Shown here: positions 1 through 64,000 of the stretch, in pieces | Layout of the letters: each line of letters opens with the position of its first letter | Numbering within the stretch: the first letter of the stretch is position 1 | Source: an uncultured bacterium | Lineage (GTDB): Bacteria; Zixibacteria; MSB-5A5; UBA10806 | Assembly: GCA_965541585.1 (NCBI GenBank) | Contig: CBEUCH010000004.1 | Location: 1-64,000, forward strand | Direction of reading: 5' to 3' | Length of the DNA stretch: 64,000 nucleotides | Made by a program: the position numbers and the translations under genes | Notes under the pieces: model-generated | The model's database searches: none | What the model was told of the DNA's origin: nothing | Seen by the model: the letters and a program-made list of their open reading frames with translations, nothing else

Positions 1-223
1 CGCCGGTCAACCGCCGGTGGACGGCATATTTCCAATAGGCAGTATGAAGAACGTTCTCCCAGATGTTATGCCTTTTGGGCGACGGCCTCCAGAGCAGTTG
101 TTTTATGGAAAGTCCCCTGACCGAGCCGCGCAGGTTAGTGCCGTGCCAGGCTTGCTTATCGAAAGCCTGGTCGAGGAATTCGATAAGAAGGGCGATTCGG
201 GGATCAGTTTTCTTCTTTGCCAT
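1..223 (-). CDS. DinB-family protein (3' part runs off window)
   Basis: Not in the ORF track. Manual translation MAKKKTDPRIALLIEFLDQAFDKQAWHGTNLRGSVRGLSIKQLLWRPSPKRHNIWENVLHTAYWKY has the WHG / H-x-I-W-E-x-V-L-H pattern of DinB-like proteins. GAAAGGAAG RBS upstream. Confidence 0.75.
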   Translation of the reverse strand, partial: MAKKKTDPRIALLIEFLDQAFDKQAWHGTNLRGSVRGLSIKQLLWRPSPKRHNIWENVLHTAYWKYAVHRRLTG

Positions 224-234
224 CTAACTTCCTT

Positions 235-1605
235 TCATCTACCCGACAGCCCGTAACTCTTCAGCTTCTTGGAGAGGTTACCGCGATCCATCTTGAGTAT
301 TCTGGCGGCCTTTGTGATGTTGCTGTCAGCTTCGCGCAGGACCTCCTCCAGAAGTGTCTTCTCATACCGTGTGACATGTTCTCGCAGAGAGAGTGGTTTC
401 GCGACAGGCTCCGGCCTGGCGTAATCGCGTCCACCCTGGGCCCCGGCCAACGCTTCTCGTATGTCGGAATCGGATATAATATCGCCGTAGCTGAGGGCGG
501 CGGTTCGCTCTATAATATTCTTAAGTTCGCGGATATTTCCCGGCCAGTCGTAAGCTCTTAACGCGGTTATCGCGCCCGGGTCGAACCGCATACGGCCATA
601 ACCGAGATCATCGAGAAAGTGCCGGGCTAAGAGCGGGATATCATCGAGCCGCTCACGGAGAGGAGGCACGAATACCGGTATGACATTCAAACGAAAATAG
701 AGATCCTCGCGGAACCTCCCCTCCTGCGTCATTTTCTGCAGATCCTTATTCGATGCCGCTACTACCCGGATATCGACCTTGATCTCTTTAGACGATCCCA
801 CTCTTTGTATAGAGGATGACTCGATAACGCGGAGCAGCTTGGCCTGATGATCGGGCCGCAATTCGCCGACCTCATCGAGGAGGACGGTACCGCCATCGGC
901 CGATTCGAATCTGCCGATCTGACGGGCAACAGCTCCGGTGAAGGCTCCCCGTTCGTGGCCGAAAAGCTCCGATTCGAAAAGCTCTCCCGGTATGGCGGCG
1001 CAGTTGACCGCCACGAAGGGTGATGTAGCTCGCCGGGATGAATAATGCAGGAAGCGGGCGGCCAGCTCCTTACCGGTGCCCGGCTCTCCGAGGATATAGA
1101 CCCTGCTATCACTGCCGGCGATCCGCCCCAGCTTCTCACGTAAAGATTTTGTGGGTTCCGAATCACCAACGATTTCGTTATGCGAGAGTAATGATCGCCG
1201 GAGTCTGGCGACCTCCAGTTCCAGGGCTCTCTGCTTAATGGCGATTTTAGAGTCGAGCAAAAGCTGTCCCGGATCGGGGGGCTTTTCGATCACGTTAAAC
1301 GCACCCAGCCGGGTCGCCTCTATGGCCTTACCTATGGTCGCTTTGCCCGATACGATTATGACCGGCGCCGCGATTTTTTGCGATTTCAGCATCCTGAGAA
1401 GCTCAATCCCCTCTATGTCCGGCAACTCCAGATCGAGGATGATCAGGTCGTAATGATCGTCGGCCGCAAGCTCCAGGGCCGCATTACCGGTTCGCGCTCC
1501 AGTCGGGATATAGCCATTATCCTTATATAAGGAAGATAAGGAGTCTATTATTGCCTTGTCGTCATCGATTATCAGTATCTCTGATTTCTGCGCCACGATC
1601 TTCAA
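235..1605 (-). CDS. Sigma54-dependent response regulator (REC-AAA+-Fis HTH, NtrC/NtrX family)
   Basis: IIDDD/LDLELP receiver, GEPGTGKE Walker A, GAFTGA loop, WPGNIREL, C-terminal HTH. Confidence 0.95.
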   Translation of the reverse strand: MKIVAQKSEILIIDDDKAIIDSLSSLYKDNGYIPTGARTGNAALELAADDHYDLIILDLELPDIEGIELLRMLKSQKIAAPVIIVSGKATIGKAIEATRLGAFNVIEKPPDPGQLLLDSKIAIKQRALELEVARLRRSLLSHNEIVGDSEPTKSLREKLGRIAGSDSRVYILGEPGTGKELAARFLHYSSRRATSPFVAVNCAAIPGELFESELFGHERGAFTGAVARQIGRFESADGGTVLLDEVGELRPDHQAKLLRVIESSSIQRVGSSKEIKVDIRVVAASNKDLQKMTQEGRFREDLYFRLNVIPVFVPPLRERLDDIPLLARHFLDDLGYGRMRFDPGAITALRAYDWPGNIRELKNIIERTAALSYGDIISDSDIREALAGAQGGRDYARPEPVAKPLSLREHVTRYEKTLLEEVLREADSNITKAARILKMDRGNLSKKLKSYGLSGR

Positions 1606-1658
1606 TTAGGGGATATAGAGAGCAATGTCAATGGATATATGAGTGTTTTTTACACGAT

Positions 1659-2189
1659 TCAATATTTCTGGATATTCTCCAGCCATTGGACGATTCCACC
1701 ATAGGTTTTATCATATTCGCTTATTTTCAAGGTAATTAGCTTTATTCCAGGTGAGTCTTTCAGGTGATCGCAAAATGGGTGTGGTTTATACAGGATGGTG
1801 CCAAGAAAGGGAATATCTGTCCGGAATACCTTTAGAATCAAGTCTTTGAATCTTTGTGAAAAAAGTTCCATCTTCCCTATCTCATCGACAATCAGAAGCC
1901 TGTTTTCAGAAAGGGCTATCTCGATCTCAAATACGGCAACTCTATCTATGGATTCGATGTCGACTCCGTATTTGCCCACACGGTAGGGTGACTTGATATC
2001 GATATGCGACATTATCGCTTTATTACCACCAAAGGACTCTATCTCGAATCCGACCCGCTTTTTTCCGTGGCGGATCTCGTTTGTATAGAATCCACAAAAC
2101 GGTATCGAAAGTGAGCGAGCCACCTTCTTAATCAATGTCGTCTTGCCGCAGCCGGGCTGGCCGGTTATGAGGTGGCGCAGGTGAGGCAT
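1659..2189 (-). CDS. Nucleoside-triphosphatase, THEP1/NTPase_1 family
   Basis: ITGQPGCGKTT, GFYTNEIR, VGKYGVD, IVDEIGKME signature. Confidence 0.92.
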   Translation of the reverse strand: MPHLRHLITGQPGCGKTTLIKKVARSLSIPFCGFYTNEIRHGKKRVGFEIESFGGNKAIMSHIDIKSPYRVGKYGVDIESIDRVAVFEIEIALSENRLLIVDEIGKMELFSQRFKDLILKVFRTDIPFLGTILYKPHPFCDHLKDSPGIKLITLKISEYDKTYGGIVQWLENIQKY

Positions 2190-2285
2190 ATACAGGTTCT
2201 GAACCTATGGTAGATGAATCGAGGCACTGCTAAAGCGTGAAATTATCGCAAATTTCAGTTGGTATTTAATTTTCGTTGGAATCGA

Positions 2286-3137
2286 TTATTCCTCTTTAAT
2301 CACACCTTCAAATTCAAATATAGCCAGATGGCCGCTCGGGCCTCGTCTGAAAAACCTGAATAAGGCTCGATCGAAATTATAAAGGAGACATCCAATAATG
2401 TTCCCAAAGAAAGCCCAGCGAGTGACGAACGTTATCATTTCCCAAATCAAAATTCCTGTCCAGCGTATGAAACTGTTACTAAACCGGGCTGGAGGTAAAA
2501 GTGTGAAAAAAAGAGGTTTCAGATCGATAAGCCTGAATCCCGAATGCGAGAATTCGTTTTCGTATTGTGTCAACGACCTGTTGCGGCAGTGCTTGACCGA
2601 AGCAGTCGTTTTGGATCCAAAGATATCGGTAATGAATATCTTACACCCAGGTTTGCACAGTCGAGCCAAATTTTCGATCGCTTTTGCGAAACGGTTATCG
2701 TCGATGATATGGAATAAAACATCAAAAATGCTAATATAATCGAAATTTTGATCTAAATCAAGGTTGGGGTCCGCGATGTCTAAAAGGCGGAATTCGGCAT
2801 CCGGGTATGATTCCTTCATCTTCTTTATACTGACTTCGGCGATATCGATACCGATAACCGGATGTGCTTTTTGCCGCAGCCAGTATTCTATGTAGTATCC
2901 GGTACCACATCCAACGTCGAGAACGGCGCAAGATTCAATTGGCCAACCATTTTTCTCAAAAAGCCTGCTTAGGGCTTCAGTCCTGACCCTGTATACCCAG
3001 TGATTAAAAGCAACACTCTTACGTCGAAACCCGACTCCGGTTAGATCAAATCGCTCTTCTAAGCGATTCTCCCAATAATTCTTGGGTGAGAAATCCTGCC
3101 TGTTTTTCCCGGTCGAAGATGGATTCTTCCCTTTGAT
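2286..3137 (-). CDS. Class I SAM-dependent methyltransferase, probable non-canonical ATC start
   Basis: The frame stays open upstream of the track ATG (2819) and contains YWENR and the SAM motif VLDVGCGTG..IGIDI. There is no ATG/GTG/TTG, but AGGAGG (3144-3149) lies 6 nt before an in-frame ATC at 3137. Confidence 0.8.
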   Translation of the reverse strand: MKGKNPSSTGKNRQDFSPKNYWENRLEERFDLTGVGFRRKSVAFNHWVYRVRTEALSRLFEKNGWPIESCAVLDVGCGTGYYIEYWLRQKAHPVIGIDIAEVSIKKMKESYPDAEFRLLDIADPNLDLDQNFDYISIFDVLFHIIDDNRFAKAIENLARLCKPGCKIFITDIFGSKTTASVKHCRNRSLTQYENEFSHSGFRLIDLKPLFFTLLPPARFSNSFIRWTGILIWEMITFVTRWAFFGNIIGCLLYNFDRALFRFFRRGPSGHLAIFEFEGVIKEE

Positions 3138-3253
3138 CGTTTTCCTCCTGTTTTTATCGATCTTCCTGCCTCGATAATTTTCTAATGCTAATATATTCTC
3201 TCACCATAGGCAAGGCATCTTTGGATTATGCGCTCGAATATATCGTCAAATAC

Positions 3254-3280
3254 AAAAGCCCGCCTGCTCGAGGCGGGCTT
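3254..3280 (-). terminator. Rho-independent terminator
   Basis: AAGCCCGCCT-5nt-AGGCGGGCTT stem ending in a short T-run on the minus strand, just after the 3302-5899 gene. Confidence 0.75.
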
Positions 3281-3301
3281 GAATAGATATAATCGAAAGC
3301 G

Positions 3302-5899
3302 CTATTTCAATAATAGCATCTTCTTCGTATCGGCGAATTCATCTGCCTCGATCCTATAGAAATATATCCCTGACGGTTGATCGGCGGCATTCCACGCGAC
3401 CTGATGATAACCCGCTTCTTTGATTTGAGCGACAAGGATCTCGACACGCCGGCCGAGAAGGTCATAGACTTCTATGGTGACATGCGATTGTTCCGGAAGA
3501 TCAAATTCGATAACGGTCCGGGCATTGAAAGGATTGGGGTAGTTTTGACTCAGCCGATAGGATTCCGGCAATACGATATCATTGCCGTAATTGGAAGTCT
3601 GATGCAGCAGGATGTATCCATGGCGGGAGTCAACTATGAAATCGATTCCCTCTTTATCAACAACGTATGCCGCGGTAAACGAAACCATCATCGAATCCGG
3701 GGCCTCTTCTGATATCTCAAAGGCGATAGACACAACCTCTTCTCCATCTTCCAATGAGACTACATTGAATATGTCATCCCATACAAAGTGAATCTCGCCG
3801 TCGATACCGTTGGTGGTCGGATCGGCCATAACATCGGAGCCAAAGCCGACAAATCTCATCCCCTCCGACGGAAACTCAATATGCATCTCCAGACCTGCGA
3901 TATCGGTAAAACCAGCGACATTGATGGACATTTGAATTGTCTCCCCCGGCTGCCCGTAGCAGTCCATCAGATCGAGCACCGCCGTGTCGGTTACCAGGGG
4001 GGGCGGTATCCCCAGACGGCCCTGGGTCCAGGAATAGTCAACATCGCCCATCCGAATGCCGACAAAACTCGAATCGGTCAGGTCGGCATCCCACAACGTC
4101 ACGTCTATACACCTGGGCGCATCCGGCCAATTCTCATCCGTGATCACAAAGCTGGAATCTATAAATGTCCAGTTGCCGCCAGGGAGTTCCTCCAGCTCCG
4201 CCAGATACCGTCGCATCATGATTACATCCGCCACGCTGACACTGCCGCTTCCGTTTACATCTGCCGCTATCAGCTTATATGGAGTATCGAAAAGCTCAAG
4301 CGAGACAATATGCCGCCTGATAAGAACGATATCGGTAACGGTTACACCCGCATCGTCCTCGGATCTCGACGGGCAGATCGTAAACTCTCCGGGGAACAAA
4401 TCCTCGAAGCTGTAGGCGCCGATCTCATCGGTGATATCGGAGGCGCTGTAATCGCCCGTCAGTTCCACCGTGACATCGGGCACGGGAGTGGACAGATCGT
4501 AGTAGACAACGTTCCCGTTTATATCGTGAAATTCAACAACATTAACGCTTCCATCGACAAAGGTCAGACCCTCGACGACCTCACCGAGAGGATCGACCAG
4601 CTCGTTATTTTCCAGCCATGCAATGGGGCAGCTATCGCCAAGCTGGCCCAGCACGTTAAACTGCAAATTCAACATCGCCGCGCTGTCGGGTATCATGACC
4701 GGATTTAAGTAATCCTCCCACAGTATATGAATCTCCCCGTCGACAACGTTGACCAGCGCATCGGTAAGATAGTCGGATGAGAAATCGCTATATTCCAGGC
4801 AAGCCTCGTCATAATCTATATGCAATTCCACTCCCGCAATCTCCTGGCTTTCCAGCCCGTAGGCCATGACCGGCAGATCCACCGGCTGCCCGTTTTCACC
4901 GTAGGTGTCGGCGATGGAGAGACCGTATGTAGTTGTGCCCGCAAAGTAGTAGAACGCTCCCATATCCGCTATAGTACCATCAGGATCCAGCGGCGATGCC
5001 GGATCTCCCGCATCTATGCAGGGAGAGCTTGCCTGCAGGTGATAATCGAAAGGGTCACCGCCGACAAAAAGTGGATCGGCGTCGATATTCCCCTCCCCCG
5101 CATACCCTCCCAATATATCCGAATACGAAACTACCGGGTTACCCCAGGCCGAAATTTCGGGTCCGTTCGGGGCAGAATTACCGTAAAAAATACAATTTGT
5201 AACAGTAGGTGACGCATTGCCGGTTCTTAATCCTCCTCCCATAGCAGCCGCCTCATTGCCTGAAAAAGTGTTATTGATAATTAAGGGCGCGTTGTTGTTT
5301 ACATAGATACCGCCGCCCCATTCCTCGGCATAATTATTAATAATGAGATTGTTGCCGATAAGAGGATTGCCATATGAGGCTCTCAGTCCTCCACCGTATT
5401 CAGCCTGATTGTTTACCATCACATTATATTGTACTATGGCCGTACATTGTTCAAGACTGATCGCCCCCCCATACCATGTTCCTACGTTATCTCTGATTGT
5501 ATTATGAAGTATTGTAGGAGAAGTAAACCAGGCATTAATACCGCCGCCAAAAACTGAGATTCCATTCGTAATGGTAAAGCCGATGATTTTCGCTGAATTA
5601 TCCTCCCCGTCAGTAAGCGTAATTACAGCCCCCGATGAATTGCCGTCAAGTATCGTGGAAGATATGTAGGATGCGTCCCCTGTGGTCAGGAACAACGAGC
5701 CCAATACAATATTATGCCCATTGAAAACGACGTTTTCCACATACGTCCCCGGATGCACAAGTACCGTGTCTCCATTCATACTTGCATTAATACCAGCCTG
5801 AATCGTAGGATAGTCATCCGGGATGTTTATTATCGTCGCCCATGCGGTAATAAAGGTAATAGCAACGAATGCCGGCACAAAAACTAAAGTCCTTCTCAT
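3302..5899 (-). CDS. Secreted protein: beta-helix (pectin-lyase-like) + cohesin + Ig-like + dockerin-like + cohesin + T9SS-type/FlgD-like CTD
   Basis: Signal peptide; IPDDYPTIQAGI start and GG(A/G)I..N beta-helix repeats; SPCIDAGDP; two cohesin-like segments; DVNGSGSVSVADVIMMRRYL dockerin-like loop; QNYPNPFN...KKMLLLK. Confidence 0.8.
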   Translation of the reverse strand: MRRTLVFVPAFVAITFITAWATIINIPDDYPTIQAGINASMNGDTVLVHPGTYVENVVFNGHNIVLGSLFLTTGDASYISSTILDGNSSGAVITLTDGEDNSAKIIGFTITNGISVFGGGINAWFTSPTILHNTIRDNVGTWYGGAISLEQCTAIVQYNVMVNNQAEYGGGLRASYGNPLIGNNLIINNYAEEWGGGIYVNNNAPLIINNTFSGNEAAAMGGGLRTGNASPTVTNCIFYGNSAPNGPEISAWGNPVVSYSDILGGYAGEGNIDADPLFVGGDPFDYHLQASSPCIDAGDPASPLDPDGTIADMGAFYYFAGTTTYGLSIADTYGENGQPVDLPVMAYGLESQEIAGVELHIDYDEACLEYSDFSSDYLTDALVNVVDGEIHILWEDYLNPVMIPDSAAMLNLQFNVLGQLGDSCPIAWLENNELVDPLGEVVEGLTFVDGSVNVVEFHDINGNVVYYDLSTPVPDVTVELTGDYSASDITDEIGAYSFEDLFPGEFTICPSRSEDDAGVTVTDIVLIRRHIVSLELFDTPYKLIAADVNGSGSVSVADVIMMRRYLAELEELPGGNWTFIDSSFVITDENWPDAPRCIDVTLWDADLTDSSFVGIRMGDVDYSWTQGRLGIPPPLVTDTAVLDLMDCYGQPGETIQMSINVAGFTDIAGLEMHIEFPSEGMRFVGFGSDVMADPTTNGIDGEIHFVWDDIFNVVSLEDGEEVVSIAFEISEEAPDSMMVSFTAAYVVDKEGIDFIVDSRHGYILLHQTSNYGNDIVLPESYRLSQNYPNPFNARTVIEFDLPEQSHVTIEVYDLLGRRVEILVAQIKEAGYHQVAWNAADQPSGIYFYRIEADEFADTKKMLLLK

Positions 5900-6104
5900 A
5901 GTATCCTCCCTGAGAGGTATTTTCCCCGATGCCGTTCGCTGATGAAAACTACACCAATTTTTCTTTAATATATAATCGATGCTATGAAGGTGTCAAGGAT
6001 AATTTGTGCATCGCCAAGTAGAAGTAGCCAAGGCAATTGGATCGGAGAAGGCTTACTCAGAGCCTTTCCGTCAGCGAGAATACAGGACGAGCTCCCCTTA
6101 ATCT

Positions 6105-7541
6105 TTACTTTAGAAGCAGCATCCTCCTCGTAATGACATCATCTCCCGATGTCAGACGATAGAAGTAAGCTCCCGATGATATAGATTTATTATTGAGATT
6201 ATCCCCGTTCCAGACAAATAAATGTTCTCCTGCACCGAGTACCCTGTCTGCCAATTTATTCACCAGCCGACCCCGTATATCGAAAACCTCAAGCCTGGTT
6301 TTGGCTGTTTTTGGCAGGTAGATTCTTATTTTTGTCGATGAATTGAAAGGATTCGGATAAGCCTGAAACAGCTCTGCCTGGCGCGGCTTTGTCGGCTCAT
6401 CTCCTGTTCCTAATTCATTTAGAATATCCTCGAGCGCCTCGATGAAATCCACCATTTCCTCCATGAGCCCGGTGGAAACGCGAAGATGATGCTGCATGCC
6501 CCAGCCATTGCGAACATAGATGTTTCTCGACGCCAGCTGGGCAGTGACCGAGCCGGCATCACGGCCGACATCCACCATGAAGAAATTGGTCTCCGACGGA
6601 ATATATGAAAGACCCATACGGTCGAATTCCCCGAAACAGTATTCCTTGGTTTGATTCGCCAGATCGATGGTGTCTGTCATATGTTGTTGAGAATCCAACG
6701 ATGCCTTGGCAGCTTCCAGGGACGGCCGTGAGACGGTAGCATACAACTGAAAAGAACGCATCGCGCTTAAAGCCTCCTGGAGTCCAATGGCATAACCGAT
6801 GCGGGCTCCGGCCAGCCCAAAGACCTTGCTGAAAGTACGAACCACCACAACGTTTTTGCCGGACCGCACTAAATCTATGGCCGAAGGATAATCGTTAACG
6901 GTGATATAGTGGTAATAAGCTTCATCTATTATAGTCACTACCTCCTCCGGCAAATCGTCGACAAAATCGGATAATTCCGATGGATCGATGATAGTTGCCG
7001 TGGGATTGTTGGGATTGGTGATACAAACCGCGGAAGTGTCCGAATCAACGCTTTCCCTCATGGCCTGGAGGTTCACGCGATGATTGTCGTCGAGATCGAC
7101 ATACCTTGCAACGGCCCCGAAGAACTGGCAATCGGCCGGGAACTGGCCGTAGGACGGGTTGGGAACGACCACGTTGGAGCCGGGTTCGCTGAATGCCATG
7201 GCGCAGAGTCGAAGAATCTCCGTGCCTCCGGCGCCGCAGATGATTTTATCGGCCCCTATATCGAATCGTGATGCTAACTGCGCCGCCAGAGATTCTGCAA
7301 ACCAGTCCGGATAGCGGTGAGCCATCTCAGCTTCGCTCTGTATGGCCTGGATAGCCTCCGGGGATGGCCCCAATGGATTTTCATTAAAACAGAGGCGGCC
7401 CACATAATCGGTGATCATTCCCTGATCAGGCACACTGTCCGCTATCGCCTTTCGGTCGAGGCCCAACAGAGCCACTGCCGTGGCCCCGGTTATCGTCCCG
7501 ATAAACCCTCGCCGCGAGATCCCGTTAAAAATTTCATTCAT
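6105..7541 (-). CDS. Tat-exported HisC-like class I/II PLP aminotransferase fused to a T9SS-type/FlgD-like CTD
   Basis: SRRGFIG twin-arginine signal; NENPLGP, NPNNPT, DEAY, RTFSKVFGLAGARIGY (PLP Lys); QAYPNPFN...RRMLLLK. Start moved to ATG 7541 (GGGAGG RBS). Confidence 0.85.
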   Translation of the reverse strand: MNEIFNGISRRGFIGTITGATAVALLGLDRKAIADSVPDQGMITDYVGRLCFNENPLGPSPEAIQAIQSEAEMAHRYPDWFAESLAAQLASRFDIGADKIICGAGGTEILRLCAMAFSEPGSNVVVPNPSYGQFPADCQFFGAVARYVDLDDNHRVNLQAMRESVDSDTSAVCITNPNNPTATIIDPSELSDFVDDLPEEVVTIIDEAYYHYITVNDYPSAIDLVRSGKNVVVVRTFSKVFGLAGARIGYAIGLQEALSAMRSFQLYATVSRPSLEAAKASLDSQQHMTDTIDLANQTKEYCFGEFDRMGLSYIPSETNFFMVDVGRDAGSVTAQLASRNIYVRNGWGMQHHLRVSTGLMEEMVDFIEALEDILNELGTGDEPTKPRQAELFQAYPNPFNSSTKIRIYLPKTAKTRLEVFDIRGRLVNKLADRVLGAGEHLFVWNGDNLNNKSISSGAYFYRLTSGDDVITRRMLLLK

Positions 7542-7745
7542 ATCCGGCCTCCCCGGAATCGATCTCATGTTTTCCAAAAACAATGCGCCAGGCAAAGCAT
7601 ATCTCTGCTCATAGTGCATGGAGGTTTGCCCATCCAGGCGTTATGATCCGACCTCCAACGAGACATACCCCACCCCTGTAGAATAATACAGGTAGATGAA
7701 TTATATGTCAAGTGAAATTCACTTAACGATGATTCTAATTTCAAC

Positions 7746-7773
7746 TTGACAACAGTTAACGTTAGGATAAATT
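7746..7773 (+). promoter_or_regulatory. Sigma70-type promoter of tRNA
   Basis: TTGACA-N16-TAAATT ~45 nt upstream of the tRNA. Confidence 0.55.
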
Positions 7774-7816
7774 AGACCTTGCTTTCGAGGGTGTCTATCC
7801 GACAATGAGGATAGAT

Positions 7817-7890
7817 GGCGGCGTAGCTCAGCTGGTTAGAGCAGAGGAATCATAATCCTCGTGTCCGGGGTTCGAGTCCCTGCGCCGCTA
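7817..7890 (+). tRNA. tRNA-Met (CAT, elongator type; CCA not encoded)
   Basis: Cloverleaf: GGCGGCG/CGCCGCT acceptor stem, TAGCTCAGCTGGTTAGAGC D arm, GAGGA-ATCATAA-TCCTC anticodon arm, GGTTCGAGTCC T arm. Confidence 0.93.
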
Positions 7891-7936
7891 CTTGTGTTCA
7901 AGTAGTTACAGGGATTTATAGAAGACACACTAATAC

Positions 7937-8025
7937 CCGCGTCAACATTAGGATATATGAAAAGGTCGCTCGTGGAGTGTGTTGACAATAAGTTTCCTTG
8001 CCCGATTTATGGGAGGGCCAGGTCA
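7937..8025 (+). repeat. Dispersed repeat type A, copy 1 (IS3-like end fragment)
   Basis: CCGCGTCAACA..ATGAAAAGG..GCTCG..GGAGTGTGTTGACAATAAGTTTCCTTG.CCGATTT..CAGGTCA; similar to 18546 and 20884. Confidence 0.85.
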
Positions 8026-8097
8026 AGGTTGCATCAATTATGGGAGAAAATCTTTCTTTACCATCGTTGAATCATCCTTGGGATTCTCAGCTGATAC

Positions 8098-9381
8098 TTA
8101 GAAATCAAAACGAACCGATAAATAGACATTATCATTCTTGTCAAATTGCGCCAAGAAGGTTGTATTCTTCTCTCCACCAAAGATATTTGCGCCCAATGCA
8201 ACGTTGAAATTGTCAGAAAGCTTGTAAGACGTTTGTGGCTGGATTAAGTAGTCGTTATCCGTTTGCTCATAGAAAGTGAACAGGGATAGCCTCCATGTCT
8301 GATGTTTTAGCAATTGCTCCAGGCGCAAGGTAACAGTGTCACGATACTCTTTCTGGGCTGGAAATCCCGCTGGAAGAAACCTATTATAAACGGTGTAATT
8401 GCCCATGATTTCCCCGTAGTATTGGATGCCGACAGTGAAATCTTCCCAAAACTGTCGTTGATATCCCAATAGAAAGCGCACCTGCGAGTTTGGTATAGTG
8501 GGATCGATGCCATTTTCATCTTCGCTGGAAGAATAATATCCAGTTTCAAAACTCAGAATGCCCCTCAATGCGTTCCCCTGGGCGCTCAATCCATAGACAG
8601 CTAGTTCGGGATAGAAGGAGATCGCTGTGGCGGGAGCACCGAAGTCATCCGGCCTCATGCTCGGCGTTCCCCAGAAACCATTGTAAGCATAGATTGAGAT
8701 ATCGAAGTTCATAATCTTACGGTATAAGCGCCAGGCAAGTTCTGTATTATTATATGTGGCCTCAGGTTTCGTTTCCTCGCGGGACTGAACATCCTCGAAG
8801 GGATCGTAAATAAAGAAATTTCGGGAGCTGGGGACGATGTCCGGCTGGAAGAAAGGAATAATCAACAATTCCGTATTAACTGCCCTTGAGGAAAACCGAA
8901 CACGAAACCCGTCTGCCCCTATCTTGAGATACTCAAGAGGCCTACCCGAGAAGAACGACATCCAGTCTTTTGGGAAAACATCGTTAATGAAAAGCAGGTC
9001 GCCGACGCCCCAAGTTGCGATCTGGCGCCCGAGACGAAAATCAAAAGCACCCTCGGTGTAGTCAACATAAGCTTCACGCAGATCGATTTCGAATTCTCCG
9101 GTGATAGCGTCATGAAAGAAATCACCCTTGATCCGCGCTGAAGCTTCGATGTACTCTGACCAGGCGTAGATATCCAGCCGAAGCCGCTCTTCGGCGAGAA
9201 GGAAATCACTCCCTCCATTGCCGTCAGGCCGCAGACCAGTAGTCCGACCGGAGAAGTTTCCCAATAGAAACCCGTTGATTGCGACGTTCTTTTCGGCCCC
9301 GGCCGAGGCGACAGCTACAGATAATATCAAAGTAGTCAGAGCAAGCAATTCCACCCCTCTACTATTGATTGTCATCCTCAT
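8098..9381 (-). CDS. Outer-membrane beta-barrel protein (DUF1302-like)
   Basis: Signal peptide, LREAYVD..RLGRQIATWG motif, alternating beta strands, C-terminal VRFDF; last gene of the MMPL operon. Confidence 0.7.
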   Translation of the reverse strand: MRMTINSRGVELLALTTLILSVAVASAGAEKNVAINGFLLGNFSGRTTGLRPDGNGGSDFLLAEERLRLDIYAWSEYIEASARIKGDFFHDAITGEFEIDLREAYVDYTEGAFDFRLGRQIATWGVGDLLFINDVFPKDWMSFFSGRPLEYLKIGADGFRVRFSSRAVNTELLIIPFFQPDIVPSSRNFFIYDPFEDVQSREETKPEATYNNTELAWRLYRKIMNFDISIYAYNGFWGTPSMRPDDFGAPATAISFYPELAVYGLSAQGNALRGILSFETGYYSSSEDENGIDPTIPNSQVRFLLGYQRQFWEDFTVGIQYYGEIMGNYTVYNRFLPAGFPAQKEYRDTVTLRLEQLLKHQTWRLSLFTFYEQTDNDYLIQPQTSYKLSDNFNVALGANIFGGEKNTTFLAQFDKNDNVYLSVRFDF

Positions 9382-9424
9382 CTATCTCGGAGCCATGATT
9401 TCATTAACTTAAATTGCCTGAAAC

Positions 9425-10264
9425 TTAGCGGATCCAGGCACGCGGCGGGCGTCTCATGCGACGTTCGCTGAAGTCTTTGTCCTCCAGGCCCAGGTTGTAT
9501 ACGACCGACTCGTATATAACTTCCGTCCGGTGTCCGGTTTTAACATTTTTCATGGTGCGCTTTGTCACAGTAGTAATGGTCTTATCCCCACCGCCTTCAC
9601 CAACGGTAATTTCTTCGACTTTGTCAGCTGTGAAGACGCGGAAAAGTTCGTCCTGGGCATCGAAGTACTCTTCCCTTAATGGAAGGAGTGTCTCCTTTGC
9701 GATCCAGGAAAATCGCCTGACATAATCCACGGATGCCTTTGGAGTACTTTGTATCACATAGCAGTCATTTTCTCCAAGCTTTTCCTCACGAAGGAGCGTG
9801 TGCGTGTCTGACTCCAGGTCGCGACCTGAAACATCCTCGTAGGTGAAGTCCGATCCCACAAAGCTGGAGCGTTTGTCATCAGCCGCAATGCGGCGGATTA
9901 AGTCGATAGCCGGAATGAATATCCAGCGGTCATCCTCCCGGGCGGGATACTTCCAGACCATAAATGTCATCTGGCGGATGTCGCCGGGCTCGTGAAAATA
10001 CATGAAATATTTCTGGTTACTGTCCTTCGCTTCGTTTCTTCGCAGCATCGTCATAACTCGAATTCTTTTGCCGCCATTTTTGTCTATAAGTTCCATGGTA
10101 ACACTGGTTTTCATGTCGTTACCCTGATAATAGAACGCGCGCTGAGACTGCTCCATAATCTGGGTGGCGGTGAATTGTACATTCTCCGCGGATGGAGTTT
10201 GGCCGGAAGCCAATCCCCAGGACAGTAGAGCCCAATATGCAAGAGCAAAGGATAATCGTCTCAT
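9425..10264 (-). CDS. Outer-membrane lipoprotein-sorting (LolA-like) protein
   Basis: Signal peptide; DDRWIFIPA..RRIA..SSFVGSDFTYED signature. Confidence 0.85.
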   Translation of the reverse strand: MRRLSFALAYWALLSWGLASGQTPSAENVQFTATQIMEQSQRAFYYQGNDMKTSVTMELIDKNGGKRIRVMTMLRRNEAKDSNQKYFMYFHEPGDIRQMTFMVWKYPAREDDRWIFIPAIDLIRRIAADDKRSSFVGSDFTYEDVSGRDLESDTHTLLREEKLGENDCYVIQSTPKASVDYVRRFSWIAKETLLPLREEYFDAQDELFRVFTADKVEEITVGEGGGDKTITTVTKRTMKNVKTGHRTEVIYESVVYNLGLEDKDFSERRMRRPPRAWIR

Positions 10265-10491
10265 TAGACAACCCCTTTCTTGATAGCTTCTATTTCTTCT
10301 TCACAGCTTTTCAGATTGCACATTCTAAGTATCGATTTCATTGGGCACCAGTTCGAGAAGGCAGATTGCAGCAGATTAAAACCAACGATCGCGGTGAACA
10401 AGAGCCACCAGGGAGAATGATAGTGGGCGAGGGCAACGGAAATCAGCACGAAGCTTCCTGCCACGCCCCTAAGGGCTTTCTCCAATTTCAT
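10264..10491 (-). CDS. DUF2892 (YgaP-like) small membrane protein
   Basis: LRGVAGSFVL..WWLLFTAIVGFNLLQSAFSNWCPM; overlaps both neighbours. Confidence 0.85.
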   Translation of the reverse strand: MKLEKALRGVAGSFVLISVALAHYHSPWWLLFTAIVGFNLLQSAFSNWCPMKSILRMCNLKSCEEEIEAIKKGVV

Positions 10492-12812
10492 AATTCACCT
10501 CCTTTCAAAATGCGCGTCCCGGCAAAGCGCAACGCTGCCGGGAGTAAAAACAGCGTTGATAGTGTACTAAATATCATGAGAAGGGCAAAGAAAAAACCCA
10601 CAGTTACGTAAGGTGTCAGGGACGAGGCAAGCAGCGGTAGAAATCCCAGGGAAATCACGATGGCGTTACGCGCGATGGCGCGTCCGGGCTCGCCGAACAT
10701 ATAACGATTTGTTTCTTCCAGGCTTCCCGAGTTAGCATAATGCATCCGGAAACGCTGGAGGAAATGGATAGCAAAATCGATTCCCAGGCCCAGAGAAAGA
10801 GAGGAGCAAACTGCTATGGGCATATCGTAGTCTTTGCCTACCCACCCCACTAATCCATAGGTCAGCAATATGGCTATGGAGAGAGGTATCATTGAAAGAA
10901 CACCTAAGACCAAGGAACGGAACTGAATCAACATAAGGAGGAATACTACGGCGAAGCTTCCCAGGATCGCTTTCAGCATTCCGAAAACCATGAGGTCCTG
11001 CCACACCTTATTGATATATGTGAGACCCGACCAGCTTAACGTGATACCATCAGGCGGAGGATTAATATTCACGAAGCCAGCGAGCCGGTCTTCCACATCC
11101 TGCATCTGCTGGTTGTCGCCTCCCTTCATCTGCACCCAGATATTGGCCTGTTGTGATTTACGATCAAGGAAAATGTCAAGGTCGTTCGGGTCTCCTGAAG
11201 ATTGGAACAAGAAGAGGAATTGCCCCACAGCCTCCCTGGAATCCGGTACCCGATTGTATCTTTCATCATTGTCGTGTAAAACAAAGTTGATTCGCTTGAC
11301 GATGTCTGCGACCGAGGATGTCTTTCCTATCAGTGGATCATCTTCCAGATATGCTTGTACGCGGTCAAGATAGGAAACGACTTCCGGCTTTTTGATTATC
11401 TCCGGTTCATCTCCTTCTATCACCAGGTAGGCCATGTAGGTGCCGCCAAAAAGACGGTTCATGACGACATCCGCCACCCGCATGGGGTGTCCTTTTTTGA
11501 ACCATTTGACCGGGTTATCGTTTATCTGAATTTGCCGCACTCCGAGGATTCCCATAATAAGCGCCAATAGACCGAGGATAAGTACTACTCGGGCACGAGA
11601 AAAGGTGAACCGGGCAATTAGTTGCAGGAATCGGTCGATAATAGATGAGCGACGACTTTCTTTTTGCAGAAGAACTTTCTTCAGTTTTTCGTCGCTCATA
11701 AGGCTGATAACTGCAGGAACTACGGTCATAGAGAGGAACCAGGCAACCATAATGCCGAATGCTACAAAGAGTCCAAATACGCGCACCGGGGGGATGTTTG
11801 CCAACGCAAGTGAGGCAAACCCAATAGCGGAGGTCAGCGATGTATAAAACATGGGCCGATAAAGGGGGCCTTTGCATTCCAACATAGCCTGGCGCTTGTC
11901 CCTGATGATACGGTATCGATCGAAGAAAGCGCTCAACACATGCACATCGTCCAGGATAGCGATCGGCATAAGGAAAACGGGGATCATTGAGCTCATTATG
12001 TGAACTGTATTCCCGGTGCCAATCAAAAGTCCCATGGCCCAGATAACTGAAAACATAGCGGTCATGGCGACCGGCACCAAAAAACCAACGCTGCGGAAGA
12101 GCAAAAACACAAGTAGTAAAATAACCATGAAAGCCAGAGGTGCTACTAATGCCATCTGGAGGAACATCTGGTGGCCAAAGGTGTCTTCTGCGACAGGCAG
12201 ACCAGCCAGATGATAGGTTTGATTTGGAAGAAGTTCACGCTTTAAAATAGTCTCGATCTCGGCGGCGATTCGGTAGCTCATATCCTTCTGTTGAATCGGG
12301 ATGTAAAGGGCCAGAGCCTTACCATCGGCCGACGCGATCTTCTCATGTAAAAAAGGATTATCGGCAATGTCTCGCTGGAGTTGTTCGATGGCCTCCGGGG
12401 TTCGAGGAACATCTCTCATTACCGGGTGAATATCGAGAAATCCTCCCGAGGATTTCACATTATTTGTGGTGGTTATACTCACCACATCCTCGATAATCAC
12501 TCCCTTGATCTTAATGACTTCCGATATAATCCGTGCCACCCGTTCCAGCGATTCAGAACGGAAAATACCGTTCTCGTCGACGATCCCCACAACGATCAGG
12601 TCGTGGATACCAAATTCCTCTTTGACACGGTCATAAAGAACACGGTCGATCTGATCGGGCTCGAGCATATTTTCAGGATCGGTGTCGATTTTGATACGCC
12701 CGAACTGAAGACCCAGCAATACTGTAATTAGAATCGCCAACGCGATCACAGTTTTTGGACGATCCAGGGCGAATATAGTAAGTTTTTCAATGGGAAATCT
12801 TTTCATTGACAA
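10488..12812 (-). CDS. MMPL/RND-family transporter
   Basis: Duplicated 1+5 TM topology with two periplasmic loops; IAILDDVH and LGIDFAIH motifs. Confidence 0.92.
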   Translation of the reverse strand: MSMKRFPIEKLTIFALDRPKTVIALAILITVLLGLQFGRIKIDTDPENMLEPDQIDRVLYDRVKEEFGIHDLIVVGIVDENGIFRSESLERVARIISEVIKIKGVIIEDVVSITTTNNVKSSGGFLDIHPVMRDVPRTPEAIEQLQRDIADNPFLHEKIASADGKALALYIPIQQKDMSYRIAAEIETILKRELLPNQTYHLAGLPVAEDTFGHQMFLQMALVAPLAFMVILLLVFLLFRSVGFLVPVAMTAMFSVIWAMGLLIGTGNTVHIMSSMIPVFLMPIAILDDVHVLSAFFDRYRIIRDKRQAMLECKGPLYRPMFYTSLTSAIGFASLALANIPPVRVFGLFVAFGIMVAWFLSMTVVPAVISLMSDEKLKKVLLQKESRRSSIIDRFLQLIARFTFSRARVVLILGLLALIMGILGVRQIQINDNPVKWFKKGHPMRVADVVMNRLFGGTYMAYLVIEGDEPEIIKKPEVVSYLDRVQAYLEDDPLIGKTSSVADIVKRINFVLHDNDERYNRVPDSREAVGQFLFLFQSSGDPNDLDIFLDRKSQQANIWVQMKGGDNQQMQDVEDRLAGFVNINPPPDGITLSWSGLTYINKVWQDLMVFGMLKAILGSFAVVFLLMLIQFRSLVLGVLSMIPLSIAILLTYGLVGWVGKDYDMPIAVCSSLSLGLGIDFAIHFLQRFRMHYANSGSLEETNRYMFGEPGRAIARNAIVISLGFLPLLASSLTPYVTVGFFFALLMIFSTLSTLFLLPAALRFAGTRILKGGEL

Positions 12813-12914
12813 CCTTCGTTTTCCTCAACGGTTTGGGGAGTCTTGTTGTTGTTTCATTCAGCAGTTCACAGTATTGGCTTTATCACCCGACATGGCCGAT
12901 CGCACCATTGGGCA

Positions 12915-13067
12915 TGTCCCGCCCCCAATAGTTATACGACATTTTATGTAAGTCTTGCCATAGCAAAAGTCAAGTTTGTTTGAGGTTGGAGGGATTCAGG
13001 TGCGGGAGCCACATCCTGGGGCGCCGGGCAGCCTCGACAACAATAAGACAACAACGAGTTGTATATC
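12915..13067 (+). repeat. Dispersed repeat type B, copy 1 (IS3-like end + transposase tail)
   Basis: TGTCCCGCCCCCAATAG...GCCATAGCAAAAGTCAAGTTTG...GACAACAATAAGACAACAACGAG. Minus strand encodes APAPESLQPQTNLTFAMARLT*. Confidence 0.85.
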
Positions 13068-13209
13068 GTCGGCGAAGCCAGACGAGGATATCATTGAGCG
13101 ACATTGTCTTTAGTGCTGATTTTGAGTTGATTTATTGACAGCGGTCTCTTATTATTTTACCGGTTCTGTTAAAAAGGTTTTGACGACGTACACCGTGGAA
13201 AGGAAGCAA

Positions 13210-13641
13210 ATGGGATTAGATCTGAACACATTAAACAGGACTACGCACAATAAACTCGCGGGCGTCATTCGGATAATTATAGGCGGCATGTTTGTGATGA
13301 CCGGCATTATGAAGCTGGTAGTACCATCACTGGGTATTGCGTTTGCAGGGCAATTGCAATCGGCGAACATTCCGTTTCATGGGTTCAATATGTGGTTTGT
13401 TCCCAGCATGGAGATGTTCGTTGGAGTGCTTTTGTCCGCAGGACTGATGTCTCGCCTCGGGGCACTTGTGGTTATTGGTTTGATGGCTGTGGCGACGTAC
13501 GTCCATTTGGTTGTTGATGACCCCACCCTTTTTCCACTTCAGCCAGAACTGCCGATCGTTCCAATAGTGGTGATCGTCCTAAGTGTCTACTTATTGATCG
13601 TTGGCGGCGGTGCCTGGAGCAGAGACTTGCGGAATTCATAG
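13210..13641 (+). CDS. DoxX-family membrane protein
   Basis: RIIIGGMFVMTGIMK..EMFVGVLL..GLMSRLGA..GGGAWS; 4 TM segments. Confidence 0.85.
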   Translation: MGLDLNTLNRTTHNKLAGVIRIIIGGMFVMTGIMKLVVPSLGIAFAGQLQSANIPFHGFNMWFVPSMEMFVGVLLSAGLMSRLGALVVIGLMAVATYVHLVVDDPTLFPLQPELPIVPIVVIVLSVYLLIVGGGAWSRDLRNS

Positions 13642-13645
13642 AACA

Positions 13646-13696
13646 CGTAAGCTTCCCTGCACCAGGGATCTCACGCTTGATCACGAACTTCGGCAT
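13646..13696 (-). pseudogene. 5' stub of a DUF4242-like gene
   Basis: AAAGGAGA RBS + MPKFVIKREIPGAGKLT, typical of DUF4242 N-termini; recognisable similarity ends next to the doxX stop. Confidence 0.55.
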
Positions 13697-13852
13697 TCTG
13701 TTTCTCCTTTTCTTTGAAAGCTTTGGTTATTAATGGAACTCCACCAACAGATCAAGAGGCTACAAATATAACCACCCCAACGAATGCAGTCAATAATAAT
13801 ATAGACTACAAAAGTCCACAATAGACTGTCAGCTTGTGTGACCAAGTTGTGT

Positions 13853-14043
13853 TGTCCTGCCCCCAATAGTTGTACCACATTTTAAGTTAGTCCTGCCATA
13901 GCGAAAGTCAAGTTTGATTGAAGTTGGATGGTTTCAGGTGGGGGAGATGTATCCTGGGCGCCGAGTAGCCGCGACAACAACGAGTGGTATATCTGTGGTG
14001 CTTTCTGGTGTTCTCTGGTGTCGAAAAGTGTAGGTCGGATTCG
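13853..14043 (+). repeat. Dispersed repeat type B, copy 2
   Basis: TGTCCTGCCCCCAATAGTTGTACCACATTTTAAGTTAGTCCTGCCATAGCGAAAGTCAAG...GCCGCGACAACAACGAGTGGTATATCTGTGG... Confidence 0.88.
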
Positions 14044-14214
14044 GTGTAATTCCTTGCGAGCCGGCGCAATAGACCTTCTTTCAAGGACTTACGGCGATTC
14101 ATAGGAGACACGATTTGGGCTGCGGTAACAATACGGTAACATTGTGAAGGAAAAAAAGACTGCTCCTGTTTCCCCAAACTATTAAAATTTTCGCAAAAAA
14201 ATCCCATTTTATAC

Positions 14215-14242
14215 TTGACAAGATAAATTTTAAAAGTATATT
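14215..14242 (+). promoter_or_regulatory. Sigma70-type promoter of trmB-like gene
   Basis: TTGACA-N16-TATATT, followed by a GTAATT-N6-AATTAC palindrome (14252-14269). Confidence 0.6.
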
Positions 14243-14260
14243 ATTGCAGTAGTAATTATA

Positions 14261-15160
14261 ATGAATTACAACAACACTACAGGAGTTAGTGTGGACAATG
14301 CCATCACTATCAGAAGGCTTAGAGAATTAGGCTTAACCGACCATGAATCAAGAAGTTATTTGTCTCTATTGAAAAAAGATGTTTTGACAGTTTCTGAAAT
14401 CTCAAGGTTAGCGGGAATTCCTCGTGCCAACACTTATGAGGCCCTCGAGAAATTATTGGATAAAGGGTTATGTATATCGAAACCCGGGAAAGTAAAAAAA
14501 TATTCTGCTGCCGGTCCATCAAGTCTTGAAGAGAAAGTTCTTCCGGAGTTTGACAATAAAGCAGAAATAGAGATGCAAGCTTTATTGACTAAAAGGAAAG
14601 CTATCCATGAGAATGTTGGAATTTTGGTAAAGGAATTGACTCCTCTTTATAGAAATAGTCGCAATGAAGACACCCCCCTCGATTACATCGAGATCATGAA
14701 AAACCCGCATCAGATTCATAAAAGGTTCATAGAGTTGGTGGGCAAAGCTAAAGAGGAGATACTTGCTTTCGTAAGACCTCCTTATTCCGGCCCCAGGAAA
14801 AAGCTTGAAGAGCAAAACGAGCAGCAGACAACTTTGCTCCGTGGGGGGTTAATTATTAAGGCCATTTATGAGATTCCCCGAGACAAGGAAGAAATGGAAT
14901 GGCGGTATAAAATTATAGACAGAATGAGCAAGCGTGGGGAAGAGTCGCGCGTTTCTAAAAGCCTACCGATGAAAATGTTTGTCTTTGATGAGAAAATCGC
15001 CATGTATGCGTTAGAGGATCCTATTTCCGGGGAGACATTTCTTACCATGCAGGTTGTCGAGCACCGCGCTTTGGCCAAAAGCCTTAAGATGCTTTTTTAT
15101 CATATATGGGAGCAGGCCGAAGATTACCATATTCTGAAGGATTTATTGAAAAAAATGTAA
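14261..15160 (+). CDS. TrmB-family transcriptional regulator
   Basis: LGLTDHESRSYLSLL..EISRLAGIPRANTYEALEKLLDKGL wHTH; C-terminal AKEEI..MKMFVFD effector domain. Confidence 0.9.
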   Translation: MNYNNTTGVSVDNAITIRRLRELGLTDHESRSYLSLLKKDVLTVSEISRLAGIPRANTYEALEKLLDKGLCISKPGKVKKYSAAGPSSLEEKVLPEFDNKAEIEMQALLTKRKAIHENVGILVKELTPLYRNSRNEDTPLDYIEIMKNPHQIHKRFIELVGKAKEEILAFVRPPYSGPRKKLEEQNEQQTTLLRGGLIIKAIYEIPRDKEEMEWRYKIIDRMSKRGEESRVSKSLPMKMFVFDEKIAMYALEDPISGETFLTMQVVEHRALAKSLKMLFYHIWEQAEDYHILKDLLKKM

Positions 15161-15169
15161 TTAGGAATT

Positions 15170-15249
15170 AAAAAAATGAACCGCCAAGAGTGAAGTCTTG
15201 ACGGCCCGGCAAATGGGTCCCTTATGCTACGACGCTTAAAAGAAACCCG
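15170..15249 (-). ncRNA. Candidate ~80-nt small RNA
   Basis: Minus-strand TTGACA-N17-CAAGAT (15283-15255), a 9-bp hairpin, then a 12-bp hairpin + ATTTTTTT terminator. Confidence 0.35.
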
Positions 15250-15428
15250 GCAACATCTTGAGTATCTTCTATAGGGATGTCAAGAAGAAATTAAAATAAA
15301 CTCACATGTTAAGATGGAAAATCAGGCAAGGCATATGCGGTAAATTACGTATGGAAGTGTTAATTAAAGACACATAACTTAAAAAATGTAAAGAAATTTA
15401 ACTCCAAAGCATTAATAGAGGAGAGGCG

Positions 15429-18400
15429 ATGAGAAAAACTTTATTGTTAACGGCAGTTATTATACTGGTGGCAGGCATAATGATTGCCTGGGCCGGTAAG
15501 GAAGATGGAGTTAAATCATCAAAAAAAGGTATTCCAACAGATGAACTTATCACAAACATAGCTCCGGATCAGGTATTACAGACTAAAATAGCTGCCGAAG
15601 AAGCCAAACTTTACGAAAAAGAACAAGCTGAATCAGCCCGGAAAGAAGCGCTTCTGGCCACTGAACCCAAACGTGTGGGTGTGTCTGCTTCTAATGTTGA
15701 TCCTGATCCATCGGCAAGGCTTTCCGACCAGGAAAAGCCGGCCAATGAGGCCGAGGCAACGAAATCCGGCGGTGAGCCCCCGGTTATTCTGGATACCGAG
15801 GTTGTTGAGTGCCCTGAAGGCGCGACTCCCGAAGGTGAAGGCTGCGGTAATGACACCAACGGCGGCTGCAACTCCAATCCTCCGGCATTTGGTTCGATTG
15901 ATTGCGGGGAGACAATCTGCGGCTCCGCTTTTGCAACCGGTTCTCTCAGAGATACCGACTGGTACAGGGTCAACATTACCGAACCGCGATATATCACAAT
16001 CACCGCTTGCGCCGATTTCCCGTTTTTGTTTGGCACGATTTGGCAAACCGGTCCCGATGATTGCGATGACTTGAGCTCTGTAGAACCTTTCGCCTACGGC
16101 GAGGCCGGTGATACTGTCAGTATAACTACGGCTCAACCTTTGTTTCCAGGGTGGCCAACTTTCGTATTTGTTGCTCCAGAAAGTTGGAGTCTCATTTCTC
16201 CATGTGATCAGGGCGACACCACTTACTGGGTGTCGGTAACATGTGAGACGACGGATCCAGGCGCCTGCTGTTACGTTAACCCCGATCCGACCTGTGACAA
16301 CCTGAGCCATGTTGACTGTGACGCTCTTGGAGGACTGTGGACTGAAGGCACCGACTGCGCTTCATTTGAATGTCCGCCTCCCCCGGCTAACGACCTCTGC
16401 GTAAATGCCCAGGAGGTTGGGATTCCGTCATCGACTCCGGGTACTACAATTCTGGCAACCGGCGATGACACTGAACTTTGCGGAACCGATGGTAACTCTT
16501 ATCCGGGCGTATGGTACAGTATCATAGGCAACGGCAAAGAAGTTACCATTTCGACATGTAATACTGGTATGGACTGGGATACCAAGATTCAGGTCTGGTG
16601 TCATGACTGTGATTATCCGGTTTGTGTCGGCGGTAATGATGATGACTGTATCGCCTATTCTTACGCAAGTACTGTTACTTTTTGTACGGAAAGAAATGTA
16701 GAGTATTTGATTCTGGTTTACCCGTATGAGATTAATTCCGGCGGCGACTTCACGCTTGATATCACAAGGGGGCAGAATTGCTCAAACCCGCCTGATTGCT
16801 CCACGCCTCTTGGCGCTTGCTGCTATGGTGATAGGCTTAATCCCTTCTGTGACGATGCTTCCGGAGCAGGAATATCCGAAGAGGAATGTTATACTCAGCA
16901 TACCGATGTATTAAGCTGGACCGAAGGCGCGTTGTGCTCTGATCAGCCGACACCTTGCCCGCCAGCTTGTACCGTCGAGTGCCCGGTTAATAGTACCCCC
17001 GAGGCTGAGGCTTGCGGGCAGAACCTAAACGACGGCTGCAACGCCGATCCATACCCACCATATCCGGAATCATTCGAGCTGATAGCTTGCGAAGATACCA
17101 TCTGTGGTACTGCGAGGTCAAGTTCGTCTAGTAGAGACACCGACTGGTATAGAATTACGACCGACACCAGCAAAATTATTACGATTACCGCTGCGGCCGA
17201 ATTCCCTCTGCGGGTAGCCTTTTTCTATCAAATCGATTCTGTCAACTGTACCAACCTTTCATTCATATACCAGGACGTCGATGAATGCGATACCAATATT
17301 GTAGAATATGAGGTTCCGGGTTCTGGTGAATACTGGGTTTGGATTGGCCCGAGCGGCTATTATGATACGCCCTGCGACGAAACCGGCGAATATTTTGTCG
17401 ACTACTGGTTTACCGTAGACTGTGAAGATCCGCCACTGGGCGCTTGCTGTGATGACCAGACAAGTAATTGTACTGATAACATTTCAGAACTTGACTGTCA
17501 GGCTCCATTACGCTGGACTGTCAACACGATTTGCGCAGACCTGCCGCGCGAATGCGGCTTTGTTTTCTGTGAAGATGCAATCTACTCCAACGGCGAACCT
17601 GCACAGCCCACTAGTTGGGACTACTCCCAATGTGACCCTTGGCGTCTGCCGCCTTATGCGCCTCTGAATGCCGCTAGAGCTGATGACTTCGAACTCCAGG
17701 GAACCGATTCTGTTACGATCACCGGTATAGCCTCATGGGTTAAATTTTATCGTCCCGGGCATCCCGATAGTATCCATACTCCCGCGGATTTCGGCGGTAT
17801 TAATGTAACCATCTATGCAACCGACCCCGTTGATGGCGCTCCTGGCGGGCAACCATTAGATTCGGCACATTATGATTGTTCTCATCTGGACAACATGGGA
17901 GGCGCCGGTATTATCGATACGGTATATCTCGCGCAGGGCGAATATACTTATACCGATCAGTCAGCCATTTACGGTTTTGATACCTCCTTCGGTACCGGCT
18001 GCTGGAGGCTTGAACTGCCAGTGAACATCACTGTAAATACGAATACCAAGTACTGGCTGGAAGTCCAACCCGTAATGTCCTTCGACCTTTCTGGTTATAC
18101 CGGCACGCTTCCTTCTGTCGAGCAGCATGGCGATTTATCAATGATGATATATCCGCTATGGAATATAAATGATTGGACAACAATGGAAGTTGATAATGCG
18201 TTCTGCCTCTTTGCCGACCCGGTTCCGGATTCCGGCGCATGTTGCTTAACCGATAGTACTTGTCAGGAAATGACCGAAGCAGATTGCATATCGGGCGGTC
18301 ATGTTTGGCTGGGCGCTGAGACCGTCTGCCTTGGAGATAACAACGGCAACGGAATTGATGATGCATGTGAATTGCAGGAAATCCCCACCCTCTCCGAATG

Positions 18401-18488
18401 GGGTGTGATCATCCTGGCGCTGTTGCTGTTGGCTTCGGGCACGGTTGCGGTAATTCGCAGACGTAGAGTCGTTGCTATTAGCAAATAG
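15429..18488 (+). CDS. Cys-rich secreted surface protein with IPTL-CTERM sorting signal
   Basis: Signal peptide; duplicated ECP..CG..N.GCN..C..TICG..RDTDWYR modules; four GACC motifs; IPTLSEWG-TM-RRRR tail. Confidence 0.85.
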   Translation: MRKTLLLTAVIILVAGIMIAWAGKEDGVKSSKKGIPTDELITNIAPDQVLQTKIAAEEAKLYEKEQAESARKEALLATEPKRVGVSASNVDPDPSARLSDQEKPANEAEATKSGGEPPVILDTEVVECPEGATPEGEGCGNDTNGGCNSNPPAFGSIDCGETICGSAFATGSLRDTDWYRVNITEPRYITITACADFPFLFGTIWQTGPDDCDDLSSVEPFAYGEAGDTVSITTAQPLFPGWPTFVFVAPESWSLISPCDQGDTTYWVSVTCETTDPGACCYVNPDPTCDNLSHVDCDALGGLWTEGTDCASFECPPPPANDLCVNAQEVGIPSSTPGTTILATGDDTELCGTDGNSYPGVWYSIIGNGKEVTISTCNTGMDWDTKIQVWCHDCDYPVCVGGNDDDCIAYSYASTVTFCTERNVEYLILVYPYEINSGGDFTLDITRGQNCSNPPDCSTPLGACCYGDRLNPFCDDASGAGISEEECYTQHTDVLSWTEGALCSDQPTPCPPACTVECPVNSTPEAEACGQNLNDGCNADPYPPYPESFELIACEDTICGTARSSSSSRDTDWYRITTDTSKIITITAAAEFPLRVAFFYQIDSVNCTNLSFIYQDVDECDTNIVEYEVPGSGEYWVWIGPSGYYDTPCDETGEYFVDYWFTVDCEDPPLGACCDDQTSNCTDNISELDCQAPLRWTVNTICADLPRECGFVFCEDAIYSNGEPAQPTSWDYSQCDPWRLPPYAPLNAARADDFELQGTDSVTITGIASWVKFYRPGHPDSIHTPADFGGINVTIYATDPVDGAPGGQPLDSAHYDCSHLDNMGGAGIIDTVYLAQGEYTYTDQSAIYGFDTSFGTGCWRLELPVNITVNTNTKYWLEVQPVMSFDLSGYTGTLPSVEQHGDLSMMIYPLWNINDWTTMEVDNAFCLFADPVPDSGACCLTDSTCQEMTEADCISGGHVWLGAETVCLGDNNGNGIDDACELQEIPTLSEWGVIILALLLLASGTVAVIRRRRVVAISK

Positions 18489-18512
18489 CATCACCGAAAG
18501 AATTTTTATTCA

Positions 18513-18534
18513 AAGGAGGTCTTCGGGCCTCCTT
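18513..18534 (+). terminator. Terminator-like hairpin with cUUCGg loop
   Basis: AAGGAGGTC-TTCG-GGCCTCCTT 25 nt after the stop; weak U-tract. Confidence 0.55.
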
Positions 18535-18545
18535 AAATATTTGCA

Positions 18546-18631
18546 CCGCGACAACAATACGATAACATGAAAAGGCTGCTCGGGGAGTATGTTGACAATA
18601 AATTTCCTTGACCGATTTAAGGGACAGGTCA
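18546..18631 (+). repeat. Dispersed repeat type A, copy 2
   Basis: CCGCGACAACAATACGATAACATGAAAAGGCTGCTCGGGGAGTATGTTGACAATAAATTTCCTTGACCGATTTAAGGGACAGGTCA. Confidence 0.88.
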
Positions 18632-18647
18632 GTAGGTTACCCAGTCG

Positions 18648-20753
18648 TCAACGTAATGCCGAGGGTAGACGATACACCCATAGGCCATCTTCGGTGGCGC
18701 CCAAATATATGTTTTCGTCATCGGTAGCAAGCCCGACGTAATCGCCAACCCAATACTGCGCCGGTGGAAACGATTCCCGTACGATAACCTCAGGTCGAGT
18801 TGGATCAGTAACATCAAGAACCAGGATGTCGCCCGTATAGACAACCACATGATTATTATGCGCTACGATTGAAAGGTCCCAGATATTGCGACGTTCAAAG
18901 TCCAGTTGGCTCAATACGCGTGGGATTTTCATATCTCGCAGATCAATTACCGTAAAAGTACATTGGCCATAGTAAGGATTACCAGATGCACTCTCCATAT
19001 TCATAACGTCTCGGCTGATAACATACGCGAAATCGCCCTTGTCCGACAGCGCGAGGCGGGTTGTTCGCCCCATTGAACTGATTTCTAACGCTGCGCTGTC
19101 ACCAGGCTGACTCAGAATGATTGGCTCAGCAGGTTTGCTTATGTCTAGTATTGTCAGCATTCCACTGGGGTGAGCAGCTATGATGTGATTATGAAGAAGG
19201 GCAACATCAGTCACCGCCTGGCCGAGGTCGAGTAGTGCCACGGCATGCGGTTCACTTGGGTCAGATACATTCACAATCTCAATTCCACCCCCTGAAGTTG
19301 GCAACCACCAGTAAGAAGCCTCTCTGTAACCCAATACAGCATATGCAGGCGTAAGAGCGATTGCATGCACCAACCCGTGGGGAGCGAATCGCCCCAGCAC
19401 CGTGGGGTCAGCTGGATTGCTGATATCCAGCAGTTCTGACGGGAGTGTTTCATAGGACATAAACATGCATGAATTGCTGACTGCTGCAACGACGTTAGAC
19501 TGCCAGTCTTCCAGACCCGTTGAAGAAGCGGCTTGATATCGAGCCAATCGCTGCGGTGCTTGTGGTTTAGATACATCATAGATTAGAAAACCGCCGCCGA
19601 CCTGAGTCAGAATGGCCAGGCTGTCTTGCAGCAGCACATCACCGACCCAGCCGCCTTCGAAGTTCCACTGGCCTACTAATCGAGGAGCTTTTGGATCGGA
19701 AACGTCAAATATGGGGGACGGACCACCGTCACCTGCTACAAACAGGTGGTCGTCTACAAGGGTCATACCCAGGCCCGCAGCCCAGAGATCATCGATAGTA
19801 TATGTGGAAGCGAGCTTTGGCTCGCGGGGGTTTGAGACATCAAATGTGGCCAGGTCCACTTCACCCTTGAACGTGGCATAGATGGCACCTTCGTGAACAA
19901 TGAGATCTATCGGTATTAGCAGCCGGGGATCATAGCACTCTCCCAAAAGTTCTGGCTCGTCCTTCTCATGCGTGCGGTATACGACAAGTCCCTGTTGGGA
20001 TCGCGGTCGCCGCTGGAGAAAGAAGAGTTTGTCATCAACTACCCCAAGAGCTGCAAAGTTTTTGCCTTCAGGGAGTAGTATCGTGCGCTTGATAGACGGC
20101 TTGTCTGGTATGCGAGCATCTATTAAAAAGAGGTGGTTTCGAGGATTTACACTCACAAGCGCCACGATGTGTTCCCCCATGCGGGCGATCCCTCCTACCA
20201 GACGTTGTGCAACCTGAATGCCAAGATCTACACTTCCTATCGCTTGAGGGTGCCCAGGTTTTGCAAGATCCAAGACTTCAAAAACCAGGGTAGTATTATC
20301 TAGGGGATTAAGAGACGTAGAATCATTTTCTGAAGGACGTATGACGTAGGCAAGCTTGCCCTCGATCTCCAAGCCGTTAGGGCCTATGCCAGCGAGGTCG
20401 GATAATGTGGCAACCTTGACAGGCTGAGTCGGTCTGGAGATATCAATTACAGCAAGGGGCTGGCCAAGCCAACCTGTGAGGTAGAGATAGGGATAGTATA
20501 GAGCTAACCGCAACATTGGTTGCTGTAATTCTAGTGCAGCAATCTCACGAACGACCATGGGATCACTCACGTCCAGCACACGCAGGATACCGCGCTCTAA
20601 AGCATAGGCATAGGGTGGGACGACCTCAATGTCATAGACCGCAGACACACGGGCGCGGCTTACTAGATCGATTGCTTCGCCGGGCTGTGCGAGCATGAGG
20701 AATACCGACACTACTGCAATGGCTAACAAATACGTCAAAGATTTACATTTCAT
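18648..20753 (-). CDS. Secreted LVIVD-repeat (beta-propeller) protein
   Basis: Signal peptide; many L(V/I)(L/I)D(V/I)S.P..P repeats. Confidence 0.88.
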   Translation of the reverse strand: MKCKSLTYLLAIAVVSVFLMLAQPGEAIDLVSRARVSAVYDIEVVPPYAYALERGILRVLDVSDPMVVREIAALELQQPMLRLALYYPYLYLTGWLGQPLAVIDISRPTQPVKVATLSDLAGIGPNGLEIEGKLAYVIRPSENDSTSLNPLDNTTLVFEVLDLAKPGHPQAIGSVDLGIQVAQRLVGGIARMGEHIVALVSVNPRNHLFLIDARIPDKPSIKRTILLPEGKNFAALGVVDDKLFFLQRRPRSQQGLVVYRTHEKDEPELLGECYDPRLLIPIDLIVHEGAIYATFKGEVDLATFDVSNPREPKLASTYTIDDLWAAGLGMTLVDDHLFVAGDGGPSPIFDVSDPKAPRLVGQWNFEGGWVGDVLLQDSLAILTQVGGGFLIYDVSKPQAPQRLARYQAASSTGLEDWQSNVVAAVSNSCMFMSYETLPSELLDISNPADPTVLGRFAPHGLVHAIALTPAYAVLGYREASYWWLPTSGGGIEIVNVSDPSEPHAVALLDLGQAVTDVALLHNHIIAAHPSGMLTILDISKPAEPIILSQPGDSAALEISSMGRTTRLALSDKGDFAYVISRDVMNMESASGNPYYGQCTFTVIDLRDMKIPRVLSQLDFERRNIWDLSIVAHNNHVVVYTGDILVLDVTDPTRPEVIVRESFPPAQYWVGDYVGLATDDENIYLGATEDGLWVYRLPSALR

Positions 20754-20883
20754 TTAACACCTCCATTACCAGGAAAAGTACCAAAGCGCTATGGTATGTC
20801 AAGAAGAAAGCCATTGGAGGTTTTATTGTAACCCGTCAGAGTCTACCGTGCCAAAGGGAATTTGAATTAAAAGAAATATCCTC

Positions 20884-20971
20884 CCCCGTCAACAATACGA
20901 TAATATGAAAAGGCGGCTCGGGGAGTGTGTCGACAATGAATTTCCTTGACCGATTTGTGGGGGGCAGGACA
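20884..20971 (+). repeat. Dispersed repeat type A, copy 3
   Basis: Ends GGGGGCAGGACA, the exact reverse complement of the type-B start TGTCCTGCCCCC. Confidence 0.88.
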
Positions 20972-21052
20972 AGCAAAAGTCAAGTTGTCATTTGGCTGGT
21001 TCGTCTGAGTATCATTGACGCATCATGTAAGATATATTAATTTTACAGCCTG

Positions 21053-21553
21053 ATGCTGATCAGATCTGCAGATTCAGGTGACGTCGAGCGTATTGCGAAT
21101 ATTCATGTCAATTCGTGGCGTGACACCTATAAAGGTCTAATTGCCAACCCAATCCTCCAGAAGCTTGATGTTAGCGCCTTCATGGCCCGCTGGCTTATCG
21201 TCTTGAGCTCAGGTAATCGGGAGCTTTTCGTCCTGGAATCTGAATTGAGCCTTCTCGGTTTCTATCATATTGCGGCATGTCGAGATGATGATATCGATCC
21301 TCGAAATACGGGAGAAATCACAGCGATTTATATCGATGCATCAGTACGTCGGCAGGGTTATGGTCGGATACTCTGTGAGCACGCACTTCAGGAGCTTTTG
21401 ATGGGCAGGTTCAAGCAGGCACTACTCTGGGTTTTTCGAGATAATGTTGACGCAAGGCGTTTCTATGAAGCGTTGGGTTTCTTGCCGGATGGCGCGGAGA
21501 AAATGCTTGAAAAGTTTCAGGTAAAGGGCATGAGATATCGGAAACAACTGTAA
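21053..21553 (+). CDS. GNAT-family N-acetyltransferase
   Basis: IHVNSWRDTY, GEITAIYI..RRQGYGR, NVDARRFYEALGF. Confidence 0.92.
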   Translation: MLIRSADSGDVERIANIHVNSWRDTYKGLIANPILQKLDVSAFMARWLIVLSSGNRELFVLESELSLLGFYHIAACRDDDIDPRNTGEITAIYIDASVRRQGYGRILCEHALQELLMGRFKQALLWVFRDNVDARRFYEALGFLPDGAEKMLEKFQVKGMRYRKQL

Positions 21554-21560
21554 AGGCCTA

Positions 21561-21645
21561 TGTCTTTCCCCCAATGGTTGTACAACATTTTAAGCTAGTC
21601 CTGCCATAGCGAAAGTCACGTTTCTTTGTGGTTGGATGGATTAGG
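21561..21645 (+). repeat. Dispersed repeat type B, copy 3 (truncated)
   Basis: TGTCTTTCCCCCAATGGTTGTACAACATTTTAAGCTAGTCCTGCCATAGCGAAAGTCA. Confidence 0.85.
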
Positions 21646-22067
21646 ATGGTGATGGGCAGTGATCGGCTTCAGAGCCTTTCGGAATTTTATGGGATAGATT
21701 AAGATAGGTTTTGGCCGCGAAGACGGCCCACGGCTGCAACCAGGATCTCGATAAAAAGTCCTTGACATACCTTCAGGCCATGCTCTTTTTAAGCCAGGTT
21801 TCCCATCCCCCCGGGAATGTTTTTGAAATACCGGCCATTGTTAGGCCGGCCATCTAAGACTGTTTGACTTGAGAATCTTAAGAACAGAATAAGGATTCGC
21901 GATATTGCCGGATTTACTTGTGACAACAGTTGAAATGGATGAAGGCCTTCTGTGGAGGCGTGCCCCTGATGAGTTCTTTTGGTCTCAAGTCGCCTACGTG
22001 GCTGGTAAGAACCAACCTAAAGAGATATTAGGGCATTGACAGAATTTGTCAGCCCTATTGGGAGATT

Positions 22068-23423
22068 TTGGATATGGCAGATAAAGTTTTTCTTGTTCAC
22101 GGCTGGTCGGTTACTGAAACCACCACCTACCAGGCGCTGCACCTGAAACTTGCCGAGGCCGGTTTTGAGCTGCGCGAGATTTTCCTCGGTAAGTATGTAT
22201 CTCTCGATGACCACGTGGAGGTCAAGGATATAGCCGCGGCTATGCACCGGGCCATGGAAGAACACCTCAAGAAGACGCCCTGGACAGACAGGTTTCACAT
22301 CATAACACATAGCACCGGAGCCCTTGTCACGAAAGAATGGATAGTCAGGCATTACGTTGGCAGGTACGCTGAGAAGAAGCCATTGCAAAACGTCATCTTT
22401 CTTGCCGGGCCGCACTTTGGCTCTCGTCTCGCTCATCATGGACGTTCGATGTTGGCCCATGCCGCCTACCTCGGACCTACCGGGAGAAAAATCCTGACAT
22501 CGCTGGAACTTGGCAGCATCTTTTCCTGGGAAAACAATGGTGCCTGGCTCGACACCGGCAACTGGCGGAAGAAGGGGATTCGACCGTACTGTTTGATTGG
22601 CGATCGTGTAGAGAGAAACTACTTTAAGTCAAAAATCTTCCCTGCATCCTACGAGCGAGGTTCGGACATGGTAGTCAGAGTGGCGGCGGCCAATCTGAAT
22701 TTCAGGCGGTATGAACTCAACGCAGAAACCGGCAAGATGCGGCTGGTTGGAGAAACTAGCGGCATTCCCTTCGCCGCACTAAAAGACTATGTCCATTCGG
22801 GTGATAAACGAGGTATCATGAAATGTATCACATCCCGAGCTCGTCCTGACCAGGCAAAATACCTGAATCTGAACCTGATACTCCAGTGCCTCCGAGTAGT
22901 GAGTGGTTCTGATTATGAGAAGATCCGCGGCTTGTGTTCACGGCTCACGTCTGACATCAGACAAACACGCGGGCCGTTCGCCCAACTGGATTTTCGGTTT
23001 CGGGACGAGACCGGTGCCCCAATTGATGATTATAGATTTGCTCTAGGAGCCATTGTGGACGGCCAGGAAAAGCTATCCAAAACCGTTGCGCACATTCACA
23101 AGAACAAGTTGGATGGCAGCCACCTCACCGCGTTTATCAATCTAAAGGAGTTCGAGCCGAATCTGGTATATTTCATGGTTTTAGATTCCGACAGCGGAAC
23201 ATCTCTTTACCGATACGTACCAGACCCTTTCAAAAGCAAGAAAACGGATCATAGATTGACCGATATAATTCGAGCCGACCAAACCACGCAGATTGACGTT
23301 ATTTTCGGCCGCCAGCCTCATAGGAATCTTTTTGTCTTTTATAGAGGAGACGATCCTGACCTGCATGTCAGGTGGAATCGCCAAGGCGAAATCACCGAAC
23401 CCAGGAGCATCCCACCAAAGTAA
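22068..23423 (+). CDS. Alpha/beta-hydrolase-fold protein with C-terminal extension
   Basis: VFLVHGWS oxyanion motif, THSTG nucleophile elbow, GPHFGS, GSDMVV, YVHSG. Confidence 0.75.
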   Translation: MDMADKVFLVHGWSVTETTTYQALHLKLAEAGFELREIFLGKYVSLDDHVEVKDIAAAMHRAMEEHLKKTPWTDRFHIITHSTGALVTKEWIVRHYVGRYAEKKPLQNVIFLAGPHFGSRLAHHGRSMLAHAAYLGPTGRKILTSLELGSIFSWENNGAWLDTGNWRKKGIRPYCLIGDRVERNYFKSKIFPASYERGSDMVVRVAAANLNFRRYELNAETGKMRLVGETSGIPFAALKDYVHSGDKRGIMKCITSRARPDQAKYLNLNLILQCLRVVSGSDYEKIRGLCSRLTSDIRQTRGPFAQLDFRFRDETGAPIDDYRFALGAIVDGQEKLSKTVAHIHKNKLDGSHLTAFINLKEFEPNLVYFMVLDSDSGTSLYRYVPDPFKSKKTDHRLTDIIRADQTTQIDVIFGRQPHRNLFVFYRGDDPDLHVRWNRQGEITEPRSIPPK

Positions 23424-23632
23424 ATGGCGGTTGCGGGGCTCGATTGCTAATGTCAAAATCTTCAGGACAGAATAGGGGGTTAAGCTAAGATACGGTTTTG
23501 ATTAATTTTGGGATGGTAGGACGTATCAGGTAAAAAAGAGTCAGGAACTCCGGGGGATGCCTATGCACAAGGTCGCATAATATTCGTTAGCAAGAAATTA
23601 CGGTAATTACTTTCGAAAACAAGGAGGTTTTT

Positions 23633-26152
23633 ATGAATCGCCAAGAGTGGCTAACGCAGCCCCTGATGGGTTTACGGGCCCTGCAGAATGCGCTTTTGAT
23701 TGCGCTCTTACCGGTCATTATCATGTTTTTGGTGCCAGCGACCGCGTATGCTCAGGCAAGTGAGTATCAGTTAACGCTGAGATCACGGAGTTTCATACCC
23801 CAACCGGGAATCGAATCCCTTTTTCGGGACAGTCTGGCCGTTCATATGGAAGGGGGCGAAAAACGGCATGTCTACCTGCAGTTAAATAAGCATCTCACCG
23901 CAGGTGAGCGGGCAGTGTTGAAAGCGCAGGGGGTGGAGTTGCTTTCTTACATCGGAGCCTACACCTGGTATGCAGCAATCGCAGGCAGGCAAGCCCTGAA
24001 CTTCGGCATACCTGACTCGGTTAGCCGCACGCCTATCCTGGGCACGATGCGGTGGGTCGGCGAGATCAGACCGGAAGAAAAAATAGAAACAAAAATACGG
24101 CAGGAAGGAGTTGGCGATTATAATCGTCAACCGGATGGTAGGGTTGATGTTGTCGTTGTGTTTTTCTCTGATATTTCCAAGGACTCTTTAAACGCGATAG
24201 CTGGGCGATACGGCGAGGTATTACGGGAACCAGGGATGTTGAATGATGTTATAGTTAGACTTAACGAAGCAGATATTGAACGTATTGCCCAACAAGACGT
24301 TATACAATGGATAGAAGAGGTTGGACCGCCGGATGAAATTCATAATGACGATTCGCGAAATTGTATTAATGTTGATCCTCTGCAAATCGTACCTTATAAC
24401 CTCGATGGAACTAATGTTCAAGTTGGAGAATGGGACGGGGGGGAAATTGACGATTCTCACGATGACCTTTTGGGACGCGTTACCATCGTAGAGGCCGTAG
24501 GGGTAAGTGACCATGCCACACATGTGGCTGGTACTGTTGGGGGCGATGGCAGCCTTAGCGCAAGTGAGGGGGGTTCAGCCAATCAATGGCGTGGAATGGC
24601 CCCCGCCGTAACCTTCTATTCTTATTCATTCGTGTCAGATGATTTGGAACCGGAAGAACATGATGATGCCATTAATTTGAACGGTATTGATCTGTCGCAG
24701 AATTCCTGGGGTAGACCTGCCAATTTCGGTGATTATCGTACACGTACGGCAAAATATGATAATATAGTATGTGGCATTTACGGACGAGCGATTCCAATCA
24801 TATTTTCCGCAGGAAATTCGGGATCGGGTTTCATTACGGTTACGCCACCTGGCGGTACGGCCAAGAATGTTATTGTTGTCGGTAATGTCCTTTCCGATAC
24901 AAGAGAGATTAGCGGCACCAGTAGCCGGGGACCAACCGACAATGGCCAGATTAAACCCGATATTGTGGCCGCAGGTGATGAATCGGGTGCCCCGAGAATT
25001 AAATCAACCCTGCCGACAGATACTTATGGTGAAATGTCCGGCACTTCGATGGCGTCTCCGGCTGTTTCAGGTACGATAGCCCTGATGCTTCAACAATACC
25101 GCGATGCTTATTATGGAACCGATGCTCGAGATGATGCGCCCTTACCCTCAACATTTAAGGCGATTTTGTGTCACACAGCAGAGGATTTAACAGATAATCC
25201 CGGAGGAGGAGCAGATCTGATAGGTCCTGATTACGTGTATGGCTACGGATTAATTAATGCCGAAGAAGCTGTAAACGCAATCATAAACAGGCGGTTTCTT
25301 GAAGGGGCAATTCTATCGCCCAATGATGTGGATATACATACAATTGGCGTGTCGCCCGGAGAAAGCGAATTAAAGATAACCCTGGCGTGGGATGATCCGG
25401 CGGGGACACCCGGAGCAATTGATATTTTAGAAAACGATCTGGATCTTCTTTTAATAAGTCCTGACGGATCGACATTTTTTACCCCATGGGATCCGGATCC
25501 TGCCAATCCAGCGACACCGGCTGTGCGCAACACATACGTCTCTGAAGCATTAGCCAGCGCAGGACGAGATAATGTAAATGTCCTCGAACAGGTTGCTATA
25601 GATGACCCGGATGCTGGTCTTTGGACAATAAAAGTAAAAGCCGGTGATCTCCCGTATTCCCCTCAACGTTATTCGCTCGCGGCTAATTATGTCCTGGACG
25701 GAGTTATACCGCATTATCCCTGGTCCATCAGTCTCCATGCCGGCACCGCCGTGCCAAGCGGTTCCTACGCCAATCTCTTCGATCCGGGTTTAAACGTCCT
25801 TTTAGATATAGACTATCACTTCTCGCCGAATCTATCTCTTGTCGGTTTGTTCGGGTATAACGATTTCAAATCGAAAATTGCCGGTGTTGACGATAATTAC
25901 TGGTTGAACCTTTCGTTAAACGCAAGATACACCAGGCCGTTCAGAGGGCCATGGTCTCTATATGTCGGTGCAGGACCCGGTCTGTATATCCCCGAAACGG
26001 GTGATAATGAACCGGGCGCCAACGTGGGATTCGGTCTCGATTATAATTATAGTTCGAGAGTACAGTTCGAACTGGGCGTTGACTACCATACGATATTCGA
26101 TCCTGATATACAGTTTGTGCATAGCCACGCCGGCGTGATCTTCAGATTCTAA
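23633..26152 (+). CDS. S8 subtilase with C-terminal small outer-membrane beta-barrel
   Basis: Signal peptide; triad motifs WDGG, HATHVAG, GTSMASP plus AGNSG; last ~140 aa are amphipathic strands ending GVIFRF. Confidence 0.88.
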   Translation: MNRQEWLTQPLMGLRALQNALLIALLPVIIMFLVPATAYAQASEYQLTLRSRSFIPQPGIESLFRDSLAVHMEGGEKRHVYLQLNKHLTAGERAVLKAQGVELLSYIGAYTWYAAIAGRQALNFGIPDSVSRTPILGTMRWVGEIRPEEKIETKIRQEGVGDYNRQPDGRVDVVVVFFSDISKDSLNAIAGRYGEVLREPGMLNDVIVRLNEADIERIAQQDVIQWIEEVGPPDEIHNDDSRNCINVDPLQIVPYNLDGTNVQVGEWDGGEIDDSHDDLLGRVTIVEAVGVSDHATHVAGTVGGDGSLSASEGGSANQWRGMAPAVTFYSYSFVSDDLEPEEHDDAINLNGIDLSQNSWGRPANFGDYRTRTAKYDNIVCGIYGRAIPIIFSAGNSGSGFITVTPPGGTAKNVIVVGNVLSDTREISGTSSRGPTDNGQIKPDIVAAGDESGAPRIKSTLPTDTYGEMSGTSMASPAVSGTIALMLQQYRDAYYGTDARDDAPLPSTFKAILCHTAEDLTDNPGGGADLIGPDYVYGYGLINAEEAVNAIINRRFLEGAILSPNDVDIHTIGVSPGESELKITLAWDDPAGTPGAIDILENDLDLLLISPDGSTFFTPWDPDPANPATPAVRNTYVSEALASAGRDNVNVLEQVAIDDPDAGLWTIKVKAGDLPYSPQRYSLAANYVLDGVIPHYPWSISLHAGTAVPSGSYANLFDPGLNVLLDIDYHFSPNLSLVGLFGYNDFKSKIAGVDDNYWLNLSLNARYTRPFRGPWSLYVGAGPGLYIPETGDNEPGANVGFGLDYNYSSRVQFELGVDYHTIFDPDIQFVHSHAGVIFRF

Positions 26153-26434
26153 ATGAGGGAGATTCTACAGGCAGTGTTAATATGCAAAGGATCATTTAGT
26201 GTGTGGTTTTGTAATTATAGGAGAAAATGATTCGATTTGGAAATTATAAAGACTTGAAGATTGTTCGACGTCGGGTTGAGATGCAGATACGCAGGAAGGT
26301 TTGCACTCTGCTCTTGATCCTTGTTGACATCGACTCTTCGGTCGATTATAGTGCTGTGAAAATGCGTTTTGTAATATCACGTTGGATTGTCGCTGTAAGT
26401 AAAACATAATCATCGTTAGAAACAGGAGGTTTAA

Positions 26435-26860
26435 ATGTCAGCACCATTTAGAATTCGTCGATCCGATGCTCGACTGGAGAAAGTATCGGCAAAAAAAAGT
26501 GAGGGATTTAAAGATTATCTCGAGCGCCTGATAAAGATGATTCCGGGTGAAGTTATTGGTCTTTATCTGATTGGGAGTGGTTTCATTCCGAAAGATCAAC
26601 ATGCTGGATTACTTATTTGGTCAATTATCTGTCTGATTGGCGTGGTTGCCGTTCGTGCATACGGAACAACCGATTCAGAGGAAAACCTGCCGCCACAATG
26701 GAGCGTCGTAATCATTTCGTCAGTAGCGTTTGTGATTTGGATTTATTCGTTTGGAGGGGTGTTTAAACTATACGGCTTGCATGTTCCATATATCGGATCA
26801 TTACTTGTATTGGCGTGGACATTTTTTGTACCGATTGTCTACAAGGGAACTTACGATTGA
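26435..26860 (+). CDS. Small 4-TM membrane protein of unknown function
   Basis: AGGAGG RBS; basic N-terminal tail, YLERLIKMIPGEVIGLY, four hydrophobic segments. Confidence 0.75.
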   Translation: MSAPFRIRRSDARLEKVSAKKSEGFKDYLERLIKMIPGEVIGLYLIGSGFIPKDQHAGLLIWSIICLIGVVAVRAYGTTDSEENLPPQWSVVIISSVAFVIWIYSFGGVFKLYGLHVPYIGSLLVLAWTFFVPIVYKGTYD

Positions 26861-26908
26861 TGTTACACGGGGCTTAGCGAGTCGAGCAACAAACTGAAAA
26901 AAATCATT

Positions 26909-29900
26909 ATGGCAGACGGAAGTATAACCCAAAAATTACGTGATTTCACCGTCCAGATTCGGCACACCAAAACGGATGAAATTGTCGGAACGGGCATTGC
27001 CATTTCCCTCGATGGAAGAATTGTAACTTGCGCTCATGTAGTGATGGCGGCCGGCGTTAATCCGCGTTTGGGCAAGCGAATTCCCGGAAACTGGGAAATG
27101 GTGGTCAAGAGTATTCTAAAAGGAAAAGCTGACCCACTAATTGAAACTAAAGAGGCTGAAATCGGAGTATTTGTTCCGAAGGCGAAAGGTGAGAAGAAAG
27201 AGCGTCGGGCAAAAGTAACCGCCTGTTTCAAAGATCATGATGATGATCTGGTGCTGTTGCAGCTTGTTGGTAAGCCGCCGCCATTGGCGCCCGAGCAAAT
27301 CCCCGTGCTGGCAAAGGCAGATTTATCAGAAGGCAATCCTTTCAGCAGTTACGGATACTGTCCATTAGGTGCTCGTAAAGCGAGTCGCGCCAGTGGCGAA
27401 ATTATGGGCGATATAGAAGTCACCAGTGGTGAAAAATTGCAGGCAGATCCCATCCAACTCAGATCTGGTGAAATTGATCACGGCATGAGTGGCGCCGCTG
27501 TTCTGGATACAAAGCGAAATTTAATTGTAGGGATTATCGCCGAAACATACTATCCAAAGAACATCAGCAAGCATAGTCAGGTAGGCTGGGCTATCGACGC
27601 AAAAGTACTCACTTTTGATCCGCTCAAAGTGCAATTTAATGGCGACGAGTCTCTGCCACTCAGAGAATCGGCAAAGCTATCCAAAGATGTGATGTCACAG
27701 GCTGAAAAGTCTATAGTGCGAGATCTCAGTTTGACGGACTATCCTGCTCCGAGTCCATTATCGGAATGGGTCGGACGAGAGGATTTGCTAAAACAATTAA
27801 ATCAGGATTGGAACGATGCGGATACCAAGGTTGTCGGTTTAATCGGTTTTGGCGGCGAGGGCAAAAGCAGTCTTGCCGGCAAGTGGATTGCCGATCTGCT
27901 GAAAGATCCGAAACAGAAAAGGCCGGACGGTTTGTTCTGGTGGTCATTTTACGACCGGCGCAGTGTGGATGAATTCTTTGAAGCTGCCCTGACCTATCTC
28001 AGTCGCAAGAACGAAAATTTACTGAAGGACTTTAAAACGCCAAATACCCGGGCCAAACTTATTGCCGGGATGCTCTACAGCGGAGATTACCTGTTTGTGC
28101 TCGACGGGCTGGAAGTGATGCAAAAGCAGGAAGGCGACGACTACGGCGAGTTCGGCAGCGATGATTTGCGCCAGTTTTTAGAATATTTCAGCGCACCCGG
28201 ACATTCCTCGTTTTGTCTGATTACCAGCCGCGCGCCTGTTTTCGATCTGATGGACCACACCACTTTTATCCATCGTGATGTTGATCGTCTCAGCGATGAC
28301 GAAGGCTGCGCCCTCTTAAAAAAGGTCGGTGTGAAGGGCGCCGAATCCGACCTGAAAAAAGCAGTCGAGCAATGGGACGGACACGCCATAACCCTGAGTT
28401 TGATAGGCGCCTATCTCGCCAAAACCCACAACGGCGATATTGCCCACTTAAACGACATCGAACCGCCTACCGCCGACGAGCCACGCTATGAGCGCGTCCA
28501 TCGCATCCTGCGCCGCTACGACGAACATCTGACCGACGACGAACGCGCCTTTCTACAGCTCTTCAGCGCCTTTCGCACGCCTGTTGAAGAATCTGCTTTT
28601 GATAAAGTTTTTCGCACCAAAACTAAAGAAAATGCCCTCAACGCGCCGATTGCCGCCCTCAACGATGCTGAATTTAAAGCCTTGGTCAAGCGTTTGCAAA
28701 ACTACCGCATGTTGCGCCATGACCCGCAGGAAAACCACTACACCACTCACCCGCTGATACGGGCGCACTACTTTACCCTCCTCAGCCAACGGGCCAGTTC
28801 CCAAACCCAAAAGACACACGAGCAGATCAAGGATTACTACCTCTCGGTGGCAGGTGAGGTACCCCATCACCCCACGTTAGAGGATTTGATCCCTCTGATC
28901 GAAGTCGTTCATCATGCCTGCCAGGCCGGGGCTTATGATGAGGCTTTTCGCGTTTATTGGGTACGAATTTATCAACTAGATCGTAAAGTATTAATCCATG
29001 AATTAGGCGCTTACGAAACTGATTTAGCCCTAGCGACACAATTCTTTTCCGCTGGTGACACATCTCAGGAGCCACAGGTAAGCGATCCGAGATATAAAAG
29101 TTACATTCTGAACGACGTCGGTCTCTGCCTGATGAGTCTGGGGCGCCTGAGTGACGCCGTACCATTTTTTGAGAGAATGGTCAAAGGCTATCTAGCCGAA
29201 GATGAGCTGGCCTTTGCCAGCGCTGGCTACCGAAATCTGGCGAATCTCTATGCCGATCTGGGTCGACTGGCGGATAGTGGGCAGGCGGCGGGGGAAGCCC
29301 TGCAACTCGCCCGTCGTGCGGCGGATAAAAAGACTGAGCTAAATTCGTTAGGTTATCAGGCATGGGCAGCCCATCTGAGCGGTGATCTTGAAACCGCCGG
29401 CACTGCTTTCCAGCAAGAGGAAGACATAGAGCGCGAAGTTGATTCAAACAAACTCTATCTGTACAGTCTGAATGGTATCCAACACGCCGATCATCTGCGG
29501 CGAATGGGCAAGGCGGATTATGCCCGGCGGGTCACCAAAGCCAATCTGAAGATTTGTGAGAAAGCTCATTGGGCAGATGACATCAGTAAATGTAAACGTG
29601 TTTTGGGTGATCTGGAAGCGGATGCGGGCGTTCATGAACGGGCGGGTCAGCATTATGAAAATGCGCTCAAAATTGCTCGGAATATTACAAGGCAAGATGT
29701 GCTGATTGAGGCGTTGCTGGCGCGGGGGCGCTGGCAGGCAAAACAAGCGGCACAAACAAAGGAGCATACTTCCTTACAACAGGCTTTCAGTGATCTGAAC
29801 GAAGCTCTCGGCTATGCCACCAAAGGCGGCTTTCGGATTTATGAGGCTGATATTCGTGTGGCATTGGCCTGGGCGCATCTGGCAGACGAGCAGCAAAAAC

Positions 29901-29998
29901 CCGCCGGCCAGGAAGCCGGCCGTGCCCTGGCCATGAGTGAGGAAATGGATTATTATTGGGGCAAGAAGGACGCGAACGAAATTCTGGCATTAGTCTGA
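26909..29998 (+). CDS. Trypsin-like protease - STAND NTPase - TPR protein
   Basis: TCAHVV / DLVLL / GMSGA triad; GFGGEGKS Walker A, LFVLDGLE Walker B, LITSR, GHAITL, HPLIR; C-terminal TPR-like helices. Confidence 0.88.
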   Translation: MADGSITQKLRDFTVQIRHTKTDEIVGTGIAISLDGRIVTCAHVVMAAGVNPRLGKRIPGNWEMVVKSILKGKADPLIETKEAEIGVFVPKAKGEKKERRAKVTACFKDHDDDLVLLQLVGKPPPLAPEQIPVLAKADLSEGNPFSSYGYCPLGARKASRASGEIMGDIEVTSGEKLQADPIQLRSGEIDHGMSGAAVLDTKRNLIVGIIAETYYPKNISKHSQVGWAIDAKVLTFDPLKVQFNGDESLPLRESAKLSKDVMSQAEKSIVRDLSLTDYPAPSPLSEWVGREDLLKQLNQDWNDADTKVVGLIGFGGEGKSSLAGKWIADLLKDPKQKRPDGLFWWSFYDRRSVDEFFEAALTYLSRKNENLLKDFKTPNTRAKLIAGMLYSGDYLFVLDGLEVMQKQEGDDYGEFGSDDLRQFLEYFSAPGHSSFCLITSRAPVFDLMDHTTFIHRDVDRLSDDEGCALLKKVGVKGAESDLKKAVEQWDGHAITLSLIGAYLAKTHNGDIAHLNDIEPPTADEPRYERVHRILRRYDEHLTDDERAFLQLFSAFRTPVEESAFDKVFRTKTKENALNAPIAALNDAEFKALVKRLQNYRMLRHDPQENHYTTHPLIRAHYFTLLSQRASSQTQKTHEQIKDYYLSVAGEVPHHPTLEDLIPLIEVVHHACQAGAYDEAFRVYWVRIYQLDRKVLIHELGAYETDLALATQFFSAGDTSQEPQVSDPRYKSYILNDVGLCLMSLGRLSDAVPFFERMVKGYLAEDELAFASAGYRNLANLYADLGRLADSGQAAGEALQLARRAADKKTELNSLGYQAWAAHLSGDLETAGTAFQQEEDIEREVDSNKLYLYSLNGIQHADHLRRMGKADYARRVTKANLKICEKAHWADDISKCKRVLGDLEADAGVHERAGQHYENALKIARNITRQDVLIEALLARGRWQAKQAAQTKEHTSLQQAFSDLNEALGYATKGGFRIYEADIRVALAWAHLADEQQKPAGQEAGRALAMSEEMDYYWGKKDANEILALV

Positions 29999-30111
29999 AT
30001 CCTTACTTCGGGCATGAGCTGAAGAAGAGGTAAACGGCAACCGGGCGCATTGTTCCTGGGAGGGCTGTCAGGTACGGGTGAAGCGATGTTCAGTGGTGCA
30101 GGTGATACAAT

Positions 30112-30765
30112 TCAGGGTGAGAGGCGAAAATCCACCGTAACAGTATCTCCGGCCTTCACATCAATCACATCTGACTGCTCCTTCAGCTTCCCATGCCACG
30201 TAAGGAGAGTGTACTTGCCCGGCGGTACATCCTCGATAGAGTATTTGCCGTCCGGCCCCGTCAGTGAAAAGAACGGGTTCTGCAGAACAACAATGAACGC
30301 GGACATCTCACGGTGGACATTGCATAAGAGAGAGACGACTCCGGTATCGTCAAAAGTAATGTCACGAATACCCCCATAACCCCATGTACCGATATTGAAT
30401 GGTTTTGTTTTAGACGGTGAGAAAATATTATGATCAAAACTATCACTGTTGGCAAACTGAACCGTGGTCCCGACCAGAATCGGCATTACGTGCGGAACGA
30501 AGACCCTGTTGATTTGATCAAGGACCGGCTTTATACTGTCCGGCTTGAAATTCCCCTCTACCTTTTCCAGATATACAATCACATCTCTGGCGTCTCTGAT
30601 CCCTCTTGCTGATACAGTCCCGGTTATCGTGCATTTTTCGATATTCCGGGCGATCGAGGTTATTGCTTTTCCACTATCAGGGTCGTTGTCGGCCACCGCG
30701 TAGCTGCCAAAAGCCATCAAACAGAAGATCAACGTTAATAGTATCATAATGAAATCACTCCTCAC
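30112..30765 (-). CDS. Periplasmic cupredoxin-like protein with carboxypeptidase-regulatory-like flanks (copy 2)
   Basis: Signal peptide; DHNIF and CNVHREM provide His..Cys-x2-His-x2-Met type-1 Cu ligands. Confidence 0.75.
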   Translation of the reverse strand: MRSDFIMILLTLIFCLMAFGSYAVADNDPDSGKAITSIARNIEKCTITGTVSARGIRDARDVIVYLEKVEGNFKPDSIKPVLDQINRVFVPHVMPILVGTTVQFANSDSFDHNIFSPSKTKPFNIGTWGYGGIRDITFDDTGVVSLLCNVHREMSAFIVVLQNPFFSLTGPDGKYSIEDVPPGKYTLLTWHGKLKEQSDVIDVKAGDTVTVDFRLSP

Positions 30766-30877
30766 TTTTATGGTATTCGCTAATTATCCAATGGTTCCTG
30801 TGAGCATCGACGCTGCCTGTAATCCCTTTTACATCGGACAGTCCCGCTGTGAAACTCTTGCAGTCCGATGCCGGACT

Positions 30878-32293
30878 TCAGAAGGCAAATAAGACATTTA
30901 ACTTTATCCACTTGAGACTTTCACTGTTATCTGCCTCGACAGTATTTCCCGCGTTATCCGATTTATCTCTATCGATCTTGATGAAGCTCTCAATCGTGAG
31001 TCGGACATTCTCGCGAGCCAGCACCGTTACGTTGGGAGAAACCGTAAAATACTTGTCAAGATCGTTGTCATTCTGTTGAGAACTCACACCGCCAAGCCGA
31101 AAACCAGCGATCAGCCAGGGATACATGAGGTAATAGGTCTCTCCAAACCATGCCGTACTACTAATTTTTTTTTGATTCTCTGTCCCGGCCAGCATTGCGT
31201 TCGGGTTGTTGTCATCACCCGTGATAACGCCTGCATAGAAGTCGAGACGGCTGCGATTCAGGTGCAGATCAATGCCGTACCTGACGAAGTCATTATCTAC
31301 ATTTGTCCGTTGCTCGATCGAATCGGTCGGCGGAATCTGGATCCAGCTAACGTCTTCTCGCGTGTCGCTCCCATAGTAGATGTAGACTCCAGCAGTGATG
31401 GAATTGTCCATCCAATATTCCGTCTGTCTGGGTTCGGCCGACTCTTGAGACCGATAGCCGTCAAGCCCCAGCCTGCCAAACTTGATTGCCAGCCTGCTAT
31501 AGAAGTCCTTCTCGTCCGTTCTATCATCCAGCACTTTGCCTTCACCATTTACAACGCCAATAGCATACTGGTAGCGGTGATTTACGATTCCATTGATTTC
31601 GATGCCGGATTGTTGGTCCCTGGGGCGCCACTTGCCGGTGGCTTTGTAATCAAGCGTGGTAGCGTGTTCCAGCATGACCCTCTGATTGTCAACCAGACCT
31701 TCTGTAATACCAGGTTCTATTCGGCCTAACCTGATGTTGAAAGCATTCTCAGTACCAACGAGATCGTTTAACTGGAAAAAGAACCGTTTAAGTCCGATGG
31801 CATTCTCGCCATGTTCAAACAATACAAACTCCCCGAAAAAAGAAAAGGTCTTGTCAAAGGTGCCGCCGAACAAGAGTTCGAGTTCATGGGGCATGTCAAA
31901 TTCGATCTGATTGCCGCTCTTCGAAGCGCCATACTCAGTTATAAACCGCTGGTGGACATAGGCCGCGATTGGAAACTCTGCAGGCATCAAGCCCGGCCAG
32001 ATAGTATTGGGAAAGACTTCCTTCCAGGTTTCTGCACCCAACTCAATCGGATCCTGTTTGATTTGCGCCTTTTCCTGATCTGGCATAAAATACCCGTTTC
32101 TTCGAAATGCCTCGCCAAAGGCATTGCGTTTAGGGATAGCCACGTGACATGTAGTACAGGTCGTCTTGTACTTTCTGGCAAACGCCGGGATAGCCGCCGC
32201 ATCCCTGCAAAACATTATGATTACCAGCACAGCAAAGAGCACAATCGCGCACCGGCCAAAAAGTGCAGTATGATTCATAGTATTGTTTTGCAT
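30878..32293 (-). CDS. Cyc2-like monoheme cytochrome c - porin fusion (copy 2)
   Basis: AIPAFARKYKTTCTTCHVAIPKRNAFGEAFRRNGY after the signal peptide, then a beta-barrel ending LFAF. Start uncertain (32293, 32278 or 32350). Confidence 0.8.
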   Translation of the reverse strand: MQNNTMNHTALFGRCAIVLFAVLVIIMFCRDAAAIPAFARKYKTTCTTCHVAIPKRNAFGEAFRRNGYFMPDQEKAQIKQDPIELGAETWKEVFPNTIWPGLMPAEFPIAAYVHQRFITEYGASKSGNQIEFDMPHELELLFGGTFDKTFSFFGEFVLFEHGENAIGLKRFFFQLNDLVGTENAFNIRLGRIEPGITEGLVDNQRVMLEHATTLDYKATGKWRPRDQQSGIEINGIVNHRYQYAIGVVNGEGKVLDDRTDEKDFYSRLAIKFGRLGLDGYRSQESAEPRQTEYWMDNSITAGVYIYYGSDTREDVSWIQIPPTDSIEQRTNVDNDFVRYGIDLHLNRSRLDFYAGVITGDDNNPNAMLAGTENQKKISSTAWFGETYYLMYPWLIAGFRLGGVSSQQNDNDLDKYFTVSPNVTVLARENVRLTIESFIKIDRDKSDNAGNTVEADNSESLKWIKLNVLFAF

Positions 32294-32629
32294 GAGAACC
32301 GCTTTAAGCCGTCGCCCGGTTAATCCCGCGAGCGACCCGGCGAATCGCAAAAATCAAATTGCCTCGTAAAGACTACTATGCCGCAGAGCGATACCATTAC
32401 TGCCGGTGGGTTAGCTACATCATTCCACACACTATCCAACCCTTAGAATGGCTCCAATCTCATCCGGGCAAACCATACACCCGGGCAATCAAAACGGTAT
32501 TAACCCGGCGTCTATTTGTCAAGTTCTATCGGGCGTTGATCCTACGCTCGCTCCGGTTTTTTGGCTACTCTCACGGTTGCCGTTCTTCAACTTCTGTCCG
32601 GGTATCAGATGCCCGTGACCGCAGAGGAT

Positions 32630-33055
32630 TCATTCGCTACCGATCCTGGAAAGGTACATGACGTAGTAGCTGGCATTTTTGATATCCGTGTCCGAAAGTG
32701 TCTTTCCCCATGCAGGCATTAGATGAGAAAATCCGACCGCTGCGCCGCCCGAGGATATTGTTTCTTCTATCAGGGCGCTATCCAGTCGTGCCTGATAACT
32801 TGAGTCCGCAAAATTCCTCGGCCTGGGATCAAGATTGTAAGCATTAAATCCATCTCCTCTGCCTTCGGCCCCGTGGCAAATCGAACAGTATTTTCCGTAG
32901 ACCTTTCTGCCATTAGCAAGATCGCTATCCACAATCTCCTCAAAACTATTTGCGGTTTCCAGCACAAGATCCCGCTGCGGTGTTTCCTGTTTCGAGCATG
33001 AAAAGAGAAAAACCAGTATGGCCATGGCTGTTAATGTGTTGCTGACAATTCTCAT
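32630..33055 (-). CDS. Monoheme cytochrome c lipoprotein
   Basis: LFSC lipobox, CSICH, MPAW distal Met. Confidence 0.88.
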   Translation of the reverse strand: MRIVSNTLTAMAILVFLFSCSKQETPQRDLVLETANSFEEIVDSDLANGRKVYGKYCSICHGAEGRGDGFNAYNLDPRPRNFADSSYQARLDSALIEETISSGGAAVGFSHLMPAWGKTLSDTDIKNASYYVMYLSRIGSE

Positions 33056-35043
33056 TTTTTCCCCTTCTTCATAGCCATCAGAGCTGCGGTGATTTGCCTT
33101 GATTCGATATCGGAGAAGCCAAAATCAGGCTGAATAGTGGCCGGCCTGTATTTTTGAGGGTCTATCATCCAGCTATACACCCAGCCTGCTTCCAACCGGT
33201 TCCCGCAGTCATCAAGCGTCGGACCAAGGTAACCGCCGTTACCATCAATAATGTGGCAGTTCACACATTGCAGAGAATCAACAATGCGCCTGCCTGTCTC
33301 GACATCAGTCGGTTCAAACTCGTATTCAAAAAACCTGGGGATATCGTCACTTATATACACTTTTTTGATGTACTCGGCCATGAGAGATGCTTCTCTTTCA
33401 GTCATCCTGAAATGAGGCATTCGTTCCGGAAGTATCGGCCGGACGGCATATGGGCGGATGAGATAATCCCTCAACCATTCGAATTTGACTATACTTCCTT
33501 CAATTGTCAGGGGCACCGTGGAGATTGTACCCCCGTACCTGTCAATTGAGTGACAACTAATGCAACTATATTTCTCGAATAATTCGCCAAACTCGCCGGC
33601 CGGTTTCTTATAAAGAGACTTTTCAGATTCTTCAACAAGATGTTTGGCAGAATAATTTTTTCCCTTGTTGCCGAGCATAGCGATAGTTATTTCAAATGCC
33701 TCTTTCTCCGTAAAGTAGAAATTAGGCATAATGCTCGTAGAATCGAAAACGTCAGGCTGTTTCAATTTCATAAAAATCCAGTTGTAAAGGGTCGGAACAA
33801 TATCATCATAGCCTCCGAAATTCAAGCTCGATTCCAGGCGATCGCCGATATTGGACAGCTTGGGTCCTATTTTGATGGATTTGTTTTCCCCGGCAATGTT
33901 ATGGCATCCGCCGCAGCCGTATTTTTTGAATAGTCTCTCCCCATGCCGAATCTGCTCCTGTATTCTCGAAGAGGATATTGGTATATCGATTTTAACGGTA
34001 TCCCCGGGGAAAATATATTCATCCTCGGAAAATTCCTCGATTAAATAAGCCGCAATATCAAGAGCGTTCTGATTGCTGAAATAATATTCCAGCATCTTCT
34101 TTTCGGGTTGGTAGTAATGCACGTTTCGCACGAAGTTCGGAAGCCAGATCTCCCTGGCCTTGTCGCCGATTCTTTCGAGTTCCGGGGCAAAGTTTCCACC
34201 CCGGCCATGTATATTGTGACAGGTTATACATCTTGATTCGCTTACGAGGATCTTACCGGAATCCTCATCTCCCACTCCGGATGGCAGCCGGTCAATATAA
34301 ATCGGAGGTGAATTCTTCCCATCGAGACTCATTAGAAATTCGACGAGATCATAAATATCCTCATCATTGAACCGGAACGACGGCATACGAGAATTACTCA
34401 GATAATCTTTCGGATTTTTCAACCAGTGGAAAAGCCAGCCCCTGGTAACCTTGTTACCAATACCGTCCAGATCAGGTCCATTGGTTTCCTCCTCAAAAAA
34501 GCGGTTAATGTCATGACAGCCGGTACAGCCTCTGTCCTTGATGAGGAGTCTCCCATCCGTAAGAATATTCGCTTCAGGTACCTCCTCGGATTGATGGCAA
34601 GTACCACAGGAAGCCTGGATCAACTCGCGCGGAAGCATTGTCTCGTTCCAGAAGTCAAGCTTGTCATGCGCCGCTTTCTCATACGATACTGCATATCCCT
34701 GCCCGAAATGGCAGGAAGTACAGCCGAAATCTTTGCTTTTATGGATACTTAACAGATTTCCCGGATGGGTATTGAATGGTGAGGGAGCTTTTCTATATTT
34801 ATTGCTCTCGATGCCGAGATGGCAGGTTGGACAACGGTCCACTATACCTAAGCCTTCCACTACAATCTGCTTTATCCCGGGCTTGACCGAGGAGCCGTCT
34901 TTTGTCATAGAGTAAAACCTGTTTTCATCAATTTCTGAAAAATCGATCTGGACCCGCTTCCATTCCTGATTGAAATCATCAACAAGGATTAGAATAAAGC
35001 TGATGAAAAGGAAAACTCCCGATATGTAAATCCAGCGTTTCAT
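33052..35043 (-). CDS. Membrane-anchored octaheme cytochrome c
   Basis: N-terminal TM; 8 CxxCH (CPTCH, CTSCH, CGTCH, CTGCH, CITCH, CGGCH, CISCH, CVNCH); several class-I-like MP motifs. Confidence 0.92.
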   Translation of the reverse strand: MKRWIYISGVFLFISFILILVDDFNQEWKRVQIDFSEIDENRFYSMTKDGSSVKPGIKQIVVEGLGIVDRCPTCHLGIESNKYRKAPSPFNTHPGNLLSIHKSKDFGCTSCHFGQGYAVSYEKAAHDKLDFWNETMLPRELIQASCGTCHQSEEVPEANILTDGRLLIKDRGCTGCHDINRFFEEETNGPDLDGIGNKVTRGWLFHWLKNPKDYLSNSRMPSFRFNDEDIYDLVEFLMSLDGKNSPPIYIDRLPSGVGDEDSGKILVSESRCITCHNIHGRGGNFAPELERIGDKAREIWLPNFVRNVHYYQPEKKMLEYYFSNQNALDIAAYLIEEFSEDEYIFPGDTVKIDIPISSSRIQEQIRHGERLFKKYGCGGCHNIAGENKSIKIGPKLSNIGDRLESSLNFGGYDDIVPTLYNWIFMKLKQPDVFDSTSIMPNFYFTEKEAFEITIAMLGNKGKNYSAKHLVEESEKSLYKKPAGEFGELFEKYSCISCHSIDRYGGTISTVPLTIEGSIVKFEWLRDYLIRPYAVRPILPERMPHFRMTEREASLMAEYIKKVYISDDIPRFFEYEFEPTDVETGRRIVDSLQCVNCHIIDGNGGYLGPTLDDCGNRLEAGWVYSWMIDPQKYRPATIQPDFGFSDIESRQITAALMAMKKGKK

Positions 35044-35055
35044 TCCATCTCCGAT

Positions 35056-36306
35056 TTACCAGGGCCACACGAAGTGCCAGTTTTCTCCCCGGAAGAAAGT
35101 ACCGATAATAATTAGAATCACCATGGCAATCACGAATACGCCAAACAGGATATTTTGACGTTTTCTATATTTGGAGAACCAGATACCGGTGCCCTTTCCC
35201 TTGGAATCAATGTAAGGAAGAATTACCAGGCCGACCACAATCAGGAAAGGCAATAGTACCCCTCCCAGAAAAGCCGAGTAATGCACTAGCTCCTGCAGGC
35301 CGAGAAAATACCATGGCGCTTTCGCAGGATTCGGTGTAACTGTCGGATTTGCCTGTTCCTCGAGAGGGGCATTGAAGTAGACCGAGGCAATATTCAAAAG
35401 GGCTATAACGATTACGGTAGCAAGCAGTTCCTTGGGTATCAGATGGGTCCAGGTGAAAACAAAGTTCTCCGGATTTTTCTCGGCTGTAATTTCAGTTCCG
35501 TTGGCCACGCTCATCAGGCCATATGTTTTTGTTGGCGATTCGGTAACGCTTTGTTTTATGGTTGTGTCTGTATTTTCAGGTCCTGATATCCCGCCGTCTT
35601 TTCTAATCCTCCAGAAATGAATTGCCAGTGCGGCAATAGCTAATGAAGGAAGGACGAAGCAATGGAATACATAAAACCTGATAAGAGCACCCTGCCCGAC
35701 AATATTCCCGCCAAGCAGAAGAAACTTGATTTTCTCACCGATAACAGGCGCGTAGCTGGCCATGCTGGTGCCCACCGTAATCGCCCAGAAAGCCAGCTGA
35801 TCCCACGGTAACAGGTAACCGGTAAAGCTCAGTCCGATAGTAAAAAGAAAGAGGGATACCCCGACAACCCAGTTAAACTCTCGAGGTTTACGGAACGAGT
35901 AAGTAAAGAAAACTCGGCACATGTGCAAGAATACTGTTACAACCATTGCATGAGCGGCCCAGCGGTGCATATTCCTCAGGATTCGGCCATAGGATACTAC
36001 CATCTCGATATCCTTGATACTCTGGTAGGCTTTTTCGGTTGATGGGATATAATAAAAGGCCAGGAGTATTCCAGTGACGACGAGCACCAGGAATAGCAAA
36101 AACGAGATCCCCCCCAATCCCATGGTGTACCAGAACCTGACGCTGTCTTTGCGTACCTTGACCGGGTGAAGATGAAACGCAACATTGCTGGTGATAGCCA
36201 GCGACCGGTTCAGGTCGTTATCGACTTTTCCATGACGGAAAAATGATTTCCAGACCCTGCTTTTTACAAGCCAATCTCTGGTCTTTTGATATAACTGCGC
36301 CATCAA
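35056..36306 (-). CDS. Cytochrome b of a Rieske/cytb complex (b6 + subunit IV-like regions in one chain)
   Basis: [27 protein letters not shown] heme ligands; KAPWYF in place of PEWY. Confidence 0.93.
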
Positions 36307-36797
36307 GCCATCAGCCTGAAGTTTTTGTCCACTTCTTTCCGGGTGTTTACCTGAAGCTTATCGTCGCTGGTTAAGGTCAATTCATACCACTTTAATGGCT
36401 TTGGAGCGGGCCCGCTGATAGTCTTACCGTTTTTATCAAAAGTCGAACCATGACAGGGACAATCAAATCCTATCCTGTCATCGTTCCACATGACATTGCA
36501 TCCGAGGTGGCTGCATATCGATGAGACGGCGTAAAATCCCTCCTGCGTGCGGAAAATAAACAGACGGCTTTCATCAAGAAAAGTTACCGAGTCGGCAGGG
36601 AAATCCTCAATGCCGCCTACAGTGAATATTGTGGGGGGTTCGTATAAAACATTAGGAAGCATAAACCGCATCGTAGACACTACAATTCCCCCCAGGCCGG
36701 CAAAAAAGCTGAATTTACCGAGGGTCTCCAGGAATTTCCGCCGTGAACTTCCCGTCTTGCTGTCCCGGTTGCCGTTTTCAGGCATTGGTGTATTCAT
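36303..36797 (-). CDS. Rieske [2Fe-2S] protein
   Basis: SRRKFL Tat anchor, CSHLGC and CPCHGS. Confidence 0.95.
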
Positions 36798-38586
36798 TAA
36801 ATAGGATTTTCTCCATCGTTATGGTTTGCGTAGGACATCTTTTGGCACACTGGCCGCATCTAATACATGACGTTTCATCTTTAATAATGGCAAAACGCTT
36901 ATCATCCAGAACACTTGATTCCCCGGCCTGTTTGCCGGTTACCTTCAACTTTGCCGGATCCACTATTCGCAGGCAGTCAAACGGACAGACATCGACACAA
37001 CCCCCGCAGAGAATACACTTATCGCTGTCGAATATGGTATTGATATTACACTTCAGGCAGCGAGAAGCCTCCATTCGAGCTTCTTCATCTGAGTACACCA
37101 TCTCCACCTCGCTGAAGCCGGTACGGCGGTCGACCTCGATCTGGGGAATCTCAACTCTCTTTGAAGATTCAAAGCCTTCGGGCATGGTATATTTCGAGGT
37201 GTCCATCATCCGGAAATAATAGGCTTGATTGGGGAGGCTTTTAGGATCAATATAATTCATAATCGATCTGGCGGCCCGTTTGCCGTTGGCGACAGAGTCG
37301 ATAACGATCCTGGGGCCGAATACTGCATCTCCACCGGCGAAGACACCCGGGATATTGGTTTCCAGCGTATCAGGATCTGCTTTTATATTACCGTTGGGAT
37401 TTAAGTAAAGGTTTTCGTCGAGAGTAAAAGAACCCGGGTCAACCTGTTGGCCGATAGCCATGATAACTGTGCCGCCATCGATAACTGACTCAGTGTTTTC
37501 CAGAAAAGTCGGATTGAATCTACCCTCACTGTCGAAAACAGACAGGACATCAAGCACCTTCAAACCGATGGCACTTCCGGCGCGGCCGAGGATTTCTCTG
37601 GGACCTCTGGAAGTGTGAAAAACAACGCCCTCAGCCTTCGCCTCGTCGATCTCATAGCGATGGGCCGGCATTTCCTCCCATGATTCCAGGCAGACAACGT
37701 GCACTTCCTTGGCTCCCAGGCGCAAGGCGGCGCGGGCGGCATCGATAGTGGCGCTGCCATCGTCAGTCTCAGAATCGCTTTCATCTCTTATCGCGGAACG
37801 GGCGATATCAATGGCCACGTTTCCACCACCGATCACGATCACGCGGTCGGCAAGGTCAACTTTGTAACCGAGGTTAACGTTGATCAAAAAATCGATACCA
37901 TTGATGACACCATCAAGATCGCTGCCGGGAATCGCGACACCTTTGCTCTTGGAGGCTCCAATACCCATAAATATCGCTCTGTAGCCCTGGTCTTTTAATG
38001 TCTGGAGTGAAAAATCCCGGCCCAATGCCCACCCGGTTTTTATTTGCACGCCGAGATGCAGTACCCGCTCGAACTCCATCCTGATCAAGTATCGTGGCAG
38101 GCGGTATTCCGGAATACCGAGATAGAGCATGCCACCGACTACACGAGTTGATTCGAAAATGGTTACCTCATAACCGTTAAGGGCAAGATAATATGCGCAT
38201 GAAATACCCGAGGGTCCGGCGCCTATTACAGCAACCTTGATACCGTTTGACGGTGGCCGTTTTCTTGGCAGATACTTTTTCCCCGATTCCGGACCGAATT
38301 TTTCGCAGGCAATACGTTTTAAGGCTCGGATAGAGATGGGGTTGTCGATATCACCGCGCCTGCAAACTGACTCACATGGATGAGCACAGACCCGGGCGCA
38401 GATAGAGGCCAGGGGATTGGGAGCGGCTGCAACCTCATACGCCTCATTGAGGTTACCGTCCGCAATCGCCTGTACGTAGCGGCCGGCATGAGTGTTTACC
38501 GGACAGCCTTTCCGGCAGGGAATCAGATCCAGGTAATATTCGAGATCTGGAATAACGACATTATATGTGTCTTTTTGTTGGGGCAT
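36778..38586 (-). CDS. FAD/FeS NAD(P)-dependent oxidoreductase (GltD/NfnB/DsrL-like) with C-terminal ferredoxin
   Basis: CRKGCP, CARVCAHPCESVC, GAGPSG, GGGNVA, FAGGD, CLKC, CILCGGCVDVCP, CIRCGQCAKRCP; no signal peptide. Confidence 0.9.
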   Translation of the reverse strand: MPQQKDTYNVVIPDLEYYLDLIPCRKGCPVNTHAGRYVQAIADGNLNEAYEVAAAPNPLASICARVCAHPCESVCRRGDIDNPISIRALKRIACEKFGPESGKKYLPRKRPPSNGIKVAVIGAGPSGISCAYYLALNGYEVTIFESTRVVGGMLYLGIPEYRLPRYLIRMEFERVLHLGVQIKTGWALGRDFSLQTLKDQGYRAIFMGIGASKSKGVAIPGSDLDGVINGIDFLINVNLGYKVDLADRVIVIGGGNVAIDIARSAIRDESDSETDDGSATIDAARAALRLGAKEVHVVCLESWEEMPAHRYEIDEAKAEGVVFHTSRGPREILGRAGSAIGLKVLDVLSVFDSEGRFNPTFLENTESVIDGGTVIMAIGQQVDPGSFTLDENLYLNPNGNIKADPDTLETNIPGVFAGGDAVFGPRIVIDSVANGKRAARSIMNYIDPKSLPNQAYYFRMMDTSKYTMPEGFESSKRVEIPQIEVDRRTGFSEVEMVYSDEEARMEASRCLKCNINTIFDSDKCILCGGCVDVCPFDCLRIVDPAKLKVTGKQAGESSVLDDKRFAIIKDETSCIRCGQCAKRCPTQTITMEKILFNEYTNA

Positions 38587-38596
38587 CTTTGCCCTT

Positions 38597-39205
38597 TTAT
38601 CTATTGAGTTTGAATTCTCTCTCAATAGTACCCTTTTCGGAAACTTCCACGGCCTGCGATTCGGCTTTCAATTTCGGATGCCACACTTTCAGAGTGTAGC
38701 TTCCTTCGGGGACATTGTCAATTTGAAAACTTCCCGAGTCATCCGCCATGGAAAAGTAAGGACTTTCCATTATCACCACGAAGGCTTCCATTTCCGGGTG
38801 AACATTACAGAGCATGACCGCATCGCAAACCTTATCGCACCTTTTCTCAAAAGTAAATGACCTTATTTCGCCTGCCGGCCATGTACCCAGGTTAAACTTA
38901 TCAGCAGACTTATCAGGTGTAAACACATTATGTGCAACTTCGTCGCTATTTAGAAAGTCTACGGTGGTCCCTGCCAGGACCGGAAGTATGTGAGGGATGA
39001 ATACCAGGTTTTTCTGATCCATAACTTCGTGTTTTGCGGGTGCTTTGAATTCGCCCTGTATGCCCTCGATATAGATCAGGGTATGCGGCAGATATTTGCT
39101 TTTTTTAGCTGTTATCTTGCCCTTAATTGTACCTGCCTGAATAGGAATCCATGTCAGAAAACTGGCAATCAGCATGGCGACCGTTAACAGCCTGATATTT
39201 CTCAT
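38597..39205 (-). CDS. Periplasmic cupredoxin-like protein (copy 1)
   Basis: Signal peptide; AHNVF and CNVHPEM; paralog of 30112-30765. Confidence 0.75.
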   Translation of the reverse strand: MRNIRLLTVAMLIASFLTWIPIQAGTIKGKITAKKSKYLPHTLIYIEGIQGEFKAPAKHEVMDQKNLVFIPHILPVLAGTTVDFLNSDEVAHNVFTPDKSADKFNLGTWPAGEIRSFTFEKRCDKVCDAVMLCNVHPEMEAFVVIMESPYFSMADDSGSFQIDNVPEGSYTLKVWHPKLKAESQAVEVSEKGTIEREFKLNR

Positions 39206-39335
39206 ATCATCTCCTCATCCGTTTCCACATTTAGAATTAATCCAAGGCATAATCCGGGGGAGTTTCCGCACCGGTAACATCGGCTTGCCTGCCGAATATC
39301 CAGAATCTTTAACCCTCTACGGGCTGGTTTTGTTC

Positions 39336-39499
39336 TCCCCCGGGTAGCGCATTCCTTTTTTGTTAAATGCCTTGCCAAAGCCGTTAAGGCGAGGATAGGC
39401 TTAGTGGCAGGTGCTGCAACTGGTCTTGTACTTTCTGGCGAAAGTCGGGATAGCATTTACGGTCCCCGCCAGTAAAGCCGCCAGGAACAAGCAGGCCAT
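39336..39499 (-). pseudogene. Tandem partial duplicate of the cyc2-like 5' end (32-aa ORF 39401-39499)
   Basis: MACLFLAALLAGTVNAIPTFARKYKTSCSTCH*AYPRLNGFGKAFNKKGMRYPG; DNA closely similar to ~40595-40753. Confidence 0.8.
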
Positions 39500-40782
39500 T
39501 AAATTGAGAAATTAAACTGAATCGTTAGTCTATCATCGTCCTCGCGAGCCTCGTCAAGGGGCTTCCGGTATTCCAGAGAACATTTTACATTTGCCCGGAT
39601 CATAACGATCACAGCCGGCACCAACGTAGTCTGCGGATCGGGATCATCAAGATCGGTGTCTCTGTCGACAAACTCATAACGCGCCTGCCCTATTAACCAC
39701 GGGAAGACTACATAATTGAGCTCGCCGAACCAGGCCAGCGACGTTCTTTCCACAGCGTCATAGTCGGATTTCATTTGCATGAAAAGACCTACGACATTGA
39801 ATTTATCATACCAGAAATCGATATCTCCGCCAAAAACGGTGAAATCATCTTCCAGCGTATCTTTAACGGCGCTGCCTGAGTAAGCGAATCCTCCTAAACG
39901 TACAGAATTGTCTATGTAAAAGGCTGACTCCGAACTCTCCTGCCCTTCGGTTCCGCCTATTTCGCCGAGGCCGCCTATCTTATAGGTGCCCCTGGCGTAA
40001 AAATCTTTTGATGTATTCAGATCGAAATTATCCTCATCATTCTGGCCGTTACCTATACCGACGGCATAAGTGAAGCCGCCCTGACCACCAGATCCGTTAC
40101 CGGCGCCCCATAACTCCAGGCCACCGCCGGCGCCACTCCGCATCCTCCAGGTTCCGGATTGATTTCTGAGATCCTCAATTGCGTAATGTTCTCTGGTTAA
40201 TCTGTGATGTTCGGGACTGACAGTAAGCCCCACCGAACCGGCTTTAAGATGAATCCTTGGGCTGAAATCATATTGCAGGGCGAATTCGTAGGCCAACTCA
40301 GTCTCATGTTCTAATTCAACCTCTCCGAAATAGGAGATTTTGTCTCCAATAGTACCTGCAAACAAAAGTTCGAATTCGTGGGGTATTTCAAATGTCATTC
40401 CCTTATCCTCTTCAACCTCGCCTGTGGTTGTAGGATCATCCCATTTTCCCCCGTAATGGATACGTCCGAACGCGTGAACTGATAAGGGAGAAGTGCCGGC
40501 GATATCTGCGGGCCAAATGGCGTCCGGCCAGACCTTCTTATAGCTTTCAGAGCCAAGGCTTACGGGTTCTTCTTTCGTAAAGTTCTCGTCGCCCCCTGGA
40601 TACCTGAATCCGTTGTTCGCGAACGCCTTCCCAAATCCGTTTAGTTTCGGATAGGCATAGTGGCAGGTGCTGCAACTGGTCTTGTACTTTCTGGCAAATG
40701 TCGGGATTGCCTTTGTAGTCCCCGCCAGTAAAGCCGCCAGGAACAAGCAAGCCAGAACTGCTCCACAGTAGACTTTTTTCAT
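39499..40782 (-). CDS. Cyc2-like monoheme cytochrome c - porin fusion (copy 1)
   Basis: AIPTFARKYKTSCSTCHYAYPKLNGFGKAFANNGF, then a beta-barrel ending QFNFSI; AAGGAGG RBS. Confidence 0.82.
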   Translation of the reverse strand: MKKVYCGAVLACLFLAALLAGTTKAIPTFARKYKTSCSTCHYAYPKLNGFGKAFANNGFRYPGGDENFTKEEPVSLGSESYKKVWPDAIWPADIAGTSPLSVHAFGRIHYGGKWDDPTTTGEVEEDKGMTFEIPHEFELLFAGTIGDKISYFGEVELEHETELAYEFALQYDFSPRIHLKAGSVGLTVSPEHHRLTREHYAIEDLRNQSGTWRMRSGAGGGLELWGAGNGSGGQGGFTYAVGIGNGQNDEDNFDLNTSKDFYARGTYKIGGLGEIGGTEGQESSESAFYIDNSVRLGGFAYSGSAVKDTLEDDFTVFGGDIDFWYDKFNVVGLFMQMKSDYDAVERTSLAWFGELNYVVFPWLIGQARYEFVDRDTDLDDPDPQTTLVPAVIVMIRANVKCSLEYRKPLDEAREDDDRLTIQFNFSI

Positions 40783-40827
40783 TGTACCTCCTTAAACGTT
40801 TAATGCTAAAACACTTCCGATTGGTTA

Positions 40828-40843
40828 AGCAACAAACATGCCA
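40828..40843 (-). promoter_or_regulatory. Sigma54 (-24/-12) promoter
   Basis: TGGCATGTTTGTTGCT matches TGGCAC-N5-TTGC(A/T), 45 nt upstream of the cyc2-like ATG. Confidence 0.85.
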
Positions 40844-40913
40844 TTTACAGCGCCTGATAACTGCTTGGATAATCGGCAGTTATGGGACGGGGAAAATACC
40901 CGGCTTGTTGAAT

Positions 40914-41013
40914 TGTAACATATCATTACATTCACAATGGTGGTAGTCGTTTTAAGGCATTAGGATTCAAAAGGATAGAAATTATTTCAAGTAATTTGTA
41001 ATGAATCGTTACA
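40914..41013. promoter_or_regulatory. Two upstream activator palindromes TGTAA-N7-TTACA
   Basis: TGTAAcatatcaTTACA (40914-40930) and TGTAAtgaatcgTTACA (40997-41013), upstream of the sigma54 promoter. Confidence 0.7.
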
Positions 41014-41014
41014 G

Positions 41015-42379
41015 TTACAGATCTTTGATATCGTATTGGTCGATCTTCTTATAAAGCCGCGGGCGAGAAATTCCTAATATCTCTGCCGCCTTAGATTTAT
41101 TGCCGTTGGATTCTTTGAGAGCCTTGATTATCAGATCTTTTTCAGCTTCTGAGAATGAGGGCACCGATGTCGCTTGTTTTCCACCATGATCAGGTGCGCT
41201 GGTTATGTTTGCAGGCAGGTCTTTGGAAGTGATAATCTCCGCAGCTCTCTCCGCAAACAGACGCTCGACCAGGTTTTCCAATTCTCTGATATTACCGGGC
41301 CAGCGGTATTTTGCAAGCATGTTCAGGGCATTGTCATCAAAAGCCTTAATTTTGAAATCATGGGTCTGGTTGCCTTTATCCAGGAAGTACTGCAATAAAC
41401 CGACTATTTCATCGCTTATTTTCCTCAATGGAGGGACATCGATAGGAATAACGTTCAATCTATGATAGAGATCCTCTCTCAGCAACTTCCGGGAAAGCGC
41501 ATTTTGCAGATCAGTATTAGTGGCCGCAATAAACCGAACGTCAATCTTTAATTCTTCGACAGAGCCGACGGGCCTTATGGATCTTTCCTGGATTGAGCGC
41601 AGAAGCTTGGCCTGCGTACCGGGTTGCATCTCCACCAGCTCATCCAGAAACAGTGTTCCGCCGTCGGCGGACATCATTAAGCCCTCATGATCCTGGCCGG
41701 CGCCGGTGAATGCGCCTTTCCTGTAGCCGAACAATTCACTTTCTATCAATTCGCGGGACAGGGCGCTGCAGTTTATGGCAACAAACGGCCCTGAAGTCCT
41801 ACGGCTGTTTTTATGTATAGCCGTGGCGAAGAGTTCTTTGCCGGTGCCGCTTTCCCCGGAGATAAATACAGAACAATCACATCGGGCCGCCGATGTGATT
41901 CTGTCATAAACCTTCATCATAAGGGCATTGCTGAATACATACCCATCCAACTGAAGATCATGAGTTACTATTTTTTTTAACTGTTGAACCTCATTCTGGA
42001 GTTTCCAGATCTTATAGACCTGTTGAATTGAATTGAGCAATTCACTTTTATTGAAAGGTTTGGTGATATAATCGGTGGCGTTATCCTTGATTGCCTTTAC
42101 GGCCGATTCAATTGAGCCGTAGCCGGTCATTATGATGACCTCGATCGCAGGGTTAATCGCTTTGACCTCCTGCAATAATTGCGTACCGTCCTTGCCGGGC
42201 ATTTTCAGGTCGGCAACAACCAGGTTAATGTCATTTTTGGAGCTTATTGTTTCAAGGGCTTCGTCTGCAGATCCCAGAGCCTTAACGTGATAACCCCGGC
42301 CGGCAATTACCCTGGCACAGGTTTCGGCATAATCGATATCATCATCGACCACCAGTATTTTGAAATCACTTTCACTCAT
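41015..42379 (-). CDS. Sigma54-dependent response regulator
   Basis: VVDDD/DLKMP receiver, GESGTGKE, GAFTGA, WPGNIREL, Fis HTH. Confidence 0.95.
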   Translation of the reverse strand: MSESDFKILVVDDDIDYAETCARVIAGRGYHVKALGSADEALETISSKNDINLVVADLKMPGKDGTQLLQEVKAINPAIEVIIMTGYGSIESAVKAIKDNATDYITKPFNKSELLNSIQQVYKIWKLQNEVQQLKKIVTHDLQLDGYVFSNALMMKVYDRITSAARCDCSVFISGESGTGKELFATAIHKNSRRTSGPFVAINCSALSRELIESELFGYRKGAFTGAGQDHEGLMMSADGGTLFLDELVEMQPGTQAKLLRSIQERSIRPVGSVEELKIDVRFIAATNTDLQNALSRKLLREDLYHRLNVIPIDVPPLRKISDEIVGLLQYFLDKGNQTHDFKIKAFDDNALNMLAKYRWPGNIRELENLVERLFAERAAEIITSKDLPANITSAPDHGGKQATSVPSFSEAEKDLIIKALKESNGNKSKAAEILGISRPRLYKKIDQYDIKDL

Positions 42380-43527
42380 CAGGCCACCGGAAAGTATAGC
42401 TTAAATGATGCCCCTTCTCCCATATTGCTTTCTACTTCGATCCTGCCATCATGTTCAAGGATAATTTTCTTGCATAGAGCCAGCCCCAAGCCGGTACCTT
42501 CCGGCCCCGCCTTTGTAGTAAAAAATGGATCAAAAACTTTATCAATATGATCAGCCGGAATTCCCGGACCATTATCCGTAAATGTGACGGCAACCTGGTT
42601 CAACAAAAGATCTTTGCCAATTTGAATATCTATTTTACCATTTTTACCTATTACATGGATTGAATTCGAAAAAAGATTGAAGAACAGTTGCTCAATCTGA
42701 TTTTCATTACAGAAAATCTCCGTATCCTTTGTTTTTATATCAATGTTCAATGCAACGTTGTACTTTTTCAATTCGATTTCGACAAGACTTTTAACTTTAT
42801 TTATAATTGATTCGATATTTTGTTTTTTCCTGACAGGTTCCTCTTTCTTTACATAGGCGAGCAATTGCTTTACAACATTCGAGCAATGCTCTGCCTGGCG
42901 TTTGATCATGTCGACCTCTCCGGTCATAGACTGCGGGATATCTGTATCATTCAAAATATCGGCAGAAAGAATGATGGAGCCAAGCGGGGTGTTCAGCTCA
43001 TGGGCTATCCCGGCGGCGATCTGGCCGATATTTGTCAGCCTTTCGATTCGTCCCGGATCAGCCCTTAAATGGCTTTGCTCTCGTGTTTGTCTAAAAATAT
43101 TTATCAGGCCGATAACCTCGTTTCTGTTGGCAATAATCGGAATGACCGTTAACGCCATCTCGCGGCTATCCTCACCGGCAACAACTTTCGTTTCGAAATC
43201 AAAAACAGGCTTTTTCTCACGGGTGACATATTTTAATATGCTTTTATAGTCGTATCTGCATTGTTCAGCTATAGCATTTTCAAATGACGTTATCGGTTTT
43301 TTTGTACTGTTTGATTTAAACGATTTTTCAAACAAATCAGACGTTGATTCTATGGTCCCGGCGGGATCCGTTATCGCTGCCAATGCATCATAATGTTTAA
43401 GAATATGCTCCGTTTTCAGCTTTTCTTTTATATACTCCGATTGGCGACGGCGCGAATATTGCAGGAAAAGAAATATTGCAATAGACATGGCCAGAATCAG
43501 AAAGATGATTATTGGATAAACGTTCAT
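42379..43527 (-). CDS. Sensor histidine kinase (TM - PAS-like - HisKA - HATPase)
   Basis: AHELNTP, NLFSN, DNGPG, PFFTTK, GTGLGL; 1-nt overlap with the regulator. Confidence 0.93.
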   Translation of the reverse strand: MNVYPIIIFLILAMSIAIFLFLQYSRRRQSEYIKEKLKTEHILKHYDALAAITDPAGTIESTSDLFEKSFKSNSTKKPITSFENAIAEQCRYDYKSILKYVTREKKPVFDFETKVVAGEDSREMALTVIPIIANRNEVIGLINIFRQTREQSHLRADPGRIERLTNIGQIAAGIAHELNTPLGSIILSADILNDTDIPQSMTGEVDMIKRQAEHCSNVVKQLLAYVKKEEPVRKKQNIESIINKVKSLVEIELKKYNVALNIDIKTKDTEIFCNENQIEQLFFNLFSNSIHVIGKNGKIDIQIGKDLLLNQVAVTFTDNGPGIPADHIDKVFDPFFTTKAGPEGTGLGLALCKKIILEHDGRIEVESNMGEGASFKLYFPVA

Positions 43528-43773
43528 CCTGCCTATTTCTCCCTTAATCCGCTAGAAACTCAATAAAATCAAATGAAATAGTGTACCTCCGGCGCCGAGA
43601 TCATCACGTAATCAACGCTGCAGGCGGCCTGGATTGGCTCATAAAACCAATCGTGCCGGAGATACCTGCAACTGAAAGCAATCCACAGCATTTTGTAATG
43701 TTAATGATAAAGTCCCGGCATCACTTAAACAAATGTTTTTTAGGCTAATCCGGTCTGGCGAAAATGTCATCGA

Positions 43774-44082
43774 ATGTCTTCGAAAAACCGCCTGATCAAC
43801 AAGCAACGGATGGCCAGCTTCCGGGCAGTCGAAACCGGCTTCTCATTGATTCGTGCAACCCGTAAAGGACTATCAGCTACATTTCACTATCATGGACATA
43901 TTCTATCTACCCCTGACTTTTCCACCACTGACGGAGAATCTATGCTATCTTACGTCTCAACTCACGGCATTAGAACAGTCTACCCCGTGATTGGTGATCT
44001 TTTTGCCTGGCTATGTGCAATGGGAGTTGCAGTACTCATAGGATGGGTATTCTTTGCTCGGTCGCTGCGCCCAGATTATTGA
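43774..44082 (+). pseudogene. C-terminal fragment of an Lnt/CN-hydrolase-like gene
   Basis: MASFRAVETGFSLIRAT..GLS..RTVYPVIGDLFAWLC resembles the apolipoprotein N-acyltransferase C-terminus; catalytic N-terminal part absent. Confidence 0.6.
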
Positions 44083-44335
44083 GGAACGCAAACCAGATGA
44101 ACCTGAATATCAGGAGAAAGTCCATCTCTTACTTCAAACGCCTTTTTGGCACGGTAGGTTCTGACGGACTACAATCATGGCCTATTTAATATTTTACAAT
44201 GGCAGCGAATTGATTCTAAATAGATTCTAGGGGAACCAGAAGAATTTTAATATTTTGATTTCTGCGGGGAAATAATTTCCAGCCTCCATTACACAAATAA
44301 ATGTACACGAAACCGACTCCATCTCTGGACAATAC

Positions 44336-44707
44336 TTACGAGTAACAGCCTTGCTTTATTTTACTTTTCAGAATGTCTTGTCTAGATACTATACCGATAA
44401 CTGCGTTATCCCGAGTAACTACTATACGTTTAATAGAGTAATCTAACAATAAGGCTGAAATTTGATCTACCGACGTATCTTCACTAACAGTTATCACCTC
44501 TTTGGTCATAATCTCAGTTACCGAAGCGATCAATTCGTTTTTTAGTAATAGATCGCGCTCCGTTACTATACCCACTAACTTACCTTCTTCGTTTATTATC
44601 GGAGTTCCACTAATTTGATGTTCAGTCATTATCTTGGCAACATCCGATATACCCGCATCTGCTTTAGCAGTTATAACATTCGTATTCATAATATCCTTTG
44701 CAAGCAT
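44336..44707 (-). CDS. Tandem CBS-domain protein
   Basis: AKDIMNTNVIT..LVGIVTERDLL..EIMTKEVIT..IGIVSRQDIL; GGAGG RBS. Confidence 0.9.
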   Translation of the reverse strand: MLAKDIMNTNVITAKADAGISDVAKIMTEHQISGTPIINEEGKLVGIVTERDLLLKNELIASVTEIMTKEVITVSEDTSVDQISALLLDYSIKRIVVTRDNAVIGIVSRQDILKSKIKQGCYS

Positions 44708-44746
44708 TTGTCCCTCCTTTTTGTGAGTCATTATTTAATATTTTAT

Positions 44747-45244
44747 TTATACCATTATATCAGCACCTTTCCAGTCAGATTGAAGAATTTTGCTATCATT
44801 CGCAGGATCTATCTTGACAATTAGTTTATTATCTCGTGTAATTACATAAATCCAAAAACCTACAACGAAAGGCAATTCTCCTATCTCCTCTTTAATCTCT
44901 TTAAGTCTGAATTTTGGAACAATAACCTCAACATGAGAATAGTCAAGGTTCGCTATATTATTTTTAATCTCCTTTACATGCATCGATGTATATACTACTT
45001 CATAAACAGCAGCTGCCTCACGCTGTCCAATATCCCCTACGACAATATCCGGTATCTTCTGACCAGGTTCAACCTTCCAGGCACCTTTCTCCCAATTTTT
45101 GTGGTAAGCAAAGATATAAGCTGGCTCAAATTCTTCTAGTAACATCTTGGTCATAATAAGAACCACGAAATCATGAATTATTATATGATATGGATCAATC
45201 CGATCAGCACTTATTTTCTTCCGCATGATATTAATATCAATCAT
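44747..45244 (-). CDS. Hypothetical protein (AT-rich)
   Basis: 165-aa ORF with AAGGAG RBS; IPDIVV..VYEV weakly PD-(D/E)xK-like. Confidence 0.55.
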   Translation of the reverse strand: MIDINIMRKKISADRIDPYHIIIHDFVVLIMTKMLLEEFEPAYIFAYHKNWEKGAWKVEPGQKIPDIVVGDIGQREAAAVYEVVYTSMHVKEIKNNIANLDYSHVEVIVPKFRLKEIKEEIGELPFVVGFWIYVITRDNKLIVKIDPANDSKILQSDWKGADIMV

Positions 45245-45379
45245 ATTTTAAACAACTCTCCTTTTATCTATTTTATCTGTCTTTTATTTCAAATCCGCCT
45301 GATCACTGTAAAGAAATATTAATGTCATTCTATTATGATATCGTCATCCTAAAGATGAAATTCAGCGTTTTATTTATCA

Positions 45380-45453
45380 TGTCCTGCCCCCGTTTATTGT
45401 ATGACGTTGTAAGTTAGTCCTGCCACAGCGAAAGTAAAGCTTGTTTGAGGTTG
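45380..45453 (+). repeat. Dispersed repeat type B, copy 4 (truncated)
   Basis: TGTCCTGCCCCC..AAGTTAGTCCTGCCACAGCGAAAGTAAAGCTTGTTTGAGGTTG. Confidence 0.85.
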
Positions 45454-45503
45454 TTGAACTTCCAATCTCTAACCCAAAAATGGAGGGTTTTACGGGAGGC
45501 AGA

Positions 45504-46754
45504 TCAAGACTGCAGGTGATGAAGGCGCATCGGTTGGAATCTTCCATAAGTCAACGAGCGCCAGAGCCACTCGAAGGGTCCGAACCGGAAATAGCTCAGC
45601 CATATCGGTGATACGATCAGCTGAATTATCCATATGCCGAAGACAAGCAAGATCTGGCCGTAACGGGGTATTTCACCGAAGAGACCAAAGCCATGCCCGT
45701 TGAAAATAGTAGTGCAGATTAATGTCTGAAGAAGATAATTGGTCAGGGCCATTCGTCCCACCGCCGAAAGAGGTTTGATTATATTCTTGAAACGGGCGGT
45801 TTTACAAATTAACATTATCACTCCGATGTAGGCCATACCGATAAACAGCGATCCCCAATAGTTGAATTGTATGCCGTAGAAGAAGGAAAAGTAAATCGAC
45901 CAATCCGCCCGGAAATTACGTACGATGCCATAGCTAACAACAGGCAAGCCAACGACGAGCCCAAAAGCTGCCATGGACGCGTAAAACTTTCTTGAGCGTT
46001 CTCCGGTGAGCACTCCAAACTTGTAGAGTGCCATACCGATTAACATCAGTCCCCCGGCACGCCATCCCCCCCAAATAGCAAAGACGAATGTTTGCATGAA
46101 TATAGCGCTGGAAGCGCGATGCCCTAACTGGCCCACCCACCCGGCTTGCTGGGCTCCGATTTCAATTTGAATCATCTCGGATGTAGGTTTCCAGAACTCC
46201 ATCATGCCGTTGATGGCTTCAGGCGGCCAGAATTTCATGGACCAGCCAAAGAAAAGATAAATAGCGGTGGAGACTGAGATCGAAAGCAGGCCGAATATGA
46301 GAAGCCTCCCGGGTCTGACATTGCGTAACAGATAGACAACAAGCCCGCAGCAACCGTAAGCAACGAGGATATCCCCGGACCATAACAGGTAAGCGTGCGC
46401 CAGTCCGATAAGAATCAATATTATTATTCGACGATAGTATATTCTTGTTACGCTGCCACCACTGGCTTCTATGCGCGAGACTATCATGATCACACCGCCG
46501 CCAAAGAGAATGGAAAAGATGGTCATGAATTTCTGATCGGCGAAGATATGGCTCAAAATCCACACCCAGCCGTTGATCCCGGTTAAGTCACCATATGTTG
46601 TGGGGTTGAAATAAGCGGCCTGAATCATCGAGAAATACTGGATGTTCATTATCAGTATGCCAAGCATTGCAAAACCGCGCAGGGCATCTACGGCGATGAT
46701 GCGCTCGGGCGGGGCAATTGGAATTGCATCAGTGGGACGTTCGGTTTGAGTCAT
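45504..46754 (-). CDS. DUF418 (YeiB-like) membrane protein
   Basis: DALRGFAMLGILIMNI, KFMTIFSILFG, GRMALTNYLLQT, GPFEWLWRSLTY. Confidence 0.93.
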   Translation of the reverse strand: MTQTERPTDAIPIAPPERIIAVDALRGFAMLGILIMNIQYFSMIQAAYFNPTTYGDLTGINGWVWILSHIFADQKFMTIFSILFGGGVIMIVSRIEASGGSVTRIYYRRIIILILIGLAHAYLLWSGDILVAYGCCGLVVYLLRNVRPGRLLIFGLLSISVSTAIYLFFGWSMKFWPPEAINGMMEFWKPTSEMIQIEIGAQQAGWVGQLGHRASSAIFMQTFVFAIWGGWRAGGLMLIGMALYKFGVLTGERSRKFYASMAAFGLVVGLPVVSYGIVRNFRADWSIYFSFFYGIQFNYWGSLFIGMAYIGVIMLICKTARFKNIIKPLSAVGRMALTNYLLQTLICTTIFNGHGFGLFGEIPRYGQILLVFGIWIIQLIVSPIWLSYFRFGPFEWLWRSLTYGRFQPMRLHHLQS

Positions 46755-46939
46755 AATCCGCGGGATGATACTCCAAAGAACGGTATCGTGAATGATTTAG
46801 TGTTCCTCAATTTGCTCATCTTATTTCCGCAAAGTGCAACTTAGATTATATTATGGACTTCCGACGACCGTCAAGCCGGGTTTTCTCAACGGCTGGCGAG
46901 TTTGTCTCTAATGGCCTGGCCGTCCTGTGTCATTTAACA

Positions 46940-47016
46940 GTCCTGGCCTATAGTACCTCATTTAGGGTAGTCCTGCCATAGCTAAAATCAAGTTTGTTTG
47001 TAGCTGCATGGCTTCA
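46940..47016 (+). repeat. Dispersed repeat type B, copy 5 (degenerate)
   Basis: GTCCTG..TAGTCCTGCCATAGCTAAAATCAAGTTTGTTTG. Confidence 0.7.
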
Positions 47017-47097
47017 TGCGCAGGGCAAATTCAAAACGATAAGGGTTAAAGAGAATATGGATATCTGTGGCAGAACATTTAAACGGTTTTCAGAGAT

Positions 47098-48270
47098 TCA
47101 GCGGGTATACAGGGAATTATCAGAAACTTCTGCTGCCTGCTTTTTCCTAGGCACCTTAAGCGAAAAAATCATATCAATAAACACTATAACCGCTCCGGCC
47201 ATAAAAGTGGCCTTATAGCCAAAGATGCTCCAGGCTATTCCCCCTGTGACAGGAATGATTACGGCAGTAATATGATTCGCCGACATACCAAAAGATAAAC
47301 AGTTCGTAAGATCCTCGGCCGGGCACATTTTGCTGAGAAACGATTTCAATGCGATGGATGATCCGAATAAAACATTATCAATAACATAGAACGCTATTAA
47401 TACCGGCAGATAATTTATCAATGCGTAACCGGAAAAGATAAAAACCAATAAGAAAGAACATCCTGCCAATAATGCGCGCTCCCCCAGACGGTCGCTCATC
47501 TGACCCATAAACCGGTTGGTGAAAATTGTAATGAGGTTACTGACCAGCATAATGATCGATATATATGTTATGCTCAGATTGTGGTTTTTCACGAGGAGGA
47601 AGATCGCAAATGTGGTGAAGATATGCCGACGGCAGCCCCTGAGAAAAGCCAGAGTATAGTAGAGCCAGTATTTTTTATAAATCCTTATCTTGCGCTTTTC
47701 CGATCTTCCTCTGTTAGCCGGCAGGGCTACGGTCAAATATAATCCTATCCCCAGAACCGATGCCCCTATCAAATAAAAGGTTTCCCTGAAGCTCAGGAAT
47801 AATGTCAAAAACAACACCAGACCTGCGCCCGTCAACCCCGCCATTGATTCATACGATCTCAGTCTTCCCTGAGCTTTTCCTAATTCCTTTGAATCTGTAA
47901 GAAGCAATAACTGCGATGAATTGGTAGGTTCAAAGTAATGAAAGCCAAATGACATCAATACTGTCGCCAGGCCAAGAGCTATTATTGATGGCGCCAAACC
48001 GCAGAGAACCAGCCCCGATCCGATTATAACAATCGAAACGGACGCTATTTTCGATTCTGTAAGATAAAGCGCCAGTGCCCCAACACCGAAGGCCAATAAC
48101 CCTGGGATCTCCCTTACAGCTTGAATCAGACCGACATCTGTCGGAGAAGCATCAAAAACCTCCACTGCAAAATTATTAAACATTATTCGCCACGTATAAA
48201 AACCGATCCACATAATAACTGATGAAAAGGTTATGGTGTAGACTGAGACTTTCTTAAATCGCAAAGACAT
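47098..48270 (-). CDS. MFS transporter
   Basis: About 12 TM; REIPGLLAF, GCRRHIF, GQMSDRLGER motifs. Confidence 0.88.
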   Translation of the reverse strand: MSLRFKKVSVYTITFSSVIMWIGFYTWRIMFNNFAVEVFDASPTDVGLIQAVREIPGLLAFGVGALALYLTESKIASVSIVIIGSGLVLCGLAPSIIALGLATVLMSFGFHYFEPTNSSQLLLLTDSKELGKAQGRLRSYESMAGLTGAGLVLFLTLFLSFRETFYLIGASVLGIGLYLTVALPANRGRSEKRKIRIYKKYWLYYTLAFLRGCRRHIFTTFAIFLLVKNHNLSITYISIIMLVSNLITIFTNRFMGQMSDRLGERALLAGCSFLLVFIFSGYALINYLPVLIAFYVIDNVLFGSSIALKSFLSKMCPAEDLTNCLSFGMSANHITAVIIPVTGGIAWSIFGYKATFMAGAVIVFIDMIFSLKVPRKKQAAEVSDNSLYTR

Positions 48271-48463
48271 GCTCCAACTGTTGTACCACAATTTAGGTTA
48301 GTATGGCAATCTTAAGGTCAAGTTTGTTTGGATTTGGAGGACTTCAGGCAGAAGGCAGTATCCTCGTTAGCTGTGTAGCCGCGTCAACAATACGTCAACA
48401 ACGAGTGGTATATCTGTGGCGTTTTCTCGTATTCCCTGGTGTCGAATAGTGTAGTTCGGATTC
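48270..48463 (+). repeat. Dispersed repeat type B, copy 6
   Basis: GTTGTACCACAATTTAGGTTAGT..GTCAAGTTTGTTTG..GCCGCGTCAACAATACGTCAACAACGAGTGGTATATCTGTGG..GGTGTCGAATAGTGTAGTTCGGATTC; colinear with copy 2. Confidence 0.85.
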
Positions 48464-48768
48464 CGCCGTTAACCGGAGGAATTGGTATCAGATTTAAGCC
48501 CGATCAGCGCACTTACATAGAATTGTATTCAAACCTCGCTTTCTCCCAGCGGCCATTATCCGCGAGAGATTTGCTTGCTAGTCGAATCGATTGGGATCGA
48601 ATCCCAGCGTGGATGACTTTGAATCTGAGTTCCATGCTCAAGTGGAATGATATCGCGGCAACTTTCGCGATAGAAAACATACTCGCTATAGCGTATAAAT
48701 ACCACGGTTCAGCTATTCACCCTCCCGGCCGCGGAGTTATGATATCGATCCCATATGAGTGTTTCTGA
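48457..48768 (+). pseudogene. C-terminal remnant of a TonB-dependent receptor
   Basis: RIPP..LSARD..SRI..W.TLNL..IENIL..YKYHGS..PGR, typical of the last barrel strands; begins at the end of repeat B6. Confidence 0.6.
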
Positions 48769-48905
48769 ACCTACCATTAAGTCTGTTGAGTAATGTGGTC
48801 TTGCCGTGATCTATATGACCAACAACTCCCATGTTTAATTCTGGCATTTCTATATTCATAATAATGAATAACAGAAGCAGTTTTTAAAGGGTGCGAAGAT
48901 AATTA

Positions 48906-49649
48906 TCAATCCATTGGCATGGTTTTTCTGGCTTTGTAAACCTCACTTAACTTTACATCTGTTGAATATATTCCTTCGTTGTCTCCTGCGCAAATAAGTT
49001 CCTTTCCCCAAGGGTCATAGATTGAAGAGTGCCCCGCATATTTTATATCAATCATCCCAACAGTATCGCTTGACATAATAAAAGATTGTGTTTCTATTGC
49101 TCTTGCTTTTAATAATGTTCTAAAATGATCTGTTCTAGCTTCTCCCCATTGTGCTGGCACTATGATTATTTCAACTCCCTTTTTCTTTAATTCATTAGAT
49201 ATTTCTGGGAATCTTAATTCGAAACAAATAATCAAGCCCAACTTGCCGAAAGAACTTTCAACCACATTAAAATTGTCTTTTCCTTGTGCAAAATATTTAT
49301 GTTCATCTCTAAATCTAAAAAGCTTGTTTTTTCCTCTCTCATAAATTAATTTTCCTTTGTCAATAATGAAACCCACATTATAAACAAGTTCATGTTCCCG
49401 CCTTATCTCAGGTAAGGTTCCTCCCATGACGAGATTATTTTCCAAAGATATTTGTTCGAGTTGCTTTTTTATTTGTTTAGTTTTTTGTGCATGCTTTTTT
49501 AGATTTTCATTATCAAAACCACAGCTAAACATCTCAGGAATCAAAGCAATTCCATCCTGTGCTTCTCTTAAATAGGAATATATTGTTTCTATGTTTCCTT
49601 CTACATCACCTAACTTTAAATTTGACTGAATTGTATATAATCTTGTCAT
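48906..49649 (-). CDS. Carbon-nitrogen hydrolase (omega-amidase / Nit2-YafV-like)
   Basis: PEMF, KNKLF, ICFELRFPE triad; ARAIETQ; AT-rich. Confidence 0.9.
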   Translation of the reverse strand: MTRLYTIQSNLKLGDVEGNIETIYSYLREAQDGIALIPEMFSCGFDNENLKKHAQKTKQIKKQLEQISLENNLVMGGTLPEIRREHELVYNVGFIIDKGKLIYERGKNKLFRFRDEHKYFAQGKDNFNVVESSFGKLGLIICFELRFPEISNELKKKGVEIIIVPAQWGEARTDHFRTLLKARAIETQSFIMSSDTVGMIDIKYAGHSSIYDPWGKELICAGDNEGIYSTDVKLSEVYKARKTMPMD

Positions 49650-50866
49650 TTAAGCTGTTTTTTTAAATCTTCAATTACTTCATATATTTTTGTTGTTCCT
49701 TCTTTTATTTGATTCACATTTGTTGCAGAATAAGAAATTCTTATATATCCTTCAAATTCCTTTCCAAATGAAGATCCTGGGACTATTGCAACACCCCGGT
49801 CTAGACACAATTCCAAAAGTCTTTTTTCATCCATTCTTCCTGGAATATGTGGATTGAGATTAGGAAATAAATAAAATGCTCCTTCGGCCTGTTGAAGTTC
49901 AGGAAATATTTCTTTTAATCCTCGATAAGCAACATCTCTTCTTTCTTTGAGTCCATTGATGAGCTCTCCAAACCATTTGTTTCTTTTTTCTTTTTCACTC
50001 AAGCCTTTTGCAAAACCATATTGCAATGAAGTTGCAACGCCTGCACATTCTGTATATTGCCCCTTTGCCATTTTTCGAATAGCTTCTTCATCTCTGCTTA
50101 CGGCAAATCCTATTCTAAATCCAGTTGCAGCAAATGATTTAGAAAAACTGAATACAGAAATGGTTTCTGGATTGTCAAATTCTAGCATGCTCGTATGTTT
50201 TTTATCATCAAAAATAATCTCGTTGTAAGGTTCATCGGAGACAATTATAGTCCCATATCTTCTACACAGCTCATCTATCAGTCTTGATTCTTCAAAAGAA
50301 AATACTTTTCCTGTAGGATTTTGAGGAGAATTATGATAAAATGTGGATGGATTGTATTCATGTAATGCTTTTTCAAGCTTATTGGGATTAAAGGTTAGTC
50401 TTTCATTTATTTCCTCTAGAGGAAGGGTTTTAAATTCTGTTTGTGTGTAAGGAAATATATTCCCTGTTAAACAAGGCCAATACGGGCTAAAGCCTAAAGC
50501 CTTTCTTTTTTCAGGTAATTTAAAGCTAAGTTCTAATCCTTGTTGCCCGCCATTGACACACACAATGTTATCCCGAGTTAAATCATTTATGCCTTTTTCT
50601 TTAAGATAGCTCAAAACAGCATCTTTAAACCAGTCCGCTCCTCCTGATTTTGGATATTTTGTGAGCCCCTTAGCTACCAGTCCTTCTATAATACCGTCAA
50701 TAATGTATTCAGGCGTGTCAAGTCCAATTAATTCTCCTCTCTGAAATTTAATAATCGCTTTTTTTGTTTTTTCTTCAATTTTCCCAACATCTTCACTAAT
50801 TGCAACAATTGTTGATAATCCCATTTCAAAACAAGGATGAAATCTGTCTTTTATATTGTCAGTCAT
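49646..50866 (-). CDS. Class I/II PLP aminotransferase (AspAT-like)
   Basis: NSPQNPTG, SDEPY, SFSKSFAATGFRIG, PGSSFG..RIS; ATGA overlap with the hydrolase; AT-rich. Confidence 0.9.
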   Translation of the reverse strand: MTDNIKDRFHPCFEMGLSTIVAISEDVGKIEEKTKKAIIKFQRGELIGLDTPEYIIDGIIEGLVAKGLTKYPKSGGADWFKDAVLSYLKEKGINDLTRDNIVCVNGGQQGLELSFKLPEKRKALGFSPYWPCLTGNIFPYTQTEFKTLPLEEINERLTFNPNKLEKALHEYNPSTFYHNSPQNPTGKVFSFEESRLIDELCRRYGTIIVSDEPYNEIIFDDKKHTSMLEFDNPETISVFSFSKSFAATGFRIGFAVSRDEEAIRKMAKGQYTECAGVATSLQYGFAKGLSEKEKRNKWFGELINGLKERRDVAYRGLKEIFPELQQAEGAFYLFPNLNPHIPGRMDEKRLLELCLDRGVAIVPGSSFGKEFEGYIRISYSATNVNQIKEGTTKIYEVIEDLKKQLK

Positions 50867-50924
50867 TTTTCCCCTAATCAGAGATCAAGAATTCTTTTTA
50901 AAGATTTACTCAGCCTAGAATATA

Positions 50925-51290
50925 TTAATTACTCTTTTCCCTCTTCTTCCTTTTTTCTTCAGCCTTAACCTGATCGGGGAAAATTTCAGAAAGCCTTTTG
51001 TTGCCTTGTTTTAAAACTTTGAGGTTTGTCTGAGATATTGCAGGTGAGATAATCTTTCTCCTCACAGTTTTACTGAGTCTCAATCCTTTTTGCCCGTATT
51101 CTTAGTGTTTCTTATTTCTTTCTCTTTTGGGTCTTTTTTCCATACCTTTGGCATATGTCAATAATACTTTTTTTAAGCCAGTTCCTTCAACATCTTTCAT
51201 TGCAGTAAATCCTGCCTTGTCACTCGCACATGTAATTTCAAATTCATATCCCTCCAGATCAGGAGAAATGATCTTGACTTCTATGTCTTT
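50925..51290 (-). pseudogene. rps6e: Decayed archaeal-type ribosomal protein eS6 (S6e)
   Basis: ISPDLEGYEFEITCASDKAGF..KDVEGTGLKKVLLT..KGM..KKH*EYGQKGLRLSKTVRRKIISPAISQTNLKVLK; in-frame TAA at 51102-51104; N-terminus missing. Confidence 0.78.
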
Positions 51291-51510
51291 AAGCACTAAT
51301 TCTGCGAATTGCTTTGAAGGCCCTACTTTTTCCCGGATTCTTTCCCATCTGAGCAAATAGCTACGTAATAATTCTTGCCGCGCTTATAAAATAACCCAAT
51401 ATCTTCTCCTCTCCGGCCCGGGCACTAAATGTGTCACATGGCCTTCTGAGAAGATTACAGTTAAAACGTAACTGTTTGTCAAGCAATAAAATGAGTGGTC
51501 AGATAAAAAT

Positions 51511-51533
51511 AATAGCGGTGCGCCGCTATTTGT
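51511..51533. repeat. Hairpin overlapping a direct repeat of the tRNA-Met 3' end (candidate attR)
   Basis: AATAGCGG-TGCG-CCGCTATT palindrome; 51519-51533 matches 7881-7895 at 14/15. Confidence 0.5.
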
Positions 51534-52030
51534 TGCCTGATGACCTCAATTCTTATCCCAAGATGCTGATATCTTTATATACAAGGATGAATTAGCGGGA
51601 CCGGTCAACGTCCGGGACGTCATACCGACACACATCATTCGCATAAATAGAATGCGATGGCCGGCTGCAATTATACGGACCATCAAAGGTCGGAATGTCT
51701 GATTACTTATCTTTTTGCGCTGGTCTTCCAGACCTGCTACCCCCCAGAGTGGTATGACATTGAATTTGTGAGATCATAATCAAATTACCTCTATTTTGAA
51801 TTAATCCTTTCATTCCGCAATTGTTTAAAAGGGAAACATCAATACCGGCCGATAGAATAACTCCTTAGATCTACTCCATTAACAACTTCTGGTGATTTGC
51901 GCAATAAAATCAGGCCCGCAATATAATCAGACCTGATATTAGCCCGATAATGTTATTGACGAGGACAATAGTCCCTTATTGACCTGTTCAGGATATTTGG
52001 GAGGAGTGAGAAACTATTACCCCTGATCCC

Positions 52031-55000
52031 TTGAAAATAGAGATGAAAGACTCGACCGTTAAAAATGAAATAATCGATGCTTCTATCCCTGCCACAAGGA
52101 AGCTCCATCAGATTTCTCAATCGGTAAGCGATAAATTATATAAAAATCTATTCCATCACTCAAATGATGCAATCATAGTGCACGATTTATCCGGCAATAT
52201 ATTGGATGTGAATATGAAAGCGGTGGAGCTGTTTAATTGTACCAGTTCTAAATTCAAGACACTTAATATGCGTGATCTGCATCCTCCCACCGCCGTCGAG
52301 GCATCAAAGAAGGCGCTTGAGCTTATTTCTAAAAGCGGATCCGTCAATTTCGAAATAGATTTCAGAAAAAGTGACGGTGAAATTTTCCCTGCGGAGGTTT
52401 CGTCCAGCTTGATCGACGCGGACGGGTTAAGAATTATCCATGGCATTATCCGGGATGTGACTGAAAGAGGAACAGCAGAAAAAGAGCTGAGGGAAATCGA
52501 AAAGACGAACCTTGCGCTCTTGAATGCTCCAGCGGATCCGTCTCTTCTGTTAGACAGGGAAGGGATAATATTGGCCCTTAACAATGGAGCGGCAAGAGCT
52601 CTCGGCGGACCTGTAGGTGAATTGATTGGCAAGAATATATTAGGATATTTCCCCCCTGATCTGGCCAAATCCAGAAAGGATTATATTGACAGGGTGTTTC
52701 AAACTGGAAAGCCTGCTCGATTTGAGGATGAGATGTCTGGAGTTATTTATGATAATTCCATTTATCCTGTTTTCGATGAGAAAAGCAAGGTGGATAAGGT
52801 AGCCGTGTTTGCAGCCGATGTCACCGAACGCGTGCAAGTTGAGAAAGCGTTGCGGGATAGCGAAGAACGCTACAGGGCTATCTGGGAAAACTCCCCCATA
52901 GGGATATGCCTTACAGATCAAGAAGGTAAATATGGATACGTAAATCCCACTTATTGTGAGATTTATGGTTATTCCAAGGATCAACTGGTGGGCAAAAGAT
53001 TCTATGATATTCTAAGGCGACGGGGATTTAAAGGAGATCGTAAGAAAACCTATCAGAAACTATTCAAGAAGGGAGAACCCCTGCCGCTGGGCGAGATAGA
53101 GTTCTTGAGTTCTAAAGATGAACAGATATGGGTTCAGTATACGGGAGACTTCATCAGGGAAAACGGAGTGCCCAGGTATCTTGTTTCAATGAATATAGAT
53201 ATTACCGAGCGTAAGCGAGTGGAGATAGCGCTACGTGAAAACGAGCAAAAATATAAATCGATATTCGAATCGTTTCTCGATTTTTATTATCAGGCCGATA
53301 TGGACGGATTATTGATAAATGTGTCCCCATCGTGTCATGCTCTTTCCGGCTATACCCCTGACGAACTAATAGGCTGCCAGGTTCTGGATTTATGTCCCGA
53401 CCCTGCCCAGAGGAAAGCACTACTGGACACGTTGTTTAGAGAGGGATCAGTTACCGACTATGAGGTGACATTACGGGACAAAAGCGGCAAGGACATCCCC
53501 ATATCAACGAATGGCCGACTTATTCCGGATGATCAGGGCAAACCAATTAGAATAGAGGGGACTTTTCGGGATATTACGAGGAGAAAGCGAGACGAGGAAG
53601 CGCTTGCGGAAAGAGAAGAATTGCTCGGGGCAACTATTGAGTCGACAGCCGATGGCATTCTGGTTGTGAATGAGAAGGGTGAAACCACGCATTCAAATAC
53701 ACGGTTTGCGGAAATGTGGCGGATACCGCAAGAGCTTCTGGAAACAAACGATGATAATAAGCTATTAAGTTACGTGATGGATCAGTTGAAGGAGCCCCAG
53801 GCGTTTCTTACAAAAGTGCAAGAGCTTTACAAATCACCTGACACTGCCATGGACACTCTTTACTTCAAGGACGGACGGATTTTCGAAAGATATTCCTGTC
53901 CCTTGATCAAGAATCAAGGGATAGCAGGGCGGGTCTGGAGTTTCAGAGATATCACTGATTTAAAAAGGGCGGAACTGGTCCAGTCTACTTTGCATAAGAT
54001 ATCCGAGGCGACGAATCGCTCAAATGATATTATCGAGCTGCTGGGAACGATTCGAGAGATCCTCGGCGCATTGACCGATACCAGGAACTTCTATGTAGCC
54101 CTCTACGATGATGCTACGGAATCATATTCGTTTCCCTATAGTGTGGACGAGCACGATGGAACGGATTTCGCCCCCGAGCAGATGAAAAAGAGCCTTACCG
54201 ACTATGTCAGAAGAACAGGCAAACCCCTGCTCGCTGATGAGAAAACTCATAAGATCCTGATAAAAAAGGGCGAGGTGGAATCCGTGGGCGAATCATCGCC
54301 GATCTGGCTGGGTGTGCCGCTTGAAGCTCCGCGCGGAGTTATCGGCGTGATCGTTGTACAGGGCTATACGGATCCGACTATGTATGGCATTTCGGATTTA
54401 CATCTATTGTCTCTTGTTTCCGGCCATATTGCATTGGCTATAGAACGTAAAAGGGCAGAGATCGAACTTGACGTAGAAAAGGCTTATCTCGAGCAATTAT
54501 TCGAAAGCGCTCCCGAGGCAATCGTTGTCGTTGGGAACGACAGCCTGGTTGTCAGGTTTAATAGCGAGTTTACGCGAATGTTTGGCTACACGATAGGTGA
54601 ATCGCGAGGCAGATCAATAGATGATTTGATCGCCCCGGATCATTTAAACAGGGAAGCTTCTTCAATAACGCGGCAGGTATCGTCAGGTGAGACTTGCAGT
54701 CTCGAAACCCAAAGGCGACGCAAAAACGGATCATTTGTTGACGTGTCGATACTGGCAACGCCTATCAGGGTCCAGGGCGGGCAGGTGGCAATATATGCAA
54801 TCTACCGGGATATCACGGATCGCAAACAAGCGGAAAAACAATTGCGGCAATCGGAAGAAAAATACAGAACTCTGTTCGAGACTATTCATGACGGCATAAT
54901 TATAACTGATCTTAAGGAAGATATCATATTTGCCAATCCGGCGGCCTGCAATATTTTCGGATACCCCCGCGAAGAACTTATGGCCAAGAATCTTCGACAA

Positions 55001-56377
55001 TTAGTTATTGATGAGGATATTGAAAAGTTGAAACTGGAAACTGAAAGAAGGAAGGAAAGGAAGAGCAGTCGCTATGAATTATCAGTGATGAGAGGTGATG
55101 GTAAGATAAGGAATATTCTCATTTCAGAAACCCCTTATGTGGATGACTCTAACGACATAAATGGATCGGTTTGCATACTATCTGATATAACAGAAATCAG
55201 GAATTTTGAGAAGGAAAGACAGGCACTACGGGAAAAATTGGCAAATGCTCAAAGAATGGAATCTTTGGGGGTTCTTGCCGGCGGGGTTGCTCACGATCTT
55301 AACAATATTCTGGGACCATTGGTCGCGTATCCCGAAATGATAAAGTTGGAACTCCCCTGGGACAGCCCCATCCTCGATAAAGTCGTTAAGATCCAGAAAT
55401 CGGCCCGAAGAGCGGCCGATGTCGTCCAGGATTTGCTTACAATGGCTAGAAGAGGCCGTTATGAAATGAAGAATGTTAACATCAATACTATCATCGAATC
55501 CTATCTTAAGTCTCCTGATTTTATGAACTTAAAGACAAATCAGCCAAAGGTAATCGTTAGCCTCTCGCTCGATACGACGATTCCGGATATTTATGGTTCG
55601 GCCAGCCACTTATTAAAGGTAATAATGAACCTGGTGATAAATGCTTATGATGCTATGCCGCAGGAAGGAACACTCACTATAAAAACGGAATCCAGATACA
55701 CGGAAAAACTAATTGGAGGTTTCAGCAATATTGATGGTGGAAATTATGTAATCCTTACTGTCAGCGATACCGGAATCGGAATTGGAGATGAGGACCAAAA
55801 GCATATTTTTGAACCATTCTACTCAAAGAAAAAGCTCGGTCGAAGTGGCAGCGGTCTTGGTCTGGCAATAGTCTATGGCGTGGTAAAGGACCACAACAGT
55901 TATATTGATATAAAGAGCGAATTGAATAAGGGAACCGAAGCCTACCTATATTTCCCGGTTATGGATTCTACTCCGGATAATGAGGGAGAGGAAGAGATCG
56001 TTGACATACGTGGAAGCGAACTGGTTTTGGTTGTTGATGATATTCCTGAGCAAAGGGATCTGGCAGCAACTGTTTTGTCGAGTCTGGGATATACAGTTGA
56101 AACCGCGCCGAGTGGAGAAAAAGCAGTTGAATATTTAAAATCGAAGTCATTCGATATTGTGATCCTTGACATGATTATGGAGCCGGGCATCGACGGATTG
56201 GATACATATAAAGAGATTATCGAAATTCACCCCGGCCAGAAGGCGATAATTGTCAGTGGCTATTCTGAAACCGATCGAGTTAAAGAGGCCCAGAGGCTCG
56301 GGATCGGCAGATACGTTAGAAAACCCTACACAATGCAACAACTCGGCAAGGCTATTCGCGAGGTACTTTCCGGCTAG
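52031..56377 (+). CDS. Cytoplasmic hybrid histidine kinase (about 7 PAS + GAF + HisKA/HATPase + REC)
   Basis: Seven D(I/V)T-ended PAS units, WLGVPL GAF, AHDLNN, GSGLGL, VVDD..LDMIM receiver. Confidence 0.93.
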   Translation: MKIEMKDSTVKNEIIDASIPATRKLHQISQSVSDKLYKNLFHHSNDAIIVHDLSGNILDVNMKAVELFNCTSSKFKTLNMRDLHPPTAVEASKKALELISKSGSVNFEIDFRKSDGEIFPAEVSSSLIDADGLRIIHGIIRDVTERGTAEKELREIEKTNLALLNAPADPSLLLDREGIILALNNGAARALGGPVGELIGKNILGYFPPDLAKSRKDYIDRVFQTGKPARFEDEMSGVIYDNSIYPVFDEKSKVDKVAVFAADVTERVQVEKALRDSEERYRAIWENSPIGICLTDQEGKYGYVNPTYCEIYGYSKDQLVGKRFYDILRRRGFKGDRKKTYQKLFKKGEPLPLGEIEFLSSKDEQIWVQYTGDFIRENGVPRYLVSMNIDITERKRVEIALRENEQKYKSIFESFLDFYYQADMDGLLINVSPSCHALSGYTPDELIGCQVLDLCPDPAQRKALLDTLFREGSVTDYEVTLRDKSGKDIPISTNGRLIPDDQGKPIRIEGTFRDITRRKRDEEALAEREELLGATIESTADGILVVNEKGETTHSNTRFAEMWRIPQELLETNDDNKLLSYVMDQLKEPQAFLTKVQELYKSPDTAMDTLYFKDGRIFERYSCPLIKNQGIAGRVWSFRDITDLKRAELVQSTLHKISEATNRSNDIIELLGTIREILGALTDTRNFYVALYDDATESYSFPYSVDEHDGTDFAPEQMKKSLTDYVRRTGKPLLADEKTHKILIKKGEVESVGESSPIWLGVPLEAPRGVIGVIVVQGYTDPTMYGISDLHLLSLVSGHIALAIERKRAEIELDVEKAYLEQLFESAPEAIVVVGNDSLVVRFNSEFTRMFGYTIGESRGRSIDDLIAPDHLNREASSITRQVSSGETCSLETQRRRKNGSFVDVSILATPIRVQGGQVAIYAIYRDITDRKQAEKQLRQSEEKYRTLFETIHDGIIITDLKEDIIFANPAACNIFGYPREELMAKNLRQLVIDEDIEKLKLETERRKERKSSRYELSVMRGDGKIRNILISETPYVDDSNDINGSVCILSDITEIRNFEKERQALREKLANAQRMESLGVLAGGVAHDLNNILGPLVAYPEMIKLELPWDSPILDKVVKIQKSARRAADVVQDLLTMARRGRYEMKNVNINTIIESYLKSPDFMNLKTNQPKVIVSLSLDTTIPDIYGSASHLLKVIMNLVINAYDAMPQEGTLTIKTESRYTEKLIGGFSNIDGGNYVILTVSDTGIGIGDEDQKHIFEPFYSKKKLGRSGSGLGLAIVYGVVKDHNSYIDIKSELNKGTEAYLYFPVMDSTPDNEGEEEIVDIRGSELVLVVDDIPEQRDLAATVLSSLGYTVETAPSGEKAVEYLKSKSFDIVILDMIMEPGIDGLDTYKEIIEIHPGQKAIIVSGYSETDRVKEAQRLGIGRYVRKPYTMQQLGKAIREVLSG

Positions 56378-56652
56378 AATACATTCCCAGCATTCGCTCA
56401 AATTGGCTTGCGAAGCCGCAATTCCGGAGTATTCCCCACCATATAAGTCTCAGGGCATAGCCTGACAGGCTTAAGCGAAATAGGTCGGCGAATCGCGGTC
56501 AGAGGATTCATCTCCTGAAGGCAAACCTCTTTCCGAGTCTCTCAGACAATAAAAGGCTGGATAAATATATACTTCAAGTCCGGCCTAAAATTATATTCAC
56601 AAGGCAAGATTCTCGTGGTATAAATCCTGAGGAAACAAAAAAAGGAGGAAAA

Positions 56653-57915
56653 ATGAGACGGACCGAAAAAAGAGGTCACTGCAGTTATTTTTGGCAGGCG
56701 TTGTTCACAGCGATAATCATAGCGTTGATCCTGCCTATTCCATCTCAGGCAATCGAAATCGGCGACGGGCTCGATCTCGGTGGAAATGTGCGCTGGCGGG
56801 CTGAACTGGACGGTAAGGATTTCTCAGATAAGACCGCCATGAACGAAATGTCCCTCCTGAGGAGCCGGGTTGGTTTGACTATAACCGCTATCGAGAATAC
56901 CACCCTTTATCTCCAGATGCAGGATTCGCGGAATCTGGGTGTAAACTCGTCCGGCCTGACAAACGACACCAATCTCGGAATCCATCAGGCCTATATTGAA
57001 ATGTCGAACATCGTCACCAGGGGGCTGTCGTTGCAGCTCGGTAGATTTGAGGCCGTCTACGGCCGCCACCGGTTGATGGGCAACGTGGGCTGGGACAATG
57101 TCGGACGGTCGTTCGACGGTGGCCGCCTGATGCGCAGAGGCAAGACTTACAGCGCCGATATCTTCGTCCTGAAGGTAATAGAGCGTTCGTTCAACGCACC
57201 ACCCAATCACAAGGACCGGAAGCTTTATGGTTTACACAGCACCTTCCTTGAAGATCGCCTCGACCTTTTTGTTCTCTATGATTGGGATCAAATGAAAACC
57301 GGCGATGATTATAATCTGGCAAGATTCACGATAGGCTCATACTTCAAGAACAAGCTGGCATCCGGAATTGGATATGAATTCGATGCCGCTATTCAGACCG
57401 GTAACCGGGGCGCCCAGGATATTTCCGCTTATATGGTCGCCGGCGACCTCTATTATTCCCCGAAGCACAAAATGATGTTCATTTATTCAGAGGTGAGCAA
57501 AGTAGGAATCGGTTTTGATATAACCTCCGGTGACGATGATACCACCGACGATGAAATCAAATCGTTTAACAACTTGTATTATACCGGCCACAGATTCAGA
57601 GGATATATGGACTTTTTTCTGGGGACATCGACCCAGGGTCTGATGGATTTGATTTTTCGCGCCGCCGTTAAACCCCGTCCTCATTGCCAGATCTCTGTGG
57701 ATTTTCATCATTTCCGGACGATGGAAGACCATTTGACACCCGACGGTGATTCCTCCAAAGCGATCGGGCAGGAGATCGATATTACATTCAAGCGCAAACT
57801 GCAAAAAGGATTGACCTTCCAGGGCGGAATGTCAATGTTCATAGCATCGGATGACTGGATTGCCGACGCTGATCAGGCATACTGGCTTTACGCTATGATA
57901 TCCGCAGGCTTCTAA
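56653..57915 (+). CDS. Alginate-export (AlgE-like) outer-membrane porin
   Basis: Signal peptide, QDSR, IHQAY, GWDNVGRSFDG, H.F.GYMD.F, GQEID, C-terminal F. Confidence 0.8.
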   Translation: MRRTEKRGHCSYFWQALFTAIIIALILPIPSQAIEIGDGLDLGGNVRWRAELDGKDFSDKTAMNEMSLLRSRVGLTITAIENTTLYLQMQDSRNLGVNSSGLTNDTNLGIHQAYIEMSNIVTRGLSLQLGRFEAVYGRHRLMGNVGWDNVGRSFDGGRLMRRGKTYSADIFVLKVIERSFNAPPNHKDRKLYGLHSTFLEDRLDLFVLYDWDQMKTGDDYNLARFTIGSYFKNKLASGIGYEFDAAIQTGNRGAQDISAYMVAGDLYYSPKHKMMFIYSEVSKVGIGFDITSGDDDTTDDEIKSFNNLYYTGHRFRGYMDFFLGTSTQGLMDLIFRAAVKPRPHCQISVDFHHFRTMEDHLTPDGDSSKAIGQEIDITFKRKLQKGLTFQGGMSMFIASDDWIADADQAYWLYAMISAGF

Positions 57916-57971
57916 CGATTTTCCGAATGGCGGTTTGACGGCAACGGAATACTTTGTGATAGTAAATGATA

Positions 57972-59528
57972 TTACATCATGCTTGAACGCATGTTCATAT
58001 CGAGGTGCATGATCGAGAGCGAGATAAAAGAAAATATGATCATGGCGGTCAGAAGAGGAACCTGCGCCAGTAGCGCTCTTTTCCCCGTGCCGAACATCTT
58101 TTCGCCGGCTTTAGCGGCTATTTTTATACCGAGGATATGGCCGGTTATTACCAGAATAACCTGCATGGTCCAAACGGTGTTATCGCTCAGAAACATTGGA
58201 TACGCTTTTCCAACGGTCCCGAACAGATTCCAGCCATAGCCGAACGGATCAGAGAGAAGCGGTATTATGCTCTGGCCCTCCATCCCCAGGTGCATTGTGT
58301 TGTGCGCCAGGTGATAGAATAGGGCGATCGGTATCAGGCTATATGAAAAGCGTATGAAAATCTCCCATGTCGAAATACCGTTACTGCCGATACGAGCCGA
58401 AAGCCAGCAGAGAAAATGGTACAGTGAATAAGGAACCAACAGGACAATACCCATACCGACTGTAAAAGAAAATAACGGTCCCAGTCCGAAAAGATTATTC
58501 ATAAAGGCGATTATGGAATTTCCTCCACCGGCTAAATCCTCCCAGAGCGGCGTCATGGATAGCCCGTGGAACGAGGTCAGCGAAAGCAGGATTACGGCCA
58601 GGATGGCCTCATCGGGCCTCGGCCTCGGGTAAGCGATGATATCAGTCCCTAACGGTCGTATATTAAATGCCACATTGTCCGAAGGACAGGCTTTGAAACA
58701 TTCGGTACACATTGTACAATATGTATTCTCATCCAGAGTAGTGAGATTGAGGCCGGTCGGACACGGATAGGCACCGCCGTTGCCTTTGTAACAGTCTTTG
58801 GTTTTACATTGCAGGCAGATACTATGATCTTTCGGCCGGATCTCAACGGGCGATATATTTGCGTAGAGTCCGGAAATTCTTCCCACGAGACAGCCGTACC
58901 GGCAAAAGGATTTCTTTTCGAAAATGAACACTGGAAGAACAACCAGCATAAGCATGAATAAACCCATTACGGCCGTGGCAAATGGATCGGTCGTGACCTT
59001 AAATCCCAGTTCGAGCCAGGTTAGTATTATAAAAAGCCCGATAGCCATCGATATATTGCGGGCCTTTTTCGGCCACTTCATGTTAAGCGAAAGAGGTTCT
59101 TTTGTTATTTTCCATAAACGCAGGCGACTTGCGATGGATGCAACAAGGTCCCACGGACAGGCAAAGCACCAGACTTTACCGAGGATCAGTATGGCAAAAA
59201 TAAGACCGCCCCACCAGATAGTCCATGTAAGCGTGGGCGCGATATTTATTCGAGGATTGCCGAAAAATCCCGCATACAGGATTATAACAAAAAGAAATAA
59301 AAGCGGCAGTTGAACGGAAAACTGAAGCCATCTCCTTTTTAGAAGATAATCGACAAAGCCGATTCGAGAAATGTCGAAACGGACATTGAGACTCTTGCCA
59401 CTTCTTTTAGAATAAAATATAAATGATACCAAGAGGACAAGTCCCACACCGGACAGAAACATCCAGGCGGGCAACCCGCTCATCAAATGAACACCGTTTT
59501 CGGCGTGGCAGCTAGCTGTCTCTCCCAA
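57972..59528 (-). CDS. Polytopic membrane 4Fe-4S (polyferredoxin, NapH/CcoG-like) protein
   Basis: WCFACPW, FCRYGC, CLQCKTKDC, CPTG, CTMCTECFKACP; many TMs. Confidence 0.85.
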   Translation of the reverse strand: MGETASCHAENGVHLMSGLPAWMFLSGVGLVLLVSFIFYSKRSGKSLNVRFDISRIGFVDYLLKRRWLQFSVQLPLLFLFVIILYAGFFGNPRINIAPTLTWTIWWGGLIFAILILGKVWCFACPWDLVASIASRLRLWKITKEPLSLNMKWPKKARNISMAIGLFIILTWLELGFKVTTDPFATAVMGLFMLMLVVLPVFIFEKKSFCRYGCLVGRISGLYANISPVEIRPKDHSICLQCKTKDCYKGNGGAYPCPTGLNLTTLDENTYCTMCTECFKACPSDNVAFNIRPLGTDIIAYPRPRPDEAILAVILLSLTSFHGLSMTPLWEDLAGGGNSIIAFMNNLFGLGPLFSFTVGMGIVLLVPYSLYHFLCWLSARIGSNGISTWEIFIRFSYSLIPIALFYHLAHNTMHLGMEGQSIIPLLSDPFGYGWNLFGTVGKAYPMFLSDNTVWTMQVILVITGHILGIKIAAKAGEKMFGTGKRALLAQVPLLTAMIIFSFISLSIMHLDMNMRSSMM

Positions 59529-60074
59529 TCAAGATTTCCTTTCTTTGAATCTTCTTTTTTTTAGTATCGCAACAATCACCGCGAAGGAAAGAATGAAAGC
59601 AATCGATCCCCCCAGATATGTCCATACAGGATTACCCATGCCGACTTTCAGATCGAAAAGAACGTTATTTTGCCTCAGCCCGTCGTTGAAGCTGACGCGC
59701 ACATAATAATGCCCGTCATCCTCGTAGACCCAGCCGACTTTATAAATATTGGTCGGGTTACGATAGGCGGTAAAGGGATGGCTCTCGGTGGGGTCCTCAT
59801 GCTTTCCAAATACCTTAAAGATTACGGCTCCATCGAAAACCTTGCTGGAGTCAATGTCGCGAATATATATGGCGAGGTCATATGCACCCTGGCCCGGTAT
59901 TTTGTAATATGTAAATGTGACGTCATAGTTATTGACGGTTTGAGTAACTTCATATACCGGAGTCTCCGGATAGTGATCCTGATAAGTATAATGCGGGATA
60001 CCGCGGATATGGTGGCCATAAGCGGTCGCCGCAAGAATGTGTAACACGGGCAATATCAAACGTATTTTGATCAT
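59529..60074 (-). CDS. Exported, C-terminally anchored hypothetical protein
   Basis: Signal peptide ending AYG then HHIRGIPHY; beta-rich domain; C-terminal TM + KKRR. Confidence 0.65.
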   Translation of the reverse strand: MIKIRLILPVLHILAATAYGHHIRGIPHYTYQDHYPETPVYEVTQTVNNYDVTFTYYKIPGQGAYDLAIYIRDIDSSKVFDGAVIFKVFGKHEDPTESHPFTAYRNPTNIYKVGWVYEDDGHYYVRVSFNDGLRQNNVLFDLKVGMGNPVWTYLGGSIAFILSFAVIVAILKKRRFKERKS

Positions 60075-60081
60075 AACCGAT

Positions 60082-60993
60082 TCACTCCCCAACAGATTTT
60101 GCTTTGGCGCCCCATACATACACGAGGGCGTTCTTTTGTGTGCTATCGCAGGCGTCGATACATAAACCGCAATTGTCGCATTCTCCCGGAAATTCGCCCT
60201 TTGCCGGAACCAGATCGTAAGGGCAAGCAGGATTGCATAGACCGCACATATCGCATTTGGCCTCGACTCTTTTTATTCGCAGGAAACGCCATTTTCCTAT
60301 TATTGAGAACAATGCTCCCCCCGGGCAAATTCTCCTGCAGAACAGATGAGGCGAAAATAATATCTCTGCCGACCATAATATTATCAAAAACAATAATCCC
60401 CAGGTTATGGCGCCGGTGATTACTATGTGATAAACGCCCTCGGTAATCAGCCGCGGAGGATAAATCAAAACTGCAATGGGAATACTGATAACCGCTCCAA
60501 GTACAATTGATATCACCAAAAAGAAAAGGGATGATTGCCGGGGCAGATCGATGTTGAAATATTCGATTCCGAACCTCTTCAGATATTCTGTTAACCCTTT
60601 TCCCGCCTCCGCGAAAAGAGAATACGGACAAACCCAGGAGCAAAAATACCTGCCCAGAACCAGCAGGAGCACGACCGGAATAATAATGGAGAAAAGCAAG
60701 CCGTAATCGACTGTGAAAGAAGTAAAGGACGACACGACGAATGCCAGCGGATCTGAAAGCGAGAGCCCCAGGACTTTGAAGCTCCACAGCCCGCCTTCGA
60801 AATGTCCCCGGAAAAGCATCGGTTTATTTTCGCCTCCGAACGCGAAATCGTACGCCGAGAGCACAACCGATTCTTCGATTTCTCTTTCCGCTCCCAGCTG
60901 CCCTGCTTTTTTCTCATATAGGTTGGAATAAACCAGCAGGACCATTAGAGCGATTACAGATATTCTTGTGATGTTTCTATACTTTCGCACCAA
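60082..60993 (-). CDS. napH: NapH/MauN-like quinol dehydrogenase membrane subunit
   Basis: SDPLA, GRYFCSWVCP, CRRICPGGALFS, CDMCGLCNPACP, CDNCGLCIDAC. Confidence 0.85.
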   Translation of the reverse strand: MVRKYRNITRISVIALMVLLVYSNLYEKKAGQLGAEREIEESVVLSAYDFAFGGENKPMLFRGHFEGGLWSFKVLGLSLSDPLAFVVSSFTSFTVDYGLLFSIIIPVVLLLVLGRYFCSWVCPYSLFAEAGKGLTEYLKRFGIEYFNIDLPRQSSLFFLVISIVLGAVISIPIAVLIYPPRLITEGVYHIVITGAITWGLLFLIILWSAEILFSPHLFCRRICPGGALFSIIGKWRFLRIKRVEAKCDMCGLCNPACPYDLVPAKGEFPGECDNCGLCIDACDSTQKNALVYVWGAKAKSVGE

Positions 60994-61597
60994 CTTCTTC
61001 GACTTTTCCCGGTATGACTTTTATTGCTTGCGGGTAATGGATACATACCTGCTCGCACAGCCCGCATCCCACGCACTTATCCGTTACTACCGGTTGCTCC
61101 CAGGTTTCGGAATAAATGGCAATACCGTCGTAGGGACAGGCAAATACGCATACGCCGCAGACGTAACCGTTGAAGGAATTGCAGATGTTCTTATCGACAA
61201 CTGCTTTCCCCATCCTGACACTTTTTAAAATTTCCTCGGAATCATCAGGTATGGCAACAAGAGCGCCGCTGGGACAGGTGTTGTTGCACTTCATGCAGAG
61301 AATACAGCCTTTTTCGCGAGGTTTAATGTATGGTGTGCCGGTCATGGCGGGGTCGAAGCTGTCATAATATTTTATTGTCTCGTTGGGACATACCTGCCCG
61401 CAGCGCCGGCAGCGAATGCATTTGGAGAGAAACGCCTTTTCCGCCAGAGCTCCCGGTGGCCTTAATGGAGGATATTTCTTTCCGGGGATAAGTTTCTTAA
61501 CGCTGTAGAAACCACCGGCGAAAAGGGGCAAGGCGGGAATGACAGCAGCGACAAATGTTTTTAAAAACTCCCTTTTTTTCATATCTTCCCAGCTCAC
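60977..61597 (-). CDS. napG: NapG/MauM-like ferredoxin
   Basis: LRPPGAL..CIRCRRCGQVCP, GTPY, four FeS motifs; degenerate Tat signal KKREFL. Confidence 0.87.
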   Translation of the reverse strand: MSWEDMKKREFLKTFVAAVIPALPLFAGGFYSVKKLIPGKKYPPLRPPGALAEKAFLSKCIRCRRCGQVCPNETIKYYDSFDPAMTGTPYIKPREKGCILCMKCNNTCPSGALVAIPDDSEEILKSVRMGKAVVDKNICNSFNGYVCGVCVFACPYDGIAIYSETWEQPVVTDKCVGCGLCEQVCIHYPQAIKVIPGKVEEVGAKV

Positions 61598-61625
61598 ACA
61601 AATGCGGGAAAACAGGTTCTATTAT

Positions 61626-64000
61626 TCAGATCTTTTCAATTCTGGCGGCCAGCTTTTTAAAATCGACCTGCCCCGATACCGGATCGTATGCCCGGTGCGA
61701 GGTTGCGTTTACAAGCCACTTGTTCTTCGCCGGATCGGCGGAGTCGGCCACCGACAGGTTCCACGGTGAAAAGATATATCCTTTAGGCACCTCGTTTCGA
61801 GCCGGTTTGATCTTGGATCGCACGCCGCCGATCGACACTCTTCCCTCATAGAAACCGCGGCGAGTGTGGACTCTGATTTTGTCGCCGTCGTTCAAACCGT
61901 TTTCACCGGCATCATCCGGATGTATCTCCACATACTGTTCGGGCACAAGCCTCCTGGTTGTCGCTCCCCTGATGGTTTTGGCGGTATGGAAATGTTCATA
62001 GACTATACCGAGGCCGAGCCAGAACGGATATTTGCTCTTGGGCACTTTGGCCCAATGTTTACCCAGATGTTCAAAATCGGGGAGTTCCGGCGTCAAGGCC
62101 ATATCCCTGGCCTGAATCAGAACATCATGATGATCCACCGCGTAATAGCCCGGTTCGGTTCCCATCTTTCGCATTTCCGCAAGAACCTTGCGACGTTTGC
62201 TGTAATCCTGGCGACAGATCTTAAAATGCATTTTGCCGTCCGGTTTGCGGAACATTCCATAAGGTTTATCCGCCCAGCTTTCCTGATCCATATACCGGCG
62301 CGTGGTGCCGCCGCGCTTTGCTATTTCATAATTCGGCGCAGGCCACTGAATTCCTTTCAGGCGTCTGATCTGATCATATAAACCGATACCGTCGCGTTCA
62401 CGCACCTCCAGAAGGCCGGTCATGTCACAATCGGTTCCTTTCGAACCCCGGACTATCTCCTCGAATATTTCTTCAGCGTCGTAAAGCTCCGGGCCGTCGG
62501 GATGGAATCTCTTCTTTTTATATGGGAATATAGTCTCGGAATCGAGTCCCATCATCCTTGCCAGCATTTTACCCTTGTCGATAGCCATATCAAGATCGGG
62601 CCAGCATTTCTCCAGACCGGGGGCGCCTTTTCCGACTCCGTCTACGACGTTGAATCTCCTCTCTGATGAGATATATGTTCCCCCCTGCCATTCGCCCCAG
62701 GTGAGAGCGGGAAATATAACGTCAGCATAAAGAACATTGGGAGCGTGACGGTAGATATCCTGAACTACAACAAACATTTTCCTCAACGCCGGTCGAATCA
62801 GGTTGTTCAGGTCAGGCTGATGTATGTGTGTCGTGTACATATAGAACATGGCTTTAACATCGTCCTTTAATGCCCTCTCAAACATGCCGACCATCATGCC
62901 CGGGTTTTTCGCCTTATTGACGATTTCAAGTCTCTCCTCGGGCAGGTTCCAGACCTGGTTCATCCATCCGCGATGTTTGTCGTCATTCAAACCGATATTG
63001 AATGGCAGACGTCCCGTAAGACCACCCATCAAACGCTCGCCCATAGCGTTGGGCTGGCCGGTCATAGAGAACGGGCCCGCTCCCGGACGGCCGATATCAC
63101 CGGTCAGGCAATGCAGGTTAATTATGCTGATAACATTGTGCTGACCGTGTATATGCTGATTGTAGCCGATACCCCAGAAGGAAATGACGCCACCCCTGCC
63201 TTTAGCTTTGCCCTTTCTGCTGGCGGCAGCCCACCGGGCTGCAACTTCCCGGATGAGTTTCGGATCAACCATCGTGCGGTCGCGTACCTTTTCCGGAGCG
63301 TACTCCTCCTTCACGACTTTTATATACTCCTCCCAGCCAACCGTATTCTCCTTTAGAAATTTATGGTCCACAACGTCGGGATGCTCGGTTACTATCACAT
63401 GCGCGATGGCATTTAATATGGATATATCGCCGTTGATGCTCTGGAAATGCGAACTGTTACGGGGACTTATGGATTCCAGGGCCTGAACAGTACCCGTCCT
63501 GCGAGGATCTGATACCACAGTAGGAATTCCGTTTTTCTTCTTGTGATCGGCTATCCTCCAGAAGATAATAGTATGCGCTGCACGCGCGTTATGCCCCCAC
63601 ATGGTAATCATATCCGCTTCTTCTATATCGTCATAGCTTAAGGGGGGAGTATCGGAACCGAGAGTAGCGAAATAGGCTGTAACGGCCGATGTCATACAGG
63701 TGCGGGCGTTGGCCTCGATGGAATTCGAGCCGAGAATTCCCTTCATCAGCTTATTCTCCATCCACTGCGCTTCCACCGTCAACTGTCCCGAACCATAGAG
63801 GCCGACGGAATTGCCGCCGTGGGCCTTGTATATCTCCATTATCTTTTCGGCGACGAGATGTTCGGCTTCCTCATACGATGCTTCTTCAAACAGATCATCG
63901 TCGAACCGTCCCTTAGTGGCGGATTCGTATCCCTTCATAGGATCCGACATATCCTTGCGAACCAGCACCCTGTCGAGGCGGTCGACATATGTCGGCTCGT
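61626..64000 (-). CDS. Molybdopterin nitrate reductase catalytic subunit (NapA/Nas family), 5' end outside window
   Basis: YGSGQL, NARTCMTSA (Cys ligand), SMTGQPNAMG, SERR, EHFHT, DPVSGQVDFK; frame open to the window edge; adjacent napGH. Confidence 0.82.
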   Translation of the reverse strand, partial: EPTYVDRLDRVLVRKDMSDPMKGYESATKGRFDDDLFEEASYEEAEHLVAEKIMEIYKAHGGNSVGLYGSGQLTVEAQWMENKLMKGILGSNSIEANARTCMTSAVTAYFATLGSDTPPLSYDDIEEADMITMWGHNARAAHTIIFWRIADHKKKNGIPTVVSDPRRTGTVQALESISPRNSSHFQSINGDISILNAIAHVIVTEHPDVVDHKFLKENTVGWEEYIKVVKEEYAPEKVRDRTMVDPKLIREVAARWAAASRKGKAKGRGGVISFWGIGYNQHIHGQHNVISIINLHCLTGDIGRPGAGPFSMTGQPNAMGERLMGGLTGRLPFNIGLNDDKHRGWMNQVWNLPEERLEIVNKAKNPGMMVGMFERALKDDVKAMFYMYTTHIHQPDLNNLIRPALRKMFVVVQDIYRHAPNVLYADVIFPALTWGEWQGGTYISSERRFNVVDGVGKGAPGLEKCWPDLDMAIDKGKMLARMMGLDSETIFPYKKKRFHPDGPELYDAEEIFEEIVRGSKGTDCDMTGLLEVRERDGIGLYDQIRRLKGIQWPAPNYEIAKRGGTTRRYMDQESWADKPYGMFRKPDGKMHFKICRQDYSKRRKVLAEMRKMGTEPGYYAVDHHDVLIQARDMALTPELPDFEHLGKHWAKVPKSKYPFWLGLGIVYEHFHTAKTIRGATTRRLVPEQYVEIHPDDAGENGLNDGDKIRVHTRRGFYEGRVSIGGVRSKIKPARNEVPKGYIFSPWNLSVADSADPAKNKWLVNATSHRAYDPVSGQVDFKKLAARIEKI

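Follow-up and report, generated by a model that had tools for sequence, protein, structure and literature searches.

Insertion sequence ends probably joined to cassette docking sites behind a tRNA-Met gene in an uncultured sediment bacterium

Introduction

Tandem accretion of cis-mobilizable elements (CIMEs) at att sites has been defined for elements of the ICESt1/ICESt3 type (PMC5704250). As outlined in that source, CIMEs resemble the cassettes and the stack described here in having lost their integration genes while keeping attL and attR, in being stacked at the end of a target gene by one site-specific integration after another and in the presence of a cognate integrase at the same site in relatives. 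Here, however, the site is a tRNA-Met gene in an uncultured Zixibacteria-type lineage (a genome of the same family is labelled Candidatus Zixiibacteriota), many cassettes have just one to three genes, the att unit of ~290 nt is conserved over two families and has IS ends fused to its arms, and no conjugation genes were seen. Tycheposons, for their part, are tyrosine-recombinase elements that use a small set of tRNA genes in Prochlorococcus islands (bioRxiv 10.1101/2020.12.28.424599). In the account given there, newcomers displace older elements deeper into the island, which contains scattered partial tRNAs and degraded elements and carries niche genes as cargo, much as in the present array. 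Set against the same account, conserved long arms with pairs of 11-mers and fusion to IS ends are features of our array.

Two further systems invite comparison. Integrons and CALINs form directional arrays of short or promoter-less cassettes in which a conserved recombination site terminates every cassette, and their recombinase lies, as here, outside the cassettes. In contrast to the 60-140-nt imperfect palindrome of integrons, the site studied here is ~290 nt long and includes the 3' half of a tRNA; a tRNA gene instead of attI serves as the anchor, the cassettes run in both directions and reach 24 kb, and the recombinases linked to this type of array are ordinary phage-type integrases beside tRNA genes. 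Mobile insertion cassettes (MICs) carry cargo between the inner sides of two IS ends, and such MITE-bounded units share with our locus the presence of transposase-less IS ends beside passenger genes; here, though, the cargo lies mostly outside the tips and it is the att unit that lies between the inner sides.

The ends themselves had been compared in a preliminary description to the IS407 group, which we take to be an ISfinder subgroup name. They resemble IS407-type members of the IS3 family in their TG(A/T)CCTGCCCCC tips, IS407A being listed with the ends TGACCTGCCCCCT...AGGGGGCAGGTCA and 4-bp target repeats (PMC2877748, Table 2). Their relatives likewise measure ~1.25 kb, have orfA and orfB in different frames and a transposase gene that runs into the right inverted repeat, and a 4-bp spacer occurs in one head-to-tail joint here. 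Unlike an IS407-type IS, our locus presents only ends and one MITE, with no target duplications found, and it is with their inner sides that the ends are fused to an att unit, pointing the same way as a tRNA gene.

Accretion anchored at a tRNA gene is a known route to flexible genome islands, the unusual twist here being the fusion with IS ends. We analyzed a stretch of 64,000 nt, hereafter the window. Its nine repeats are probably end pieces of a dead insertion sequence joined to cassette docking sites, and the region that starts at 7.9 kb and extends on the contig to 74 kb or beyond is best read, on balance, as an integrase-less cassette stack built behind one tRNA-Met gene by site-specific integration.

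Results

The nine copies of two types previously reported from the window, all on the plus strand, were recovered at their reported positions by a repeat search, save that the true starts of B5 and B6 lie ~6 nt ahead of the 46940 and 48270 first given, their tips being decayed. Type B copies (B1 to B6 in Table 1) form families of 106 nt (n=4), 64 nt (n=5) and 35 nt (n=6), and type A copies (A1 to A3) a family of 78 nt (n=3). The repeats are real and non-random, the long repeats and their inner motif lying far above chance: the motif has five matches in the window against 0.09 expected, and none of 100 shuffles has as many. The 12-mer TGTCCTGCCCCC alone is at chance level (five matches with up to two mismatches, against 4.07 expected; 39 of 100 shuffles reach five). 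Over the whole assembly, nhmmer retrieved 28 B-type and nine A-type copies on 13 contigs, five of the copies being simple, complete MITEs; likeness among copies is 66-90%, which indicates that they are old. Six features had been overlooked. A third module lies 3' of B at 13972-14042 and 48393-48463, the tRNA-Met gene stands 46 nt ahead of A1, a decayed junction occupies 14093-14166, B4 is a whole MITE that ends at 45506, B5 retains part of the third module at 47057-47073 and, beyond the window, a further decayed copy occupies contig positions 74024-74230.

Table 1. Features of the tRNA-Met cassette array in the window
Feature	Position	Strand	Basis
tRNA-Met (CAT), array anchor, attB side	7817..7891	+	ARAGORN, Rfam
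P' spacer, hairpin plus GGGATTTATAGAAGACA	7892..7936	+	alignment
A1: arm part 7937-7986 (two 11-mers and ~25 nt), IRL 7987-8025, tip 8025	7937..8025	+	
Cassette 1: 427-aa protein without known family, LolA-like, MMPL/RND transporter	8026..12914	-	Pfam
B1, IS right end: IRR tip 12915 and decayed minus-strand transposase tail	12915..13031	+	
Two 11-mers (GACAACAATAA GACAACAACGA) and truncated P-arm start	13032..13075	+	
Cassette 2: DoxX-family gene	13076..13852	+	Pfam
B2, IS right end	13853..13968	+	alignment to G007, L043, L074 ends; tail peptide
P arm: 11-mer motif, phased CTGGTG repeats, remaining arm ('C' plus 'ext')	13969..14092	+	
Decayed junction rest	14093..14166	+	alignment to G007; G016/G017 tRNA-Met/integrase intergenic regions
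Cassette 3: TrmB-like regulator, 1019-aa IPTL-CTERM protein	14183..18545	+	
A2: 11-mer motif and arm part 18546-18596, then IS left end	18546..18631	+	
Cassette 4: LVIVD-repeat protein; 45-nt repeat at 20825-20870	18632..20883	-	
A3: motif and arm part, then IS left end terminating GGGGGCAGGACA	20884..20971	+	
Cassette 5: GNAT acetyltransferase	20972..21560	+	Pfam
B3, IS right end	21561..21654	+	
23.7-kb multi-gene block	21655..45379	.	Pfam
B4, complete 127-bp MITE with both ends (TGTCCTGCCCCC ... GGGAGGCAGATCA)	45380..45506	+	
Single-gene cassette, DUF418	45507..46933	-	Pfam
B5: IS right end with decayed tip, then P-arm remnant (ATGGATATCTGTGGCAG, 47057-47073)	46934..47073	+	
Single-gene cassette, MFS transporter	47074..48263	-	Pfam
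B6: right end to 48378, two 11-mers 48379-48405, P-arm first part to 48463	48264..48463	+	

The map bears out the location of the copies at module junctions. The 23.7-kb block encodes proteases, an NB-ARC/TPR protein, cytochromes, Rieske/cytochrome b and a two-component system. The left end of B4 departs from the left-end consensus at six positions, a fit equalled or bettered by 6 of 3000 background windows, and a candidate decayed left end near B3 (21686-21701), with nine mismatches, is not above background.

Type B is the right end of an IS3-family element whose ends are of IS407 type, comprising the inverted repeat and the final ~35 codons of the transposase gene, and the last ~40 nt of type A are the left end matching that element, in agreement with the proposal that the copies are IS3-like ends. 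The minus strand of B translates, as reported, into a peptide ending in PPPETIQLQSNLTFAMAGLT before a stop. The transposase of G007:C228 is of the IS3 family, scoring 255.5 bits with NCBIfam NF033516 (cut-off 160); its terminus, GYRPPAPEAFKLTKDLTRMAVGLT before the stop, lies just inside the end that aligns to B2, and the tail peptide of B2 matches as well. B2 aligns to the right end of the G007 IS with 67% identity over 128 columns and to those of L043 and L074 with 83% over 41 nt each, and rc(A3) aligns to the left end of L043 with 72% over 39 nt, the score being reached by 0 of 500 shuffles in each comparison. Five intact relatives of 1223-1270 bp have ends TGACCTGCCCCC, their right ends matching B.

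This assembly lacks a transposase of matching type. The single rve locus of its 3.52 Mb lies on contig C21, in its sole IS, which shares 41% identity with the G007 type and differs from it in its ends. The earlier statement that the window encodes no transposase holds for all 44 ORFs scanned for domains, among which no integrase domain was detected either. A 4-bp target duplication flanks none of the five complete MITEs checked, and at C22:5893-5979 a left tip, CTTT and a right tip form a head-to-tail joint with the 4-bp spacing expected for IS407-type elements.

The inner motif common to both types had been taken for an internal opening site of the IS or MITE. It is instead two tandem 11-mers (GTCAACAATAC GACAACAAC), distinct from IS sequence, with which a separate tRNA-Met att unit of ~290 nt begins, a unit that occurs without IS in other genera. 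Behind these 11-mers come an arm of ~145 nt in which CTGGTG repeats recur in phase, positions 26-74 of tRNA-Met (its 3' half), a ~45-nt hairpin spacer and two further 11-mers. Two families of the order have the unit in conserved form, and its segment from 11-mers to tRNA half, without B, is found in 12 of 24 genomes, which, belonging to the same order, are not independent samples. It is located downstream of the true tRNA-Met gene, bracketing integrase-less gene blocks; in complete genomes it lies 6.5 kb downstream of that gene in G013 and 27 and 34 kb downstream in G008, and none of the 29 ORFs scanned in these island regions, a few of which flank the islands, has an integrase domain. A tRNA-Met 3' half follows long B copies in G000:C18, G002:C40 and G001:C56. 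The left edge of the unit lies behind unrelated sequence and is sharp, more so than if conservation simply came to an end there, so that crossing-over may take place at the motif itself. The 11-mers are putative arm-type binding sites.

The tRNA-Met gene of the window and its upstream gene are kept in G001 and G002 at 80-82%, and a match in G002:C138 to the tRNA, spacer and A1 stops at window position 7985, around A position 49. The P' spacer also follows tRNA-Met 3' halves at other junctions. The gene itself provides the only intact tRNA-Met 3' half in the window, so that the array is deduced here from decayed remnants and from the intact units of C18 and of relatives. In the decayed junction behind B2, remnants of the anticodon loop of the tRNA half (14093-14103) and of the spacer (14104-14119) precede two 11-mers, GGTAACAATAC GGTAACATTGT (14120-14146), and what is left of an integrase-gene terminator (14147-14166); the form without the deletion is present in metagenome contigs.

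The link to an integrase is provided by three relatives, in which the same spacer and 11-mers lie between tRNA-Met and a tyrosine integrase gene. The order in G016:C7 and G017:C8 is tRNA-Met gene, spacer, two 11-mers, terminator and a convergent integrase gene, and it is repeated in G006:C69 with more diverged repeats and only a C-terminal fragment of the integrase. The same 11-mers and a terminator remnant stand ahead of the TrmB cassette in the window (14120-14166). No integrase adjoins tRNA-Met in this assembly, whose two full-length non-Xer integrases lie beside a tRNA-Ser(gga) fragment (C18) and beside tRNA-Leu(taa) (C15).

The cassettes are polymorphic between genomes, as anticipated. 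The TrmB/IPTL cassette (cassette 3) recurs in two other genomes at other stack positions: it is 94% identical in G001, where it lies directly 3' of tRNA-Met and core DNA is 82% identical, and 91% and 84.5% identical in G007, which belongs to a different genus and has a complete junction on either side of it. Cassette 1 is absent from G001 between tRNA-Met and the TrmB cassette, and contigs of four metagenome runs cover it at 90-99% identity. Window positions 21700-41699 have no match at E<=1e-30 in G001, G002 and G007 except for 190 nt, and at E<=1e-20 positions 40000-56000 match G001 and G002 solely in copies of the B repeat and, outside the 23.7-kb block, at 65-66% in 54808-55919. By DNA search the block is absent from both congeners, which have no match over most of window 21.7-64 kb. 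No empty sites were found. Among metagenome contigs from four studies, compared at >=90% likeness, the undeleted joint of arm to tRNA half (14084 to 7842) is present in two contigs of X6 and as a loose end in X7, B-motif-A joints are present in three contigs of X1, and many different sequences stand ahead of the B tip (13852/13853) and of the motif (20883), each joint being represented by single contigs with short sides of 20-41 nt that may derive from related organisms.

These comparisons bear on the model originally preferred, in which the motif is the point where a MITE or mobile insertion cassette opens and passengers between B (left) and A (right) are moved as one unit by an IS transposase. 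The model would accommodate B2 and A2, which surround two genes with their tips outward, and the unsplit B-motif-A form, which was found in G002:C235 as well as in the X1 contigs. However, it is contradicted by G007, in which the same two genes lie between plain att junctions that have no IS ends. Homology of the window to G007 (14192-18567) falls inside a stretch bounded by att arm motifs, not IS tips, and A2 shares its left boundary with the P arm that follows the corresponding gene in G007. Moreover, a whole P arm and a P' remnant come after B2, which so belongs to the junction preceding the TrmB cassette, no target duplication is seen at the flanks of B2 and A2, and theirs (13853...18631) is the only B...A pair round genes among the nine copies, A1-cargo-B1 and A3-cargo-B3 being reversed. 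We therefore consider it most improbable that the cargo moved in this way, whereas the alternative offered in the preliminary description, scars of repeated cassette accretion by recombination, proved essentially right.

Orientation is uniform within contigs across the genome: on each of the eight contigs with at least two copies all copies share a single strand, which, on all six contigs carrying both (C4, C10, C15, C18, C21 and C22), is that of a tRNA-Met, tRNA-Ser or tRNA-Leu gene or 3' fragment. Truncation is likewise non-random, at the IR tip, at ~position 95 and, at the motif, at position 116; seven of nine A copies start at model position 1-2, and the point of fusion of B to the 11-mers is fixed (GGGTAG/CCGCG) and recurs in two families of the order. 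Ordinary decay, with many independent IS or MITE insertions in a variable region and tolerance between genes accounting for their border position, would agree with the age of the copies, with the five simple MITEs and with the IS remnants commonly contained in genomic islands, but the common strand shared with the anchoring tRNA, the fixed fusion point and the recurrent start base of A make it very unlikely.

Discussion

Under accretion by site-specific integration, tyrosine integrases would cross over within the 3' half of tRNA-Met and cassettes would pile up behind the tRNA, each joint being a present or former ~290-nt unit. Fused to the outer sides of the arms in this genus, always with one polarity, are fragments of a non-autonomous element of the IS3 family that has IS407-type ends, the right end (type B, 116 nt) ahead of the P-arm 11-mers and the left end (the last ~40 nt of A) after an arm fragment. 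Later deletions, partly between directly repeated 11-mers, would then have taken the tRNA half from most joints of the window, leaving 'B', 'B + arm' and '11-mers + A' scars.

A portable attachment site might also be envisaged, in which an IS-derived MITE with the whole att unit inside (right end, P arm, tRNA half, P' arm, left end) is moved in trans by an IS407-type transposase, and copies flanking any gene let the integrase excise it as a circle that docks at tRNA-Met; in a variant, a lone dispersed MITE or B copy would undergo homologous recombination with a B-bearing arm. Both routes predict cassettes with P'-left end, cargo and right end-P, exactly the form of cassette 1, which sits between the outer tips of A1 and B1. 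A 392-bp element in G001:C56 has the right-end tip first, P arm and tRNA-Met half inside and the end GGGGGCAGTCA; the head-to-tail joint on C22 fits as well, and the many sequences that abut the B tip in the genome and metagenomes (loose ends at 13852/13853; X1, X5 and X7) would be best explained by transposase action. Yet there is a single complete example, with poor end pairing (10/13, equalled by 125 of 500 shuffles), IS ends are lacking from junctions that work in other genera, as they are from the TrmB cassette here, B and A ends occur at joints independently of one another, neither target duplications nor empty sites were found, and the assembly has no matching transposase, the C21 IS being of the divergent type described above. 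We thus regard a portable site as an unlikely alternative to integration into tRNA-Met with IS ends that are most likely carried passively by the arms. The data show what the IS ends are, that the tRNA-Met junction unit is conserved, that cassettes vary between genomes and that relatives tie the unit to an integrase. We infer that recombination is still catalysed in trans, as well as the role of the 11-mers and the route by which the ends were fused to the arms.

It is the inner side of each IS end, rather than its tip, that faces the att arm, an arrangement for which simple insertion offers no explanation.

Distribution of the repeats

The window covers the opening 64 kb of contig C4 in an assembly (G000; 3.52 Mb in 40 contigs, G+C content of about 49%) that derives from an uncultured environmental bacterium. 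Candidatus Zixiibacteriota is the label on one genome of the same family, and the proteins encoded in the window include Por_Secre_tail sorting domains, an IPTL-CTERM motif, sigma-54 activators and multihaem cytochromes. The nine repeat copies listed in the preliminary description, six of type B and three of type A, were recovered as a B family of 64-106 nt and an A family of 78 nt, both far above chance, as is the inner motif they share (5 matches against 0.09 expected, a count reached by none of 100 shuffles). Taken alone, the 12-mer tip is at chance level in the window (5 matches versus 4.07 expected). Profile searches with nhmmer locate 28 B and 9 A copies on 13 contigs of G000, the assembly of which is fragmented at these repeats. 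The observation that all copies of a type share one orientation extends to the whole assembly, with a single strand used on each of the eight contigs that bear at least two copies. Likewise, the reported lack of a transposase gene was borne out, for at the thresholds used none of the 44 ORFs of the window contains a transposase or integrase domain; the assembly as a whole encodes one IS3-type transposase, on contig C21. The genomes to which G000 is compared here are relatives within one order, not independent samples; G001 and G002 are congeners, and G007 belongs to another genus.

The inner motif and the tRNA-Met attachment unit

The motif at which B and A meet had been interpreted as an internal site of an IS or MITE, and is instead the outer edge of an attachment-site (att) unit. 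Long B copies of G000 (C18), G002 (C40) and G001 (C56) run on through a conserved stretch into a copy of positions 26-74 of tRNA-Met. The stretch that begins at the motif and closes with the tRNA half (query 144-339 of the G002 copy) stands without B in 12 of the 24 genomes of the order, and a profile of the transposase C-terminus detects no IS trace in the arm; hence, the motif is not part of the IS. Ten such units from four genera (genomes G007, G008, G013, G016 and G017) start with CCGCGTCAACAATACGACAACA, save for the tenth, which lacks its 5' end, and are preceded by unrelated sequence, in some cases a gene terminator. Their alignment reveals two tandem 11-mers, three phased CTGGTG repeats and a semi-conserved stretch, after which come the tRNA half and a hairpin spacer; most units also have a second 11-mer pair behind the spacer.

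Integrases that recombine within the anticodon loop usually leave, as their footprint, identity that begins at the anticodon stem of the tRNA gene and extends to its 3' end, and it seems reasonable to postulate such a cross-over at tRNA-Met, with the 11-mers as putative arm-type sites. As explanations of the 11-mers and the tRNA half, Tn7-like ends, Xer/dif modules, rolling-circle (IS91-type) ends and CRISPR-guided homing spacers were set aside on anatomy alone, because the 11-mers are direct rather than inverted and have no 6-bp centre, because homology extends 45 nt past the tRNA end and because integrase genes are located at the site. The att unit so defined consists of a tRNA half flanked on each side by an arm with paired 11-mers. 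Its conservation extends over two families of an uncultured sediment lineage, and the clarity of its architecture makes recombination testable with synthetic substrates.

The P arm, which lies between the first 11-mers and the tRNA half ('C' plus 'ext'), had at first been suggested by short collinear tblastn pieces to be a decayed transposase gene, an interpretation that was dropped; a profile of the OrfB C-terminus drawn from 79 relatives placed none of 15 arm units above shuffled controls. On B pieces this profile did no better than on shuffles (6.2 versus 6.7 bits), and the case for B as an IS rests on DNA identity and the tail peptide.

Identity of the B and A ends

In G007, the OrfB encoded on contig C228 belongs to the IS3 family (NF033516, 255.5 bits for a cut-off of 160) and has the C-terminus GYRPPAPEAFKLTKDLTRMAVGLT, with its stop codon just inside the element end TGACCTGCCTCCGGTTATTGTACCAC. 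This IS end is 67% identical to B2 over 128 columns, a match equalled by none of 500 shuffles. The proposed likeness of the minus-strand peptide of B to an IS3 transposase tail holds for the G007 OrfB (43-45% over 20-21 residues, E values of 0.002-0.004) and for the related locus L074 (42% over 31 residues, E value of 4e-4), these E values referring to a search against five sequences. Eleven related loci were examined and five used, namely intact elements from other phyla, of 1223-1270 bp, with TGACCTGCCCCC ends and with orfA and orfB in different frames; the other six presented no convincing inverted repeats by a simple end-finding script. The right ends of two of these intact relatives match B (83% over 41 nt), and the left ends of loci L043 and L059 match the reverse complement of A3 (72% over 39 nt and 89% over 18 nt, respectively). 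The B tip reads TGTCCTGCCCCC, the A3 terminus is its exact complement (12/12), and TG...CA terminal inverted repeats of the TGACCTGCCCCC type are present both in B/A3 and in the five relatives. The table of IS ends in PMC2877748 (Table 2) gives the same ends, plus 4-bp target repeats, for IS407A.

Together, the G007 end, the tail peptide, the intact relatives and the IS407A ends indicate that B is an IS right end with the decayed last ~35 codons of orfB, and that the last ~40 nt of A are the matching left end. Both are provisionally assigned to the IS407 group. The B and A copies of the window encode nothing intact, and the other genomes of the order yielded no G007-type transposase, the hits at E values of at most 1e-40 (3/24) being G007 itself and the C21-type IS, which is 41-43% identical to the G007 type. 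The sequence ATGAAAAGG in A was also considered as the start of orfA, and rejected on finding A positions 1-50 as an arm piece without any IS end.

Organization of the window

The window can be read as a stack of gene cassettes behind tRNA-Met, separated by junctions of the above elements, as listed in the table. The tRNA-Met gene apart, no intact tRNA-Met half is present in the window, in which the only remnant lies at 14093-14103. An Rfam search of the window at gathering thresholds likewise returned nothing but the tRNA.

Order of elements in the proposed cassette stack behind tRNA-Met (contig C4 of G000)
Order	Element	Position
1	tRNA-Met, spacer, 11-mers, A1	
2	Cassette 1 (MMPL, LolA-like, unknown)	
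3	B1, 11-mers, truncated arm	
4	DoxX cassette	
5	B2 and full P arm, then joint lacking ~75 nt (most of tRNA half and hairpin)	
5, continued	Spacer remnant, two 11-mers, integrase-terminator remnant	14093-14166
6	TrmB/IPTL cassette	14183-18545
7	11-mers and A2	
8	LVIVD cassette	
9	11-mers and A3	
10	GNAT cassette	
11	B3	
12	23.7-kb block	
13	MITE B4, then DUF418 cassette	45380-45506 (B4)
14	B5 with arm remnant, then MFS cassette	
15	B6, 11-mers, arm start	
16	Further decayed B-plus-arm copy, beyond the window	74024-74230 (contig position)

Two further repeats were noted. One of 45-52 nt (ATTGTAACCCGTCAGAGTCTACCGTGCCAAA...) occurs at 20825-20870 and, inverted, at 44128-44179; it directly precedes the A3 11-mers and recurs ahead of an A copy on C15, in the vicinity of B copies on C10 and C24, and in G002 (C40). 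The other, of 162 nt, has two copies 82% alike (39337-39498 and 40593-40754) and a 90-nt core at a third site (32106-32195, 70%), all in three neighbouring minus-strand ORFs without Pfam match that look like paralogous genes, not mobile repeats.

Association with tRNA and integrase genes

True tRNA-Met genes were identified with ARAGORN in G013, G008 and G017, with junction units located downstream at 6.5 kb in G013, at 27 and 34 kb in G008 and at 44 kb in G017. Intact tRNA-Met halves (26-74) stand at joints in G000 (C18), G002 (C40), G001 (C56), G007 (three on C108), G013 and G008. The array thus presents the direct repeats of a tRNA 3' part that characterize CIMEs, and it also comprises, as CIMEs do, units without integrase genes, both in the window and in G013 and G008, where none of the 29 ORFs across the island regions has an integrase or transposase domain at the thresholds used. 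The cargo of these two genomes includes TIR/SLATT-like genes, an RND efflux pump, an MFS transporter with MarR, and ankyrin-repeat and T9SS proteins. The 6.5-kb island between tRNA-Met and the junction in G013 (C1:1528207-1534721, L114) encodes a 1066-aa TIR-domain protein and a SLATT-like protein, a cargo that looks anti-phage.

A third CIME trait, a cognate integrase that uses the same att arms at the same site, is found in G016 (C7) and G017 (C8), where tRNA-Met is followed by the spacer, two 11-mers (CGGTAACAnnn), a terminator and a convergent tyrosine integrase gene, interrupted in G017 by one in-frame TAG. G006 (C69) agrees in this order, with repeats that are more diverged and, of the integrase, a C-terminal fragment only. 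Window positions 14120-14166 share these 11-mers and a terminator remnant with the integrase-bearing loci.

Related att arms seem to serve several tRNA genes, judging from the arm-like sequences beside a tRNA-Ser(gct) half in G016 (C58) and beside tRNA-Leu(taa) halves in G000 (C3). In G000, 3' fragments of tRNA-Ser(gga) lie at C22:5716, at C18:38537 (beside a 388-aa integrase) and at two sites on C21, and a tRNA-Ser(gga) gene is located 3 kb upstream of the repeat copies of C10. The two tRNA-Leu(taa) 3' halves on C3 (4049-4201 and 6707-6858; 56-58 nt, 90-100% identical) each have, ~80 nt upstream, an exact 17-18-nt match to P arm positions 23-40 (window 13994-14011), the stretch with phased repeats. 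The 5' ends of tRNA-Asp, tRNA-Gly(tcc) and tRNA-Asn are duplicated exactly, over 25-28 nt, a few hundred nt from the genes (C6:95537-95923, C5:213767-214240 and C6:210664-210688 of G000); these copies may be scars of elements entering tRNA genes from the 5' side.

Variation of cargo among genomes and metagenomes

As had been anticipated, cargo varies between genomes: the TrmB/IPTL cassette lies directly behind tRNA-Met in G001 and not in the window. The two copies are 94% identical, as compared to 82% for adjoining core DNA. In G007 the cassette matches at 91% and 84.5% and is placed between two complete junction units, so that one cassette occupies three different stack positions in three genomes. 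Behind the same terminator, the 11-mers are followed by the P arm in G007 and by A in the window, and we read the A2 joint as a probable deletion between directly repeated 11-mers. From 21.7 to 41.7 kb the window has no DNA match at E values of at most 1e-30 in G001, G002 and G007 except for 190 nt, and from 40 to 64 kb matches are limited to B-repeat copies, a histidine-kinase gene at ~54.8-56.4 kb (65-66%) and one porin gene (G001, 90%). In G001 (C238) the match to this alginate-export-type porin gene (window 56638-57952) begins 12 nt from a B copy; beside the gene in the window no B copy is detectable. Positions 2169-6105, encoding a 177-aa ORF and an 865-aa cohesin/dockerin protein with a T9SS sorting tail, are absent from the otherwise collinear contig C9 of G001, so that variability extends to the DNA upstream of the tRNA. 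All polymorphism observed is static.

Contigs of four metagenome studies were aligned to window positions 6-23 kb; the runs contain at most 0.24 of the sampled words of a 10-kb query, and uncovered parts of the window are uninformative. The unsplit B-motif-A form that had been predicted exists in three contigs of set X1, and two contigs of set X6 carry an undeleted joint of arm to tRNA half, which recurs in X7 as a loose end. In an X1 contig of 1107 nt, a tRNA-Met 3' end is joined to the P' remnant before TrmB, and many different sequences stand in front of the B tip and of the motif. Each of these joints rests on single contigs, the sides being 20-41 nt long, and relatives may be their source. 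An apparent joint of 7898 to 18547 was discarded as a deletion, being a mapping ambiguity between A1 and A2.

Fusion of IS ends to attachment arms

The point at which B is fused to the 11-mer of the P arm (GGGTAG/CCGCG) is fixed in G000, G001, G002 and G016, the last a member of the second family of the order. In A, positions 1-50 are an arm piece of which G016 harbors ten copies; unrelated sequence precedes nine of them and a B copy the tenth. The piece is also present without IS end in G002, and in G016 (C58) it leads into a long arm, downstream of which lies a tRNA-Ser(gct)-like half. The B and A fusions agree in that the IS end turns its inner side to the arm and its tip to the cargo, and on the six contigs carrying both (C4, C10, C15, C18, C21 and C22) the copies invariably share the strand of the anchoring tRNA gene or fragment. 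The IS ends, we conclude, travel as components of the cassette arms. Their welding to the arms in fixed polarity offers a hint of how a docking site and new cargo might come to be linked and, if the link is real, addresses the open question of cassette origin.

The passenger-carrying element put forward in the preliminary description, a mobile insertion cassette, was not upheld, since the cassette within its sole candidate (13853-18631) has the same limits in G007 without IS ends. A different form of mobility is raised by contig C56 of G001, where one complete 392-bp element has both tips around an att unit, with ends that pair poorly. Because of this element, and of the form of cassette 1, in which cargo would be captured between two such elements, one may entertain, as a rather improbable reading, an IS-derived MITE that acts as a transposable docking site, with the full tRNA-Met att unit between IS407-type ends. 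A transposase would plant such sites beside arbitrary genes, and an integrase, or homologous recombination of dispersed B copies with B-bearing arms, would lift the genes into the stack. If true, this would constitute a two-enzyme route for cassette birth, a step unexplained for integron-like arrays.

Relationship to known systems

Integrase-less cassette stacks behind tRNA genes are a known route to flexible genome islands. Integrons and CALINs are marked by attC imperfect palindromes with RYYYAAC/GTTRRRY cores and by an IntI-type integrase; in contrast to attC, the junction unit is, by eye, non-palindromic and built around a tRNA half. Tycheposons are marked by an integrase of the tycheposon clade and a replication module. 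By the definition given in PMC5704250, the array is one of CIMEs and tandem accretion; it also resembles the tRNA-anchored islands built by tycheposons (bioRxiv 10.1101/2020.12.28.424599). A full-text literature search combining MITE, attachment site, integrase, island and tRNA, judged by title and start of abstract, returned no fusion of IS end and att site, and a motif search of the literature returned only the IS407A ends; on this thin evidence the fusion appears to be unpublished. To the known tRNA-anchored stacks, the present case adds the att unit, the occurrence of one cassette at three stack positions and the IS-end fusion.

Complete MITEs and target duplications

Among the 28 B copies, five qualify as complete MITEs (81-136 bp), with a left end within 260 nt at no more than 6 mismatches, a score reached by 6 of 3000 background windows; they are short and non-coding, possess both terminal inverted repeats and belong to a family of many copies. 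Each of the other 23 is either a solo right end or joined to an att arm. B4 is among the complete MITEs; B3 was rejected as one, its putative left end having 9 mismatches, within background. A 4-bp target-site duplication was found in none of the five (C10:124353, C12:2127, C22:5979, C22:42643 and B4), nor for the B2/A2 or B1/A3 pairings. At C22:5893-5979, a MITE is followed by CTTT and then by a second right-end tip, which is a head-to-tail joint with the 4-bp spacing expected of an IS407-type IS. For the solo copies C6:61595 and C14:75643 no clean empty site was found in G001 or G002, where synteny is already lost ahead of the repeat.

The only intact IS of the G000 assembly lies outside the window, at C21:19235-20476 (L001). 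This IS3-family element spans 1242 bp, has TGTTCTGCTCCCC ends and encodes an OrfB 41% identical to the G007 type. Its right tip adjoins position 33 of a B copy, as if replacing the inverted repeat of that copy, and a 92.6% identical copy in G002 (C138) is located ~350 nt from the end of the G002 match to A1 (A position ~49).

Follow-up and report, generated by a model that had tools for sequence, protein, structure and literature searches.

In an uncultured bacterium from sediment, one locus has the appearance of a full route for electrons between the cell exterior and the cytoplasm, and the question it raises is whether its parts belong to one chain and which way electrons would run through it. 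Hereafter, the window is the whole stretch of DNA analysed (64,000 nucleotides). ORF coordinates and translations place eleven genes at 30112–43527, all on the minus strand and in exactly the order listed in an earlier note on this DNA; the co-directional run from histidine kinase to cupredoxin #2 is thus present as claimed. The genes and associated features, in the direction of transcription, are as follows:

42379–43527, minus strand: sensor histidine kinase (HisKA 46 bits, HATPase_c 89 bits)
41015–42379, minus strand: sigma54-dependent response regulator, REC + AAA+ + HTH_8 (Sigma54_activat 215 bits, Response_reg 90 bits, HTH_8 54 bits)
40828–40843, minus strand: predicted sigma54-type –24/–12 promoter TGGCATGTTTGTTGCT; the start codon of Cyc2 #1 follows 45 bp further downstream
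39499–40782, minus strand: Cyc2-type fused monohaem cytochrome-porin #1, 427 aa (AIPTFARKY-KTS-CSTCH-YAY-PKL, single CxxCH)
39326–39502, minus strand: decayed partial copy of a cyc2 5′ end, covering the signal peptide through the haem motif (CSTCH is immediately followed by an in-frame stop)
38597–39205, minus strand: secreted cupredoxin #1, 202 aa (AF2 model, structure and profile matches)
36778–38625, minus strand: cytoplasmic FAD/FeS NAD(P) oxidoreductase (Fer4_20, Pyr_redox_2, 2× Fer4; NF009410 456 bits)
36303–36797, minus strand: Rieske [2Fe-2S] subunit (Rieske 52 bits; twin-arginine signal SRRKFL)
35056–36306, minus strand: cytochrome b6 fused to subunit IV, 416 aa (Cytochrome_B 158 bits, Cytochrom_B_C 36 bits)
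33052–35043, minus strand: membrane-anchored octahaem cytochrome c, 663 aa (8 CxxCH, N-terminal hydrophobic helix)
32630–33055, minus strand: monohaem class-I cytochrome c (Cytochrome_CBB3 41 bits)
30878–~32293, minus strand: Cyc2-type cytochrome-porin #2 (AIPAFARKY-KTT-CTTCH, one CxxCH)
30112–30765, minus strand: cupredoxin #2 (39% identical to #1, same invariant ligand columns)

From cupredoxin #1 to the monohaem cytochrome, neighbouring genes overlap or are separated by at most ~12 nt; the flavoprotein gene overlaps the Rieske gene by 20 nt, the monohaem gene overlaps the octahaem gene by 4 nt, and the end of the kinase gene overlaps the regulator start by 1 nt. Wider gaps lie before Cyc2 #1 (232 nt), after it (293 nt) and before Cyc2 #2 (~340 nt). 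The decayed cyc2 copy is 78% identical to residues 9–69 of Cyc2 #1 and contains one TAA (translation and DNA alignment). An 84-aa ORF at 39202–39456 was rejected as a gene; it overlies this copy.

Passages of Keffer et al. 2021 (PMC8406198) define Cyc2 by AxPxFAR[Q/K][T/Y] before and PxL after a single CxxCH, a signal peptide, a length of at least 365 aa, and a 16-strand beta-barrel resembling OprO/OprP. Judged by this published sequence signature, both barrels of the locus are of the Cyc2 type, with PxL in #1 only. AxPxFAR[K][Y] stands three residues before CxxCH in each of them, while the PxL position reads PKL in #1 and PKR in #2 and in a paralogue on contig C25 of the same genome. Hydrophobic, signal-peptide-like N-termini were found by inspection (…TTKA preceding IP in #1, …DAAA preceding IP in #2), and residues 2–19 of #1 are helical in its AF2 model; for #2, candidate start codons (ATG) lie at 32293 and 32278. 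The haem-motif residues C37, C40 and H41 are invariant across 23 aligned Cyc2 homologues. No Pfam or NCBIfam family matched Cyc2 #1, and its AF2 model (pLDDT 70.7, haem domain below 50) has 16 strands, with Foldseek matches to the 16-strand porins OmpF, PorB and OprP 2o4v (TMq 0.54). The description of the barrels as Cyc2-like in the earlier note therefore agrees with the motifs of both proteins and with the predicted porin fold of #1. Cyc2 #2 is sister to the C25 paralogue (support 100/99) within a 10-row clade, and the Cyc2 proteins of the locus are only 32–34% identical to the retrieved Chlorobiaceae homologues.

Both copper proteins are amicyanin-like cupredoxins with a His/Cys/His/Met type 1 ligand set, as expected from their initial description as blue-copper proteins. 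The AF2 model of cupredoxin #1 (pLDDT 92.9) contains a cupredoxin domain flanked by strands of a carboxypeptidase-regulatory-like beta-sandwich; it superimposes on amicyanin with an rmsd of 1.5–2.7 Å over ~90 residues (TMt 0.72–0.75), other structural matches being the C-terminal cupredoxin of NirK, plastocyanin and pseudoazurin. Profile matches to cupredoxins range from 4e-6 to 5e-3. The ligands H92, C133, H136 and M139 are invariant in 29 aligned sequences, and the CxxHxxM and H[ND][VIL] motifs are found in 62 of 63 homologues, the lone exception (178 aa) lacking CxxHxxM. Cupredoxin #2 shares 66% identity with its counterpart at the C25 locus.

The inner-membrane part of the locus resembles the NAD(P)-linked Rieske/cytochrome b complexes of anammox bacteria, a likeness that had also been proposed at the outset. 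The best PDB match of the Rieske subunit is 9rk4 (86.9 bits, where the highest-scoring b6f Rieske reaches 66.9 bits), which is Kuste4569 from such a complex and has a measured potential of +303 mV (PMC12954380). The flavoprotein, which has no signal peptide and probably starts at an ATG ~13 codons inside the listed ORF, combines a GltD/NfnB-type module with a C-terminal 2× ferredoxin domain and has four predicted [4Fe-4S] sites. Its closest PDB entries are the NfnB/GltD-like modules 9bov, 8oh5 and 9n5u, and its nearest named relatives come from Zixibacteria (72–74% identity) followed by Scalindua (51–54%). Cytochrome b scores 289 bits against the NCBIfam family ExtP (cut-off 290) and 82 bits against ExtQ. 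The octahaem protein consists of an N-terminal tetrahaem part and four class-I domains (Cytochrom_C 110 bits, with c7/c3/NrfB-like matches), and its match to ExtS (81 bits) falls below the curated cut-off. The monohaem cytochrome is probably a lipoprotein, to judge from its lipobox-like N-terminus (…FLFSC), and matches cytochrome 579 weakly (28 bits, cut-off 280).

The locus is under predicted sigma54-dependent two-component control, with an enhancer-binding response regulator and a candidate –24/–12 site at the target. The kinase has a single N-terminal membrane helix and is without a periplasmic sensor domain. TGGCATGTTTGTTGCT is the sole –24/–12 pattern match inside the locus; over the whole window the pattern is not enriched (2 found, 3.9 expected). 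Of the 61 related loci with at least 3.5 kb of upstream sequence, 38 have a comparable regulator gene that ends no more than 2.5 kb before Cyc2. Among relatives, enrichment is confined to the relaxed –12 element: TGGCAY-N5-TTG occurs upstream of Cyc2 in 12/80 related loci compared with 47/3541 background windows, while the strict sigma54 consensus was found in 0/81 related upstream regions. The site upstream of Cyc2 #1 fits the suggestion that the module is self-regulated.

Conservation of the arrangement was assessed in the 38 related loci whose sequence continues for at least 9 kb past Cyc2. In 31 of them Rieske and cytochrome b genes follow Cyc2, in 35 the octahaem gene, in 28 the monohaem gene and in 27 the flavoprotein gene; a cupredoxin gene lies after Cyc2, within 2.5 kb, in 58 of 67 loci. 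Three flavoprotein orthologues stand closest in the host phylum (74, 71 and 52% identity), and all of them are encoded directly downstream of Cyc2 matches on the same contigs. The arrangement is far beyond chance, since dozens of unrelated MAGs have their genes in this order too. Cyc2, cupredoxin and Rieske/cytochrome b keep one shared order across many phyla, and the barrels are thus co-conserved with the Rieske/cytochrome b genes; absence of such a link was what the earlier note had named as evidence against its proposal. In some loci the position of the inner-membrane complex is taken by an ACIII-like module (annotated in L015, with the same gap in four more loci), and in some others by a Rieske/cytochrome b complex without the flavoprotein. 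At the level of gene content, the constant theme is a Cyc2–cupredoxin pair beside a predicted quinol:cytochrome c oxidoreductase. As to the module being possibly mobile, its patchy cross-phylum distribution is the only sign in favour; no mobility genes were seen in the flanks of the locus.

Our tentative reading, to which we give a little less than an even chance, is that one sigma54-controlled operon encodes an envelope-spanning electron chain that oxidises an Fe(II)-type donor, carries electrons inward and exchanges them with NAD(P). Outer-membrane Cyc2 would take one electron from a soluble donor outside the cell, most probably Fe(II), and pass it, through contacts that we infer between successive parts, to the secreted amicyanin-like cupredoxin and then to the periplasmic c haems of the membrane-anchored octahaem and the lipoprotein monohaem cytochromes. 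From this high-potential pool electrons would run downhill to a haem-copper oxidase, and the pool would also exchange with the quinone and NAD(P) pools through the inner-membrane Rieske/cytochrome b6–subunit IV complex. The NAD(P)/FAD/four-FeS flavoprotein, placed at the cytoplasmic face of that complex, may let it split the two electrons of quinol as in the anammox proposal, one returning to the high-potential pool and the other being raised to NAD(P)+. The quinol could come from a second Cyc2-linked Rieske/cytochrome b complex of this genome, which is encoded on contig C25 without a flavoprotein and might be reversed by the proton-motive force. We count in favour of this inward chain the Cyc2 signature, the modelled 16-strand barrel, the cupredoxin fold and ligands, synteny, module swapping, gene packing, the likeness to Kuste4569 and the precedent of Cyc2 as an Fe(II) oxidase: iron oxidation was shown for Acidithiobacillus ferrooxidans Cyc2 and Leptospirillum Cyt572 (PMC7029218), and is supported for the PV-1 Cyc2 in passages of PMC8406198. 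The genome also encodes one haem-copper oxidase, outside the operon, as a sink. We count against it the missing PxL of Cyc2 #2, the lack of the strict sigma54 consensus in relatives, and a paralogous flavoprotein-linked Rieske/cytochrome b complex of the same genome that adjoins a molybdopterin oxidoreductase gene. Furthermore, what is thermodynamically favoured for an NAD(P)-linked Rieske/cytochrome b complex is to oxidise quinol and release electrons to a high-potential acceptor, which is the opposite periplasmic flow. RuBisCO, the only carbon-fixation enzyme searched for, is absent from the genome (98% completeness), which leaves no evident demand for NAD(P)H obtained from Fe(II).

Several of these points suit the same chain running outward, which we consider somewhat unlikely but a serious contender. 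Quinol from organic matter would be oxidised by the Rieske/cytochrome b complex, one electron leaving by way of the octahaem cytochrome, cupredoxin and Cyc2 to reduce a soluble species of high potential outside the cell, for instance chelated Fe(III) or Mn(III), and the other being driven up to NAD(P)+ as proposed for anammox. The anammox model has the multihaem side as the favourable acceptor branch, and the potential of the homologous Rieske protein agrees with this (PMC12954380); the absence of RuBisCO and the sister complex beside the molybdopterin oxidoreductase gene point the same way, as does the fact that ACIII-like modules, ordinarily quinol oxidisers, can stand in for the complex. 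However, every Cyc2 tested so far is an Fe(II) oxidase according to PMC7029218 and passages of PMC8406198, and with just one haem in its narrow pore Cyc2 could deliver electrons only to a soluble acceptor whose potential lies above that of the chain itself, of which the sequence gives no indication.

That Cyc2–cupredoxin and Rieske/cytochrome b are co-regulated but work in parallel, both feeding one periplasmic high-potential pool drained by a terminal oxidase or reductase encoded elsewhere, appears unlikely. Domain searches of the locus and its flanks found no terminal oxidase in the operon, one haem-copper oxidase is encoded elsewhere, and the gaps flanking Cyc2 #1 and preceding Cyc2 #2 exceed those within the Rieske/cytochrome b block. 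Yet the cupredoxin gene is tightly packed against the flavoprotein gene, and Cyc2 clade and kind of inner-membrane module go together: within the 10-row type-b clade, the flavoprotein is missing from C25 and from L074–L076, the three loci reaching as far as inner-membrane genes. Because of this match between clade and module, direct functional pairing fits better than a shared pool.

It is doubtful that the substrate of the chain is something other than iron, namely Mn(II)/Mn(III), humic quinones or reduced sulfur species. Passages of PMC9040806 propose Cyc2 for Mn(II) lithotrophy in Manganitrophaceae and passages of bioRxiv 653014 discuss alternative roles for Chlorobia cyc2, but iron is the sole substrate shown for any Cyc2 in PMC7029218 and the relevant passages of PMC8406198, and nothing in the locus positively suggests another. 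Least credible, and very improbable, is that the barrels are ordinary solute porins with a chance haem motif and functionally meaningless respiratory neighbours: the general 16-strand porin fold and the missing family match would allow it, but the cytochrome motif is invariant across the 23 homologues, and most loci keep the link to cupredoxin and to Rieske/cytochrome b or ACIII-like genes.

Full-text searches and passages of papers returned no description of this combination of parts, and we compared it with four known systems. The cytochrome b and octahaem proteins resemble ExtP, ExtQ and ExtS of the Geobacter Ext b-type cytochromes, all below curated cut-offs. The Geobacter Ext cluster adjoins an outer-membrane conduit; that system uses multihaem porin-cytochrome conduits, neither Cyc2 nor cupredoxin.

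With the Kuenenia stuttgartiensis complexes Kuste4569-4574 and Kustd1480-1485 the locus shares a b6-type cytochrome b with subunit IV, a multihaem cytochrome c (octahaem here) in place of cytochrome f/c1, and an FAD/four-FeS NAD(P) oxidoreductase encoded in the operon. It differs in the fusion of b6 and subunit IV, in its periplasmic partners, which are a cupredoxin and an outer-membrane Cyc2, and in its host, which is not an anammox bacterium. Domain searches found no HAO-like octahaem partner (Kuste4574 type) in the locus; Kustd1480-1485 likewise has none, and quinol bifurcation has been proposed for the anammox complex (PMC12954380).

The A. ferrooxidans rus (cyc2-cyc1-cox-rus) and petI operons follow the same logic, combining Cyc2 at the outer membrane with a cupredoxin in the periplasm, c cytochromes and a Rieske/cytochrome b complex, and petI (cycA1-sdrA1-petA1B1C1; PMC10654088) has an NAD-related accessory gene, sdrA, in the Rieske/cytochrome b operon. 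Here, by contrast, a single predicted operon without oxidase genes is found, the cupredoxin is amicyanin-like rather than rusticyanin, and the NAD(P) protein is a GltD/NfnB-type FeS flavoprotein rather than a short-chain dehydrogenase.

The known Cyc2 proteins (A. ferrooxidans Cyc2, Leptospirillum Cyt572 and Mariprofundus Cyc2PV-1) share with those of the locus the signal peptide, the single CxxCH, AxPxFAR[K][Y] and a length above 365 aa, and with #1 also PxL and the 16-strand OprP-like barrel (AF2 model). In contrast to them, loci of the present type are hosted by Zixibacteria, FCB-group and Acidobacteria MAGs, and the gene following Cyc2 is almost always a cupredoxin rather than a Cyc1- or c5-type cytochrome.

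ORF listing, translation and scans against Pfam and NCBIfam bore out the layout proposed in the earlier note: eleven co-directional genes occupy 30112–43527 on the minus strand, in the order histidine kinase (HK), sigma54-type response regulator (RR), Cyc2 #1, cupredoxin #1, NAD(P)/FAD/FeS flavoprotein, Rieske protein, cytochrome b, octahaem cytochrome, monohaem cytochrome c, Cyc2 #2 and cupredoxin #2. The HK gene overlaps the RR gene by one base, and the RR combines REC, sigma54 AAA+ and HTH_8 domains. In the block bounded by cupredoxin #1 and the monohaem cytochrome c, neighbouring genes overlap or are spaced by at most ~12 nt; wider gaps lie before Cyc2 #1 (232 nt), after it (293 nt) and before Cyc2 #2 (~340 nt). 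The gap after Cyc2 #1 contains the following feature:

39326–39502, minus strand: decayed cyc2 5′ end, directly after the Cyc2 #1 stop codon

This remnant is 78% identical to residues 9–69 of Cyc2 #1 and covers signal peptide, haem motif and the stretch between them, with a stop codon right behind CSTCH; it suggests that a second, tandem cyc2 gene has been lost. Three related loci (L067, L081 and L085) have Cyc2-Cyc2 pairs in tandem. An 84-aa ORF at 39202–39456, which overlies the remnant in another frame, was rejected as a gene. Two unusual plus-strand genes (within 23633–29998) converge on the end of the operon, one encoding an S8 peptidase that ends in an outer-membrane beta-barrel domain and the other a 1029-aa trypsin-like/NB-ARC/TPR protein of STAND type.

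Neither Cyc2 #1 nor Cyc2 #2, predicted outer-membrane cytochrome-porins, has a matching family in Pfam or NCBIfam. Among 8000 candidates scored, 522 homologues were found at E ≤ 1e-3, every named match being a 'hypothetical protein', and the ESM Atlas returned only 'hypothetical protein' clusters plus one cluster with Porin_O_P in 12% of members. Alignment of 23 sequences revealed an invariant N-terminal block, A-I-P-x-F-A-R-K-Y-x-T-S-C-x-T-C-H...P-K-L-N-x-F-G. The available text of Keffer et al. 2021 (PMC8406198) defines Cyc2 by a signal peptide, one CxxCH preceded by AxPxFAR[Q/K][T/Y] and followed by PxL, a length of at least 365 aa and a 16-strand, OprO/OprP-like porin. Cyc2 #1 has all of these features, so its proposed Cyc2-like nature holds by that definition; for Cyc2 #2 the same proposal stands except at PxL, where PKR is found. 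The AF2 model of Cyc2 #1 has 16 strands (mean pLDDT 70.7, haem domain below 50), and Foldseek matched it to 16-strand porins, including OprP (2o4v, TMq 0.54). The family extends to Chlorobiaceae homologues at 32–34% identity, and a published FeGenie survey, in its available text, places Cyc2 in Ignavibacteriales and Zixibacteria MAGs (PMC8478452). FeGenie 'Cyc2' matches in these heterotroph-rich phyla should be read with caution, as they may not always denote simple iron oxidation.

The copper ligands of the cupredoxin (H92, C133, H136 and M139) are invariant in a 29-sequence alignment, and the CxxHxxM and H[ND][VIL] motifs occur in 62 of 63 homologues, the sole miss being a 178-aa protein without CxxHxxM. 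The AF2 model (pLDDT 92.9) superimposes its central domain on amicyanin with an rmsd of 1.5–2.7 Å over ~90 residues, and plastocyanin, pseudoazurin and the cupredoxin at the C terminus of NirK are further structural matches; a profile search recovered the same families from sequence. In the C-terminal part the strands are similar to beta-sandwiches of the carboxypeptidase-regulatory, NOMO and EMC7 kinds. Complex prediction for Cyc2 #1 (residues 24–427) with cupredoxin #1 (25–202) returned a score of 0.00 and gave no verdict. A fourth cupredoxin paralogue (45–48% identity) is encoded on another contig of the host genome (C18:39425–40038; L087 6425–7039), with no Cyc2 match within the 13 kb around it and with kinase and response-regulator genes upstream.

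The closest solved structure to the Rieske protein is 9rk4 (86.9 bits, E 1e-23; the best b6f Rieske scored 66.9 bits). According to the available text of PMC12954380, 9rk4 is Kuste4569, the Rieske subunit (potential +303 mV) of the Kuenenia complex that contains an NAD(P) oxidoreductase. The window's Rieske protein carries a twin-arginine signal (SRRKFL), its cytochrome b is a fusion of b6 and subunit IV by Pfam and NCBIfam, and eight CxxCH motifs are present in the 663-aa octahaem cytochrome, which also has a membrane helix at its N terminus. The flavoprotein joins a GltD/NfnB module to two ferredoxin motifs and lacks a signal peptide; its nearest named relatives are from Zixibacteria (72–74% identity), followed by Scalindua (51–54%).

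We analysed co-conservation by searching genome contigs with a profile built from the Cyc2 alignment, which found 241 relatives. The best 80 of the 241 loci were kept and compared by tblastn with the eleven window proteins (E ≤ 1e-8, query coverage ≥ 40%), gene counts being taken relative to the best plus-strand Cyc2 match of each locus. Within these best 80 of 241, a cupredoxin lies no more than 2.5 kb downstream of Cyc2 in 58 of the 67 loci with at least 900 nt of downstream sequence. Downstream sequence reaches 9 kb or more in 38 loci; of these, 31 have Rieske and cytochrome b, 35 the octahaem cytochrome, 28 the monohaem cytochrome and 27 the flavoprotein. Of the 61 loci with enough upstream sequence, 38 have a sigma54-type RR whose end falls within 2.5 kb of Cyc2 on the upstream side. 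Cyc2, cupredoxin and Rieske/cytochrome b recur together across MAGs, contrary to the lack of co-conservation that the earlier note named as a refuting outcome. The record labels include Ignavibacteriota, Bacteroidota, Calditrichota, Fidelibacterota, Zixibacteria, Eisenbacteria, Latescibacterota, Acidobacteriota, Gemmatimonadota and others, some submitter labels being plainly unreliable.

The misses among the 38 include two Chlorobiaceae loci (L070 and L073) and L007, which are without downstream module genes. Four others (L015, L021, L022 and L042), and also L043, carry ~7 kb of sequence separating the multihaem gene from the cupredoxin; L015 alone was annotated, and in it an ACIII-like set (c7-type cytochrome, molybdopterin-oxidoreductase-like protein, FeS protein and NrfD; 12022–19024) replaces the Rieske/cytochrome b and flavoprotein genes. 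The flavoprotein alone is absent from L067, L068 and L074–L076. In L009, the only one annotated of three loci with similar gaps (also L038 and L039), an insert at 12202–15443 separates cupredoxin from flavoprotein and encodes a Cupredoxin_1 protein, a 496-aa Fer4_5 protein and a cupredoxin/COX2-like domain fused to cytochrome c. Two Chlorobiota loci, from Chloroherpetonaceae/Chlorobium sp. MAGs (L081 and L085), have the order Cyc2-Cyc2-Rieske-cytochrome b-octahaem-monohaem-cupredoxin. This context differs from that in photoferrotroph Chlorobia, where the available text of bioRxiv 653014 reports a c5-family cytochrome as the neighbour of cyc2 and nothing else.

The host genome (3.52 Mb, 98% complete), which named best matches link to Zixibacteria, has a second locus on contig C25 (11850–20250; L086 5850–14252), with the order Cyc2-cupredoxin-Rieske-split cytochrome b-855-aa multihaem-monohaem and without the flavoprotein. 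Cyc2 #2 and cupredoxin #2 are most similar to the C25 pair (60% and 66% identity, respectively). In an IQ-TREE phylogeny of 77 Cyc2 rows, from which rows without P-x-[FW]-[AS]-R or with fewer than 330 aa after the motif had been dropped, Cyc2 #2 branches as sister to the C25 copy (support 100/99) within a 10-row clade; there the flavoprotein is absent from C25 and from L074–L076, the three loci reaching inner-membrane genes. Cyc2 #1 falls in a mixed-phylum clade of the same tree.

Within the phylum, Cyc2 is present in 6 of 151 genomes, the host included; the single genome of the host's genus that was searched (95% complete) yielded no Cyc2. With the flavoprotein as query, 16 of the 151 genomes gave matches at E ≤ 1e-100. 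The flavoprotein's three closest orthologues (74, 71 and 52% identity) lie directly downstream of Cyc2 on the same contigs; one genome of the phylum has a 48% homologue and no Cyc2 match, and ten genomes besides the host carry a full-length class of 40–44% identity. To this class belongs a paralogue on the window's own contig (C4:68867–70705, 44%), next to a paralogous cytochrome b (48%) and a few kilobases from a molybdopterin oxidoreductase gene (61626–63968); molybdopterin oxidoreductase and FeS genes lie within 57972–64000, and the cytochrome b and flavoprotein paralogues follow outside the window (C4:67090–70705). In five same-family genomes, the DUF418 flank gene had no match and the S8 peptidase flank gene one weak match, so that a clean insertion site is not definable; no mobility genes were seen in the operon flanks. 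The earlier suggestion of a possibly mobile module therefore stands solely as a patchy, cross-phylum spread.

The locus has a sole sigma54-type match, TGGCATGTTTGTTGCT (40828–40843, minus strand), 45 bp ahead of the Cyc2 #1 start, and no such site ahead of Cyc2 #2. The pattern is not enriched across the window (2 found versus 3.9 expected), and the strict consensus was found in 0 of 81 regions upstream of Cyc2 in related loci. A relaxed form, TGGCAY-N5-TTG, precedes Cyc2 by 51–146 nt in 12 of 80 loci versus 47 of 3541 same-strand background windows.

From the identities of the parts, their predicted locations, their conserved order and the promoter, we infer a mechanism whose simplest reading places Cyc2-cupredoxin in series with a quinol:cytochrome c oxidoreductase. 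Synteny and the tracking of inner-membrane module type by Cyc2 clade both argue for this connection. We tentatively favour inward, Fe(II)-type electron uptake through the chain. All Cyc2 proteins assayed so far are Fe(II) oxidases according to the available text of PMC7029218 and PMC8406198, which also speaks against outward flow; the layout parallels the rus and petI operons of A. ferrooxidans (petI order from the available text of PMC10654088), and the genome encodes one haem-copper oxidase. Outward flow through the same chain is a less probable, though still plausible, reading: the energetics of NAD(P)-linked complexes favour quinol oxidation towards a high-potential acceptor (PMC12954380, available text), no RuBisCO was found in the 98% complete genome, and a molybdopterin oxidoreductase gene neighbours the sister flavoprotein complex. 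Inward uptake could be reconciled with the energetics, speculatively, if the proton-motive force drove the flavoprotein-less C25 complex backwards, producing quinol that the flavoprotein complex would then bifurcate to yield NAD(P)H. That the outer and inner systems instead feed one shared periplasmic pool in parallel appears rather improbable, and a substrate other than iron decidedly so. It is very hard to see the barrels, which carry an N-terminal haem motif, as mere porins.

A broader reading, which we regard as possible but doubtful, is that the locus represents a widespread respiratory cassette shared by horizontal transfer, with Cyc2 and cupredoxin as its outer end and a fixed connection to a Rieske/cytochrome b complex that bifurcates electrons. 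Exchanging single electrons with extracellular iron, or with some other metal, would then power the reduction of NAD(P)+ directly, without recourse to reverse complex I. In that case, the kind of NAD(P)-linked Rieske/cytochrome b complex proposed for anammox bacteria would be a general module for varied periplasmic partners, here Cyc2-cupredoxin. Each part of the locus is of a known kind. The searchable literature, which does not include subscription papers and figshare supplements, yielded no description of a conserved union of Cyc2, cupredoxin and the anammox-type complex. The papers listed for the Kuenenia locus tags all concern anammox bacteria, and term searches within PMC12954380 retrieved nothing about homologues of the NAD(P)-linked complexes in other bacteria. 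A conserved operon with both systems in one predicted transcription unit offers a concrete, testable wiring diagram for two questions: how neutrophilic iron oxidisers pass electrons from surface Cyc2 on to their quinone and NAD(P) pools, and what role NAD(P)-linked Rieske/cytochrome b complexes play and whether any occur beyond anammox bacteria. As described in the available text of PMC12954380, the anammox complexes have a b6-type cytochrome b and subunit IV, a cytochrome c with six or eight haems replaces cytochrome f, and four FeS clusters lead to an NAD(P) oxidoreductase in the cytoplasm; NAD(P)+ reduction by quinol bifurcation is restated there as a proposal. The window locus resembles them in a Rieske protein nearest to Kuste4569, an octahaem cytochrome, b6 with subunit IV and an FAD/FeS flavoprotein.

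Follow-up and report, generated by a model that had tools for sequence, protein, structure and literature searches.

An uncultured Zixibacteria bacterium very probably carries in its chromosome a fragment of archaeal DNA from a Nanoarchaeia-type DPANN archaeon, which was joined by illegitimate recombination without a mobile element, and of which the ends are dead and a pair of enzyme genes has been kept. The fragment lies in the window, that is, the whole stretch of 64,000 nucleotides that was analysed, on a contig of 244,769 bp in a metagenome-type assembly of 40 contigs (98% complete, 0.94% contamination). If this reading is right, the domain and class of the donor can be read from the cut ends of two genes, for a ribosomal protein and an initiation factor, which also preserve its gene order, mark the break points and show that a mobile element was uninvolved, and populations from four studies let us see useless ends decaying or deleted and an enzyme gene kept under selection. 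It would be among the few concrete cases of DNA passing from a DPANN archaeon to a bacterium and not the reverse, a direction that bears on the neighbours of these tiny archaea.

Relics of archaeal translation genes in an AT-rich block

The block, about 2.6 kb in size (~48,755–51,340), holds four features only, which follow each other on the minus strand in the order eS6 pseudogene, class I aminotransferase (AT), Nit2/omega-amidase-like C-N hydrolase (NIT) and a stub of 35 codons of the aIF2-gamma gene (Table 1). A preliminary description, made from the letters alone, had outlined an AT-rich block at 48,780–51,300 with a transaminase, an omega-amidase and a broken eS6 frame. All three genes are present, but the aIF2-gamma stub had been missed, and the bounds hold approximately, the block being slightly wider. 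Its GC content was 0.35 compared to 0.49 for the genome, the lowest among 6,853 sliding 2.6-kb windows of the genome (0.324–0.346 over 49,001–51,000, genome mean 0.489), and its tetranucleotide distance of 0.049 exceeded those of all 1,337 non-overlapping windows (mean 0.017, sd 0.004). The GC contents of all four parts were 0.33–0.37, like those of DPANN loci (0.28–0.36).

The flanks are bacterial, with sigma-54 enhancer-binding proteins, a T9SS sorting domain, NapAGH-like genes and c-type cytochromes. RpoB of this genome was 66% identical to that of a MAG titled Zixibacteriota and 65% to that of one titled Ignavibacteriales, values too close to separate the two. At the left junction the GC content rises from 0.25–0.38 to 0.50. 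The host-side ORF that abuts this junction is perhaps a gene remnant; a resemblance to the C-terminus of a TonB-dependent receptor was rejected, as neither a Pfam match at E 1 or better nor a paralogue in the genome was found. Terminator-like hairpins were at chance level in the region (2 found, 2.3 expected), and Rfam gave no match across 44,000–53,000. In 12 other low-GC regions of the genome (54 ORFs) there were no further archaeal translation genes; these regions carry restriction-modification, SIR2, Thoeris-TIR, a D5-type primase, a CARF regulator and ordinary genes. The other low-GC islands of the genome are mobile or defence DNA.

Table 1. Features of the block and its surroundings (positions in the window)
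Feature	Position	Strand	Remarks
Host-side orphan ORF, 109 aa	48,439–48,768	+	Abuts left junction; partly deleted in two other populations
Left archaeal/bacterial junction	48,755–48,770		aIF2-gamma homology ends after His35 (48,755); plus-strand host ORF ends at 48,768
aIF2-gamma N-terminal stub	48,755–48,859	-	First 35 codons including G1 motif GHIDHGKT, then homology stops
TTTAAAAA octamer	48,881–48,888	-	21 nt 5ʹ of stub start codon; possible relic archaeal TATA box
NIT, intact C-N hydrolase, 247 aa, Nit2/omega-amidase-like	48,906–49,649	-	PF00795, E 1.7e-33, 116.5 bits
AT, intact class I aminotransferase, 406 aa	49,646–50,866	-	PF00155, E 7e-46, 157.5 bits (cut-off 19.7)
TTTAAAAA octamer	50,895–50,902	-	28 nt to AT start codon; likely relic archaeal TATA box
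eS6 (rps6e) pseudogene	50,925–51,335	-	Profile match 50,979–51,290; in-frame TAA 51,102–51,104; N-terminal ~30 codons missing or unrecognisable
Right junction, less sharply located	51,320–51,400		eS6 homology fades at ~51,300–51,335; GC 0.47–0.50 by 51,370–51,430
Terminator-like hairpin and T run	51,511–51,530	-	On the host side, ahead of the fragment in coding-strand direction; pattern match only

The eS6 frame is split by the TAA into two minus-strand ORFs (51,102–51,356 and 50,925–51,083), which scored 40.7 bits (cut-off 26) and 22.3 bits, respectively, against Pfam PF01092. When the stop was read through, the score was 60.2 bits (E 4e-16) over profile positions 33–124, above the Pfam cut-off, and the NCBIfam models PRK04290.1-3 gave 68.1 bits, compared to a whole-protein cut-off of 135. 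The relic has no complete frame, start codon or N-terminal domain, profile positions 1–32 being unmatched, and differs at nine of 15 conserved N-terminal columns. Of the 59 columns with a conservation of 90% or more, eight were changed, whereas 31 real eS6 proteins had a mean of 1.55 changes. Five of the eight (G to C, G to A, G to R, R to S and G to R) were of the kind suspected from the start, namely substitutions at normally conserved Gly or Arg. The remnant, judged by its sequence, is a pseudogene and no working member of the family.

The archaeal character of the relic was clear from similarity searches. All 120 listed matches of the read-through carry PF01092, with identities of 59–73%, and all nine of them that bear organism names are Nanoarchaeia, Nanoarchaeota or Pacearchaeota (9/9), in agreement with the DPANN-like style noticed at first reading. 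The closest among the matches listed (72%) lies on a 2,754-bp JGI contig. In a control search only the four archaea among 14 reference genomes matched, and no eS6 was detected in the 40 related genomes (0/40).

At the other end of the block, an ORF of 40 aa (48,737–48,859) holds the aIF2-gamma stub. Its best NCBIfam models were those of aIF2-gamma (PRK04000, 35.8 bits, E 5e-9; TIGR03680, 33.6 bits), ahead of EF-Tu (22) and SelB (20.5), and it scored 30 bits against Pfam GTP_EFTU. The identity to aIF2-gamma was 71% over 34 aa for the Nanoarchaeota locus L026 and 69% over 32 aa for L132. A full aIF2-gamma with its GTPase and domains II and III (~400 aa) is absent, the match covering model positions 5–38 of 412 (cut-off 315 bits).

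An archaeal-type box ahead of the transaminase had also been proposed. The octamer TTTAAAAA is indeed present there, and again ahead of the stub, but taken alone it is no rarer than chance, with eight occurrences in the window compared to 5.15 expected and 14 of 100 shuffles reaching eight. The copy ahead of AT is likely a relic archaeal TATA box; that ahead of the stub may possibly be another. The eS6–AT spacer of L026 also has TTTAAAAA, 37 nt ahead of the AT start.

Proposed donor gene order and route of entry

An eS6–aminotransferase–amidase synteny in DPANN genomes had been named as a point to check, and a neighbourhood of eS6, AT and aIF2-gamma does exist in Nanoarchaeia. In 12 of 30 Nanoarchaeia loci eS6 is followed directly by aIF2-gamma on the same strand. 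In L026 the order is eS6, AT, three genes and aIF2-gamma, and in L134 it is AT, one gene and aIF2-gamma. The AT family occurred in three of the 401 sampled Nanoarchaeia genomes, in two of these between or beside eS6 and aIF2-gamma. NIT had matches in 25 of the 401, with only 25–40% identity and none close. Considering that AT is so rare and a close NIT absent among these genomes, the full four-gene order was found in no sampled archaeon.

In the search for a donor, nothing was closer than 58% for AT, 63% for NIT and 73% for eS6. The closest AT (P0002) and NIT (P0125) outside the host share one JGI contig of 2,977 bp, and a scan of JGI metagenome contigs for AT gave one relative at 49% and two distant ones. 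The best AT matches were mixed, with Zixibacteria, Elusimicrobia and Nanoarchaeia all near 50%, and the nearest named relatives of NIT were Aquificota (52–56%). In the AT tree the clade of the block did not fall within any group that is clearly archaeal; the sister clade combines a single protein named as Nanoarchaeia with MAGs titled Zixibacteria, Ignavibacteriales and Elusimicrobia, and the L026 AT stands elsewhere on a long branch. The AT phylogeny by itself thus names no donor, and on its topology there has clearly been more than one transfer of the family between DPANN and FCB-type bacteria. Of the three products first described, then, only eS6 is archaeal by its best matches, those of AT being mixed and those of NIT bacterial, so the case for an archaeal origin rests on the relic genes, gene order and composition and not on the phylogeny of AT or NIT.

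We propose that an AT-rich DPANN archaeon (class Nanoarchaeia, Pace- or Woesearchaeota type) was the source of a random ~2.6-kb chromosomal fragment, which an ancestor of the present FCB-type sediment bacterium acquired and integrated into its chromosome by end-joining-like, illegitimate recombination, with no mobile element. The donor order would have been eS6, aminotransferase, C-N hydrolase and aIF2-gamma, and the break points would have removed the start of eS6 and all of aIF2-gamma beyond its first 35 codons. In the bacterium the ends of the translation genes would be dead DNA, in which eS6 gained a stop and changes at conserved sites and which was deleted in some populations, and the AT–NIT pair would have been retained. 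Naturally competent bacteria take up foreign DNA by illegitimate recombination.

The block had been placed inside a bacterial island, which we could not substantiate. There was no integrase or recombinase among its four features, no tRNA near it (the nearest lies at 7,817), and no flanking direct or inverted repeats framing the junctions. Because integrase, tRNA and flanking repeats were not found, raw archaeal DNA was likely joined in by illegitimate recombination. An empty site was not identified in a relative: the flanking MFS gene stands in another context in genome G007, and this query gave no match in G001 (89% complete) or G002 (95% complete).

Instead of entering as naked archaeal chromosomal DNA, the fragment might have come indirectly, carried by a virus or plasmid of archaea, by a vesicle or a gene-transfer particle, or by a different bacterium that had acquired it earlier. 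The repeated movement of the AT family, the shared contig of the closest AT and NIT, and the mobile or defence nature of the other low-GC islands would fit such a carrier. However, the block holds chromosomal housekeeping and metabolic genes only, in native Nanoarchaeia order, with no replication or capsid gene, integrase, end repeats or tRNA target, and eS6 and AT were both absent from the 40 relatives (for AT, 0/40 at E 1e-40 or better), which makes a carrier improbable. Direct entry of raw DNA could also have a more specific setting, in that the fragment may be the footprint of cell-to-cell contact, a Nanoarchaeia-type DPANN living, now or formerly, attached to this bacterial lineage, and not to another archaeon, and having leaked chromosomal DNA into it. 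We hold this to be rather unlikely; if true, the relic would allow an uncultured DPANN lineage to be matched to a bacterial host from sequence, and the AT–NIT pair, which has passed in both directions between DPANN and FCB-type bacteria, would belong to a metabolic interface that the partners share.

Retention of the enzyme pair and the junctions in other populations

AT was correctly recognised as a transaminase at the outset, its PF00155 match being far above the cut-off. K243 (the PLP lysine), N183, D211, Y214, R251 and R376 were invariant in an alignment of 28 sequences; these correspond to the lysine and the Asn/Asp/Tyr/Arg set of the fold-type I active site. The nearest solved relatives are Pyrococcus aromatic/aspartate aminotransferases, and the next best protein within the same genome is only 30% identical. 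In NIT the triad Glu39-Lys107-Cys142 is in place and aligns with that of 3p8k, which together with mouse Nit2 (2w1v, E 7e-20) and yeast Nit3 (1f89, E 3e-19) is among the nearest solved chains. The assignment as an omega-amidase stands as far as the C-N hydrolase family, the triad and these Nit2/Nit3 structures go, but it is at family level only, the NCBIfam scores lying below their cut-offs (PRK10438, YafV-type amidohydrolase, 93 bits, cut-off 249; de_GSH_amidase, 88 bits, cut-off 355).

The stop codon of AT overlaps the start codon of NIT (ATGA). The translationally coupled pair would most likely form a transaminase and omega-amidase 'ratchet', in which an amide amino acid (Gln or Asn) would donate its amino group to a 2-oxo acid through AT, and the oxo-amide product would be hydrolysed by NIT, making the transamination step irreversible. 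Gln or Asn and the oxo-amides are the substrates predicted from sequence. Such a ratchet would have its role in the salvage of amino acids or of methionine. Section 10 of PMC6302742 describes the ketoglutaramate ratchet.

The block is presumably expressed in the bacterium, and sigma-70-like promoter matches were at chance level (13 found, 11.1 expected). Selection was assessed by neutral simulation of AT and NIT in place of dN/dS. In two further assemblies the AT protein had identities of 96% and 94%, values above all 2,000 neutral simulations at nucleotide divergences of at least 4%, and an open AT frame survived in 1–15% of those simulations. In X2 and X5, the AT segments are 5.0–7.2% diverged. 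NIT was 87% identical in a second population; since this equals the neutral expectation at ~6% nucleotide divergence, it is no demonstration of selection. Other populations carry deletions of 48,418–48,578 (X1) and 48,467–48,690 (X2), and the three deletions seen all lie in relic or spacer DNA.

These data bear on whether the block in its entirety, with AT and NIT, is a non-functional passenger that has simply not decayed as yet. The chance-level promoter matches, the drift-like NIT identity and a GC content that has not shifted toward the host value would all suit a passenger. On the other side stand the conservation of AT beyond every simulation, the frames of both AT and NIT open in two diverged assemblies, their intact catalytic residues, the stop and eight conserved-site changes gained by the adjoining eS6, and the loss of relic or spacer DNA, with AT and NIT spared, in three populations. 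A pure passenger is therefore improbable, and the comparison of sequences supports AT being kept under selection as the relic ends decay or are deleted, much as the preliminary description had supposed for the metabolic genes beside a decaying eS6.

Contigs from three other studies, 5–10% diverged from the window, span the junctions instead of breaking there. Record 5 of X1 (11,122 bp) bridges both, with 189 differences in 2,360 positions over 48,579–50,938 and 196 in 2,497 over 51,004–53,500, a divergence of ~8% that is equal in insert and flank; record 9 of X2 bridges the left junction, and record 27 of X5 the right, joining 50,938 to 51,333. Run X3 gave short pieces only, bridging neither. 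AT-rich DPANN archaea are common in sediments, and the extreme composition of the block in a metagenome-type assembly might raise the suspicion of archaeal reads misjoined into a bacterial contig during assembly or binning, but this is extremely improbable, as it would require false joins at two places 2.6 kb from each other, and the same again, independently, in data sets whose 5–10% differences argue against re-filings of one another, and an eS6 decayed unlike that of a fresh archaeal contig. Foreign composition, absence from all 40 relatives (0/40), donor-type gene order and junctions recovered in three other studies, the marks by which DNA acquired between domains is recognised, were all found. 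The relic genes, their native order, the composition and the bridged junctions accordingly favour inter-domain transfer over a fresh chimeric join, as first suggested.

Comparison with known systems

Compared to eS6 of Nanoarchaeia and Pacearchaeota, the relic is 65–73% identical over 75–90% of the read-through, has no indels from ISPDLEGYEF to FPDQ and shares their Lys-rich tail. It differs in lying in a bacterial chromosome with an in-frame TAA, without an ATG or recognisable first ~30 residues, in the changes at 8 of 59 near-invariant columns, and in its deletion in one population. The Nanoarchaeia eS6–aIF2-gamma neighbourhood (L026, L134, L152 and others) has the same order and strand of these two genes as the block, the AT family between or beside them in two genomes, and TTTAAAAA ahead of the L026 AT, whereas NIT stands there in no sampled archaeon and the identities to the block are 47% (AT), 61–65% (eS6) and ~70% (aIF2-gamma stub). 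As these identities are low, such loci belong to relatives of the donor and not to the donor itself.

The enzyme pair resembles the glutamine/asparagine transaminase and omega-amidase pathway (mammalian GTK/Nit2, yeast Nit3 and E. coli YafV) in coupling an aminotransferase to a Nit2-branch hydrolase with an intact Glu-Lys-Cys. It differs in that NIT falls under every NCBIfam equivalog cut-off, and the nearest structures of AT are of the Pyrococcus aromatic/aspartate type, with no proven glutamine transaminase.

Gene transfer from archaea to bacteria is accepted and has been inferred for Thermotoga and Aquifex. To our knowledge, it has nearly always been inferred from whole-gene trees, which leave open who the donor was, how the genes moved and whether contamination plays a part. 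In the portions of the literature available to us, no description was found of an archaeal ribosomal-protein relic in a bacterial genome, nor of a transfer from DPANN to Zixibacteria. The present case is like the transfers of the Thermotoga and Aquifex type in that archaeal genes of foreign composition and patchy distribution lie in a bacterial chromosome, and unlike them in that the physical fragment is visible here, with truncated informational genes at both ends.

Gene content and composition of the fragment

The source contig, of which the window is the first 64 kb, spans 244,769 bp of a 3.52 Mb genome in 40 contigs (98% complete, 0.94% contamination). ORF calling and Pfam matches recovered the eS6 frame, the aminotransferase (AT) and the C-N hydrolase (NIT) that the preliminary description had named, with the AT stop and the NIT ATG overlapping as ATGA. 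A 40-codon ORF of the aIF2-gamma type, absent from that description, is an important fourth feature.

Coordinates of the fragment, of deletions in other populations and of a nearby repeat
Feature	Position	Strand	Evidence or remark
Fragment, four features	about 48,755-51,340	minus	ORFs and profile matches
eS6 frame, split by TAA into two ORFs	51,102-51,356 and 50,925-51,083	minus	PF01092
Class I aminotransferase AT, 406 aa	49,646-50,866	minus	PF00155, E 7e-46
C-N hydrolase NIT, 247 aa	48,906-49,649	minus	PF00795, E 2e-33
ORF with translational-GTPase-like start (GHIDHGKT), 40 codons (stub)	48,737-48,859	minus	aIF2-gamma models
Deletion in run X5	50,939-51,332		essentially the eS6 relic
Deletion in run X1	48,418-48,578		relic or spacer DNA
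Deletion in run X2	48,467-48,690		within host-side orphan ORF beside left junction
Copies of ~200-bp repeat	48,272-48,470; 12,922-13,075; 13,860-14,050; C18:57,172-57,260		first three in the window, last on contig C18 of the same genome

Flanks and genome alike are bacterial; within them the block is foreign. The window also encodes NtrC-type sigma-54 activators, a T9SS sorting domain, an RND exporter, NapA/G/H-like proteins, and multihaem and SoxX-like cytochromes. The GC content of the block (0.346) was the lowest among 6,853 windows of 2.6 kb (genome mean 0.489, sd 0.026), and in tetranucleotide usage the block lay farther from the genome (0.049) than any of the 1,337 non-overlapping windows. 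All four parts shared a GC content of 0.33-0.37, comparable to that of DPANN loci (0.28-0.36); elsewhere, bacterial AT homologues match the GC of their own flanks. No AT paralogue (>30%) was found in the same genome, and neither an AT at E 1e-40 or better nor the block DNA was found in any of 40 relatives.

Profile and protein matches identify both ends of the fragment as translation genes of archaeal type. With the stop codon read through, the eS6 sequence matched PF01092 over profile positions 33-124 (60.2 bits, E 4e-16). In the control search for eS6, the only genomes with a match among 14 controls were the four archaea; none of the 40 relatives, from genus to class, had one. In a search of 5.8 billion proteins, all 120 matches listed carried PF01092 (identity 59-73%), and the nine listed with an organism name were from Nanoarchaeia/Nanoarchaeota (three) or Pacearchaeota (six). 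For the stub, the aIF2-gamma equivalogs were the two top curated models, at 35.8 and 33.6 bits, with EF-Tu, EF-1-alpha and SelB about 13 bits behind. The stub matched model positions 5-38, the extreme N-terminus, and was 71% identical over 34 residues to the aIF2-gamma of L026, a locus in a Nanoarchaeota MAG; this homology stops past ...GRFRNTH.

Other low-GC stretches and repeats were also observed. Two of these stretches (window 14,261-15,157 and about 9,650-10,670 of contig C21) hold TrmB-family regulators, one with DUF7436; the TrmB family is typical of archaea, and in L026 a TrmB-like gene seems, by reading of the translation, to lie immediately upstream of eS6. The large low-GC region at 43,500-86,316 of contig C15 is a mobile or defence island, with a CARF-sigma54-type regulator, a D5-type primase, type I restriction-modification, a RecD-like helicase and an ADP-ribosylglycohydrolase. 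The ~200-bp repeat precedes plus-strand genes, contains a core that does not vary (CAACAACGAGTGGTATATCTGTGG region) and has many copies in relatives up to order level (75-88% identity). Rfam gave no match on copy 48,272-48,470, the sole copy inside the scanned range; the repeat may serve as a conserved leader or small RNA, or be a miniature mobile element. A second short repeat (~50-70 bp) at 46,949-47,016, between DUF418 and MFS genes, recurs in the same genome (C22, C24, C18 and C4:21,589) and in relatives.

Junctions, decay and selection in other populations

Logan contigs from four runs of four studies were aligned to 46,500-53,500. Record 5 of X1 (11,122 bp) spans both junctions, aligning to 48,579-50,938 with 189 differences and to 51,004-53,500 with 196, so that divergence is equal (~8%) in insert and flank; the left junction is also spanned by record 9 of X2 and the right by record 27 of X5. 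These bridging contigs are 5-10% diverged from the window and so stem from separate populations rather than from the same data, and the insertion is therefore older than their split. The block is no assembly chimera, and the earlier proposal of a real insertion rather than a chimeric join holds.

The eS6 gene is decaying, as had been suspected from its in-frame stop and altered conserved Gly/Arg residues. Besides the one nonsense codon (TAA), its N-terminus and ATG are unrecognisable, and 8 of 59 core columns at least 90% conserved are substituted, including G to C in ITGASDK, G to R twice and R to S; the same columns in 31 real eS6 proteins had a mean of 1.55 changes and a maximum of 8. Three populations carried three different deletions, all confined to relic or spacer DNA. 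AT, in two other assemblies, kept an open frame, with 96% and 94% protein identity; its active-site residues are invariant, and the AT pieces of X2 and X5 differed from the window by 5.0-7.2%. Across 2,000 neutral simulations (4-10% nucleotide divergence), 94.3% was the highest AT identity reached, and the share of trials with an open frame fell from 15% to 0.9%; AT is therefore under purifying selection. NIT in another population had an open frame and an intact Glu-Lys-Cys triad, with a protein identity of only 87%, and the X5 piece across it was 10.3% different (79/768); any constraint on NIT would be weaker and less clear than that on AT.

Donor gene order and route of entry

The order of parts in the block appears to be the donor's. 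We took 30 Nanoarchaeia loci, the best eS6 matches of the 60 genomes with a match among 101 sampled, and within flanks of only ~1.5 kb found aIF2-gamma directly after eS6 on the same strand in 12 (gap -4 to 601 nt). Of 401 Nanoarchaeia genomes sampled, just 3 had the AT family (E 1e-60 or better), and in two of these it sits in the eS6/aIF2-gamma neighbourhood: eS6, AT, three genes and aIF2-gamma in L026, and AT, one gene and aIF2-gamma in L134. The octamer TTTAAAAA reported earlier is present 28 nt ahead of the AT start, and the eS6-AT spacer of L026 also has it; its count in the window (eight copies, of which three share the fragment's coding strand) is by itself within chance. The four genes did not occur together in any sampled archaeon, and the sequences searched yielded no donor nearer than 58-73% identity. 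Upstream of AT in L134 (G410:C38, 3,400-6,900), about ten small same-strand ORFs look like an integrated element beside the AT/aIF2-gamma site.

By phylogeny, neither AT nor NIT is an 'archaeal gene'. Members of the AT family are common across Ignavibacteria, Krumholzibacteria and related groups and occur sporadically in DPANN, and the nearest named relatives of NIT are Aquificota. In a quick IQ-TREE analysis, the window clade plus P0002, its closest AT relative outside the host lineage, was sister (SH-aLRT 99-100) to a mixed clade of one Nanoarchaeia-named, three Zixibacteria-titled and two Ignavibacteriales-titled sequences and one Elusimicrobia MAG. The simplest reading is a round trip: AT and NIT would have passed from bacteria into a DPANN lineage and taken a place there between eS6 and aIF2-gamma, before a segment of this archaeal kind passed into the present bacterium. 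Separately, the ATs of L018, L019 and L021 (Zixibacteriota-titled) and of L022 and L023 (Ignavibacteriales-titled) form one tight clade with end branches of 0.04 or less, and the RpoB proteins of genomes G041 and G446 are about equally far from that of the window's genome (66% and 65%), which points to close kinship between MAGs under different labels or to an error in one of the labels.

No integrase, transposase, replication or capsid gene was found in the block, and no nearby tRNA or direct or inverted repeats framing it; both its ends cut through genes. Taken together, these features fit a random chromosomal fragment captured by illegitimate recombination. A carrier, whether a vesicle, a virus or an intermediate bacterium, could, less probably, have brought the block.

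Likely function and comparison with known transfers

The closest matches of AT, a class I enzyme, are the aromatic and aspartate aminotransferases of Pyrococcus. The nearest solved relatives of NIT include two omega-amidases, mouse Nit2 and yeast Nit3, while the YafV type supplies its best NCBIfam models; all of these fall below equivalog cut-offs. In the 'ketoglutaramate ratchet', as set out in section 10 of PMC6302742, coupling to an omega-amidase makes Gln/Asn-dependent transamination irreversible. In the bacterium, AT and NIT would probably act as a Gln/Asn transaminase and omega-amidase pair, and their ATGA overlap supports co-expression. The two also appear adjacent in the closest outside relative (P0002 and, for NIT, P0125), judging only from the matching length (2,977 bp) given for the longest contig of each.

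Overall, the observation in the preliminary description was confirmed and its interpretation supported. In the part of the literature covered by our search, neither a relic of this kind nor a DPANN transfer into this bacterial group was described, though such accounts may exist elsewhere. Inter-domain transfer is a known process, and the block is a well-documented case of it; what is unusual is that one can still read the physical fragment, its break points and its differential decay, and find them replicated across populations.
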